From Raja brachyura (taxonomy: Eukaryota), in the NCBI GenBank assembly GCA_963514005.1, contig OY740816.1, forward strand, positions 15,748,001-15,812,000: a DNA stretch of 64,000 nt. The letters run 5' to 3'. Below, piece by piece: positions 1 through 64,000 of the stretch. The notes beneath the pieces were generated by a model. The model was given only the letters and a program-made list of their open reading frames with translations, searched no databases and was not told the DNA's origin. The stretch's first letter is position 1. Every line of letters starts with the position of its first letter. A program made the position numbers and the translations under genes.

Positions 1-1511
1 AGAGAGAGCGCAGAGACTTTCGTGGATGTGTCAGTAATTGGTTATTTAGACCTCTGTAGAAAGTTGGAATAATCTACTATTGTGACCATCAGAAAAGAGA
101 GACTGGGGGGATATTTAGATAAGAAATATCGGTTAACAGGACACTTTATATTATTTTGTAATAACACATACTAGAGTCATAGAGTCATACAGTGATACAG
201 TGTGGAAATAGTCCATTTGGACCAAGTTGCTCACAACGGCCAACATGTCCCGGATACACTAGTCCTACCTGCACGCATTTGGTCCATATTCCTCCAAACC
301 TCTCCCATCAATGTACCTGTGTAACTGTTTATTAAATGCTGGGATAGTCCCTCTGTGGAATGCATGGGTACCCTGAGGAGGCAAGGAGAAGGGTCGGACG
401 AAGCAGGATTAGTGTTCAAGTGTAGGTTTAGGTTTAGGATTATTCCTGCTACGTTTACAGAAAAACAGTGAAATGCTTTTGTTGGCGCGCTATCCAATAA
501 AAGCAGACAATACCATTCAAGAATAAAATCAATTCCAAACATAATTACAGCAGAGGGAAAGCGAAAGGAGCGCAAAATACAGTTTCAAGTTGCTCACCTA
601 ACCTAACCAGGTGAAGGTATCAACTGATACACTGGACCGCCTGGCTCCCTGATACCACTACTGACCTTCTGGGATCATTCCACCCCACTTTACCTCATCC
701 TGAAGCTGATTCCCTCCTTCCATTCCTGGATATCTTATCCCCCGATTCGTCATATGTTACCAAAGCACATTAGTGGTGCCATCATCAGGGAAACATGTCC
801 AAAATACCTGGAAAGACTTCCAGGAATGTCCACTTCACTAAATCCATCTGATCCAAATCAGGCCTGTAGAGGGGCCCCTCAAATACTGTAGTCGTCGCCA
901 TATCATGTGATTTTTATCACAATCCTGCCACTAATTTGGTGGGAAACAAGACATTTAAAGTATAATGAGCTAATGAGAGGGGAAAAAAGGAACCAGGCTT
1001 TGAGCTAACCAAAATTTCGCTTGATATTGTATTACCGTCTACATAGACCTTCAACTGATATCAGGCCCTCCCTTGGAGAGGGGAAGGGTGTCCACCGGAA
1101 ACATCACCCATTCCTTCTCTCCAGATATGCTGCCTGTCTCGTTGAGTTACTCCAGCTCCTTGTGTTTATCTTCAGCTCCTCCCTTTCTCTCGACAATGGA
1201 ATTATTGTCACTTCTGAAATTAACGCCTTATTAACAATTAATTATTGAAATTAACATATTCCTCAATCGGCGTTTAAAACTGATAATTTCAGAGTTACAA
1301 GCACTGGAAAACTAAACTCCAATAGAAAATATAAGCATCTGCGAAGCAAAACACTTTAGCAATCGTGTACATAGACGACGGTGCCTGTGCCCATTCAAGG
1401 GTGACTTTATTTCACGGTATGAGAAAAATTCTGGTTGTTTTACGAATTGCCTTCACCCAGTTTTGCTGTTAAGATTGACAATGTGGAACAAGTTTCAATG
1501 TTTGGACTTAC

Positions 1512-1622
1512 TCAGCATAACCAGGACACCAAGAGTGAAAACCGACAGCAGAATGCTGAGGCCATGAAGAGTGTAGATGATCCTCGGTGAGAGATTTCCT
1601 CGAGAGGGATCTGCTTCAGGTC
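1512..1622 (-). CDS. C-type lectin gene A: transmembrane (signal-anchor) exon; gene continues beyond the window start
   Basis: ctttgcag|GA...CTG A|gtaagt, 111 nt, phase 1-1. Encodes GPEADPSRGNLSPRIIYTLHGLSILLSVFTLGVLVML, sharing the GLS(I/M)LLS motif with the TM exons of genes B and C. Confidence 0.8.
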   Translation of the reverse strand, partial: DLKQIPLEEISHRGSSTLFMASAFCCRFSLLVSWLC

Positions 1623-1669
1623 CTGCAAAGCCCAATTGAAAATCATCACTGAAAGCAAACGAGGAAATC

Positions 1670-2320
1670 ACTGGAAAGAACTGCAGATGCTGGTTTAAAT
1701 TGAAGGTAGACACAAAATGCTGGAGTTTTCAGCAGGACAGGCAGCATCTCTGGAGAGAAGGAATGGGTGACGAGACCCTTCGGGATTCGGTTCGAGATCC
1801 TTCTTCTGACTGATGTCGGGGAGTGAGCGGGACAGAGATAGAATATAGTCAGAGACAGTAAGACAGATGGGAGAATTGGGAAGTAGGAGGGGATGGAGAG
1901 AGGGAAAGCAAGGTCTAATTGAAGTTTGAGAAGTCAAAGTTCATACCGCTGGGGTGCAGACTACCCAAGCGAAATATGAGGTGCTGTTCCTGCAATTTGC
2001 GCTGGGCCTCACTCTGACGATGGTGGAAGCCCAGGACAGAAAGATCAGATTGGGAATGGGAGGGGGAGCTAAAGTTCTGAGCAACCGGGGGATCAGGTCG
2101 GTTAAGAAGGATTGAGCAGTGGGTGTATAGTGAAACGATCGCTGAGCCTGCGCTTGGTTTCGCCGATGTACAGGAGTTGACACCTGGAACAGCAGATACA
2201 GTAGATGAGGTTGGAGGAGTTGTAAGTGAACCTCTGCCTCACCTGAAAAGACTGTCGGGGTCCTTAGATGGATTCGAGGGGGGGGAAGTAAAAGGACAGG
2301 AGTTACATCTCCTGCGGTTG
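1670..2320 (-). mobile_element. Penelope-like retroelement 3' fragment (GIY-YIG region plus terminal repeat)
   Basis: Reverse-complement similarity to 6900-7490: RQRFTxNSSNLIYCI / YIGETKRRL motifs, followed by the aggaactgcagatgctgg... terminal repeat. Confidence 0.8.
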
Positions 2321-2689
2321 AAACAGGCCCTTCAGTCCAACTTGCCCACACCAGCCAACATGTTCCACCTTCACTAGTCCCACTTGCCACTTTGCTCTGA
2401 TCTTTCCAAACCTTTTATACTGACACTTTCAATCCTGGCGTTATGAATCTTTCACGCGGGTCGTCGGTGTACCGACTGCCAGTGACAGGATAAGTAAAAC
2501 GGGGTAAAAATATCACGAAGTACCTGATTGAAATTCATCTGCCCCACTAATTCCGATAAATCCAAGATTTTCTTTGGTGATGTGAAACCTCTGCATTCAT
2601 AAACCTCTGCATTCGGACATCCACACTTCCATGTCCACCGTTGAATTAATGCAGACACGTTAACAATATTTGCTTAGTTTAGTTGTGTT

Positions 2690-3012
2690 TAGGTTAGTTT
2701 AGTTTAGAGATACTGCGCAGATACAGGCCTTTCGGTCCACCGGGTCCGCACCGACCAGCGATCCCCGCACATTAACACAAGCCCACACCCACTCGGGACA
2801 ATTGACACTTATACCAAGTATACAAACCCAAGCCAATTAACCTACAAACCTGTACGCGTTTGGAGTGGGGGAGGAAACCGAAGATCTCAGAGAAAGCCCT
2901 TGCGATCACGGCGAGGACGTGCAAACTCCGTGCAGATAGTACCCGTAGTCGGGGTCGAATTCGGGTCTCCGGCGCTGTAAAGCGGCAACTCTACCGCTGC
3001 GCTACCATGCCG
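2690..3012 (-). mobile_element. tRNA-derived SINE
   Basis: Minus-strand head with Pol III A-box-like (ggtagcgcagcgg) and B-box-like (gaattcgacc) motifs and a (ctaaa)n tail. Related copies at 22815-23118, 42330-42575 and 62620-62868. Confidence 0.75.
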
Positions 3013-3360
3013 CTTATTTATGCACAACCCTCCATTAGATTATTTGTTCACGCTATACAACGTGTTTAAGACGATAAAACTTCCCCCAAATGACTCAGTT
3101 CAACTGAGTTCAACGCCAAATAATAAAATGCACATCGGTATAGAAAAGCCAAAGAGAGCGTAGATGACCTGGCGGGGGTGTTTTTCTTGACCCCGCCCCA
3201 GCGGTACCACGACCGACATTTTATAAGCGAAAACATCACTGAAAACACATGACAGACGGTCAATGGAATTTATTTCAAACATTTTCCGATTGGGATTTAG
3301 GGAAATGTCAGAGCGGGGACTTTAATTTGTTAATGTCTTTCAACTGTCCAAAACCCATGC

Positions 3361-3460
3361 CTTCAATTTTAGAAACTACACGCTCAATACGCTGGGTTTT
3401 GCTGGGCAGTGGATTGAAGTGTTGCAAATGCACGACAACGGGCGTATCATCGTATTCGCT
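3361..3460 (-). CDS. Candidate cytoplasmic exon of lectin gene A (phase 0 to 1, GC donor)
   Basis: Pyrimidine tract ...ccttaccag|AGC; open frame SEYDDTPVVVHLQHFNPLPSKTQRIERVVSKIE; donor would be non-canonical GAAG|gcatgg. Phase fits only the alternative frame of exon 1. Confidence 0.35.
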
Positions 3461-3665
3461 CTGGTAAGGTGGAAGAATAGGAAACGAAGAGCATTCTCCA
3501 GCCCAAGCATCAACCCTTCTTGTTCGGTAACATTTCACCACCCTCCCCCTGGATCTTTACTTGCAGTCTTTGCTGAACTGAGCATGTGAACAAAATTCCA
3601 ATTCATTCACTGTAACTGAAAAATAAACATTCCACATTTCTCCCCGTTCAACCTCTGATATTCAC

Positions 3666-3735
3666 CTGACTTTGGATTCCCGCACAGTTGTTGTACTCTA
3701 CGGCCAGACATACGAAGAGTTTCATCATCTTCCAT
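3666..3735 (-). CDS. C-type lectin gene A: probable first coding exon
   Basis: Kozak aagATGG; MEDDETLRMSGRRVQQLCGNPKS; donor CAG|gtgaat. Phase 1 joins the TM exon in frame. Confidence 0.55.
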
Positions 3736-3972
3736 CTTGTTCTCAGCTGGAAGACCTTCTTGCCGTTGAGGAAACAGGAGACTGTGATGCAGTTTTTTGG
3801 TCGCATCCAGTTCCGCAAAATGTATTTTAGTTTTCAAAGTATCATCTAACTACTGCGAAATGTAATTACGTCAGCTTCTTGTTTTTGGGTTCCGTGCAAA
3901 GCCTCTGAATTGAAGAAGCTGGAAGCACAGAGCCAACCCTGGCCTGAACACGCCCCTACTGTACATTCGGGG

Positions 3973-3980
3973 CTTTTATA
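3973..3980 (-). promoter_or_regulatory. TATA box candidate for gene A
   Basis: TATAAAAG on the minus strand ~240 nt upstream of the ATG at 3735. Motif only. Confidence 0.3.
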
Positions 3981-4019
3981 CGGAGCCCTATAACCGTTAG
4001 AAACTTACAGTATAATTCC

Positions 4020-5010
4020 AGATAGAAAAAAATGCTGCAGAAACTCAACGGGTGAGGCTGCATCTGCGGAGAGACGGAATCGGCGACGTTTCGGGTCGAG
4101 ACCCTTCTGCAGACTGATTTCGGGAGGGGTGGGGGTGTGAAAGAAAGAAAGAGGCGGAGACAGTAGGTTTGTGGGAGAGCTGGGAATGGGGGGGGGGGGG
4201 GGGGGGGTAAAGCAAGGACTACCTGAAATTGAAGAAGTCAATGTTCATACCGCGAAATATAAGGTGCTGTTCCTCCAATTTGCGCTGGGCGTCACTCTGG
4301 CAACGGCGGAGACCCAGGACAGAGTTCGGTTTCGGAATGGGAGGGGAAGTTGAAGTTGAAGTGCTGAGCCACCGGGAGATTAGGTTGGTTATTGCGAATT
4401 TAGCGGAGGTGTTGGGCAAAGCGATCGCCAAGCCGACACTTGGTCTCACCGATGTAGAGAAGTTGACACCTGGAACCCGCAGTAGATGAGGTTGGAGGAT
4501 GTGCAGGTGAACGTCTGCCTCACCTTGAAAGATGCCTTAAGTCCTTGGATGGAGTCGAGAGGGGAGGTAAAGCGACAAGTGTAGCATTTCCTGCGGTTGC
4601 AAGGGAAAATATCCGGGGAAGGGGTGGTTTGGGTGGGAAGGGACGATTTGGCCAGAGAGTTACGGAGGGAGCGGTCTCTGCGGAAAGCAGACAGGGGAGG
4701 AGATGGGAAGATGTGGCCAGTGGTGGGATCCCATTGGAGGTGGCGAAAATGTCGGAGGATTATATGTTGTATGCGACGGCTGGTAGGGTGGAAGGTGAGG
4801 ACAAGGGGCACTCTCTCCTTATTGTGAATAGGGGGATGGTGAGTGAGAGTGGAGCTGCAGGATATGGATGAGACCCTGTTGAGAGTCTCATCTATAATAG
4901 AAGTGGGGAACCCCCTATCCCTAAAGAATGAGGACATGGTCTGGTCTGGAACACCTCATTTTGGGTGCAGATGCGGCGTAAACGGAGGAATTGCGAGTAG
5001 GGGATAGAGT
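4020..5010 (-). mobile_element. Penelope-like retroelement 3' ~1 kb (RT C-terminal/thumb, Cys linker, GIY-YIG)
   Basis: ORF 4446-4937 MSSFFRDRGFP...RVPLVLTFHP...CNRRKCYTC...FTCTSSNLIYC; paralogous to 6500-7490. Confidence 0.85.
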
Positions 5011-5684
5011 CTTTCTCTTTCTTAATCTCTTTGTCTTTCGCTTTTTATTTCTCTTTCCATTTCTCCCTCTCATCCCCAATTCTCACAACACATGAGTTTA
5101 TTAGGAAGCTGCGAGGCATCAGAGTACGGTGCACATATATAACGAGCTACCAGACGAAGTGGTTGAGGCAGATTTGGATAGGTAATCGATAGGTGACGTT
5201 CAAAAGAGCGGATGCGGGCGCATGGAAGTAGCTTAAATTTGGATCTTGGTCGGGATGGAAGAGTGGGGCTGAAGGACTCATTTGGGTTTCTATGATTCTA
5301 TGACTGTACGGTTACATTTGATGGAAAATGGATTCCAGTGTCATTTGAATGGAAATATTCTCGCAATAATATGAAGAGCAAGAACAACAATAGCAGACAC
5401 ATACGATTACACATTTATTGGTGTGAGGTGCCTAATCTATGAACAATGTTGAGTTTCCACGCACGACATACGCCTTACTTCACTCGTAACAGTGCGGCTG
5501 TTAAATAGAATATGTTCGATTGTACCAGTGCGATACAAAGAACATAGAACAAAGAACGGTAAAGCTTGCATACAGACCCACCACGACGCCAATGCTATCT
5601 ATTATTTAGAAACATAGAAATATAGAAACATGGAACATAGGTGCAGAGGGAGGCCATTCGGCACTTCGAGCCAGCACGTTGAAC

Positions 5685-5782
5685 CTCGCCGCCTCACCGA
5701 CGCCAACTCACCTCGCCGCCTCACCGGGGCCAACTCAATTTGCCGCATCACCAGGCACGCCCAACCTTGCTGCCTCACCGAC
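5685..5782 (+). repeat. GC-rich ~27-bp tandem repeat (about 3.5 units)
   Basis: cctcgccgcctcaccgacgccaactca / cctcgccgcctcaccggggccaactca, then degenerating units. Confidence 0.7.
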
Positions 5783-5924
5783 CATCCGCTGACCAGGACC
5801 TTCTACGCTTCGCCCGCTGACCAGGACTCTACTCCCAGTGGGCCTCCACCATCGACTCCACCGACCCTCGCCACTCCACCACCCTCCAGCACACTGCAGC
5901 CGTCGCCTTACCTGAGTGCTAGGC

Positions 5925-7490
5925 TCAGCCCCCATTCCCTCATCTTCACCATAGATGTCCAGTCACACTGCATCTCCATCCCCCACCAGCAGGGTCTTAA
6001 AGCTTTCCGTTTCTTACTCGACCGGAGAACCAACCAATCACCGTCTACTGATACTCTCCTCCGCCCAGCCGAGCTGGTCCTTACCCTTAATAACTTTTTG
6101 TTTGACTCCTCCCATTTCCTCCAAATACAAGGTGTAGCTATGGGCACGCGCATGGGCCCTAGCAATGCATGCCTCTTTGTAGGGTAGGTCGAACAATCCT
6201 TGTTCTAGATGCACCGTGGCCCTATCCCAGAACTCTACCTCTGCTACATCAACGGCTGCACTGGTGCTACCTCCTGCACCCACACACAACTCACTAACTT
6301 CATCAACTTCGCTGCTAACTTCCATCCGGCAATCAAATACACCTGCACCATTTTCGACATTTCATTACCATTTCTTGCCCTCACTGTCTCCATCCCAGGT
6401 GATAGACAACTGACCGATATCTACTATACACCCACTGAATCCCATGGATATCTGGACTACACATCTTCCCACACTGCTTCCTGTAAGAACTCCATCCCCT
6501 ACTCCCAATTACTCCGTCTGCGCCGCATCTGCACCCAGGATGAAGTGTTCCACACCAGGGCATTGGAAATGTCCTCATTTTTCAGGGAATGGGGGTTCCC
6601 CTCTGTTACCATAGACGAGGCTCTCACGAGGGTCTCTTCTTTAACCCGTGACTCTTCTCTCACTCCCCAACCCCCCCCCCCCCCCCACTCGTAACAAGGG
6701 CAGAGTCCCCCTTGTACTCACCTCCCACCCTACCAGCCGTAACATACAACAAATAATCCTCCGACATTTTCGCCACCTCCAACGTGATCCCACCACTTGC
6801 CACATCTTCCCATCTCCTCCCCTGTCTCATTTCCACAGAGACCCTCCCTCCGTAACTCACTGGTCAATTCGTCCCTTCCCACCCGAACTACCCCCTCTCC
6901 AGGCACTTTCCTTGCTACCGCAAGAAATGCTACACTTGTCGCTTTACCTCCCCCCCGACCCCATCCAAGGACCCAAGTAGTCTTTCCAGGTGAGGCAGAG
7001 GTTCACCTGCACCTCCTCCAACCTCATCTATTGCTTCCGCTGCTCTAGATGTCAGCTGCTCTACATTGGTGAGACCAAGCGTAGGCTTGGCGATCGTTTT
7101 GCCGATCACCTCCGCTCGGTACTCCTGGTGGCTCAGCACTTCAACTTCCCCTCCCATTCCGAATTCGACCTTTCTGTCTTGGGCCTCCTCCGTGGCCAGA
7201 GTGAAGACCACCGTAAATTGGAGGAGCAGAACCTCATATTTCGCTTGGGCAGTTTGGAACCCAGTGGTATTAACATTGGCTTCACTTATTTCAGATAATC
7301 CTTACGTTCTCCTCCCCATCTCAGCTCTCCCTCAGCCCACTGGCTCCACTTCTTCCTTGCATCCTCCCGCCCCCCCCCCCCCCCCCACCCTACATCAGTC
7401 TGAAAAAGGGTGCAGAGCCGAAATGTTGCCTATTTCCTTCGCTCCAAAGATGCTGCCTCACCCGCTGAGTTTCTCCAACATTTTTGTCTG
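5925..7490 (+). mobile_element. Penelope-like retroelement, 5'-truncated, decayed RT plus GIY-YIG endonuclease
   Basis: RT motifs FTIDVQS, QIQGVAMGTRMGP and degenerate YIxx; GIY-YIG NLIYCFRCSRCQLLYIGETKRRLGDRFADH; in-frame stops and frameshifts. Confidence 0.9.
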
Positions 7491-8881
7491 CCTGATCAGG
7501 AATATGTCAATCTTTGCCTTACAAATATCCATTGACGGTCTCCGTGGCCTTCCGTGTCAATTTATTCCACAGATTCACCACCCTCTGTCTCAAGAAATTG
7601 TTCATCACCTCCCTTCTAAAGGCACGTCATTTTATTCAGAGGCCACTGGCTCTGGTTCTAAACACTCTAACTTTCTGAACTCCAGCGAGTACAGGTACAT
7701 ATTGAACTTTGAAATCAATATAGACTCCCTCTGGAGATAACTGTGGGATGACATAGAATTACCGTAGAGTGCTAGGATAAACACTGGCACCCTTCTGAGA
7801 ATGGAGATCGATATTAAGAACATCGAGCACAACACTGCGCCTCCCTAATCCCACCGACCGCTGACAAGGAATACATTCAGACCCGAACAGACAGAACTGT
7901 AAAGCTTGTTTATTATACCCGCGGGTTAGCAGGACCAAACATGGAGAGAAAAACAGGTTTCGGCAGAATATGTATAGAGAAAAATAAAATTATTCTGGGA
8001 TAATCCTGTCGTTGCAGACCCGGCCATTAAACTGCCTCCCAGAAAATCAGGGGTGTTGGGATTGGGAAGGAAGTAGACATGTTGTCGGTGGAAGGAAGAG
8101 GGTGATATTGGGTGGAGAGGATTTGCGGACGTGGTAATAATTGAAGGCAAAATATTTATTTCGGGGATGCGATGTTTGTGTCGTGTTATCAACGTCCTTC
8201 CTTGCTGGGAACAGCAGTTTGACCCACACAAGTGCAGTTGATGCAGTCGGACTACGAGCAAAACTTTCATTTGAAGTTTGCACAAACGAGGTGACACTTT
8301 TATGGCGATCGTAAGCGATGGAGGCGTGGCTGGGCTGTGAGAGGAGGGGTGGGAGCGGGGGAGGGCGAGGGGGAGAGGGTGGGGGGGGGGGGGGGGGGTG
8401 GGGAGTTACAGGGAAGTGCGAGGAGTGTACAGAGAGGACACGCTATCAACTAGACTTGTTTTATGACAGCGGAACCGTGTGTTGTCAGTGCGAGCTCCGA
8501 GTGCCAGCGGTATCGGGAACTGGACAGAAGCATATATATCCCTCAAAGGAGAGCGCTGGAGAATGCAGTTGCCAAAGGGCATTGCGAATAGAACTTCCAA
8601 GAAGAGCTTGGGTTCTAAATAGCCAGATATGACGCCGTGAGGGAGCGGAAGCAGCAGGGAATATGCAAAGGTTATTGAGGGTATTGAGTCTTTTGAGCCG
8701 TAGGGTGAGGGTAAAAGAGCAAAGCTTAATGTAAGCACTGAACATTGGGCAGATACAGTGGTTAGGGATCAGATGTGATCAGAAGACCTCTGACCGTGCT
8801 TTTCTTATCAATCCCAGTACTAGGCTGCTATTCGTCCGATCTATGCCTGCGGTGCATCTACAGAGAGCTTCATGGCCGAAT

Positions 8882-9047
8882 TTAGTCGCCAGGTGTCATG
8901 GATTGAGACATCATTGTGAAAGGTCTTTCGCAGATGAGATGATGTATGGAACGGCATGGCCAATCGTGCCACGTTCCACGTTCCGATAACACAGCGCAGT
9001 CTTCCTCTACCCACCCAGATCCTTCAGGTTGCCCTATCCCCCAGAAC
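8882..9047 (-). CDS. Gene B CTLD exon 3 (terminal)
   Basis: ctctctcag|G; FWGIGQPEGSGWVEEDCAVLSERGTWHDWPCRSIHHLICERPF...*, the typical CTLD C-terminal Cys/Trp pattern. Confidence 0.92.
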
Positions 9048-12000
9048 CTGAGAGAGAAGAGAGGCACGAGTCAGATTGGACGAGGGCCAGAAAATCCCTA
9101 ATGGTTACCTTGAGAGCTTCAAATGGTCATCATCACTCCATGCCTCAGCTTACATTGCTTAATTGTATTAGTTGAAAGATACAGCATGAATACAGCCCAT
9201 CCTACTCCATTATCGCAGTACCTGTCTGGTCTATATTCTCACATTCTGGGAACAATTGAAATAGATACATTTTTCAAATTATATTTGGAAATGATGTTGG
9301 AAAACATCAGTCATATATAATGTAAACAGAATTCCCAGAGGTATTTCACCTCAGTATTAACCAGGTTAGGTCAGATTCGATAATTCAACGATGGAAATAT
9401 ATTTAACAGCAAGATTGTACCCTCTATAATACCACCGGTCGGTTTCGCCGCCCTGTGCGTAATACCTTGTGCATTTCTATCTGCAACAGCACTCTAAAAA
9501 GAAGCATGTGGCTTCCTGAGCCCAAATACTGGCATACCTTCCAATACATAGTTGGACTGAGGGCCGAAGGGTTCAATACTGAAATCTGCAGAGTTAGAGA
9601 CACTATGAAGAATTAAGCATATTTCTTAAGATTGGCCCAGTTTGGTTTCTTCGCTACACAGCGCTAACTTGTGCATTAGAGCACAGGTCCCGGCCCAATA
9701 TCTGTTGGCAACCTTCTGATGACAGTAAATTCCCTTTATTATTGTTCTATATCACCCCACATCTCTCCATTCACGTTTTTTCTTCCACCTGTCTACCCGT
9801 TTCTCCAAACACTTGTTTCCACTCTCCGTTTCTTTCTCCAAGAGGCTAAATAACCTGCCCAGTGTCTTGACCCATTTTTCTCAGATTTCCGATCGTAGTT
9901 TGTTTAGACGGTGTGGTTGTAAGTTTATCACAGTTTATCACGGGGTTTATCCAACCGACCACCATGTGTCCCCGGAAATCGTGACCCCACCGCCTCCCTT
10001 TCCCGCTCTCTTTAACTATTTGAACGTTGTTATTGATTTGGGTCTTCCCCAAGCGACCAGGCAGGATATCGCTGCTCCACTGTGACCCGGCGGTCAGACA
10101 GGGATAGACACAAAGTGCTGGAATAACTCAGCGAGTCAGGCAGCATCTCTGGAGATCTGGAGAAAATAGATGGGCGACGTTTCGGGCCGGGACCCTTCTA
10201 CAGGGAGATGTATTTTGTTGAACGGGCCAAAGATCAAGGTGTGACCCTGTTCTGCTGTTATCTACAGGGCAATCCTGATTCTGAGGGATAGAGGGAGCTA
10301 GAAGCTGTTTTTTTTGTTGATGTAGACACTGATATATATCATATATATATATAGAGAGATTTTACAAAGAGCCTCCACAATCTTTGCACATCCCCATTCC
10401 TGGACTTTCCACTCGTCACTTTAATTTCACGTTTCAGGTATCTGGTTGTGTTTTGTGACTGTTGGCAAACCAGTATCCCTCCTGGGATAGATACAGTCTA
10501 TGGTATCGTATGTTATCGCACAAAGCCCTTTGGAGTGACCGCATTAAACGCGGACATAAAAATTGATCGCGTCTCAACTCTGTAGGAACCTGGATGTATG
10601 TACCTCACCGCATGATAAACAACACTCACTTGACATTAGATTCATAATCTGTGCCATCCACCCAACGCCATATTCCTTCTTTTCTACGATCATTTAGTCC
10701 AATCCAGCTGTCAAAGATTTGATTCCGAGCGAGGAATTCCTGTGGAAAAAGTGACAGTTTATGAATAGATTTCCCAGTGTTAGTGGAACGAAGAAAGGTC
10801 GAGTTTCCAACTGCCATCGGCCCATAACAGAGTTAACCACAATATTTAATTTACTCTGGCAAGATTTATTAATGTGGACGATTTGGCCTTCCGTTGATGA
10901 AAAAAAATCCCGTAAACTCTTCCCAGGCTCCAATGCCCATCTATAGAGCTCCCACCTTATAAGTCACAAGTCATAAAGTGTGCAGTTGTTTCCTTCAGAA
11001 CACTCCACGAGGATCGCTATGTGGGAAGGAACTGCAGGTGCTGGTTTCCACCAAAGATAAAATATAGAAGTCTGAAGGATGGAATTAATGGAAACCTGGG
11101 GGTTAAAACTTTTACTCAAAGGGTGGTGGGTGTATGGAGGAGGTAGTTGGGGCAGGTGCTATCGCAATGTTCAAGAAACGTTGAGATACCTGCATAGGAT
11201 AGGTTTAGAGGGATATGGGGCAAAAGCTGGCAGGTGCCATTAATGTCGATGGGGCATGTTGGTCGGGGTGGACATGTTCGGCCGAATGGGCTATTTCCAC
11301 GCCATAACTCTATGACTCTACCTCACGTAAACACAAAATGACAAAAATGACTGTTTGTCCGCGATTTCCGGGACAAAAGAGTGTTAACAATGAGTCTGTG
11401 TGGCTAAAGCCTGACCTCTACTTAAAATCGAACCTGAGATCTACGACTGGCAACAAAATGCTGGAGTAACTGTGGATCAGACAGCATCTCCGGATAAAAT
11501 GAATACTCCTCACAACTCTCTATTTGATCCACATTCTGATGTAGCCGGAGACCACTTTCTTTTGTATTCACAACAGTACAACTTTCTCGGCATACCTCGT
11601 TCATTCACATCCTCATGAATCCTTATTAGTCGTACCTCACATCCATGAAGTTAATGTATAAGTCACATTAAGCACAGTTCCCAGCACTGTTCCCCGCTGA
11701 ACTACACTTGGGCTGCTATCAGCAAAACAATGTTGTATCTAATTAGCCAGCTCGCCTTAGATCTTTACACCGTAGCCTTCTGGATATCAAACCATGTACA
11801 ATGACAGTAAAATGCTTTGCTAAAGTATACATTTGCAACATCTACAGCCCCGTCTTCATCACCCTTCTTAGTTACAACTGAATGTAACGAACAAAGGATG
11901 TAACGAACCAGCTCCCCTAAACTGTTAATGACCACAAGATTGGAGTTCATAGAGGCACATAAATCTTGAGATTCATTCCAAGTTCCGCGAGTTGATGAGA

Positions 12001-15000
12001 AATAATACGATGTTTGATTGAAGCGTATCCACTGGTCGACAAGGAGAATTGGATCTGCGAAGACATCAACATTTAAGTTAGAAACAACCTGGACACTCAC
12101 AGTCCTTCAACGCCCTCTTTACCTGTTCAGGTGTTGCACGCTGAACATATTCAGACATTGAAATATAATTTGGCACATTCAATCTGTGCCATGATAAGTG
12201 CCATTGTGTGTTCGAAGGAAGTGCAAGTGTTGATTTACACCGAAGATTGACACAGTGTGCTGGAGTAACTCAGGGGGGTAAGCGGCATTTCTTGAGAATA
12301 GGGGTTTTTTTGCGTCGAAACCCTTCTTCACTGAGAGTCCCGTATTCCCCTATTCATTTTCTCAAGAAATGCTGCTTAACCCGCTGAGTGGGTCCCCACT
12401 CGCAATCGTTGTGCCCCAATTAAGATCGTTTCAATGAAGAATGCTTGCGAACAAAATGTCTCTCTGTTGCTCGTTAAACATACCTGATATATGAGGTGGT
12501 ATCAAAGGACAGGGTTCAGGATGCAAGACGATGCCTGTCCCGCAGCACCCTTGAACTGTAAAAAGGGACAATACATTATATCACGAGGTCCTGCTAATCA
12601 ATGAACATGTTCGCGCCATCACTCCCGATTTACCGTAAGAACGCAATGATGCTCACCGATGTATCGGCGATCGTCATGCAGAAATGGAAAATTGTGTTTC
12701 AGGTATGTCACGGGTATTTCAGACGGCATCAATTAACATGAGTCAATGAACCTACACACGTGTGCGGTAGTGTAGAAAACCTCCGCGGTCACGGGGAAAA
12801 TGCACGAACACTGTCTGGATCGAACCCGGGCCTCTGGCGCTGTCAGGCAGCAACTCTACTGCTGCGCCACCGTGCCACTCCAGTTAGGCTGTTTTATTCT
12901 ACAGCGAGGCGAAACATTTACCAGACAATCCACATCTCTCCGTCATTGAGCATTGTACCTGGAAGGACTCGTAGGATATCTTCATGGACTGACATCAGTT
13001 GGGGCATCAAGTGCCAGAGCCAATCTAAAACACTTCTACTTACATTCACAGTGTCGCCTCGTTGTTCTGACAGGAATATGGACAGGGGGTTCCCGGGGAA
13101 AGAGGAGTCACCAAGAGCTTGCCTTCCGTTTGGCGTGGCAGCTGAAACATGGCGAGCCCTACCTGATCGCTTATTACCCCACTTCTACGTCCTCCTCTTC
13201 TACCTCACCAGTACCTCCAGTCACCCAATCTGATCTCCCCTGTCCATCTCCTACTTCTCGCCGCTTCTCTCTCTCTTTTCCTTCACCCTCTCAATGTATC
13301 TTAATTACTGTCTTCCAATATCCCTCGTCATTCTCTTCAAATTCCTCCACTCCCTCCCTTCCATGCCCCCGCTCATCAGTCCTCTCTTTTGAATCTGAAG
13401 TTCATCACACGAATTTTACAACCCAAACGTCCACTCTTGCTATGAGTCCAAGTGAACTCTTCAGCCAAAGGAAACTAATCCTCTAGCCTCCAGAACCCTA
13501 GCCCAAATCAGCCAACCTCTCATCGCCTCACTGCTGCATGCCTTGAATCTCTGTTCACTCTCTTTCTGCCCTGTCCTTCCCGCCTCGCAACTGCCGTGTG
13601 TTCTTGGCCGCATTATTCTTCCTGCCACATCTCTGGATGGGCAAATTCCATCAGAGATATTGCTTCTCCGAGAAAGTGTCACTGGCCGATTCCAAGTCCC
13701 TCTTCCCCAACTCCATGTGTCCCAGAACCAAGAGTTCCATTCTAAACTGAACCCGGTTCTCGTAAATTGGAAAGATGACCACAATGACCGGAGATAGACA
13801 CAGCATGCTGGAGTAACTCAGCGGGACAGGCAGCATCTCCTCAGAGAAGGAATTGGTGACGTTTCGGGTCGAGACCCTTCTTCAGACGTCTCGAACCACA
13901 AACGTCACCCATTCCTTCTCTCCGGAGAGGCTGCCTGGTTCGCGGAGTTACTCCAGCATTTTGGATCTATCTTCGGTTCAAACCAGCATTTGCGGTTCAT
14001 TCCCACATATCACCAGTTGACCGAGTCTCCCGTATTCCTATTTGTTTAAGATCCAAAAATAGGTTCGGCCTAGAAAGGCGCTCACTGCGTAGATTTTATT
14101 CTATTCCCTGAACCTAATGAATCGCGAGGCATTTATATAACACTGCGTGGAGAATGGCGCCACGCGGTTGAGGTACCATTACAGAGAGCGAAGCTAACAG
14201 CACACCCTCGGGAAGTGACATGGTACAACTGAAGGATGTAATGACAGACGGTAGGGGGCGACATCATTCAATGATGAGGGGAATGGAGGCAAAGTGTCTC
14301 TCTCTCCAAGACCGCGTTCAATGTGCGTTCAATTCCATGAAAATAAACCGCGCAACGTGAATCGGTTACAGGTTCGCTGCCGCTTAACGTTCTGCAGGAA
14401 ATATGCCTTTGTTGCAATCTGCACAAGAGGAATCTCCTGTCATCCAGACTGGAGATTAATCTGTGGCGATCTTGCGGGTAAAAGCCCGGAGAACCACAAG
14501 TTTAATTAAAGAGGTAGCAATCTCTCTGAATTAGAATCACGTAGATTTGGCAGAATTAATTTTAAACGCACCCATAATGCCGAACTCCACAGCGAGCCTC
14601 CACATATTATCGACTGACGTCTTCGTTTCGTTCAGCAACTGTGCCACTAAAATGGAAATAATGTTAGCACACACATTCACATTTAAATATATGGGATTTG
14701 CATCATGCGACCCATGTACTCCTCATGTCACGATCAGACGATTCATTTCATATAAGAGCGCTTTTGCTAGAAACTCACACGATCCTAGTTAGAAGACATC
14801 TTGGGGAATGAGCACAATTTTGATCACCGCGGTGAAGGAAATATATAATTGCATTTGAATATGTGGGGAGAAGATCCACAAGTACGTTTGTCAGAAATTA
14901 GAAATGTCATCTCTTTAGAATGATGCGTGATTGTGACCTTCGAAGTTTAATTGTCTGAGCGAAGAATGCACGAAGTGGCATCGACTTCATTTGTTACGTT

Positions 15001-18000
15001 GATACAGATTGTTTCTTAGTTCGCTCTCCAGATAACAATGATGATTGGTGAAGGGCTGCAAGGAAGTTGCGAACTGACTATCGTGAGGATGTTTGAATGT
15101 GGAACATATTCCCTGAAAGCAGCAGTAATGTTCAATGTAATTAAAGAATGCTCAAAAGAGCTTGTCCAGCGTTAAGACCCCATGCTGAAGGTTTGGATAA
15201 GTGTGGGGCGTGCCATTTTAACGGAGTACAACACCCCTTCTGCATTGTGACTTCTTGTGGTGTCCTGGACCGACGTTGTCAGCCCAAACTCAATTTATTT
15301 CCTCCACCACTTTCTTTAGCAAGCCCTATTGAGATTGTTGAGTCAATCTCCCACGCCCATCCCATGCAGCGCATCAAGCTCGGGCGAATAACCCCTGCAA
15401 CTCAGCAGCAAGGTTAAGAGAATGACACAGAGGGAGATAATTTGCAAGTATTGTCCCTGGGATAGTAGTGGTAAGTCTGGATAATTTCCTCTTGATTTAA
15501 TTTAAAATGAACAAAAGATTCAAATTTGATAACTTGCACCACCTCACCATTATTGAAGTTTCACTGTAAGGGGACACAGAAGCATAAACAATAGGTACAG
15601 GAGGAGGCCATTTGGCCCTTCGAGCCAGCACCGCCATTCATGGTGATCATGGCTGATCGTCCCCTATCAATAACCTGTGCCTGCCTTCTCCCCATATCCG
15701 TTGATTCCACTAGCCCCTAGAACTCTATCTAACTATCTCTTAAATCCATCCAGTGATTTGGTCTCCACTGTCCTCTGTGGCAGGGAATACATTCACAAAT
15801 CTCTGGGTGAAAACGTTTTTTCTCACCTCAGTCTTAAATGGCGTCCGCTTTATACTAAGACTGTGGCCCCTGGTTCTGGACTCGCCCACCATTGTGAACA
15901 TTTTACCTGCATCTAGCTTGTCCAGTCCTTTTATAATTTTATTTGTTTCTGTAAGATTCCCCCTCATCCTTTTAAACTCCAGTGAATACAAGCCTAGTCT
16001 TTTCAATCTTTCCTCATATGACAGTCCCGCCATCCCAGGGATCTGGCATATAACAGTAAAAACATAATGTGCCTTGCGTAATACCAGAGGAAGATGACCA
16101 ACGGAGTTACATTCAAGGAACGGTGACATTAGCTGCGAGTATGAAGCAACATGATTGCAAAACTACTGTTGAGTGGTAGATGTTGGAGTAGATTGCTCGG
16201 TATAGAATGTATGATGAATTAGGGGAATGTGGACAGATCAGGAGGACCCAACAAATATATAACAAGGGAGAGAGGCGTCTAAATACAAATTTAAAAGCAG
16301 AATCAAATGATGGTAATGGTCTGGGGTGGATTTTGCCTTTTTGAGAAACTAAAACGGTTAATTGCAGTACATGAAATGTGCGGGTTCCCTGCTGTTATCA
16401 AGACTTTCAGAAGTTCATAAGGTTCAGTAGCAGAATTGGGGCATTCAACCCATCAAGTTTACACCGCCATTCAATCGTGGCTGACCTTTCACTCTCAACC
16501 CCACTCTTCTGCCTCCTCCACATAACGCATGACCTCCTTACTAATGAATAATCTGTTAATCTGCACGTGAAACATATCCATCGACTTGGCCGCCACAGCC
16601 GTCCGTGGCAACGGATTCACCACCCACGTATGTTGTGACATTCTCTGGAGGGACTCAAATCCTGCATCCTTGAACTTAATGCGAGATGGTGTCCAAGTGT
16701 GCGTTTAATGACTCACCGGAGAATCTGAACATCTCGACGTATCTCGGAATGGCAGACACGGAACCGTCAGATTGAATTTCACACTTACCATTTTCAAAAT
16801 ACCGAGCAAGATCCATCTTCAAATCAGTGTCAGATGTATTCCTTTCACTAATCAAACGTGTCACTGAAAAAAAAAAACAGATTTTGACTCTCACGCGTTA
16901 AAATATATTTCATCGACCCAACCACCCGCCAATCCATATTTCCCATTGTCCTGAACTCCTTTTAGCCGATGCATAGAATGCAAATCTACGTTGGTTTTGC
17001 TGAGGTTGTGTGCAGCACTAGTAAGACTATGAGTCAGGAAACGAAAACGTTTTGTTCACCACGTTCCATGAAACAAACCGATTGCACTAGATTGGGTAAT
17101 TGGTTATGGAGAAATTCTGTAACAATTTGACCAAGAAAAGGAAAATGTTACCTCCTAATCATGTTGGTTAAGATTGTGACTTTATCATCGGAAAATAGTT
17201 GCCTAAGGGGAGGATTAAGCCTCAGGCGTATCGAATTTTGAGGTCTCAATTACGTATTTCCCTCCTCATACGAGTCGTAGGCATGGTCTAATTGGTGAAA
17301 GCGGATTTGTAAGAACTTCTGACCCACAGTAGTATGGGTGTGGAACATACTGTCTGAAAGGTGGGTGCAGGAAAAAGCCGCAGGGGTGTGAAACAATTCC
17401 CGGAAGTACATATCAAGAGGCAATGTCTCATGTGGAAGGGTTGGCGAAATCTGGGGGCACGTCCTCGACTGTCACTGACATGATGGGCTGGATAGTTGTT
17501 GCTTTTGTGTAGTGATAATTTGTAGCGATTGCCAACACGCACTTACCTTCCCTTCTTCACTGGGTCTGTAAGGGTTTGCTGAGTAAATCCTCCATCGCCC
17601 ATCCCATGTAGGGGGACGTGGCAAGATCTGGCAACACCACCCTCCTTTCCATCCACCCCTTCCAACCAGCATGCTTTTAGTACAGTCAGCCAAGTATTGC
17701 TATTAATGGACACGCACCATATGTGGAAGTGTGGCAAGCGAACTACCAGGGAGTAGAGCTAGTTGCAGATTATATTCTATGCCCGGTTTAGAAGATTTTC
17801 CATTTGGTTGTTTGGGAAACCGAGAATCATACAGAGAGGATGGTGACGTGAAAAGCAGAATAGGAACAAATAAGGTGTGAAAACAAATCTACTTTGTTTG
17901 GTGGATGTTGGGGGTCCCTTATCTCTTATCCCTTACAGAATGCATGAACAATTAGAGAAATCTGGACTAATTATAGGGAACCAATGTGGATTTAATTATT

Positions 18001-21000
18001 ATTGGCCATGTCTTCCCAAAATCATCAAATTGATTGAACCAAAGGACGCAATTTGCCTCCTTGAGAAAGGATAACAATAAATTGGGCAAAGTGGGTTGGG
18101 TGCTGGTTCGCTGCAGTTGCTGCGACTTCCATTACGACAGAGACTTGCTGTGTTGCGGCTCTCACGTCAGAAGCCTGAATGCTCCAGTTTGCAATTTGTT
18201 TGAGGTGGTTCTCGTTTGAAAATGCAGGGAATCGGCAAAGAAACCGATCAATTCCAAGCCACCGGGGTTGGCGACACAAAGAACCTACCATTGCCCTTCA
18301 AGTTAGAAATGGCCACCATGACGCTCGAGTCTGATGCCTTCGTTTCATTCAGCAGCTGTATCACTGAAAGAGAAATCAGGTTTTGACTTTCACACATTAA
18401 AATAAATGTTATTTGCTTCCCTTTGCATTGCTCCCTGTCCCTGTCAACCGAGGTATGTAATAAACGATAAGGACAGTTGTGATATAAACGTAGATAGCAG
18501 CAGCTAAACAATAGATTAGGGAATTGAGTACATTGCAATTCATCACCTTACTGGAAAATGTGATTGCTTTGCTGTTGGTGCAGAGAAGATCTACGGCGAC
18601 TTTTCCAGAACTGAACATTTTCTCTCTGATTAATCTCCGATAAGGCTTATAGTCTTATTAATCTCTGATAACAATGTGTATCTGATCTTCGGAATAGAGG
18701 CAATTGAGGGGACACCGTATTAACGTTTCACAAATTATGAGGGGCCTAGATTTATTCACTTTCTTATTTGACTTCTCAAACCAGTACGAAACCAATGATA
18801 ATTTACGAAGGAATACAGGGGAGATGAGGAACAACTTCTCACTCAAAGGTCCGTGTAATATGCAAACTGGCCGAAAGGACTCTGGACTGAAACTCACAAC
18901 ACAATGAAACCGTGTACAGAAGTATTTCAAGGCCCATTGCCCTGTGCGGAATGTTTGGGGAAGTGAGTGAAGTTAAGGCAGCATTTATCCGTCGAGAAAA
19001 GCTCAATAGCTCTTCAAGGAACCCTCCTTCATGGTGATTTTTCTGTCCGTGTTGCCAGTAGAGATATAACAGAAATACAATATCCTCTAAGACTTGCTGG
19101 GTCAAACCCACCAATACCTATAATCTCAGCAGAGGAGAGGCGTGGCAAGCCTTGAAAATTGCCCAAGCAGTATTGCAGCATAATTGGATAAGTTCTGGTT
19201 CATGGGCATAAGTGATGTAGAGAATGGTTGCAAGTGATGTATCGGGGTGAGTGCAAGCCATCTTCAATTCGTGTTTTAGATTTTCAATCTGGTACCTTAC
19301 AGCATCCCGCATCCCACATTTACTCAACTTCCCCCAAAAAGGTTTTGATAAAAGTAAAAAACGATGCACTTTGTAAAAGACGTCTTGGAGACATGGCCTT
19401 TTATATTTGAAATGCAGCATCCAACAAAAAATGGCACCATTACTAGGGACATTGTATGCAACATTTGACAAACGTTTGCACACAGTTGCTGAGGTGGTGC
19501 AGGGATTCGTATATATTATTAATCGCAGAACATATGAACGATGAGCGAAGTGTAGGCCGATGAGTGGGAGCACGTTTGGAATTTACAAGTGTGAGTCGCG
19601 TCTGCCTAACAGCGTTCATGTGGTTGGAGTTTGCTTAACGATAAACTGCAGATTGTGAGATGGGTGCAGGGTCGGTAGTTCATGCACTTCCTCTTTTGTT
19701 GCAACTTTTACAAGAGAAGCAGGATCTGTCCAGCCTTGAAATTAGCACGTGGTGGTGTCGGTCGATTGTTAAAAATATCATCAGAACACTTGAACAACCG
19801 GATATCTCTTGGAATTGACGACTCATAAAATCTTCCGATTGGATTACACACTTACCGTCACTCTTCACCTGTGCAAGTTCCATCCGAAATCCGGCGTCCG
19901 ATGTCTTCATTTCACTCAGCAACCGGGTCACTGAAGTAGAAACCAGGGATGATTTTCACACATCGAAATGGAAGGCATTTGCCCAGCCCCCGCCCCACCC
20001 CGTTCCCCTCTGTGCTCATAACCTACTAGCCGAAGCATGGAACACAGAAGCATAGATGCCGCCTGTCCCGGTGAGTTCCTCCAGCATTTTTGTCTATCTC
20101 CGGTGTAAACCACCATCTGAAGTTCCTTCCGACATTATAAATTAGTATGTTTGCTTTGAAAGTACACGACATAATTGAGGACTATGCATTGAAAACAATG
20201 AGGGGTTTCATTCACCGTATAGTCGGAGAGAACCGAGAGATGGGATTACATTGGAGGGGAAAACAAAGAAGATGCATAAGAATTCTTAGAAACAGGATCT
20301 ACCAGTTTAGGAATACTCCGAATGGCTTTGTGTGTGGGAAATTGTGTCGCAGGAATTCGGGAGATTATTGTTGAAGAGGTCGCAAAGAGGATCGTTTAGC
20401 GGGTGGCATTGGATGTTAATTATATCGATAAGACCATTGGTTTCAAAATTGCCTTGGACGAAGGAGATAATGTATGGTTGAGGTTAGTTGATTTTCTGAT
20501 TGTAAGACAATCCCGTGGATTACTGAACGTTTTCGGTGCTGGGTACACTGTTTGATTTGCTTGAGTTGTAAGATAAAATGGAACGACCGTTCGTTGGAGA
20601 CTATAATCTGACTATAACCTGTTCTCCAAATCTGAGGAAGGACATTCTGGTCTCCAAATCTGAGCAAGGACATTATTGCCATAGAGGGAGTGCAGAGAAG
20701 GTTCACCAGACTGATTCCTGGGATGTCAGGACTGTCTTATGAACAAAGACTGCATAGACTCGGTTTATACTCTCTAGAATTTAGGAGATTGAGAGGGGAT
20801 TTTATAGAAACTTACAAAATTCTTAAGGGGTTGGACAGGCTAGATGCAGGAAGATTGTTCCCGATGTTGGGGAGGTCCAGGACAAGGTGTCACAGCTTAA
20901 GGATAAGGGGGAAATCCTTTAGGACCGAGATGAGAAGGACTTTTTTCACACAGAGAGTGGTGGGTCTCTGGAACTCTCTGCCACGGAGGGTAGTTGAGGC

Positions 21001-23212
21001 CAGTTCATTGGCTATATTTAAGAGGGAGTTAGATGTGGCCCTTGTGGCTAAGGGGATCAGAGGGTATGGAGAGAAGGCAGGTACGGGATACTGAGTTGGA
21101 TGATCAGCCATGATCATATTGAATGGCGGTGCAGGCTCGAAGGGCCGAATGGCCTACTCCTGCACCTAATTTCTATGTATCTATGTTTCTATGTATAAGG
21201 CTGAAGAGTGAACTTCTTGAAGAGCCAAGGTCATGAGCAGCAAGGGTAAACTGAAAATTCACATTCTTTATCCCAGCGCAGAGTATTCTTGAACTGGAGG
21301 CTGTAAGCTTCGGGTAAAAGGTGAGATATTTAATTTGGACCTCCGCCGCAATACTTTGACTAATAGGGTCGTCGGTATTGCGAGCTTCCAGTGCTAATTA
21401 AGGCTTTCAGAAGATATTTGTAGAGATATATGGACACGGGAGGTTGAGAGGACTATGGACCAAATGCTGACAGATGGGATGGGGCAGGATGTAAAATTGG
21501 TCAGTGTGGTAGGTCAAAAGACTCGCCGCCACGTTCTTCTATAAATATGTGACTGGTTCTACGTGGTGGAGTATTTTATCTTTGAAGATTGATGGATACA
21601 CCCGCAATTGTGATCTTCAGAATAGAGTGACCGAGATGGGGAAATAATTAAGTTTTACTACATTTTCACTCAGTGGATCAGCCAGATACCTGGCTGCAGA
21701 TCTCTGCTAATTCGTTAAGGTGTACAGGGGAGGAACTTTGAGGGGGAGCTGCCTAGAATATATTATTTTTTGGAACTCGCTACCTGTAAGAGCAAAGGGA
21801 CAGAAAACATCCACAGATAATGTGTGCTCGATTATATTTCAATGAATAAGACAGTATGTTAAGAATTTGGAGCAGGCGGATAGCGCTTTCCTGATTGGTG
21901 CCAAGGCAATGGGCTGCCGGGGCTCCTTCCGTAATGCAACCCGGCCCTTTTTGGCATCAAAAACATTTAGTAGGAACCTGAAGGGCAACCTTTTCGGACA
22001 AAGGATGTTGGGTGCATTGAACGATTGAAGGTTGTTGGCTGTATAGGGGGAGGTAGTTGAGGCAGGTACTATCGCAACGATTAAGAAATATATGGACAGG
22101 TACATGGATATGACAGATTTAGCGGGATGTGGGTCAAATGCAGACAGGTCGGACGGGTGTGGATGGGACATGTTGGTCAGTATGGGCAGGTTAAGCCTAA
22201 GGGTCTGATTCTACACAGTGTGAAGACTCTATAACAAAGAAGACATTTGATACTTACTCAGTCCAACTGCAGTGCCGAGAGACACAATGGATAACAGGAT
22301 AGAGAGACCAATGAAAGTACAGATGATCAGCAGGAAGAATTTTCCCCGAAAAGACATTGCGGGCCAGACACCATTGCCTGCAAAGTAGAAGTGAAAGATT
22401 AATTGAAGGAATAAGATGAAAGCATCCAGAGAAAAACCACCCCATCCCCTTGACTGGATTCGATGTGAGAATGGGGCTGAGGAAAGTCGAGCTCTGATCT
22501 TTAAATCATCAAACACACATATATTCAATGGAAGACTCGACACCTGTTGAAGGTTAGACATCTAAATTTGACAGGGAATGGAGGTGTTGAAAAAGCTGGC
22601 ACTCCCAACAAACGCAGTGTATCCTTCGCCATGGTAGTTTACAAAGAAGTATATTGAAGAAACATCCGCCCACCGTCCATTTTCCCGTTAACATTCAACA
22701 ATCGCTCTCGACATTTTGCTTCATGTTGCTTTTTGATGTGAAAGTGTCGAGAATTCTAGCCCACCCACTGCAACTGCAACTACATCAACTATTCACTCTC
22801 TGATGATTAGGTTATTTTTAGTTCGATTTTGAGATAAAGCATGGAAACAAGCCCTTCGGCCGACCGAATCCGCATCGATCAGCGACCCCCACACATTAAC
22901 ACTATTCCACACACACTAGGGACAATTTTACACTTATACCAAGCCAATTAACCTGCGTCTTTGGAATGTGGAAGGAAACCGAGGATATCAGAGAAAACCC
23001 ACGCGTTCACTGGGAGAACGTGCAAACTCCCTCACACAAGCACACGTAGTCGGGATCGAACCCGGATCTCTGCAAGCGCTGTATAGCAGCATCTCGACCG
23101 CTACGCCACCGTCCCGCGCTACATGATATGAACCTGGCTTCGGATGTTCCGGCTGATGTCCATCTCCAGGGTCAGGTGCACCAGGTGTTTCACGGAGCCC
23201 CTGGAGCTCCAT
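8882..23212 (-). CDS. C-type lectin gene B (CD209/CLEC4-like type II receptor), 10 coding exons, 330 aa
   Basis: join(23134-23212, 22258-22377, 19856-19930, 18289-18363, 16789-16863, 14572-14646, 12484-12555, 11909-12054, 10630-10739, 8882-9047) = 993 nt. All introns are GT-AG, phases are consistent and there is no internal stop. The start exon is the least certain part. Confidence 0.8.
10375..10520 (+). mobile_element. Rex1/Babar-type LINE 3' end fragment
   Basis: Matches the 3' end at 25285-25408 (aatctttgcacatcccc...ccctcctgggata...tatcgta tail). Confidence 0.6.
10630..10739 (-). CDS. Gene B CTLD exon 2
   Basis: ttttccacag|GAA...AA|gtgagt, 110 nt; EFLARNQIFDSWIGLNDRRKEGIWRWVDGTDYESNV (WIGL motif). 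Confidence 0.92.
11090..11320 (+). mobile_element. Decayed CR1-type LINE/SINE 3' fragment
   Basis: FFTQRVVG-like segment, gaggtagttggggcagg and ggccgaatgg...ctctatgactcta tail. Similar relics at 21280-21550 and 21965-22230. Confidence 0.55.
11909..12054 (-). CDS. Gene B CTLD exon 1
   Basis: cttcgcag|AT...CTG|gttcgt, 146 nt; DPILLVDQWIRFNQTSYYFSSTRGTWNESQDLCASMNSNLVVINSLGEL. Same length as the gene C counterpart. Confidence 0.9.
12484..12555 (-). CDS. Gene B Cys/Pro-rich linker exon
   Basis: ctttttacag|TT...CAG|gtatgt, 72 nt, phase 1-1; VQGCCGTGIVLHPEPCPLIPPHIS. Confidence 0.65.
13790..14005. mobile_element. Inverted (palindromic) pair of Penelope terminal-repeat fragments
   Basis: gctggagtaactcagcgggacaggcagcatctcc...cagac is followed by its reverse complement ...ggctgcctggttcgcggagttactccagc; predicted long hairpin. 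Confidence 0.8.
13856..13887 (-). ncRNA. Minimal hammerhead ribozyme motif (Penelope-associated)
   Basis: Minus strand GTCTGAAGA-AGGGTCTCGACCC-GAAACGTC: CUGANGA core, stem II, GAAA and GUC cleavage triplet. Confidence 0.65.
14572..14646 (-). CDS. Gene B neck-repeat exon 4
   Basis: ccattttag|TG...ATG G|gtgcgt, 75 nt, phase 1-1; VAQLLNETKTSVDNMWRLAVEFGIM. Confidence 0.75.
15580..16043 (-). mobile_element. CR1-type LINE 3' fragment
   Basis: IPGMAGLSYEERLKRLGLYSLEFKRMRG...SRTRGHSL, plus a 3' UTR shared with 50878-51350. Confidence 0.85.
16789..16863 (-). CDS. Gene B neck-repeat exon 3
   Basis: tttttcag|TG...AAT G|gtaagt, 75 nt; VTRLISERNTSDTDLKMDLARYFEN. Confidence 0.8.
18289..18363 (-). CDS. 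Gene B neck-repeat exon 2
   Basis: ctctttcag|TG...AAT G|gtaggt, 75 nt; VIQLLNETKASDSSVMVAISNLKGN. Confidence 0.8.
19856..19930 (-). CDS. Gene B neck-repeat exon 1
   Basis: ctacttcag|TG...GAC G|gtaagt, 75 nt; (M)TRLLSEMKTSDAGFRMELAQVKSD. Confidence 0.8.
20645..21195 (+). mobile_element. CR1-type LINE 3' fragment with tail
   Basis: ORF 20690-21094 QRRFTRLIPGMSGLSYEQRL...; tail ttctatgtatctatgtttctatg. Confidence 0.9.
22258..22377 (-). CDS. Gene B transmembrane exon
   Basis: ctttgcag|GC...CTG A|gtaagt, 120 nt, phase 1-1; NGVWPAMSFRGKFFLLIICTFIGLSILLSIVSLGTAVGL. Confidence 0.85.
22815..23118 (-). mobile_element. tRNA-derived SINE (uninterrupted copy; its part from 22995 starts duplicated block X)
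   Basis: Same family as 2690-3012; B-box-like gggttcgatccc on the minus strand. Confidence 0.75.
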
Positions 23213-23232
23213 GTTCTCAACGTGAAGACCTC
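23134..23232 (-). CDS. Gene B 99-nt cytoplasmic exon (ATG at 23212)
   Basis: aaatttcag|GA...CCA G|gttcat; Kozak aacATGG; MELQGLRETPGAPDPGDGHQPEHPKP; phase 1 joins the TM exon in frame. Confidence 0.6.
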
Positions 23233-24649
23233 CTGAAATTTGAAGAACATATGTACGGAAATTATTTCGTTTTGGCTACAGTTCCCGTTGTTGTACTTCA
23301 GTATTCCGTGTAAGATCTGTGTCTGAATTCCATATAATCTAACCACTTCTGTTTCTGCTACTGCCATCTGGATCTCACTGTTACCTGCCATTTTAATTCC
23401 TCTTTCATTTCCCACAAAGGCTGGTTTCTCTTCGGCCTCCTTCACTGCCAAGGTGCGTCCAAACGCAAACGAGAGGAATATCACATCATATTCCACATGG
23501 GTACCTGCAAACTATCATCGGGAAATCATGAATTCTCCAATTGCAGATAATGCCCACCCTCCAGTGTTCCTTTCCATCTCCTATCTATCCTGGTTCTCTC
23601 ACACCCAGTATGTTTTATCACGATGCTCCCGATTCCGATCACCCTATCCTCTGTCCCGTATCCTATGTGCACATTGCCAACTCACACACTCCACCCATTG
23701 GATTCACTCGCCCTCATTTCTTAACCACCCTTTCCTTGTGTTCTTACTATCTGTCCACCACCTCTATTCGTCGGCTTCACTCTCCCGCTTAATTTCCAAT
23801 CAGGGTCGGAAACTGCACCCTTTTGTTCTCCACTTGCCACCTCCCAGCCTCTAGTGCTATCTTCACCTTCCCACCTCAGCCGACGCTTATCTACCAGCCA
23901 AACCCTCTTCACCTGTATCCATCTATTGCATGCTGGCTCTTGACCCACAATTTACCTCTCTATCTGGACTGCCTGCTTCCCCTTGGCTCATTGACAAGTT
24001 GAAGTATCTGTATACGAATCCCCGTTTCCCACCACAGATGATGCACGACTATCTCGATTTCTCCAGCTGCTCTTCTTTATTGCTTTCAGCATCTGCAGTG
24101 TCTTGTTGCTTTATTTCTGCTTCTTGCCGTTGGGCTCCAGTGGCACTATCATAGTTTCAGAACCTGAAGGGTCAATACACATTCCCGCAAAGATGTGCTT
24201 CCACATAATGTACTAGAGCAACACAGGATGGAACTTGTCCCGTTGACCCAATCTGTCCATGCTGACCATGATGGTGGAATCCCCCCCGCATTTGGCCCAT
24301 ATATCTCCAGACTTTTCCTATCAATGTACCTGTCCAAATGTTGTTATTGTACCGGCCTCGACTACTGGCAGCTCGTTCCACATACCACCCACCCTCATGT
24401 GAACATGTAGACCCTCAGCTTCTGTTAACCTTTCCCTTCCCACGTAAAATCTTTAGTTCTAGATTTCCCTAGCTCGGAAAAACGACACCGTGCATTCATC
24501 CTATCTATTTCTCTCATGGTTTTGTGCATCTTTGTACACATTATACAAATCTGAAGCATTGATTTCTCAATGCAGAGTTAAAACTATGTCGTATTAACTT
24601 CCCTTCTGGAGTAAGTCACTCGAAAATGCACTCGAGCTTGCAGGTCAAC

Positions 24650-25408
24650 CCCAACAACGTTGCTGGTGGACTTTGGGAGGAGAGGAATGCCCCTGTCCCC
24701 TGTCTCCATCAATGGTGTGGATGTGCAGTTTACCAAGGTGTGCAAATACCTTGGAGTTTATCTGGACTGTAAACTGGACTGGTCCAGGAAAACTGAGGCC
24801 CTATACAAGAAACGACAGAGCCGCCTGCACATTTTGAGAAGGCACCGCTCCTTCAACGTCTGCAGTAAGATGCTGCAGATGTTCTACTATTCGGTGGTAT
24901 TCAGTACCACCCCCTTCGCTGTCGTGTGCTGGGGCAGCAGGGCGAAAGCTGCGGACGCCAACACGATCAACAAACTCGTCGGGAAGGCCTACTCCGTCCT
25001 GGGGGCGGAGTTGGACTCATGGGATGTGTTCTTGGAGGAGAGGATGGTCCTCAGACTGCGAAGCATCTTGGACTATACAGCTCACCACCTTCATGATACA
25101 CTGGTTAACCAGAGGAGTACATTCAACAACAGCCTGGTTCCACCCAGGTGCAGTATAGAACGCCACACGAGATCATTTTCCCTGTGGCTATCAAACTGTA
25201 CCGTACCCTATATGCCCATTCGCTACCCACCGCCCTCCCCCTTCAGTCGTGTGGTACACTGACTCCCCTCCCCCCACCCACATCCCCAATCTTTGCACAC
25301 CCACAATCCTTTCCACTCGTCACTTTAATTTCATGTATCTTATGTTTTATGACTGTTGTCAGATCAATTTCCCTCATGGGATAAATAACGTTCCATCCTA
25401 TGGTATCG
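24650..25408 (+). mobile_element. Rex1/Babar-type LINE 3' fragment (copies at 31770-32485, 39358-39588, 56010-56727)
   Basis: LVDF...KYLGVYLDCKLDWS...LYKKxQSRL..LRR.RSFNVC.KMLQMFY, the RT C-terminal region typical of Rex1/Babar; (tatcg)n tail. Confidence 0.75.
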
Positions 25409-26469
25409 TAAAATTAGTTGCATTTATTTGCCGATTTCCAGTGAAAGGTGGGTGGTGGTGGGGTTCAGTTGTGGTTATCAGTTGGAAGGTCTTTGGTCCT
25501 GAAATGAATTGTAAGAAGTAGCGAGGGGAGTGCACTGTTTTTACCTCCATCTATTTCTAAGCCTAGACTGTTTCTTGTGCGACAAGCATGGGTACGGATC
25601 GTTTCCAAATACGCAGAGGAACATTGTAAGCATTGATTTCTGGGTGTTGATGTTTTCACGACAGTGTGACGCCAGTGAATTTGCTTCGAACTCTCTCTTG
25701 GTAGTAATATCTCTTCTGAAATGGTTCACTTAAAAGCCACCGGCCTGCAGACATACCGTACATCAGCATTGTTTTGTCCAGGACTGTACCTTGATATGGC
25801 ATTCAGTATCTGCGGCGATTGCATTAAGTGTGCTCTCAAGCTCCATTTTGAGAATTGTCACATTCGAGTGACAGTAATCTTACACTGCAGAGAAATGTCA
25901 ATGTCAAGTGCAAATTTCACTTTTTGCATCAAGTGAAATAATCTGAAATATCTACGTTAATTTACATTAACTTACTGATATAATGAAAAACCAAGGAGGC
26001 GGGGCAAGTTTGAAAGAGACATGCATGAGTTTTAATTCAGAAAGTTTACCAAAGCAACGCTTGTTAAATAATGACATGGCATGTGTATGTAACGAGCCAC
26101 AACGTGCTGGAGTAACTCAGCGGGTCAGGGAGCGTCTCTAGAGAAGTGATTTGATAGACCAGTCCAAAGAAGGGGGTCGGCTCGACTCGAAACGGCACCT
26201 ACTCAAGTTCTCCCAAGATGCTACCTGAGAGATGCAGTTACTCCAACACTTAGTGGCTCGTTTTATAATCCAGTATATGTAGTTGTTTATGCCTCTAGAT
26301 CACGTGACCAACTTGTTTAATTCTTGTTTTCAATGCACAATGCGCACACACTTCAGTTTTCCCCACATCAACTCCATCTCTGGAGTGTAGAAACCTCCCG
26401 CCATTCCACCGGAGAAAGCGATGTTCCTCTGATTCGCGCTGAATTGCTCGAAAGTCAGACGAAAACATA

Positions 26470-26940
26470 ATGCTAAGATCAACTAATTTCGTTTGCCTGC
26501 ATACGACCCATCTCCATCAATTCCCTGCTTACGCATGTGATAATCTGACATCTTCTCAAAGGCCACTATCATATTAGCCCATACCACCACACTGTCAACG
26601 TGTTCTAGGCACTCACCACTCATGTATAAATGACTTGTCCCACACATCTGATGTAAACTTTGCCCCTTTCATCTTAATTCTAAACCCTTTGGTCTTTGAC
26701 ATTTCCTTCCTTAGTAAAAGGTTCTGACTATAAACACTATCCACATCTCTCATAATATTATTTACTTCTGGCAGATCTCCCCTCAATCTCAGGCTCTCCA
26801 GTGAAATTAGACAAGGCTGTCCAACTTCTCATTAGAGCTAATATCCTCTAATCCAACAGCATTCTGGGAATCCTCTCCAAAGCTTCCCCACCCTTAGTAC
26901 AATTGTGCGACCAGTTCTGCATGCAATATTTCAAATGTAG
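26470..26940 (-). mobile_element. Old CR1-type LINE 3' fragment (copies ~33515-33990 and ~57750-58225)
   Basis: The paralogous ORF 57919-58245 reads HLKYCMQFWS...LGLFSLERLRLRGDL...SKTKGLSFK. Confidence 0.7.
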
Positions 26941-27781
26941 ATCATCAGGCCTATCTGAGTACAGTTTTTGTACAACCCCACGCGTTTCTCTCTTCAGCTT
27001 TGCAAGCTGATATTTATCCAGTTCCTGTATTTAATACCACAAGTACCAGGCTCCACACTTCAGTTTCCAATCACAAGCTGCGCAACATTTCTTCCTATTT
27101 TCCCTCTTGAATTCACTTCCGCTTTAAGTTACACTGGTGACCTCTGGTCCTGAACAGGCTAACATAACACTACCCACTTTACACTGAACTGCCATTTTTT
27201 AAAATTCAGTTGCAAATTTTCTCTTATCAAAAGAATTTAGCTCATTGAATCGGTTGCATTCTCCGTGGAAAGTACAAAAGGAAATCCCACGGGATGTCTC
27301 ACACAGTTATATGCGCTGCTTAACTGATAAACGATGTTACCACATTTGGTGCAATGGAGTACAGAATCGATGGAATGAAGTGCACAACACATAGGACTGG
27401 ATTACACAGCTAACAAGGGGCGATGCGTTGTATTGAGGAGGAAACCATGTAGAATAATGTGGCATTGTGAGGACTGAGAAAGTAATCGATAGAAGAAGCG
27501 AATGTCATCCTGGGATTCCACTATATTATCTAAAAAATATATAATTATGTATATTATGAAATTGGTCAGTTTGCGATATATTTAATCCTGGAGCTTGCAT
27601 GCCGGAGCAAGCAGTATGACAGAGAATGCCTCTATGCCTATAATATAAAATTCAAGTTAGAAATGGGATAGATAGATATAATAATTATTCAAATTGGAAG
27701 TCATTGCTAACTGGAGTAAAGATAGCATGGACGGTTGCAAACCATGCTGAGGGAAATCAAACTGATTATTAAGTAATATAA

Positions 27782-30378
27782 TGGACCGTCAGCCCAGAGA
27801 CATTAGGTTAGACGAACAAGTTACCAATATCTGACTATGGGAGTGTGCAGGGGGTCACCTGAAATTAACGGAATTGGGAGTCTGCCGTGTACCAGCCGTT
27901 GCGTGCAGACCTGCCACCTTGCCCCCCCCCCCCCCCAAGGGAGCACAAAAAGGTCCTAAATAGATGGGTAAACTACTACTTAAATCTACCACCATGGTGT
28001 GCTCGCTGTCAGCCTATATCAGCAACACAAACGGCAGACATTTTTGTCCCCTGCAAAATGCCCGTCAGACCCCCCACAAAGGGCCTGAAAAATGGGCTAG
28101 CATATAGACGAGCAAGGTACCACTCAAAATCATGCCAAATGGACAAGTTGAGTTCATAGAGTACAAAGTGGGTTAGGCCAGACCAATAGTCCGCTGCGAT
28201 ACAGCTACCAGATACCCCAAAAATGGACACCTGCTGTCCAACTAGGCTAGCCTAGATATTGTGGGAACCAGCAAAAACCAAGTTTAAGTAATCTATCACA
28301 CCTTGGGGAATATAAAATGACCAATTATAGAACATTTATCCGCTGTCTTGGGTCTACGAGACGCGCTAAATGGGCACCTGGGCCCATGTAAGATAGCCTA
28401 GATATTAAAGGTTCCAGCTAAAACCTGGCGGTGATGATCAATCACAGCCTAGGAAATACAAAATCATCCATGCCAGAATAATAATCCATTGCCTTGGTCC
28501 TACAAGACTCCCCAAACAGTCCCTTAATTGCCCAACAGGGCGGAGTTGAGGGACTGATAGGCACAAGGCATTCTCCAAGGTGTGATTGATCATTTAAAGC
28601 AAACATTTAGCCCGATGGCAAATATGTGGTCCAAAATTGACACGTTGGTCCCAAGCTCATATGTATAAAGCACAATGTATTTTAAACGTTTATTATTAAT
28701 ATACTGTGTATGGAATGATTCATTAACGTATAGCAGACATTTGTTAACCATACCCCAAAGGAAATTTTCCTTCGTTATGTTACATACTTAAATTATACCT
28801 TATAAATTCGAAAGATATTAACTCCAAATTGTGTACAGTAGTTGGAAGATACCCAATAAGATGTTCGCTAAACTTATTTGTGTGAAATGTTGTTAAACTA
28901 CAATAATCATTTCAGTTTTCTAACATTATTGAGAGATCAAAATCTCGAGGTCGCCATGATAAGTGTATTTGAGGTTAGAGGACACATGTACGAAAAATGA
29001 AAAGTTTCTTATGGCAAAAATAGAAAATGATTTCAGCTTTTGAAAGAAAATGTAAATGATTACTGTACCATCAGTTGTGGAAGTTGTTTTGGATTTTTTT
29101 TCAAGCAAAACCTCACCTCATTTACAAAGAAAAATTGAAGTGATATGATAACCTAAGACTAGATTTGCAGCTGTTCGTACTTTGTATTTTGGTCTTTCAA
29201 AGGGACTATATATTGCTAAAACCACACAGTCATTAGACTAAAGCTCACTGGCATTTTAAGATGCGTCCAAAAACTGCTTCATCAGGTCATTTACCCGGTT
29301 TACCCTAAATCTTGATTTACCAAATGAACAAAAATTGCTTAATGAAATTAAATTACATGACTTTCTGAAGGTGGTTTGGGCATTACGAAACAATAACTTT
29401 TCTTCCAGTTCACATATTCTGTAATTCAACATGTTTACCTGAGAATAATTCTGAAAAGAAAACTCGGTCTGCCGTTAAGCAGTTGTTAGATATGGCGATT
29501 AAAAAAAAAAACAGTTTGCGCAAAAAGCAGCCTGAAGTTACCATTAGCAAAATTGGCGAAACGTGAACAGCTGGGACATATTTTGCAATGAGAAAAAAAT
29601 TAGCAGAGACAGCTGTGCATGTTTTACATCTCATTTTTCATTGTCCGAGTCATCGTTCTATTCCGGTCCACAACTTGTGTCATCTATGTCAAGTGTATCT
29701 TTTGTGACCTCGGTGTGTCCGTCGTCTTCAGTATTGTCACTCACAGAAACATCTTCACAGATATTGTCTGGTACTGCAGGTCCGGGAAACCTATCGGGCA
29801 TGTAATGTCCATTTTCATCCTTCCATCCATACTGCAGTGGATCCATATCTTGATCTGGTTTATGGCAGGTAGATCGTTTAAACTTGGTTTAAACTTGTAC
29901 CCACAATATCGAGGCTAGCCTAGTTGGACTGCAGGGTCCAGTGTGTTCATTTTTGGGGTGTCTGGTACCTGTAGTGCTGCGGACTATTTGTCTGACCTAA
30001 CCCATTTTGTACTCTGAATTCAACTTGTTCATTTGGCATTATTTTTGTGTTGTACATTGCTCGTCTCTATGCTAGCCCGTTATTAGGCCCTTTGTGGTGT
30101 GTCCGGTGCGCCATTGGCAGCGGGAAAATGTGTGCCGTTGGTGTTGTTGATACAAACGCGGCAGCGAGCACACCATGGTAGTGGATTGAAGTGGTACCTC
30201 ACTCATCTATTTAGCACCCATTTTTTGGTCCATTCGGTGGGTCGCCAAGGTATGCACGCTACGGGTGGTACCCGGCAGACTCCCATTTCCGTTCATTTCA
30301 AGTGACCTCCTGCGCACTCCCATAGTTAGATATTCGTACCTAGTTCGTCTAACCTAATGTCTCTGGGCTGACGGTCTA
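27782..30378 (-). mobile_element. Non-autonomous long-TIR DNA transposon, probably Academ superfamily, copy 1
   Basis: Ends T(G)GACCGTCAGCCCAGAGACATTAGG... and ...CCTAATGTCTCTGGGCTGACGGTCTA; ~500-bp imperfect inverted repeats (27782-28296 / 29870-30378); internal remnant DPLQYGWKDENGHYMP..FPGP plus acidic tail. The superfamily is inferred. Confidence 0.75.
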
Positions 30379-33300
30379 AAACCCATGCGGTCACTGGGAG
30401 AACGTACAAACTCCCTTCTGACAAGCACACGTTGTCGGGATCGAACCCGGATCTGTGCAAGCGCTGCGAGGCAGCAGCTCTGCCACTGCGCCACCCCCCC
30501 CCTACATGATATGGACCTGGCTTCGGATTTTCCGGCTGATGTCCAACTCCAGGGTCAGGTGCACCGGGAGTTTCACGCAGCTCCAGGATCTCCATGTTCT
30601 CAACTTGATGACCTCCTGAACTTTGAAAAACATATGAGCGAAATTTATTTGGTTTTGGCTGCAGTTCCCCATGTTGCACTTTAGTATTCCGTTTAAGATC
30701 TGGGTCTGAATTCCATATAATCTAACCACTTCTGTTTCTGCTACTGCTGTCTGGATCTCACGGTTGCCAGCCATTTTAATTCCTCTTTCATTTCCCACAG
30801 AGACAGATCTCTCTTCGGCCCCCTTTCACTGCCAAGGTGCGTCCAAACGCGAACGAGAGGAATATCACATAATATTCCTGCAAACTATCGGCGGGAAATC
30901 ATGAATTCTCCAATTGCAGATAATGCCCACCACCCGGTGTCTCTTTCCATCTCCTCATATCTATCCTGGTTCTCTCACACCCAGTATGTTTTTATCACAA
31001 TGCGCCCGACCCCGATCACCCTATCCTCTGTCCCGTACCCCATGTGCACATTGCCTACCCACACACTCAACCCATTGGATTCACTGGCCCTCTTTTCTTA
31101 CGCACTCCTTTTTGTTCTTACTATCTGTCCACCACCTCTATTTGTCGGCTTCAATCTGCCGCTTCATTTCGTATCAGGTTCGGAATCTGCACCCGTGTGT
31201 TCTCCACTTGCCACCTCCCAGTCTCTAGTGCTATCTTCACCTTTCCCACCTCAGCTAACACATATCTACCAGTCAAGCCCACTTCACCTGTATCCATCTA
31301 TTGCATGCTGGCTCTTGCCCCATAATTTACCTCCCTATCTAGACTACCTACTTCCCTTCGGCTCATTGACGTTGAACTATCTGCATCCGATTCCCCGTTT
31401 CCCGTCACAGATGCTCCCCGACCAGCTCAATGTCTCCAGCAGCTCTACTTTATTGCTTTCATCATCTCAGTGTCTTGTTGCTCAACATCTGCCTCTTGCC
31501 GTTGGGCTCCAGTGGCCCTATCATAGTTCCCGAGCCTGAAGGATCAATACACCTTTCCCTTCCCGTGTAATATCTTTAGTTCTCGATTCCCCTACCTCGG
31601 GAAAACTACACCGTGATTTCATCATATCTATTTCTCTCACGGTTTTGTGCATCTTTATACACATTATACAAATCTGAAGCATTGATTTCTAAATGCTGAG
31701 TTAATACTCTGTCGTATTAACTTCCCTTCTGGAGTAAGTCACTCGAAACCCAGTCGAGCTTGCAGGTCAATACCGACAAAGTTGCTGGTGGACTTCAGGA
31801 GGAGAGGAACACCCCTGTCCCCTGTCTCCATCAATAATGTGGATGTGTAGTTTACCAAGAGGAACAACTACATTGGAGTTTATCTGGACAGTAAACTGGA
31901 CTGGTCCAGGAACGCTGAGGCCCTGTACAAGAAGGGACGGAGTCGGCTGTACTTTTTGAGAAGGCTCCGCTCCTTCAACGTCTGCAGTAAGATGCTGCCG
32001 ATGTTCTACTAATCGGTGGTAGTCAGTGCCAACCCCTTCGCTGTCGTGTGCTGGGGCAGCAGGGCGAAAGCTGCGGACGCCAACAGGATTAACAAAGTCA
32101 TCAGGAAGACCGGTTCCGTCCTGGGGGCGGAGTTGGATGCCATGGGAGCTGGTTTTGAAGAGCATCTTGGAAATACAGCTCACCCCCTCCATGACACACT
32201 AGTCAACCTGAGGAGTACATACAGCAACACACTGGTTCCACCAAGATGCTGTATAGAACGCCACAGTAGATCCTTTTTTCCTGTCGCTATCAAACTGTGC
32301 AACTCCCCCCCTTTCTGCCGTGGGGTACATTGACTCATCTGCGCCCACCCCCATCCCCCTCCCCAATCTTTACACATTCCTAATCCTTTCCACTCGTCTC
32401 ATTAATTTAATTTATCTTCTGTTTTACGACTGTTGTCAGATCAATTACCCTCCTGGGATGAATAAATGTCCATCGTATCGTATCGTCAAAATATCTGCAT
32501 AAATTTGTCGATTTCCTGTTAAAGGTGGGTGGGGGTTCAGTTGTGGTTATTAGTTGGAAGGTCTTTGGCCCTGAAATGAATTGTAAGAAGTAACGAGGGG
32601 AGAGCACTGTTTTCACCTGCATCTATTTCTAAGCCTAGACTCTTTCTTGCGCAACAAGCATGGGGATGGATCATTTCCAAATGGGCAGGGAAACATTGTA
32701 AGCATTTTTTTTGATGTTGCTTTTTGCACGGCGGAGTGACGCCAGTGAATTTGCTTCGAACTCTCTCTTGGCTGTAACATCTCTTCTGGAATGGTTCACT
32801 TAAAAGCCACCGGCCTGCAGCTTTTTTTTTGTCCACGACTGTACCTTGATATGGCATTCAGTATCTGCGGCGATTGCATTAAGTTTGCTCTCAAGCTCCA
32901 TTCTGAGCATTATCACATTCCAGTGACAGTAATCTTACACTGCAGATAAATGTCAATAGTAGCTTTTGGATCTAGTGAAATGACCTGAAATATCTACATT
33001 AATTTTCATTAACTTACTGATATAATGTAAAATCAAGGCAGGGGGTAAGTTTGAAAGAGACATGCATGAGTTTTAATTCAGAAAGTTTATCTAAGCAACG
33101 CTTGACAAAAAATGAAATGGCATGTGTATGTAACGAGAGACAAAGTGCTGGAGTAACTCAGCGGGTCAGGCAGCATCTCTAGAGAAGTGGTTTGACAGAC
33201 CAGTCTAGAGAAGGGGGTCGGCTCGACTCGAAACGACATCGACTCAAGTTCTCCCAAGATGCTACCTGACGAGATGCAGTTACTCCAACACTTAGTGGCT

Positions 33301-34801
33301 CGTTTTATAATCCAGTATATGTAGTTGTTTGTGCCTCTCGATCACGTGACCAACTTGTTCAATTCTTGTTTTCAATGCACAATGCGCACCCACTTCAGTA
33401 TTCCCCACATTAACTCCATCTCTGGAGTGTAGAAACCTCCCGCCATTTCACCGGAGAAAGCAATGTTGCCCTGATTCGCGCTGTATCGTCCGATAGTCAG
33501 ACGAAAAACATAATGAACTAAGTTCGTTTGCCTACAGTTGACCAATGTCCATCCATTCCCTACTTGCGCATGTGATAATATAAAACCTTCTTAAACGCCA
33601 CTATCATATTTGCCCCAACCATCACACCGGGCAACGTGTTCTAGGCACTCATACTCATGTATAATTGACTTGTCCCACACATCTGATGTAAACTTTGCCC
33701 CTTTCATCTTAATGCTGAGCCCTTTGGTCTTTGACATTTCCATCCTGAGTAAAAGGTTCAGACTATCAGCACTATCCACATCTCTAATAATATTATTTAC
33801 TTCTAGCAGGTCTCCCCTCAATCTCAGGCTCTCCAGTGAAATTAGCCAAGGCTGTCCAATTTCTCATGAAAGCTAACACCCTCTGATCCAGACAGCATTC
33901 TGGGACAGCATTCTGGGAATCCTCTCCAAAGCTTCCCCACCCTTAGTACAATTGTACGACCAGTTCTGCATGCAATATTTCAAATGTAGATCGTCAGGCC
34001 TATCTGAGCACAGTTTTTGTACCACCCCACGCGTTTTCTCTCTTCAGCTTTGCAAGCCATTCTTCGCCAGATATTTATCCAGTTCCTGTATTTAAAACCA
34101 CAAGTACCAGGCTCCACAATTCAATTTCCAATCACAAGTTGCGCAATATTTCTTCCTCTTTGCCTCTTGAATTCACTTCCCCTTTAAGTTACACTTGTGA
34201 ACTCTGGTCCTGAACAGGCTAACATAGCACTTCCCACTTTACACTGAACTGAACCGTCATCTTTTAAAATTCAATTGCAAATGTTCTCTTATCAAAATAA
34301 CTTGGCTCATTGAATCGGTTGCATTCTCCGTGGAAAGTACAAGGGAATCCCTCGGGATGACTCGCACATTTGGTGCAATGGAGTACAGAATCGATGGAAT
34401 GAAGTGCACAACACATAGGACTGGATTACACAGCTAACAAAGGGTGGTGCATTGTATTGAGGAGGAAACCATGTAGAATAATGTGGCATTGTGAGGACTG
34501 AGAAAATAATCGATAGAAGAAGCGAATTTCACCCTGGGATTCCACTATATTATCTAAAAAATATGTAATTCTGTATATTATGAAATTCGTCCGTTTGCAA
34601 TATATTTAACCCTAAAGCTTGCAAGCTGGAGCAGTATGACAGAGAATGCCTCTATGCCTATCATATAAAATTCACGTTAGAGATGGGATAGATAGATTTA
34701 AGAATTATTTATATTGGAAGTCATTGCTAACTGGAGTAAAGATAACATGGATGGTTGTAAACCATGATGAGGGAAATCAAACTGATCATTAAGTAACATA
34801 A
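30379..34801 (+). repeat. Block X copy 2
   Basis: Starts mid-SINE (aaacccatgcgg = 22995) and ends at the same transposon junction as copy 1. Confidence 0.9.
30517..30615 (-). other. Duplicated 99-nt gene B cytoplasmic exon (alternative exon or pseudo-exon)
   Basis: AG/GT, ATG and frame are retained: MEILELRETPGAPDPGVGHQPENPKP. Confidence 0.5.
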
Positions 34802-37800
34802 TAGACCGTCAGGCCATATACATTAGGTTAGACGAACTAGATACCAATGTCTGACTTTTGGAGTGTGCACGGGGTCACCTGCAAGGGAATTGGGAGTCTG
34901 CCGTGTACCAGCCGTTGCATGTAAACCTGCCCCTCCCCCCCAAGGGAGCACAAAATAGGTGCTAAATAGATGGGTGACTTAAATCTACCACCATAGTGTG
35001 CTCACTGTCATGCCTATATCAACAACACAAACGGCAGACATTTTTGTCCCCTGCCAAAGGCCCGCCAGACCCCACACAAAGGGCCTAAAAAATGGGCTAG
35101 CACATAGACGAGCAAGGTACCACACAAAATAGTGCCAAATAAACAAGTTGAGTTCATATAATACAAATAGTCAATAGAGAATGCAATACAGCTACCAGAC
35201 ACCACAGAAATGGACACCTGCTGTACAATTATGCTAGCCTGGATATTGTGGGTACCGCTAAAACCAGGTTTAAATGATCTATCACACCTTGGGGGATATA
35301 AAATGACAAGTAACAGAACATTTATCCGCTGCGTTGGGCCAACCGAACCCCCAAGTTTGGTCAAAAGCACATTTGTATAAATCCCAATGTAATTTTAAAG
35401 TTTATTATTAATATACTTGTGTAAGGAATGATTCATAAAGAATAGCAGACACAAATGTTAACCATATCCCGAAGGAATATTTCTTTCGTTATGTTACATA
35501 GTTAAATTAAACCATTAAATTCGAAAGATATTAACTCCAAATTGTGTAACAATAGTTGGAATATAACCAAGAAGACGTTCGCTAAAGTTATTTGTGTGAA
35601 ACGCTGTTAAACTACAATAATCATTTCACATTTCAAGCATTATTGGAAGATCAACATCTCGAGGTCGTCATGATATCTGAATTTGAGCTTAGAGGACACC
35701 TGTACGAAAAATGAAACGTTTCTTATGGCGAAAATAGAAAATCATTTCAGCTTTTGAAAGAAAATGTAAATGATTACTGTACCATCGGTTGTGCAAGTTG
35801 TTTTGGAATTTTTATCAAGCAAAACCTCACATCATTTACAAATAAAAATTGAAGTGATATAATGACCTAAGACTAGATATGCAGCTGTTGGTTCTTTGAA
35901 TTTTGTTCTTTCAAAGGGACTATATATTGCTAAAAAGACACAGACATTTGAGTAAAGCTCACTGGCATTTTAAGATGCGTCCAAAAACTGCTTCATTTAC
36001 CCGGTTTACCCTAAATCCTGATTTACAAAATGAACAAAAATTGCTTAATGAAATTAAATTACATGACTTTCTGAAGGTGACTTGGGCATTACGAAACAAT
36101 AATTTTTCTTCCAGTTCACATATTCTGTACTTCAACATATTTACCTGAGAATAATTCTGAAAAGAAAACTGGGTCTGCAGTTATGCAGTTCATAGATATG
36201 GCGATTTCAAAACAAACAGTATGCACAAAAAGGTCAGCAGTTGCCATTTGCAAAATTGGCAAGATGTGAACAGCTGGGACATATTTTGCCATAAGAAAAA
36301 ATTAGCAGACAGACAGCAGTGCATGTTTTTCATCTCATTTTCATTGTCCGAGTCATTGTTCTATTCTGATCCATAACTTGTGTCATCAATGTCAAGTGTA
36401 TCTTCTATGTTCTCGGTGTGTCCGTCGTCTTCAGTATTCTCACTCACAGAAACATCTTCAAAGACATTGTCTGGTACTGCAGGTGCTGGAAACCTACCGG
36501 GCATGTAATGTCCATTTTCATCCTTCCATCCACACTGCAGTGGACCAAGTCTTGATCTGGTTTGTGGCAGGTGAAAACACAATCAACTTAATCTTGGAAT
36601 GGTAAATCATCATTACAGTTTACAGGACCCTCCATGTACATTGTCTTACTAGTAGTACTAGCTAGGTTCGGTAATTTGCCGAGGATAATATTAGCCTGAA
36701 CTGTACCAAAAAGCCTTTAATGGGAGAACAATGTGGACTAAAAATACTCTCCTTCAAAGCTTGTTCCTCCATTTGCATGCAGAAAACTTAAAAAACGTAT
36801 GTCATCTACGTATTTTTTTATTGGTTTGGTTCAAGGCGGTAAATCTATCAAACATCAATAACAAATTATCAGTTTATGAATCACTAAAAATTAACATTAT
36901 TGTAGCAATTATCTTCTTGATCTGTGATATAAAGTAAGTAAATATTGCAAATGTTCCACTGTGTTATATGGTAGGTAAATATTGGAAATATTTCAAAATT
37001 CATACTTACAATTTTAAACAAGAGACTGAATGTAATGAATCTAAGCTATAGAACAAGTATCTTCAAACTATTTGCTGACCATGCCACAGATAAATCATCC
37101 TATACTGGCACAAATTGAATCTAACAATAAACAGCATTATTGAGTTTAATATTTTAAGCATACACTCAATGCATTACTACTGATATTGCAATTATGTCCA
37201 TACTATAGGATGTCTGATATGGCTTTCCGTAGTTTTTCTTAAAGACGGGAGATGACCGTAAGCTTATCAAATTAAAGTCCATCCCTATTTAGGATAAATC
37301 ACCATCCAATAATATAGTATTTTGGCTTAAATTATATTTAGGCCTACATGGCATAGGTTATTGCACAAATTCCACAGGGTTTTTATATGGACTTGCTGAT
37401 ACATGATCCTAACCATGTGTCAGTCATTGTACCTCTCTGCAGGCCACGTGCTCTGGGCATTGCCCCATGGCACTGGTTTCAACGTAAATTATCAACTGAA
37501 AACTATAACTGAATCATGCATGATCTCACTGCATTATAGCCGCAAACTACAATTATGTAGCAAAATAAAACAACTTACCTTAAACAGCTGTAAACAGTGA
37601 TTCTTTACTGCAAAAACTCCCATCCTATCCGATGCTGATATATTGTTTGGCTGCAGCTAAGGAGAGCTTGTCACCGCATTTAGCCAAATGGCCAAATATA
37701 TATAAAGCCAAATAGGACACTCCAACAAATTATACCAGCTATTAGCCTCTTCCTCTTTCCTCATTGAAATGGGTTGTTGTAAAAATGGTCGATAAAGTGG

Positions 37801-38289
37801 TTAATTTCTTGACATGAGTCACTTTGTATTCACTAGCCAAAGATTGTGGTTGATCATGTACAACTGGTTCAGCTCATATCTTTAATACCTAGACTAGCCT
37901 ACTGGGGTCCAAGGACTTATTAGGAGGGGTGTGGGGGGGGGGGGGGGGGGGCGGGGGGGGTCTGTTGTACGGCCAAGGCAACGGGTTATCATTCTGGCAT
38001 GGGTCATTTTGTATTTCACTGGCTGTGATTGATCATATAAACCTGATTTTAGCTGGTACCTTTAATATCTAGAAGATAATTGTTCTGTCACATGTAAATT
38101 TAAATTCTCCAAGCTATGGTAGATAATTGAAACTTGGTTCAAACTGGTACCCACAATATCTAGGCTAGCCTAGTTGGACAGCATGTCTGGGGTGTCTATT
38201 TTGGGGGTGTCTGGTACCTGTAGTGGAGCGGACTATTTGTCTGGCGTAACCCATTTTGTAATCTGAATTCAACTTGTTTAGTTGGCATT
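34802..38289 (-). mobile_element. Long-TIR (Academ-like) transposon copy 2; longest internal region, right TIR truncated
   Basis: Starts TAGACCGTCAGG; remnant ORF 36361-36582; right TIR 37820-38289 is cut by a (taag)n-tailed fragment. Confidence 0.75.
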
Positions 38290-38354
38290 GAGTAAGTAAG
38301 TAAGTAAGTTTATTGGCCAAGTATTCACATACAAGGAATTTAAATTGTTTTTGA

Positions 38355-39980
38355 GTTGAAGACCTCCTTATCTTTGAAGAACATATGAGCGGAACTTATT
38401 TGGTTTTGGCTGCAGTTTCCCATGTTGTACTTCAATGTGCCGTGTAAGATCTGGGTCTGAATTCCATATAACCTAACCACTTCTGTTTCTGTTTCTGCCA
38501 GCTAGATCTCACGGTTACCTGCCATTTTAATTCCTCTTTCATTTCCCACGGAGACCCTTTGCCCTTCGGTCTCATTCACTGCCAAGGTCAGTCAAAACGC
38601 AAACGAGAGGAATATCACATCATTTTCCACATGGGTACCTGCAAACTATCGGCGGGGAATTATCAATTCTCCAATTTCAGCTAATGCCCACCCCCGGTGT
38701 TCCTTTCCATCTCCTCCTATCTATCCCCGTTCTCTCACACCAACTATTTTTATCACAATGCGCCAGACCTCGATCACCCTATCTTCTGCCCCGTACCCTA
38801 TGTGCCCATTTCGTACCTACACACTCCACCCATTGGATTCACTCGCCGTCACTTCTTACCAACTCCTTCTATTTGTTCTTACTATCTGTCCACCACCCCC
38901 ATTCATCGGCTTCACTCTGCCGCTTCATTTCGTATCAGGTTCGGAATCTGCACCCGTTGGTTCTTCACTTGCCACCTCCCGGTCTCTGCTGCTATCTTCA
39001 CCCTTCTTACCTCGTCTCTACCAGTCAAGCCCTCGTCTCTACCAGTCAAGCCCTCTTCACCTGTATCCATCTATTGCATGCTAGCTCTTGCCCCACAACT
39101 CACCTCCCTATCTATACGACCTGCTTCCCCTCGGCTCATTGACAAGTTGAAGTATCTGCATCCGAATCCCCGTTTCCCTCCACAGATGCGGCCCGACCAG
39201 CTCCATTTCTCCAGCAGCTCTACTTTATTGCTTTCATCATTTGCAGTGTCATGTTGCACAAATTCTGCTTCATGCCGTTGGGCCCCAGTGGCACTATCAT
39301 AGTTCCAGACCTGAAGGGTCAATACACCTTCCCGCAAAGATGTGCTTCCACATAATGTCAGTATAAAACGCCAGAGGAGATCCTTTCCCTGTGGCTACCA
39401 ATCTATACAACTCCTCCCCCTTCTGTCGTGGGGTACACTGACTCCTCTGACCCCATCCCCACCCCCTCCCAAATCTTTGCACATCCCCAATCCTTTCCAC
39501 CCATCAATTTATTTTCATGTATATTATGTTTTATGTCTGTTGTCAGATCAATTTCCCTCCTGGGATAAATAAATTTCCATCGTATCGTGAAAATATGTGC
39601 ATTTATTTGCCGATTTCCCGTTGAAGGTGGGTGGAGTTCAGCTGTGGTTATCAGTTGGAAGGACTTTTGTCCTGAAATGAATTGTAAGAAATAACGAGGG
39701 AAGTGCACTATTTTGACATCCATCTATTTCTAAGCCTTGAGTATTTCCCGCAAATATGTGCTTCCACATAATATCATAAAGTAACACAGCGTGGAACTTG
39801 TCTCCTTGACCCAGTTTGTCCATGCCGACCAAGATGGTGGAATCTCCCCGCATTTGGCCCATATATTATCCAGACGTTTTCCCATCAATGTTCCTGTCCA
39901 AATGTCTTTTAAATGTTGTTATTGCACCGGCCTCGACTACTGTCAGCTGGTTCCACATACCATCCACTCTGGCATGAACA
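38355..39980 (+). repeat. Block X copy 3 (partial, internally rearranged)
   Basis: Matches 23222-24210, then 25155-25565, then 24180-24405. Confidence 0.8.
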
Positions 39981-39983
39981 ACA

Positions 39984-42900
39984 TGAATCCCAGTGCGCTG
40001 CCTGGTGATGAACAAAACAGAGATAGTTTCAGCCGGAAAGCTGAAACAAGCGGTTTGATTGGGGATGTAGCCATTGTAGTTACTAATGTATGGTTTGACC
40101 TATCAGTATACGACGCAAATTAAAGATTTTCCACTAAATCTCGGTACACCTGAGAACAATCAACCACCCCATGCCAGAGTTTCCAATATTCCAGTAAATG
40201 AACGGATCTGCATCGCACATTCACAGTCACAGACAACGGTGGATGTAACTGGGAGGTGAATAAGGTAAACTGCGAGGAGGAAGGTGGAAGACGTATGAAT
40301 GCAGACCTAGTCATCTCTCTTTCCCTCTGTCCGTTTAGATCACTTCCATTCGTCGGGCGAAGGAGCCAAGATGTTTGTTTTGGGCAATTTTTTGATCTTT
40401 GTGCAGAGGACAACATTGAAGTCTTCTGCCACTTGTCCAAGTTTAAACGATAAAACGTTTGGCGTCTTTCTGACTGGTCGATTGCCACTCGTACGTTCAA
40501 CAGCGATTTTCGAGGTATTAGGCGGGTGGGATCAGATTTAGAAAATCCCACCCAACCCCCAAATATCAGGGTCTAAACTTCACCCTGGAACATGACCTGC
40601 TTCAGGGCTTTTGGCTGTTTTTATGGCCTTGGCTGTCCTTTCTACCTCTCTGCACTGATTGTGTGAACCTGCTGAAAATTAAAACAAAAGTAATAGGAAG
40701 TTCTGGAAATTATGGCCACCTCAGTTCGGTTTCCACTAGGACAGATGGAGGGTGTATTTACTGGGACAGTATTTCGGATCATTGAGAACCATCGTCAGTT
40801 TAGTTGTGAAGGAAGAGTGAGAGAACAACTGTGCAATGGTGTTTGAAACGTGTTGCGCCTTTTGGCTGTTGCTGTTCTAGGACGTATCGCGGAAGGCCAC
40901 GTTGCATCCAATATATTTAATCCCGCTTTCGTCACGAAATGGAGAAAGACACTTGTATGCAGCGAATGTTACGGGACCTGCCAAATTCTAAGCAGTATTG
41001 GCGGTGATGTCAGAGGGTTAGTACGGGTGTCCGGGTTACAATTATGAGGAGAAGAGAGGAGAATGGGGTTAGGTGGGAGACCTAGATCAGTCATGATTCA
41101 ATGGCGGAGTGGCGTTGATGGGCCGAATGGCCTAATTCTGCTCCTGAAACTTGCGAGTATGACCTCAGTGACAATGAAGCTTTGCTCAATAAAGAGGGTG
41201 CACACAAACCATTCGATTGCAGGCCGCCAGTTTAATCTAGGACGATGTAGACTTTACTGAAACATTAATCTGGGGTAAACATAAATCTCGGACAATGTTA
41301 ATAATTATTAGAGAAAATGAAGCAATAGAGGCAAAGCAACGTGGATTAACTAAGAACACATTCCGTTTAAACATATTATAGGTCTTTCTCGATAAGACCG
41401 CAGATAAGGTGGATGAGGCCAAAGGCAGTCGCTGTGTTGTATATAATCCATGATGATAACACGTTGTATGAGGGCGAGTTGGGGACTCGGGGCTACAAAC
41501 ATAGAATCATATCATATTATGAGGACTCCGAAATTTATCATTAAAAGGTTAATAATGTCTTTCTAGGGAATCCGTACAGGATGGATCACCAAGCCCAAGG
41601 AGGGTTTGATGAAACTTCACCGTTCAATTGTGGCTGAGGGTGAAGGGCCAGTGGCAGAAATCAAAATGTGCTGACGTGCCAATCCTCTTGTCCAAGGGAG
41701 TATTTGGTCAGCTTGAGCTCTGGAGACGATGGTCCGTCTTGCCGGGGAAAACATCTAGGACAACTCTGGAGTCACCTTTTCACCGGCCTCCAATTGCTTA
41801 TGAGTGTGTACACGTCCACCGAAATGCACTTAATTAAAAATACATGTGAGATAGGAATATATGACTTAGTGAACGGGCCCCATGATTCAACCGATTTCCG
41901 CTTGAACCCATCAAAAAATCACACGTGAGCACTTTTCGTGGATATCAGCAACACGCATTTAATTTCTTGACTTTGCCACGAAATATCGAAAGCACGACAC
42001 GAAGAACCAGAAGCCGCATCTTGCGATGTGTGCTTCATAAACATGAAAATCTTGCAGCTAAATCAACAAGGAGCAATAGGGTAATAATTTAAACCTTTCG
42101 GGGTTGCGCAATTATGAGAACAACGGAGACAGATTTCAGCCTGAAAACAAAGAAACCAGTGGTTTAATTATTATTGTAGTTATTTTAGATACTAATTTCT
42201 GGGTTGATTCATTTAGATAGCACCTAACATAAAGTTTTACGCCGGTACACATGACAATTATAAACCAATCGATACCAAGAGCTTGGTATGTTCCAATGGG
42301 TAGGCGGATAAACATTGCATATTCACATTAGTTTAGTTTAGCGATACAGCGCGGAAACAGGCCCGTCGGCTCACCGACTCCGCACTGACCAACGATCCCC
42401 GCGCATTAACACTACCCTACATCCTTTGGGGAAAATGTACATTTATATCAAGTCAATTAACCTACACAACGAAGATCTCGGAGAAAACCCACGCAAGTCA
42501 TGGGGAGAACGCACACACTCGGAACAGACAAGCAAGCGAGGTCGGGATCGAACCCGGGTCTCTGGCACTCTGAGGCGTAGATGGTGCAAGGGATTTGACA
42601 AGGTTCGGCGTGGTAAGCTGATTGCACGAGATCGAGGGAGAGCTAGCCGAAATATATGGAGAATTGGCTTCATGGACGAACTGAAATTGAATACATAATC
42701 AATGGCATAGAAAAGTCAATCGCTGGTTGGAAGTACACAACTCTGACGGTCGAATGAAACATAGGCATCCGCACACAGAGACACACGAGCCCGCGCGCCG
42801 CGCACACAAACACAGACACACACGAACACACACACTCACGCACATTTCTAAGGGATGCAGAATAGAAGGCAGCGACGACATAGGTGAAATGGAATTCTTA

Positions 42901-43128
42901 AACCAATGGTTAAACCAAAACCACTTCAGTGATGGGAGGGTTGTGTATAGCGATCGCACTACTCAGTATTAATGATCTCCAGCATTTTGATGTTCGATCT
43001 AACTCCTCTCAGTCAAAGGAGTTAGGAGTATTACATCAACCTGAATCTTGGGCATGGTGGACAGCGTTGAAGAAATTAGCAGCTAACTTGATTTAATGAT
43101 GAACCTTACATCTGGCGCCCGACAAACA
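39984..43128 (+). repeat. Segmental duplication block Y, copy 1 (upstream region of gene C)
   Basis: Collinear with 60300-63413, including the SINE and the (CA)n tract. Confidence 0.9.
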
Positions 43129-43272
43129 GTGAATCTCTACGCGTCCACAGAGACGTGAAGAACATCCCTCCAGTCGCAGACGGTATTTTGGGCGGGAATC
43201 TCTCTCTCATACTAGGACCCTTCAGTTCATACCACTCCAGTGTTGAAAAACATTCCATTTCAAAAGCAGTTG

Positions 43273-43296
43273 CACTTCCTGAATTAAGCGGAAGTG
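43273..43296. promoter_or_regulatory. Inverted pair of ETS/PU.1-type sites upstream of gene C
   Basis: CACTTCC-tgaattaagc-GGAAGTG, ~130-150 nt upstream of the ATG; aagcGGAAGTG resembles the PU.1 consensus. Confidence 0.45.
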
Positions 43297-43425
43297 ATTT
43301 GGAATTGTGAATTTCATCAAGTCATCTGACCATTAGTATCGCGTAACCTTGTGAGAGGCGCAGATTATTTACTATAATTCGACCGCGCATGTTCTTCAAA
43401 GACTAGAAGGTCTTCAAGCTGAAAA

Positions 43426-46400
43426 ATGGAGCAGATGGACTATTATGCAGACGTTGATGTAGTTTCGCGCAATGAACAGAATAGAGACGGCTGCCGGCCG
43501 GGAAAGCTGAAGACAGGTGGACTCCTTGTTGTTTTGTCTTTATTCTGTTCCAGTGATGGAGTTGGCATTCAGTTTCAAAGGGAGAGATGGGGGATGATTA
43601 TTCTCTATTTTAATCTAACATAAGCGCGTGCCATTATCGGTACTTTGGGATGCAGTGTCAAGAATGTGCAACACCTCTATTCCCCATCGAGTTGAGATAT
43701 CTTTCCTGCTGTGGGTTCCGATATTGACGAATTGGGTGTTGGACAGTTGACAAATCCCGGTATTAGCAAAACACAAGGCTGTTTTGCCCCGTGCTCCGGA
43801 GTAAACAAGGAAATACATTCCGATTTGTTTCTACTGATGTTTTCCTCTCCTACTTTATGAGATGTCCTTCATTGCACTTTGCAGACCGTGGCACGAAAGC
43901 GGAGGACCGTAACCGACACAGACTGTCCGCCCCGGTCGTCTACTCTCTCCTGGGACTCAGCATGCTGTTATCGGCTGCGGCTCTCTGCGTTGCAGTTATT
44001 TTGTGTAAGTTGTGAAAAAAAAGCTCTAAAACGTGAGGCTTGTCTTATTCGATAAAATATAAAATCTAACGACGTGACGGGCACAAATGTGCATCTAATT
44101 ATTTGATTGGAAATTGCTGGGACAACCTTCGTGGTTCCGATATTAATTGAGGGGCAGGGGCGGGAGCGTGTGCAGTGAGCTGAACCACATCAGGGGAATA
44201 TGAGAATTAAGCTAATTGTGTCTGTGGGAGGCTTCTCCACTCGAAAGTGCTGTTAATTTTGTGTTTTCCATGCCTTTTTGCAGTTGGAGCCGTGATAAAA
44301 ATACATCTCGGATTAAAAAGCCCGGAGCAAGGTATATTTTGAATTGAGTTGAAAGATGCGCAAAATTCTAAAGTGGGTCATCACTTTCATGGACTGAACC
44401 CCCCTCCCCTCCCCCCAAACCTCTCCCCCCGTTGATTCGTGTTTCTTGTGATACGCACCTAGTCTGTAAGAAGCCGGATGATAACGTTTCTAAGCAAGGA
44501 GAAAAAGGAACTTGCCCGAGTATTTAATAAAGTGTTAGTTCGAAAATATCACTTCACAAGCAGCACGCACAAACCCAAATCACCACTTCTCGCAATATGT
44601 GTCCCCAGTAACGGAAAACCAGTGTGTAGGAATGAACTGCAGATGCTGGTTTAAACCGAAGATAAGCACAAAACGCTGGAGTAACTCAGCGGGACTAGCA
44701 GCATCTTAGGACAGAAGGAATGGGTGGCGTTTCGGGTCGAGACCCTTCTTCAGACTAGTTAGGGGAAAGGGAAACGAGAGATCAAGTTCAAGTTCAAGTG
44801 AGTTTATTGTCATGTTGATTAGCCTTGGATATAAAGATGAGGATGTGGATAGATGGAGAAGATCAGTGGGGAAGATCGGTGCTGGAGGTGACGTGTTCGT
44901 TTCTATGCCGCATGAATTACGTCTAGGCTTGTAGCAGAGGCGAATGGTCCTGAGATAATACACGTTACTGACTTGGGATTCAAAAGTCAGGGACGAGTGT
45001 GAGGTGCAAACGATAGGGAAAAGTAAGAGAAGGGCGACGGATGGAAGTGGGAGAGGGGGTAGAAGGATGTGGGATTGGGAATCGGTGGTGAGTGAGTGCG
45101 AGGGTGGAAACGGGTAAGATGGACCAGGACAGTTGGATAAGAACACGGAGTAAGTGAGCCACTAAAGGGTAAATTGCGAGTAATTGCTCCACTGGCGAAC
45201 AGTTTTATTAGGCAGCCAATCTACCGCTGCGCCATCGTGCCGTCCTGCTTTATATTATGTAAAACGTTGATCTAAACTGGCCCTGGTTTTGTCCGGATGA
45301 TTGTCTCGATAATTGCAACTGGAAGAGTGGTGAAGGTTTTTTACCCTCGCCTCGATCATCCAGATATGGCCGGAAATATTCCCGTCTGAAGCGGACTCCT
45401 CTGACATTTACCTCAACATCTTCACAGATGTGCATTCTTGTCCCGAGCAATGGACCAAGTTCCAGCAAAGCTGCTATAACTTTTCCTCAAGCTCAAAGAC
45501 CTGGGTGGAGGCCCAAAGATCCTGTGCATCAGCCGCCGCCCACCTTGTTGTCATTAATAATGCTGAAGAACAGGTAGGATTTCTTCTGTGATACCTGCAG
45601 AAAACGTTCCCTGCTAAGTGATACTTTCGATCCACTACGAAATCGTGTTGCTATTCCTACTAGAAATTGAAATAATGTTTGACCCGGACAGTTTGTCTTC
45701 ACATGCAGGATAGTCTGAGCGCAATCACACACCACTTGTGTTTTCATGGAAATATCACCTGTTTCTTTGTATCGCATGAAATAGCGGTAGACATCTGGAT
45801 CTGGATCTGGATCTGGGTGTAATACGCTGAAAAGCTCTAGGTGGAGGACCACTCAGCACTATGATGGTGGTGGACGTGCTAGTTGAGATGAAGATGCTTT
45901 TGGAGATGCATATTTGTATGTGTTGATGTTTTGGGGATCTCTGATGCTGGCTGGTAGGGTATTCCAATCCCTTGCTTCTTGAAGAAAAGCGAATTGGAAA
46001 GTGTTAATGTGCGGAATGAAATAATTTCCAGGTTGGTAGCTTCTGGTTGACATGCCGATGGGTGCTTGGATTAACTGGATGTGGTCCTCCATCTTTAAAT
46101 CAAAGTTGGTATTCTTGATCTTGTGGAATGTTGTCAGTCTGATGAACTTGCGTCGAGTAGTAGGTGGATGAGGTTTAAGGTCCTTTATCAAGCTGGAGAC
46201 TGAGCTCTGCCACTTGTAGTTGTAAGATATGAACCTTCCTGCTCTGTTTTGCTGGTATTCAAATGACCAGGCTGAGCAACAAGGCACAGCAGGTAGCCCC
46301 AGTAGCAGGGGTTTGGTGTGGGAGGGTCTTGCTGTGTGTGTGGTTGTTGTAGACCGGTTGCGGGCCGTGTCCTACGAGTTAACCTCCAAAGGCAGAAAGA

Positions 46401-47209
46401 GCTTTCCGTACACAAGCACCGCCATAAAGACCTCGTCAATGTCCTGCATGATATTCAGGGCATCAGCTTTGCAACCAGGACATGTAAACATGGAAAATGC
46501 AAAACACATATCCCTCTCACCCTATACCGGCATTTAATTTCTCTAGTTGTTAATAAATAGATGAGCGTTATAGAGCAGGATAAATCTTACACGGGGTTGT
46601 ACATACAAGTAATACAGTACTGTCACCAGCTATTGTTTCCACATATACTGAAATCCTTCCGTTTACATGACAGGGCTTTTTGAAGAAACATGTTGATGTC
46701 ATTCGGTGGATTGGCCTGAGTGATTCGGCCTCTGAAGGTGACTGGCGCTGGGTAGATGGAACCGATTATATTTCCTCTGTAAAGTGAGTTTCTTTCCTTA
46801 TATCTCCTTAAAATTCCTTCGCAATTCTAATCCTTTTTGATGGGCCAAATGGCCAAATTCTACTCATATTCCTAATGACCTTGTGATCAAAGGCAGTGAT
46901 CGAAATGCTGAAATAGACAACGAAACGCCTTTGTGAGATTACCGTCAGCAGACGGAATTCATAATAGCATCTAAACATTTTATAAGAAATACAGGTGAAG
47001 CTAGCGGCACTACAGGCTGTTAAGATCGAAGTAGGAATCCTTGTAACATTTTTATTTTCCATGTTCTATTTTATTATAGGTTCTGGGGTGTGGGAGAACC
47101 CAATAACAAGAGAGTGGAACGCTGTGTGGAAATGCTTGGTGTTGGACGTTGGAATGATCAAGAGTGCAGCGATTTACAGAGGTGGATCTGTGAGAAACCA
47201 GCAGAGTGA
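43426..47209 (+). CDS. C-type lectin gene C (CD209/CLEC4-like, EPN mannose-type), 6 exons, 214 aa
   Basis: join(43426-43516, 43885-44004, 44284-44331, 45428-45573, 46674-46783, 47080-47209) = 645 nt, all GT-AG and in frame. MEQMDYYADV...TM...CPEQW..FQQSCY...WIGL...FWGVGEPNN...C...WND..C...WICEKPAE*. Confidence 0.92.
44625..44790 (-). mobile_element. Penelope terminal-repeat fragment with hammerhead motif (44724-44756)
   Basis: gaactgcagatgctggtttaaaccgaagat...; the minus strand reads CTGAAGAAGGGTCTCGACCCGAAACGCC. Confidence 0.75.
45793..46530 (-). mobile_element. Non-LTR retroelement 3' fragment (CR1/L2-group, distinct family) in gene C intron 4
   Basis: RAGRFI...SSVSSLIKDL...RR..IRL..FHKI...RDWNTLP C-terminal motifs; (CCAGAT)4 tail. 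Confidence 0.6.
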
Positions 47210-48103
47210 TGTTCTCCTTGAATTCGAAGTTCATGCAAAATGTGCAATGAACCGGGTTGCAATGTTGAACATGTCGCAGGAATGTGATAGCAGTGTAGGA
47301 GGCCATTCTAAATACGTGGTCTTTGCTGACACTTTGCCGACATTTTGCAAAATGCTTTAGAACTTTTTCGCACCTTTTCTCCAGTAGCGCTCGCCAATAT
47401 TTGCCATCGTGTTCTGAGCAGATGCCATTTCCAAATCCTTTAGTTGTCATGTTTCAGCCACCCCCGCACCCAGCCTTACCAAGCCCATACCCTATGTGTA
47501 TCACTTTGAAATTAATCCCTGCTGATTCTTGGAGCATGCTGTAATGGACTAGCTTCAGTACATCAGCTCAATCAAAGCCACCAGAAGCCCATGTATGTCG
47601 ACTATGCGACCCCCAAACTACTCTCCCGTATATGTTGAGAGTTCGAAAGCGTCAGCAGCAGAAGCAGACTAATTGACTACCATCCCACTCTGGGCCGTCC
47701 GACAAGATGGTTCATTACAGTCCCCTTGGATCTCCAGCGCAACTACTCACAGGCTATGCCTTGTCCTTTAAAAATTCTCGAACAATTTTGGCTGTGCAAA
47801 TCTGACAAGTATAATCATGCCTTGTTTTGTAGCTGTAACTGAACCTCTGTAGGTACATTTTCTGTTCCCCAGCATGGAATGGATTTGAAAACATTATTCT
47901 TATAATACTTCCATAGGAACTTCAACTCTTTCGACAGTCCCCTCTTCGTAACCTCGTATTTTTCCTCCCCCACACACACTTCCAAAGTCCTCCCGGTTTC
48001 AGGGGCAATTTACTAAACTGTTTTGAAACTGCAGGATTGTTGTTTGGAACGTGTTTTTCTCTTTATCTTACACCGCTAAATAAATATCACATATGTGATC
48101 TTC

Positions 48104-48109
48104 AATAAA
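48104..48109 (+). terminator. Candidate polyadenylation signal of gene C
   Basis: AATAAA ~900 nt after the stop; a second AATAAA lies at ~48079. Confidence 0.35.
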
Positions 48110-48124
48110 CGCAATGTGTGGGAT

Positions 48125-48264
48125 NNNNNNNNNNNNNNNNNNNNNNNNNNNNNNNNNNNNNNNNNNNNNNNNNNNNNNNNNNNNNNNNNNNNNNNNNNNN
48201 NNNNNNNNNNNNNNNNNNNNNNNNNNNNNNNNNNNNNNNNNNNNNNNNNNNNNNNNNNNNNNNN
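48125..48264. other. Assembly gap (140 N)
   Basis: Run of n. Confidence 1.
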
Positions 48265-48942
48265 GTAATATTCGAGGCGGGAGATGGTGCTCGTGAATAT
48301 TTGCTTCACCGGGAAACGCAGTTATTACCCCAGATGGCGAGGAAAAATCATTGGCGGAACAGGTGTTGCACCTCCCGCACAGATAAGGCGAAGTGTGAGG
48401 TGCGGAGGAGTGGGTGTAGAGGGATCAGAGGGGTCGTAACGTCACGGACGAAATGGTCCCTGACTGAAGCGGAAATGTAGGGGGTTGGGAAGATGATGCT
48501 GGGGGTGGAATGTCATTGTAAATGGCAAACATGGCGACGATGCATGAGCATGGCCCCTCCCTCTATTCATATCCACACCTCCCAGAGCAGCAGGAGTCCC
48601 TCGAGAATACGTCGCTCTTCCCGTTAGGTTTCTTGACAGAATAAACGACACATTTACAGCTGTAATGACATCAAACCTCACGCAGGTAGAACCCAGAGCC
48701 TGCGTTAAGTAACCGGGCATGAGTAAAACTACCGATCCCCCGCCATCATTTAATTACATCATTCTTATATGCCGGATAGGTCTCCTGATGAAATTAAACT
48801 TACTTTCTATCCGCCATGACATCTCAGTCTGAAATTCCGCTGATTTACAGAAAGTTGCCTGTAAAGGGGAGCAATGAGTTGCCGAGTGGAATAGTTGAGG
48901 CAGGTAAAATAACAATATTTAATAGACATTTGCAGGAGGGGA

Positions 48943-51900
48943 TTGACCGTCAGCCCAGAGACATTAAATTAGACGAACTATGTACAAATGACTGACCATG
49001 GGAGTGTGCAGGGGTCACCTGTAATGGATGGAATTGGGAATCTGCCGGGTATCACCTGCTGCGTGTAGACCTTGGTTGGTAAATAAATGAGTAAGGTACC
49101 ACTTAAATCCACCACCACGGTGTGCTCACTGTCACGCCCATATCAACAACACAAACGGCAGACATTTTTCCCGCTGCAAAAAGGTCAACCAGACCCCCCC
49201 CCCCCCCCCCTACAAAGGGCCTAATAAATGGGCTAGCATAGACGAGCAAGGCACCACTCAAAATAATGCCAAATGAACAAGTTGAGTTCATAGAGCACAA
49301 AATGGCTTATGCCAGACAAATAGTCCGCTGCAATACAGGTACCAGACACCCCAAAAATGGACAACTGGTGTTCAACTAGGCTAGCCTAGATATTGTGGGT
49401 ACCAGCTAAAACCAAGTTTAAGTGATCTATCACACCTTGGGGGATATAAAATGACCTACGACAGAACAATTATCCACTTCCTTGGGTCTACCAGACCCCC
49501 TAAATGAGCCCGATAGGCATAAGGGGTTCCCCAAGGGTCTGATGGGCACAACGCATTCCCCAAGTCGCGATTGATTATTTAAAGCAAACATTTAGCCCGA
49601 TGGCAAACATGTGGTCCAAAATTGACACTTTGGTCCCAAGCTCATTTGTATATGGCCCAATGTATTTTTAAAGTGTATTATTAATGTACTTGTGTAGGGA
49701 ATTAGTCATTAAAGAATAACAGACTCAAATGTTAACCCTACCGCTAAGGAAATGTTCTGTCGTTTTGTTACATAGTTACATTAAACCTTTAAATTCGAAA
49801 TATATTATATTGCATAGCAATAGTTGGAAGATACCCCATAAGATGTCCTCTGAACTTATTTGTGTGAAACGCTGTTAAACTACAATAATTATTTCAGTTT
49901 TCTAACATTACTGGGAGATCAAAATCTCGAGGTCGCCATGATAACTGTATTTGAGGTTGGAGAACACATGTACAAAACATGAAAAGTTTCTTATGGCAAA
50001 AATGGAAAATGATTTCAGCTTTTGAAAGAAAATGTAAATGATTACTGTACCATCAGTTGTGCAAGTTGTTTTGGAATTTTTTTCAAGCAAGCCCTCACCT
50101 CATTTACATATAAAAATTGAAGTGATATGATGACCTAAGACTAGATATGCAGCTGTTGGTACTTTGTATTTTGGTCTTTCAAAGGGAGTATGTATTGCTA
50201 AAACCACAGAGTCATTGGAGTAAAGCTCACTGGAATTTTAAGCAGTCCAAAAACTGCTTCATCAGGTCATTTACCCGGTTTACACTAAATCTTGATTTAC
50301 AAAATGAACAAGAAATGCTTAATGAAATTAAATTACATGACTTTCTGAAGGTGGCTTGGGCATTACGAAATAATAACTTTTCTTCCAGTTCACATATTCT
50401 GTACTTCAACATATTTACCTGAGAATAATTCTGAAAAGATAACTTGGTCTGCCGTTAAGCAGTTGTTAGATATAGCGATTTCAAAACAAACAGTATGCAT
50501 CAAAAACAGCCTGAAGTTGCCATTAGTAAAATTGGCAAAATGTGAACAGCTGGACATATTTTGCAATGAGAAACAAATTAGCAGACAGACAGCAGGGCAT
50601 GATGTACATCTCATTTTCATGTTCCGAGTCATCGTTCTATTCTGGTCCAGAACTTGTGTCATTTATGTCAAGTGTACCTTCTATGTCCTCGGTGTGTCCG
50701 TCGTCTTCAGTATTGTCACTCACAGAAACATCTTCAAAGACGTTGTCTAGTACTGCAGGTCCGGGAAACCTATCGGGCATGTAATGTCCATTTTCATCCT
50801 TCCATCCATACTGCAGTGGATCCATATCTTGATCTGGTTTGTGCAGGTGAAAACTCAATCAACTTAATCTTGGAATAGAAACATAGAAAAATAGGTGCAG
50901 GAGTAGGTCATTCGACCCTTCGAGCCTGCACCGCCATTCAATATGATCATGGTTGATCATCCAACTCGGTATCCCGTACCTGCCTTCTCTCCATACCCCC
51001 TGATCCCTTTAGCCACAAGTGCCACATCTAACGCCCTCTTAAATATAGCCAATGAACTGGCCTCAACTACCTTCTGTGGCAGAGAATTCCAGAGACTCAC
51101 CACTCTCTGTGTAAAAAATGTTTTCCTCATCTCGGTCCTAAAGGAATTCCCCCTTATCCTTAGACTGTGACCCCTTGTTCTGGACTCCCCCAACATCGGG
51201 AACAATCTTCCCGCATCTAGCTTGTCCAACCCCTTAAGAATTTTGTAAGTTTCTATAAGATCCACCCTCAATCTTCTAAATTCCAGCGAGTACAAGCCGA
51301 GTCTATCTAATCTTTCCTCATATGAAAGTCCTGACATCCCAGGAATCAGTCTGGTGAATCTTCTCTGTACCCCCTCTATGGCAAGGATGTCGTTCCTCAG
51401 ATTTCGTGACCAAAACTGTACGCAATACTCCAGGTGTGGCCTCACCAAAACCCTGTACAACTGCAGTAGAACATCCCTGCTCCTATACTCAAATCCTTTC
51501 GCTATGAATGCTAACATACCATTTGCTTTCTTCACTGCCTGCTGCACCTGCATGCCTACTTTCAATGACTGGTGTACCATGACACCCAGGTCTCGTTGCA
51601 TCTCCCCTTTTCCTAATCTGCCACCATTCAGATAATAGTTTCCCCTCATGTTTTTGCCACCAAAGTGGATAACCTCACATTTATCCACATTATACTGCAT
51701 CTGCAATGTATCTGCCCATTCACTCAGCCTATCTAAATCACCCTGCAGCCTCCAAGCATCCTCCTCACACCTAACTATACCCCCCAGCTTGGTGTCATCT
51801 GCAAATTTGGAGATGTTGCATTGAATTCCCTCGTCCAAATCATTAATATATATTGTAAATAGCTGGGGTCCCAGCACTGAACCTTGCGGTACCCCACTAG

Positions 51901-53741
51901 CCACTGCCTGCCATTCTGAAAATGACCCGTTTACTCCTACCCTTTGCCTCCTGTCTGCTAGCCAGTTCTCTATCCACATCAATACTGAACCCCCAATACC
52001 GTGTGCTTCAAGTTTGTATGCTAATCGCTTATTCGGGACCTTGTCGAAAGCCTTCTGAAAGTCTAGATATAACAGATCCACTGGTTCTCCCTTATCCACT
52101 CTACTAGTTACATCCTCGAAAAATTCTATCAGATTTGTCAGACATGATTTACCTTTCGTAAATCCATGCTGACTTCGTCTAATGATTTCACCACTTTCCA
52201 AATGCGCTGCTATCCCATCTTTAATAACTGACTCTAGCAGTTTCCCCACTACCGATGTTAGACTAACTGGTCTGTAATTCCCTGCTTTCTCTCTCCCTCA
52301 TTTTTTAAAAAGTGGGATTACATTAGCTACCCTCCAATCCTCAGGAACTACTCCAGAATCTAAGGAATTTTGAAAAATTATCACTAATGCATCCACTATT
52401 TCTGTGGATACTCCTTGAGTACTCTGGGATGCAGACTATCTGGCCATGGGGATTTATCGGCCTTCAATCCGTTCAATTTACCCAACACCACCTCCCGGCT
52501 AACCTGGATTTCACTCAGTTCCTCAATCTTATTTGACCCCCGTTCCACTGCTATTTCCGGCAGATTATTTATGTCTTCCTTAGCGAAGACAGAACCAAAG
52601 TAGTTATTCAATTGGTCTGCCATGTCCTTGTTCCCCATGATCAATTCACCTGTTTCTGACTGCAAGGGACCAACATTTGTTTTAACTAGTCTCTTTCTCT
52701 TCACATATCTAAATCATCATTACAGTTTAGAGGACCCCCCCCCCCCCCCCATGTACATTGTCTTACTACTAGTACTAGCTAAGGTTATGTAATTTGCCCA
52801 GGATAATATTAGCCTTGACTGTACTAAAAAACGTTAATGGGAGAAAAATGTATACTAAAAATACTATCCGTCAAAGCTTGTCCTTCCATTTGCATATAGC
52901 AAACTTAAAAAACCTAGGTCGTCTACGTATTTTGTTTATTAGTTTGGTTCAAGATGATAAATCTATCAAACATAAATAACAAATTATCAGTTTATGAATC
53001 ACTAAAAAATTAACATTATTGTAGCAATTATCTTCTTCATCTGTGATATATGGTAAGTAAATATTGCAAATATTTCGAAATTCATACTTAAGGCCAAGGC
53101 AATGGGTTATCATTCTGGCATGGGTCATTTTGTATTTCACAGGCTGTGATTGTTCATCTAAACCTGATTTCAGCTGGTGCCTTTAATATCTAGGCTAGCG
53201 TAGATTGGTCCAAGAGCCCATTTAGGGGGTCTGGTAGGCCCAATGAAGCAGATAATTGTTCTGTCACATGCCAATTTATATTCCCCAAGCTATGGGGGAT
53301 CATTTAAACTTGGTTTAATCTTGTACACACAATATCTAGGACTGCAGGGTCTAGGGTGTTCATTTTTGGGGTGTCTGGTACCTGTACTGCAGCGGACTAT
53401 TTGTCTGGCCTAACCCATTTTGTACTCTGAATTCAACTTGTTCATTTGGCATTATTTTTGTGTGGTACATTGCTCGTCTATACGCTAGCCCGTTTTTCGG
53501 CCCTTTGTGGTGTGGCTGGCGGGCCTTTTGCAGCGGGAAAAATGTCTGCCGTTGGTGTTGTTGATATAGACGCGGCAGGGAGCACACCATGGCAGTGGAT
53601 TCAAGTGGTACCTCATCTATTTAGCACCCATTTTTTGGCCCCTTGTGGGGTCACCAAGGTATACACACCACGGGTGGCACTCCCATAGTCAGATATTGGT
53701 ACCTAGTTTGTCTAATCTAATGTCTCTTGGCTGACGGTCTA
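48943..53741 (-). mobile_element. Long-TIR (Academ-like) transposon copy 3, with nested CR1 LINE
   Basis: Ends TTGACCGTCAGCCCAG... and ...GGCTGACGGTCTA; right TIR 53090-53741 mirrors 27782-28500; remnant ORF 50637-50858. Confidence 0.78.
50878..52710 (-). mobile_element. Young 5'-truncated CR1-type LINE with 430-aa open RT ORF (50957-52249)
   Basis: QHGF..GKSCLTNL, YLDFQKAFDKV, GVPQGSVLGP and KFADDTKL RT motifs; absent from the equivalent site in copy 2 (36600). Confidence 0.95.
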
Positions 53742-53882
53742 AAACCCATGCGGTCACTGGGAGAACGTACAAACTCCCTTCAGACAAGCACATGTTGTCG
53801 GGATCGAACCCGGATCTCTGCAAGCGCTGTAAGGCAGCACCTCTGCCGCTGCGCCACAACACCCCCCCTACATGATATGGAC

Positions 53883-53981
53883 CAGGCTTTGGATATTCCG
53901 GCTGATGTCCACCTCCAGGGTCAGGTGCACCGGGAGTTTCACGCAGCTCCCGGATCTCCATGTTCGCAACTTGAAGACCTC
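53883..53981 (-). other. Duplicated 99-nt gene B cytoplasmic exon (alternative exon or pseudo-exon)
   Basis: AG/GT, ATG and frame are retained: MEIRELRETPGAPDPGGGHQPEYPKP. Confidence 0.45.
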
Positions 53982-54606
53982 CTGAACTTTGAAGAACATA
54001 TGAGCAAACATTATTTGGTTTTGTCTTTTTTGTTTTTTTTTGTTAAATATTTTTATTAGAAGTAAGTACATATCAAAATAAAAATATACATGTCGTATAC
54101 ATTCTTAATGTTATTAATATTAACAGTTATTTCAAATTTGTACTTCTATGAATTTTTCATTTTTAATATAGATAGAAAATATAAGAGAAAAATAAAATAA
54201 AGATAGAAATTCAGAAATATGAATGAAGTATTAAGCAGTTTGTACATCATTGGTGATATTTCATGGGTTATTATATGGAAATCTTCGTCTAATTCTTCGT
54301 TCAGGCATCAGTCAGGTTCTCGCACCGAACCACTTTGACCCTTTAAATATTCAATAAATGGAGACCATATCCCTCTATTTGGTTTTGTCTGCAGTTCCCC
54401 ATGTTGCACTTTAGTATTCCGTGTAAGATCTGGGTCTGAATTCCATATAATCTAACCACTTCTGTTTCTGCTACTGCTGTCTGGATCTCACGGTTGCCTG
54501 CCATTTTAATTCCTCTTTCATTTCCCACAGAGACTGGTCTCTCTTCGGCCCCCTTCACTGCCAAGAAGCTTCCAAACGCAAGCGAGAGGAACATCATATA
54601 ATATTC

Positions 54607-55126
54607 ATAGAAACATAGAAAATAGGTGCAGGAGTAGGCCATTCGGCCCTTCGAGCCTGCACCGCCATTCAATGTGATCATGGCTGATCATCCAACTCAG
54701 TATCCCGTACCTGCCTTCTCTCCATACCCCCTGATCCCTTTAGCCACAAGTGCCACATCTAACGCCCTCTTAAATATAGCCAATGAACTGGCCTCAACTA
54801 CCTTCTGTGGCAGAGAATTCCAGAGACTCACCACTCTCTGTGTAAAGAATGTTTTCCTCATTTCGGTCCTAAAGGAATTTCCCCTTATCCTTAGACTGTG
54901 ACCCCTTGTTCTGGACTCCCCCAACATCGGGAACAATCTTCCAGCATCTAGCTTGTCCAACCCCTTAAGAATTTTGTAGGTTTCTATAAGATCCCCCCTC
55001 AATCTTCTAAATTCCATCGAGTACAAACCGAGTCTATCCAATCTTTCCTCATATGAAAGTCCTGACATCCCAGGAATCAGTCTGGTGAATCTTCTCTGTA
55101 CCCCCTCTATGGCAAGGATGTCTTTC
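54607..55126 (-). mobile_element. Young CR1-type LINE 3' fragment
   Basis: Nearly identical to 50878-51390; interrupts the block X sequence atattc|cacatggg. Confidence 0.92.
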
Positions 55127-58100
55127 CACATGGGTTCCTGCAAACTATCGGCGGGGAATCATGAATTCTCCAATTGCAGATAATGCCCACCACCCGGTGT
55201 CCCTTTCCATCTCCTCCTATCTATCCTGGTTCTCTCACACCCACTATTGTTTATCAGAATGCGCCCGACCCCGATCACCCTATCCTCTGTCCCGTACCCC
55301 ATGTGCACATTGCCTACCCACACACTCCACCCATTGCATTCACTCACCCTCACTTCTTACCCACTCCTTTTTGTTCTTACTATCTGTCCACCCCCATTTG
55401 TCGGCTTTACTCTGCCGCTTCATTTCGTATCAGGATCGGAATCTGCACCCGTTTGTTCTCCACTTGCCACCACCCAGTCTCTCGTGCTATCTTCACCTTT
55501 CCCACCTCAGCTGACGCTTATCTACCAGTCAAGCCCTCTTCACCTGTATTCATCTATTGCATGCTGGCTCTTGCCTCACAATTCACCTCCCTATCTAGAC
55601 TACCTGCTTCCCCTCGGCTCATTGACAAGTTGAACTATCTGCATCCTAATCCCCGTTTCCCTCCATAGATGCTGCTCGACCAGCTTAATGTCTCCAACAG
55701 CTCTACTTTATTGCTTTCATCATCTCAGTGTCTTGTTGCTCAACATCTGCCTCTTGCCGTTGCGCTCCAGTGGCACTATCATAGTTCCCGAGCCTGAAGG
55801 ATCAATACACCTTTCCCTTCCCGCGTAGTAACTTTAGTCCTTGATTCCCCTACCTCGGGAAATCTGCACCGTGCATTCATCCTATCTATTTCTCTCATGG
55901 TTTTGTACACCTTTGTACACGTTATACAAATCTGAAGCATTGATTTCTAAATGCTGAGTATTAACTTCCCTTCTGGAGTAATCACTCGAAAACCCATTCG
56001 AGCTTGCAGGTCAACACCGACAAAGTTGCTGGTGGACTTTAGGAGGAGAGGAACACTCCTGTCCCCTGTCTCCATCAATTGTGTGGATGTGTAGATTACC
56101 AAGCAGAACAAATACATTGGAGTTTATCTGGACAGTAAACTGGACTAGTCCAGGAACGCTGAGTCCCTGTACAAGAAGGGACAGAGTCGGCTGTACTTTT
56201 GAGAAGGCTCCGCTCCTTCAATGTCTGCAGTAAGATACTACAGATGTTCTACCATTCTGTGGTAGTCAGTGGCATCCTCTTGGCGGACGTATGCATGGGC
56301 AACAGGGCTAGGCTGCGGACGCCAACAAGATTAACAAAGTCATCAGGAAGACCGGTTCCGTCCTAGGGGCGGAGTTGGATGCATGGGAACTGGTTTTGAA
56401 GAGCATCTTGGAAATACAGCTCACCCCCTCCATGACACACTAGTCAACCTGAGGAGTACATGTAGCAACGCACTGTTTACACCAAGATGCTGTATAGAAC
56501 GCCACAGTAGATCCTTTTCCCTGTGGCTATCAAACTGTACAACTCCTCCCCCTTCTGCCGTGGGGTACACTGACTCCTCTGCGCCAACCCCCATCCCCCT
56601 CCCCAATCTTTGCACATCCCTAATCCTTTCCACTCGTCTCATTAATTTCATGTATCTTCTGTTTTATGACTGTTGTCAAATCAATTACCCTCCTGGGATG
56701 AATAAATGTCCATCGTATCGTATCGTCAAAATATATGCATATATTTGTGGATTTCCTGTTGAAGGTGGGTGGGGGTTCAGTTGTGGTTATCAGTTGGAAG
56801 GTCTTTGGCCCTGAAATGAATTGTAAGAAGTAGCGAGGGGAGTGCACTGTTTTGACCTCCATCTATTTCTAAGCCTAGACTGTTTCTTGTGCAACAAGCA
56901 TGGGGATGGATCATTTCCAAATGGGCAGGGAAACTTTGTAAGCATTTTTTCTTTGGATGTTGCTGTTTGCGCGGCGGAGTGACGCCAGTGAATTTGCTTC
57001 GAACTCTCGCTTGGTAGTAATATCTCTTCTGGAATTGTTCACTTAAAAGCCACCGGCCTGCAGACATACAGTACTGCAGCTTTTTTTTGTCCAGGACTGT
57101 ACTTTGATATGACATTCAGTATCTGCTGCGATTGCATTAAGTTTGCTCTCAAGCTCCATTCTCAGCATTGTCACATTCGAGTGACAGCAATCTTACACTG
57201 CAGGGAAATGCCAAAAGTAGCTTTTGCGTGTAGTAAAATAATCTGAAATATCTTCATAATGTAAAATCAAGGAGGCAGGGGGCAAGTTTGAAAGAGACAT
57301 GCATGAGTTTTAATTCAGAACGTTTATCTGAGCAACGTTTGTTAAATAATGAAATGGCATGTGTATGTAACGAGACACAAAGTGCTGGAGTAACTCACCG
57401 GGTCAGGCAGCATCTCTAGAGAAGTGGTTTGATAGGCCAATCTAAAGAAGGGGGTGGCTCGACTCGAAACGGCACCTACTCAAGTTCTCCCAAGATGCTA
57501 CCTGACCAGATGCAGTTACTCCAGTACTTTGTGGCTCTTTTTATAAGCCAGCATCTGTAGTTGTTCGGGCCTCTCTAACACATAACCAACTTGTTTAATT
57601 CTTGTTTTCAATGCACAATGCGCACCCACTTCAGTATATCCCACATTAACTCCATCTCTGGAGTGTAGAAACCTCCCGCCATTTCACCGGTGTAAGCAGT
57701 GTTCCTCTGTTTCGTGCTGAATCGCTCGATAGTCAGTCGAAAACATAATGCAAAGATCAAGTAAGGTCGTTTGCCTCCATATGACCCATCTCCATCCATT
57801 CCCTACTTACGCATGTGATAATCTAAAACTTTCTTACACGCCACTATCATATTTGCCCCAACCACTACACTGGGCAACGTGTTCTAGGCACTTGCCACTC
57901 ATGTTTAAATGACTTGTCCTACACATCTGATGTAAACTTTGCCCCTTTCATCTTGAAGCTAAGCCCTTTGGTCTTTGACATTTCCATCCTGAGTAAAAGG
58001 TTCAGACTATCAACACCATCCACATCTCTCATAGTATTATTTACTTCTGTCAGGTCTCCCCTCAATCTCAGGCGCTCCAGTGAAAACAAGCCAAGGCTGT

Positions 58101-58909
58101 CCAACTTCTCAATATTGCTAATATCCTCTAATCCAGACAGCATCCTGGGAATCCTCTCCAAAGCTTCCGCACCCTTACTACAATTGTGCGACCAGAACTG
58201 CATGCAATATTTCAAATGTAGATCATCAGGTTTCATATTGAGCAAAGCTTTTGTACCACCTCGCGCGTTTTCTCACATCCGCTTTGCAAGTCATTCTTCA
58301 CCAGATATTTATCCAGTTCTTGTACTTAATACCACACATACCAGATTCCACACTTCAGTTTCCAATCACAAACTGCAGAACATTTCTTCCTCTTTGCCCT
58401 CTTGAATTCGCTTCCCCTTTAAAAAACACTTGCGACCTCTGATCCTGAACAGGCTAGCATAGCACTACCCACTTTACACTGAACCGTTATTTTTTTTATA
58501 TTCAATAGGACATTTTCTCTTACCCGTCTCTTCTCTAAAGAAGCAATTCTAACCACTCCAATCTACCCGTGTGATTATGGTTTTTGCTCCCAGAAGCAGT
58601 TTTTAACGATCTGCTTTCATCAAATTCTCTAACGCCCTTGTTCATTTCCTACAGAGTAGAGACTGTAATGGAATAAAATGTTGAAATTGAGACCGGACCG
58701 AAGTTTGCTACAGGTTCAGTACAACGACTATGTATTTTAAGCTACAATCGATAAAATACAGAACTATGTGTGTCTTATTTAGTATTTTATCATCCGGTCC
58801 ACAAAGTCTAATGTTCAGTGCTGTGGCGTCGGCACATGATGCCCGGTTCGGCAGTGACCACACCAACACGGCTGTTCAGTCCTTCTTCGTCTTCCAAAGA
58901 GGAGACGTG

Positions 58910-58914
<5 letters not shown>

Positions 58915-58945
<31 letters not shown>
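58915..58945 (+). repeat. (CT)n microsatellite
   Basis: Directly visible. Confidence 0.9.
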
Positions 58946-58951
<6 letters not shown>

Positions 58952-60299
58952 CCGCCCAGAGCCCCAACTATTACAAATACCGGCATGTTGATTGGAAAGT
59001 ACCCAGTCTGAAAATAGTCATGTACGAGCATGTGACTCAAAGATCACGCTCCTCAGTTCGAGCTCGTTCCTCGTGTAGCCAGCACCAGGAAACAGATATG
59101 ATGACATTTAATGGAATTAATGGGAACACATTTAGATTTAATGGAAAGTACCGCGTGGGCAAGTGTGTAACCAGAAACTACAGCTATCTAACTGGCCCCC
59201 TAACTCCATCACCCCACCCACACACACGCACGCATGTTCTAAAAAAAACAGGAACAGATCCTCGGTGACATGTGCAAATGAAAAGAACTAAACTGGTTCA
59301 TGTGCTCGAGGGATTCATGGCAGAGAGTTTGTAAAATCAATGATAAAGATCGCACATTCTATGGAATGGATGTACAAATTTATTTGCATACACAAGCAAA
59401 ATCTAAGCCATTGAATTAATGTAGTTACGCAATTGATGCAACCGTATAGTTGGAATGGGATTGCAATATACATCATAGACTAGATACACATTGACGGAAG
59501 GAAGTGTACAATGGTGAAATTGCGATGCACGATCGATTCGCGTTATTGATTCAATAGAATGGAATAATCATGAGGAATTGGAGTGCACGATGGATGGAGT
59601 TCACAGCCACACTTGACCGTAATATCCCTATCTGAGATTAAGTTGCACCTGCACGGAAGGGTCTGTAATGAGAATAATCAATCAGTTGGAATATAAGCCC
59701 GATGAAATGTGTGCATAGTGGAAGCATCGTGGTATACATTCGACCGAATGGAATGTCAAACACAATAGAATGAGAATGGACAATTAATGGAATTGGTATG
59801 TACATTCATTGTAAGCAGAAACTGAAACGCTTTGTATAACATGTGGATATGTTTAGTTTACTTTAATTTAGTTTAGTTTAGTTTAGTTTAGAGATACAGC
59901 TCTGAACTCTCAGCCCTGATGAAGGGAAGTCCGCACCGACACATTATGAATGCACAATGGTGGAGTGCAATTTTGGTGCCATAAATTATACACACAATGG
60001 AAATGAGATAATAAAATCAATGAAATGGTGGTAACAAATGGGCGAAATCACGAAACACAATTGATGGAACGAAGTACATTATCGAACAAGTGGAACATAC
60101 ATAATTAATGGAATGCAGTTCCCAACAATGGAAATAAAAAGTATGCTCATTGAAATAATAGCGTACCTCGTGTAATAGAATATAGGATAGAGAACAAACT
60201 CGAATGAAAATAGGGGGAACAATTGATAGAAACACATTTCCCTGTGACATGCAGTTCTGTCTCCAATGTTTGTATATGGGGACCAAAAGGGCAACTACG

Positions 60300-63200
60300 T
60301 GAATCCCAGCGCGCTACCTGCTGATGAACAAAACAGAGATAGTTTCAGCCGGAAAGCTGAAATAAGCGGGTTGATTGGTGTTGTAGTCATTGTCGTTACC
60401 AATGCATGGTTTGACCTACCAGTATACTACGAAAAATAAAGATTTTCCACTAAATCTCGGTACACCTGAGAAGAATCACCCAACCCATGCCAGAATTTCC
60501 AATGTTCCAGTAAATGAGCGGATATTCATGGCACATTCGGAGTCACAGACGACGTTGGAAGTAACTGGGAGGGGAATTGGGTAAACTGGGAAGAGGGAGG
60601 TGGAAGACGTATGAATGCAGAACTAGTAATATCTCTTTCCCTCTGTCCTTTTATATCACTTCCATTCGTCGGGCGAAGTATCCAAGAGGTTTGTTTTGGG
60701 CAATATAATGATCATTGTGTAGAGGACAATATTGAAGTCTTATGCCATTTGTCAAAGTCTAAACGATAAAACGTTTGGCGTCTTTCTGACTGGTCGATTC
60801 CCACTCGTACATTCAGCAGCGATTTTCTTTTTTTCATTTCTAATTTTCAGCATGTGGGTGTCTAATTATCAGACGGGTGGGATCAGACTTAGAAAATGCC
60901 ACCCAACCCCCAAATAACATGGTCCAACCCTCACCCTGGAACATGACCTGCTTCTGGGCCTTTTGGCTGTCTTTATGGCCTTGGCTGACCGTTCTACCTC
61001 TCTGCACTGATTGTGTGAACCTGCTGACAAAAAAGTAATAGAAGTTCTGGAAATTATCGCCAGCTCAGTTCGGTTTCCTCTGGGACAGATGGAGGGAGTA
61101 TTTCTGATCATTGAGAACCCTCGTCAGTTTGGTTGTGAAGGAAGAGTGAGAGAACAATTGTGCAATGGTGTTAGAAAATGGTTGCGCCTTTCTGCTGCTA
61201 TTCCTCTCGGACATCTCGCGGGAGGCCGCGTTGCATCTAATATATTTAATCTCGCTTCACATCACAACATGGACAAAGACACTTGTATGCAGCGAATGTT
61301 ACGGGACCTGAGTATTGGCGGTGATGTCAGAGGGTTAGAACGGGTGTCGGGGTTACAATTATGGGGAGAAGGCAGGAGAATGGGGTTAGGTGGGAGACCT
61401 AGATCAGTCATGATTCAATGGCGGAGTAGCCTTGATGGGCCGAATGGCCTAATTCTGCTCCTGAGACTTGTGAGCGGGTGCACACAAACCATTCGATTGC
61501 AGGCCGCCCGTTTAATCTCGGAGGATGTAAACTTTACTGAAACATTAATCTGGGGTAAACATAAATCTCGGACAATATTAATAATTATTAGAGAAAATGA
61601 AGCAATAGAGGCAAAGCAACGTGGATTAACTGAGAACAAATTCCGTTTAAACATATTATAGGAATTTCTTGATAAGGCCTCAGATAAGGTGGATGAGGCC
61701 AAGGCCAAGGCCGTCGCTATGTTGTATGTAATCCATGATGATGACACGTTGTATGAGGGCGGGATGGGGACTCGGAGCTACAAACACAGACTCATATCAG
61801 ATTATGAGGATTCCGAAATCTACCAATAAAAGGTTAATAATGTATTTCTAGGTGATCCGTACAGCATGGATCACCAAGCCCTTGGAAGGTTTGGTGAAAC
61901 TTCACCGTTCAATTGTGGTGGACGATGGCTGAAGATGAAAGGCCAGTGGAAAAAATCAAAATGAGCTGACGTGCCACTCCTCTTGTCCAAGGGGCCAGTG
62001 AGTATCTGGTCAGCTTGAGCCCTGGAGACGATGATCCGTCTTGCCGGGGCAAACATCTAGGACACCTCTGGAGACACCTTTTGACCAAGAATCCAACTGC
62101 TTATGAGTGTCTACACGTCCACCGAAATGCACTTAATTAAAAATACATATAAGATAGGACTATATGACTTAGTGATCGAGCGCCATGGTTCATCCGATTT
62201 CCTCTTGAACCCATCAAAAAATCAGACGTGAGCACGTATGGTGGATTTCAGCAACACGCGTTTAATTTCCTGCGTTTTGCTTGAAGAACCAGAAGCCGCA
62301 TCTTGCGATGTGTGTTTCATAAACATGAAAATCTTGCAGCTAAATAAACATGGAGCAAGGGTGTAATATTGTGAACCTCTTGGAGTTGCGCACCGATGAG
62401 AAAATCGGAGACAGATTTTTAGTCTGAAAAAACAGAAACCAGTTGTTTAATCATTATTGTAGTAATTTTGGATACTAATTTCTGGGTTGATTCATCTAGA
62501 TAGCACGTAACATAAAGTTTCTCGCTTTACGGCGGTACACATCACAATTATAAACTGACCGATACCAAGAGCTTGGTGTGTTCCAATGGGTAGGCAGATA
62601 AAATTTGCATATTCACAATTAGTTTAGTTTCGTTTAGAGATACAGCGCGGAAACAGTCCCGTCGGCTCACCGACTCCGCACTGACCAACGATCACCGCGA
62701 ATTAACACTACGCTACACCCTCTGGGAAAGTTTACATTTATATCAAGTCAATTAACCAGCACAACGACGATCTCGGAGAAAACCCACGCAGGTCATGGGG
62801 AGAACGCACAAATTCGGTATAGACAAGCAACCGCGGTCAGGATCGAACCCGGGTCTCTGGCGCTCTGAGGCGTAGATGGTGCAAGGCATTTGATAAGTTT
62901 CAGCGTGGTAGGCTGGTTGCACGAGATCGAGGGAGAGCTAGCTGAAATGTATGGAGAATTGGCTTCATGGACGGACTGAAATTGAAGACATAATCAATGG
63001 CATAGAAAAGTCAATCGCTGGTTGGAAGTACACAACTCTGATAGTCGAAGTAAACATAGGCACACGAGCGCGCGCGCACACACACACACAAACACACACG
63101 AACACGCACACGCACGCACATTTCTGAGGGATGCGGAATAGAAGGCAGCGACGACATAGGTGAAATGGAGTACTTAAACCAATGGTTAAACCAAAACCAC

Positions 63201-63413
63201 TTCAGCCACTAGTGATGGGAGGGTTGTGTATAGCGGCAGCAATCGCACTACTCAGTATTAATGATTTCCAGCATCTTGATGTTCGACCAAACGCCTCTCA
63301 GTCAAGGGAGTTAAGAGTGTTACGTCAACCTGAATCTTGGGCATGGTGACGTTGAATAAATTAGCAGCTAATTTAATTTAATGATGAACTTTACATCTAG
63401 CCCCCGACAAACA
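60300..63413 (+). repeat. Block Y copy 2
   Basis: Collinear with 39984-43128; offset ~20.3 kb. Confidence 0.9.
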
Positions 63414-63550
63414 ATTATAGACCTGCTAGTTTGACGTCACTGGTGGGCAAATTAATGGAAAGGATACTTAGAGATAATATATATAATCGTCTGGATAAAC
63501 AGGGTCTGATTAGGAACAGTCAACATGGATTTGTGCCAGAAAGGTCATAT
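63414..63550 (+). mobile_element. CR1-type RT internal fragment
   Basis: NYRPASLTSLVGKLMERILRD.IY..LDKQGLIRNSQHGFV. Confidence 0.8.
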
Positions 63551-64000
63551 TCGTAGCAATGTTACAAAATTTTGAGATTTTAAAAATCAAGTCTGCAATT
63601 TATCCCATCAGGTAAAGCATAACAAGAAGTTTAATTTGACACCTAATTTACTTTCATATCTTCAGTATTAAGAAAGTTATGGCCATTTTCATGCTCGGAA
63701 ATGAGTATCTTGCTTCCCATTGCCTTTCAATTGACTTAACTCAAAAGCTGTGATCTGGAAAAATTAAAAGCCCATAACTTTATTAAAAATTAAGAGAACT
63801 CAATGAAATTTTCAGTCATTATAGATTGAAGCATTCTGAAACAAATATTAAACAATCTTACTTGGATTACCTGAAATTAAAGTATATAATTAGTTAGTTA
63901 TCTAATTGTAGCTAATTACAAAATTCAATGAGTAGATCTAAACATCTATCAATTTCTTAAGAAAAGATAAACTTTTTTTTAATTGCCTAAGTGTCCAAAT
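63551..64000. mobile_element. AT-rich unclassified insertion (probable interspersed repeat), runs off the window
   Basis: Abrupt break of the CR1 frame and a shift to AT-rich sequence; family not determinable here. Confidence 0.4.

What the first reader, a model, noticed from the sequence alone, without database searches (positions are those of the whole stretch)
22995..58520. Transposon-punctuated array of duplicated 5' modules of lectin gene B: possible variable-first-exon receptor locus
Seen: block X carries the ATG-bearing 99-nt cytoplasmic exon of gene B plus ~4.5 kb of upstream sequence, and occurs four times in the same orientation. No extra TM, neck or CTLD exons accompany the extra copies. 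Three copies (23134-23232, 30517-30615, 53883-53981) keep the AG acceptor, GT donor, aacATGG Kozak, 99-nt length and phase-1 frame, but differ in sequence (MELQGL..DGHQPEH / MEILEL..VGHQPEN / MEIREL..GGHQPEY). Inference: each could splice to the single TM exon at 22377, giving alternative promoters or tails on one constant ectodomain, an architecture analogous to protocadherin or UGT1A loci. Use of copy 4 would place gene C antisense inside an intron. The copies could equally be inert, recent pseudo-exons.
Basis: partly seen in the sequence, partly recalled or inferred. Interest (0 to 1): 0.75.

Follow-up and report, generated by a model that had tools for sequence, protein, structure and literature searches.

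The report
Orphan lectin first-exon copies beside transposons
In a fish (likely a skate), the first coding exon and upstream DNA of an immune lectin gene sit in four copies separated by transposon-like elements, but the spare exons have changed as fast as the non-coding DNA around them, so they are likely inert leftovers of duplication rather than switchable alternative starts.

Summary
The architecture is real. Gene B, an intact 330-codon type II C-type lectin, has its 99-nt tail exon plus upstream DNA (block X) in four same-strand copies; three keep AG, ATG, GT and frame, and the fourth is cut before the ATG. Copies 2 and 4 start exactly at the end of a long-TIR transposon-like element, copy 2 is a recombinant mosaic, and the upstream block of neighbour gene C is duplicated too. 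Neutral drift alone would leave both spare exons intact about 14-24% of the time. All three tails lack the Tyr motif found in 30 of 40 family tails, and copy 4 has a 364-nt insertion just upstream. Splicing could not be tested. Best reading (0.7): transposon-bounded partial duplications left orphan 5' modules, as in mammalian lectin clusters. A functional variable-first-exon locus remains possible (about 0.13); hints for it are three non-synonymous three-state sites and pN/pS below 1 (not significant).

The parts
8882..22377 (-). Gene B constant body: TM exon 22377-22258; four 75-nt neck exons (19930-19856, 18363-18289, 16863-16789, 14646-14572); stalk 12555-12484; lectin-domain exons 12054-11909, 10739-10630, 9047-stop 8882
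   Evidence: All AG/GT bounded, one open frame; Pfam Lectin_C pieces; closest models 77-83% identical in little and thorny skate
22994..27783 (-). X1: the resident 5' module of gene B (part of an intron repeat, tail exon, upstream DNA)
23134..23232 (-). Copy 1 tail exon, ATG at 23212, 26 codons, phase 1; 756 nt from the TM exon
   Evidence: homologous to tails of skate paralogues
25790..25884 (-). Candidate upstream 95-nt AG..GT exon with its own ATG (57 nt to donor, phase 0, out of frame with B); copies at 32845-32939 and 57103-57197; unverified
27114..27121 (-). CGGAAGTG, an ETS-like motif (consensus recalled); the only other copy in the window is 138 nt upstream of gene C's ATG; altered in X2 and X4; candidate promoter, unverified
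27784..30376 (.). TE1: DNA-transposon-like element, about 520-nt imperfect terminal inverted repeats (80%), no evident transposase frame, no matching target duplication
   Evidence: terminal parts are multi-copy in four public runs
30378..34800 (-). X2: orphan 5' module, begins at the TE1 end; X4-like proximally, X1-like distally
30517..30615 (-). Copy 2 tail exon, intact, ATG at 30595; 8.1 kb from the TM exon
34804..38290 (.). TE2: same element, right end deleted
38357..39970 (-). X3: truncated, internally rearranged copy; exon cut before the ATG; sister to X1
39977..43128 (+). Block Y1, DNA upstream of gene C
   Evidence: duplicated at 60293-63413, 289 of 3034 aligned sites differ
43427..47209 (+). 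Gene C, a head-to-head lectin paralogue; would lie antisense inside a copy-4 intron
48125..48264 (.). 140-N assembly gap between gene C and TE3/X4
48945..53739 (.). TE3: same element (TIRs about 565 nt, 75%), with a LINE-like insertion at about 50877-52709 (LINE label from recall of its look)
53741..58522 (-). X4: orphan 5' module with the same TE-end junction as X2; insertions at 54027-54375 and 54607-55123; distal end truncated
53883..53981 (-). Copy 4 tail exon, intact frame, donor weakened to CTG/GTCCAT; 31.5 kb from the TM exon
60293..63413 (+). Block Y2, second copy of gene C's upstream DNA, ending about 160 nt short of the motif upstream of gene C's ATG

Best explanation
Copies 2-4 are likely inert orphan 5' modules of lectin gene B, likely made by transposon-bounded tandem duplication whose breakpoint lies in the intron after the tail exon, and likely drifting neutrally since. 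Shown: the copies exist, X2 and X4 begin at the same transposon end at the same intron position, gene C's upstream block is duplicated as well, X2 is a mosaic, one copy is already destroyed, and the exon has diverged as fast as its flanks. Inferred: one transposon-end event (alternative transposition, or insertion followed by adjacent deletion of the rest of a duplicated gene) created the TE-X junction once; unequal crossing-over then multiplied and recombined the unit; gene B is made mainly from copy 1 (or from the in-frame ATG in its TM exon). The spare modules would be raw material for later tail or promoter exchange rather than a working switch.
For: Exon vs whole-block differences: X1-X2 10/99 vs 461/4375, X1-X4 12/99 vs 475/3864, X2-X4 7/99 vs 327/3821; Fisher p 1.0, 1.0, 0.72; 13 of 34 non-overlapping 99-nt windows are as conserved as the exon or more. 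The 168 nt upstream of the exon are likewise not conserved above flank in the X1 comparisons (11.3%, 10.7%). Chance that both spare exons keep AG, ATG, GT, no stop and no frameshift under the observed flank rates: 0.14-0.24, and 1 of 3 spare copies is in fact dead. X2 and X4 share the same flank at the TE end. Four-copy informative sites group (X1,X3) against (X2,X4): 31 vs 7 vs 1. X2 switches affinity at about 25.5-26 kb (p 1e-12). Block Y is duplicated at the same depth (9.5%) as the TE interiors (8.7-10.5%) and X. Copy 4 took a 364-nt insertion beside its acceptor/5' UTR. At L3 and D17, where most or half of the four paralogues aligned agree with copy 1, both spare copies differ. None of the three tails has a YxxPhi-type motif, present in 30 of 40 family tails. 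In 0 of 13 within-species groups of family models do isoforms of one gene put different tails on the same TM.
Against: No RNA test was possible, so silence is not shown. pN/pS is below 1 in all three pairs (0.089/0.159, 0.089/0.265, 0.054/0.103), though 5 synonymous of 13 changes is not significant (p 0.21). Two of three spare exons being intact has only 0.14-0.24 neutral probability. Three of 79 coding columns have a different base in every copy and all three change the amino acid, against 16 of 3297 flank columns (p 0.007-0.035, found after looking; one other region reaches the same count). X2-X4 divergence just upstream of the exon is low (7/168). No target-site duplication was found, so the exact transposition route is unproven. 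Short immune-receptor tails can evolve near the neutral rate while functional (own knowledge).
Confidence: 0.7

Rival explanations
1. Functional variable-first-exon locus: copy 2 (less likely copy 4) has its own promoter and splices to the TM exon or through copy 1, giving different tails or expression patterns on one ectodomain.
For: Same orientation; intact AG, ATG and GT; all tested joins in frame; pN/pS below 1; three non-synonymous three-state sites; X2 DNA also lies in runs of two other organisms; CD23a/b and rodent NKG2D-S/L show that lectins can use alternative N-termini.
Against: No conservation above flank; tails 81% identical and without the family Tyr motif; weak donors 8.1 and 31.5 kb away against one 756 nt away; copy 4 is interrupted and lies across gene C and a gap; the ETS-like motif is altered in both spare copies (motif recalled); no such isoforms in 13 groups of family models.
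Confidence: 0.13
2. Leaky or regulatory use only: the duplicated upstream DNA fires at low level or acts as an enhancer for B or C, giving rare or non-coding transcripts with no selected protein product.
For: Whole upstream regions were copied; a candidate upstream exon is slightly more conserved than the block (5/91, 7/91, 6/91).
Against: Small numbers; 4 AATAAA sites lie between copy 2 and the TM exon and 18 between copy 4 and it; nothing here shows transcription.
Confidence: 0.11
3. X4 (or X2) is the true first exon of a separate B paralogue whose body is hidden in the 140-N gap or placed elsewhere in the assembly.
For: A gap lies 680 nt beyond TE3, on the side where X4's downstream exons would be; only this window could be read.
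Against: 48265-48944 has no likeness to B's introns beyond a short common repeat, and neither TE left flank continues B's intron; X2 has the same junction with no gap beside it.
Confidence: 0.05
4. Assembly artefact: the copies are uncollapsed alleles.
For: A gap lies inside the array.
Against: Copies differ by 6-14%, while contigs of the closest runs mostly differ from the window by 0-6 letters per 220-700; contigs with 0-1 differences lie on X2 and others on X1 in the same runs.
Confidence: 0.01

Closest known systems
Partial genes and tail/lectin module shuffling in mammalian natural killer complex lectin clusters (KLRC/KLRH; PMC5350243, passages read)
   Same: Type II lectin cluster with gene fragments, block duplication, non-allelic recombination, and tails that move between genes.
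   Different: Here the orphan part is the tail exon with upstream DNA, repeated three times upstream of one intact gene and bounded by a DNA-transposon-like element; cartilaginous fish, CD209/hepatic-lectin-like family.
Transposon-induced tandem direct duplications (maize Ac/Ds reversed-ends transposition; PMC3744419, abstract and section 10 read)
   Same: Direct repeats that start exactly at a transposon terminus; an element whose two flanks do not match.
   Different: No element here keeps a target duplication, the superfamily is unidentified, the TIRs are about 520-565 nt, and later recombination has reshaped the array.
Variable-first-exon clusters: protocadherin alpha/gamma, UGT1, GCNT2 (PMC1885805, passages read)
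   Same: Tandem, same-strand, same-phase first exons upstream of one constant exon set; relic exons occur in those arrays too.
   Different: Those exons encode a whole specificity domain, each has a promoter with a conserved motif, splicing is shown and the layout is kept across vertebrates. Here the exon gives 26 residues, is not conserved above flank, and splicing is untested.
CD23a/CD23b (PMC8359454, passages) and rodent NKG2D-S/L (PMC2685100, abstract)
   Same: C-type lectins with alternative cytoplasmic N-termini on one ectodomain; the NKG2D case was driven by a mobile element.
   Different: Their isoforms differ in uptake or signalling and are shown by RNA. The NKG2D-L promoter comes from a retrotransposon, not from a duplicated first exon (that CD23b also uses an unrelated first exon is recalled).
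Chondrichthyan CD209-like / hepatic-lectin-like receptors (XP_055520118.1 Leucoraja erinacea, XP_032906727.1 Amblyraja radiata for B; XP_055522195.1 for C)
   Same: 77-83% identity in B's lectin-domain exons, and a matching stalk or neck exon.
   Different: Neither skate model of B includes B's tail or TM exon; B's tail has lost the YENI-type motif.

Membership tests
Variable-first-exon cluster (Pcdh/UGT1/GCNT2 type) | Tandem same-strand homologous first exons upstream of one constant exon set | tested here: met
Variable-first-exon cluster (Pcdh/UGT1/GCNT2 type) | Variable exons intact and frame-compatible with the constant exons | tested here: met
   3 of 4 copies
Variable-first-exon cluster (Pcdh/UGT1/GCNT2 type) | Each variable exon is spliced to the constant exons in mRNA | not testable with these tools
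   no RNA run was available to lay
Variable-first-exon cluster (Pcdh/UGT1/GCNT2 type) | Variable exons conserved above their flanks | tested here: not met
   10.1/12.1/7.1% vs 10.5/12.3/8.6%; (low power: 99 nt)
Variable-first-exon cluster (Pcdh/UGT1/GCNT2 type) | Each exon has its own promoter with a conserved motif | tested here: inconclusive
   upstream DNA copied but not conserved above flank vs X1; copy 4 interrupted; ETS-like motif altered
Variable-first-exon cluster (Pcdh/UGT1/GCNT2 type) | Variable exon encodes the specificity-determining domain | tested here: not met
   26-residue tails, 81% identical, no YxxPhi-type motif
Variable-first-exon cluster (Pcdh/UGT1/GCNT2 type) | Layout conserved across species | tested here: inconclusive
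   X2-type DNA in runs of 3 close organisms; no alternative-tail isoforms in 13 model groups; no other genome read
Transposon-induced tandem direct duplication | Duplicate begins exactly at a transposon terminus, in direct orientation | tested here: met
   X2 at 30376/30378 and X4 at 53739/53741 share one junction
Transposon-induced tandem direct duplication | First element with a target duplication, second matching on one side only | tested here: inconclusive
   no matching flanks for TE1 or TE3 at 3 offsets; the original insertion is not in the window
Transposon-induced tandem direct duplication | Element assigned to a cut-and-paste superfamily | not testable with these tools
   no repeat library held; no evident transposase among 15 frames of 90 aa or more in 27700-38400 (read by eye)
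Type II C-type lectin receptor (CD209/ASGR/CLEC10A-like) | N-terminal tail, one TM, neck repeats, three-exon lectin domain (gene B) | tested here: met

The most novel reading that the evidence does not exclude
A transposon-built, evolutionarily young variable-first-exon immune receptor: copy 2 (and perhaps copy 4, across an antisense gene) supplies alternative promoters and tails to one lectin ectodomain, or stacks in frame with copy 1 to lengthen the tail. This would be a protocadherin-like architecture caught at birth in a cartilaginous fish, with the three-state codons 4, 17 and 23 as its first diversified sites.
Probability: 0.13. Interest if true: 0.7.

Novelty: new member of a known kind. 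Interest (0 to 1): 0.25.

Why it matters
On the best reading it is a clear but ordinary case of birth and death in an immune lectin cluster, with an unusually legible transposon-end breakpoint. It shows the raw material from which tail swaps or alternative promoters can arise; horn shark paralogues with 52% identical tails on 93% identical bodies suggest such exchange happens in this family. If RNA showed copy 2 or 4 in use, it would be a datable origin of a variable-first-exon locus, testable with one RT-PCR.

Tried and rejected
Whole genome: none held, so nothing beyond the window could be read. RNA: the one run search (window 8450-12100) gave 'no RNA holder listed' (6 runs of unrecorded kind, 3 studies); this is no evidence either way. 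Laying 4 of those 6 runs on 21700-35400 gave contigs only: its joints were repeat-driven, 330 difference rows were cut so exon integrity in the other organisms could not be read, and the one contig over the TE/X2 junction has only 26 letters on one side, so it does not count as bridging; the closest sample may be the assembly's source. Protein searches with B's TM exon (0 of 23 candidates) and with the three tails read 41 codons on (0 of 565) found nothing, which is weak evidence. The fragment alignment was misaligned and not used. Rfam: 0 matches in the window. Earlier scan findings: none in 3 look-ups. Literature searches listed no paper on this locus; PMC10751288 (4 passages) had nothing on it; supplements were not read. 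The idea that the 95-nt upstream exon is an older copy of the tail exon was not supported by alignment. Whether the AG is a true acceptor or lies inside a first exon is unresolved: its AG..AGGTC context is shared with genes A and C, but its pyrimidine tract is at the low end (9-10 of 16, against 9-14 for B's internal acceptors). In one search, 20 of 60 family proteins were dropped for lacking a TM-preceded tail of 25 residues or more, and isoforms count separately.
Full report
Setting. The window holds three type II C-type lectin genes. Gene B (minus strand) is intact: a 26-codon tail exon, a TM exon, four 75-nt neck exons, a stalk and three lectin-domain exons, all internal exons AG/GT bounded, one frame of 330 codons. 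Its closest database relatives are skate models at 77-83% identity in the lectin-domain exons, so the organism is inferred to be a skate; the species was not determined and no genome is held. Gene C lies head-to-head on the plus strand (43427-47209), and gene A starts at 3735 on the minus strand.

Observation. Copy 3 is cut before the ATG. No spare TM, stalk or lectin-domain exon of B is in the window. Copy 2 or copy 4 joined to B's body is open, and so are stacked joins through copy 1, because the exon is symmetrical in phase 1. The copies are paralogues, not alleles: they differ by 6-14%, whereas contigs of the closest public runs mostly differ from the window by 0-6 letters per 220-700 and lie on both X1 and X2 (four runs, at most three samples, of which the closest may be the assembly's source). 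Contigs of two other organisms also lie on X2, with 8 of 279 and 15 of 361 letters different; the second could be X4-type.

How the array was built. An element with about 520-565-nt imperfect inverted ends and no evident transposase lies between the copies; its ends are multi-copy in the runs. X2 and X4 both begin immediately at its right end, at the same position inside a repeat in B's intron, so that junction arose once. X1 and X2 share the junction to the left end. No element has matching flanks. This fits the signature described for alternative transposition in maize, where one terminus of the second element lacks its target duplication (PMC3744419, abstract and section 10), but insertion into a duplicated gene followed by adjacent deletion gives the same junction and cannot be excluded. 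Informative sites group X1 with X3 and X2 with X4 (31 vs 7 vs 1). X2 is X4-like up to about 25.5 kb and X1-like beyond 26 kb (190:72 vs 49:89 odd-one-out sites, p 1e-12), the mark of unequal crossing-over or conversion. Gene C's upstream block Y is duplicated at the same depth (9.5%) as the element interiors (8.7-10.5%), so at least X4 looks like a passenger of a larger unit.

Is the exon under selection? Exon versus block differences are 10/99 vs 461/4375, 12/99 vs 475/3864 and 7/99 vs 327/3821 (Fisher p 1.0, 1.0, 0.72), and 13 of 34 windows of the same size are at least as conserved. Simulated substitution at flank rates leaves both spare exons intact 32-42% of the time; adding the observed frameshifting indel rate gives 14-24%. 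One of three spare copies is already lost. Against four paralogous tails, copy 1 keeps L3 (2 of the 3 with a residue there) and D17 (2 of 4) where both spare copies differ. Results on the other side: pN/pS is below 1 in all pairs, though 5 synonymous of 13 changes is not significant (p 0.21); and three coding columns carry three different bases, all non-synonymous, against 16 of 3297 flank columns (p 0.007-0.035, noticed after the fact, with one flank region reaching the same count). With 79 coding bases the power is low in both directions.

Would a switch matter? The tails are 81% identical. A YxxPhi-type motif (role in uptake and signalling recalled) is present in 30 of 40 family tails examined but in none of the three copies; copy 4's new tyrosine reads YPKP. 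The TM exon has its own in-frame methionine. Donors are weak in all copies and weakest in copy 4 (judged against the recalled consensus). Copy 4 has a 364-nt insertion with a 15-nt direct repeat just upstream of its AG and a 520-nt insertion further up, and it lies 31.5 kb away, across gene C and a gap. In 13 within-species groups of shark and ray models, isoforms differ by skipping TM or neck exons; none puts two tails on one gene's TM. The two closest skate models of B lack its tail and TM altogether, so they say nothing on tail use.

Comparison with known systems. True variable-first-exon clusters have domain-sized exons, each with a promoter and a conserved motif, and are spliced to constant exons (PMC1885805, passages). 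This locus meets the geometric criteria, fails the conservation and specificity-domain criteria, and is untested on splicing, so it should not be filed there. The closest match is the partial genes and tail exchange of mammalian NK lectin clusters (PMC5350243, passages). Two horn shark paralogues in the same family share 15 of 29 tail residues but about 203 of 219 elsewhere (tail counted by hand), which suggests that tail modules do move between genes here. Five literature searches listed no description of this locus.

Verdict. The feature is real. It is most likely a set of transposon-bounded orphan 5' modules (0.70). Functional alternative first exons get 0.13, leaky or regulatory use 0.11, a hidden paralogue 0.05 and artefact 0.01. 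Interest 0.25; 0.7 if RNA shows copy 2 or 4 spliced to the TM exon.

Noticed in passing
window 23134-23212, 30517-30595, 53883-53961: Codons 4, 17 and 23 each have a different base, and a different amino acid, in all three copies (3 of 79 columns vs 16 of 3297 in flanks). Unexplained; chance or a hint of diversification.
   Followed up: partly
window 23134-23212: Gene B's tail has lost the YENI-type motif found in 30 of 40 family tails; gene A's tail also lacks a tyrosine, while gene C has a YYADV stretch.
   Followed up: partly
P0199 vs P0155 (Heterodontus francisci models): Separate paralogues with 52% identical tails but about 93% identical bodies, suggesting tail-exon exchange or body homogenisation in shark lectin clusters.
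   Followed up: partly
window 60293-63413: Second copy of gene C's upstream block, ending just short of the promoter-like motif and followed by unrelated repeat-like DNA; a gene C paralogue may lie beyond the window.
   Followed up: no
window 25790-25884 and 27114-27121: Candidate upstream exon with a strong-context ATG out of frame with B, and a CGGAAGTG motif matching gene C's upstream motif; may mark B's real start site.
   Followed up: partly
window 14572-19930: Gene B has four 75-nt neck-repeat exons in tandem, each a separate phase-1 exon.
   Followed up: no
window 23183: All four laid runs read a different letter from the window here (a synonymous site), matching copies 2 and 4; the window's letter is private or an error.
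   Followed up: yes
window 30606: One contig of organism B has a 3-nt deletion in the untranslated part of the copy-2 exon, at about half the local depth.
   Followed up: no
window 20645-21184, 50875-51415, 54606-55125: Three copies of one about 520-nt LINE-like fragment, 90-97% identical, one of them inside X4.
   Followed up: no
window 8885-9046: Gene B's sugar-binding loop reads QPE..WHD rather than the EPN/QPD..WND motifs (canonical motifs recalled); relatives have QPN..WHD.
   Followed up: no
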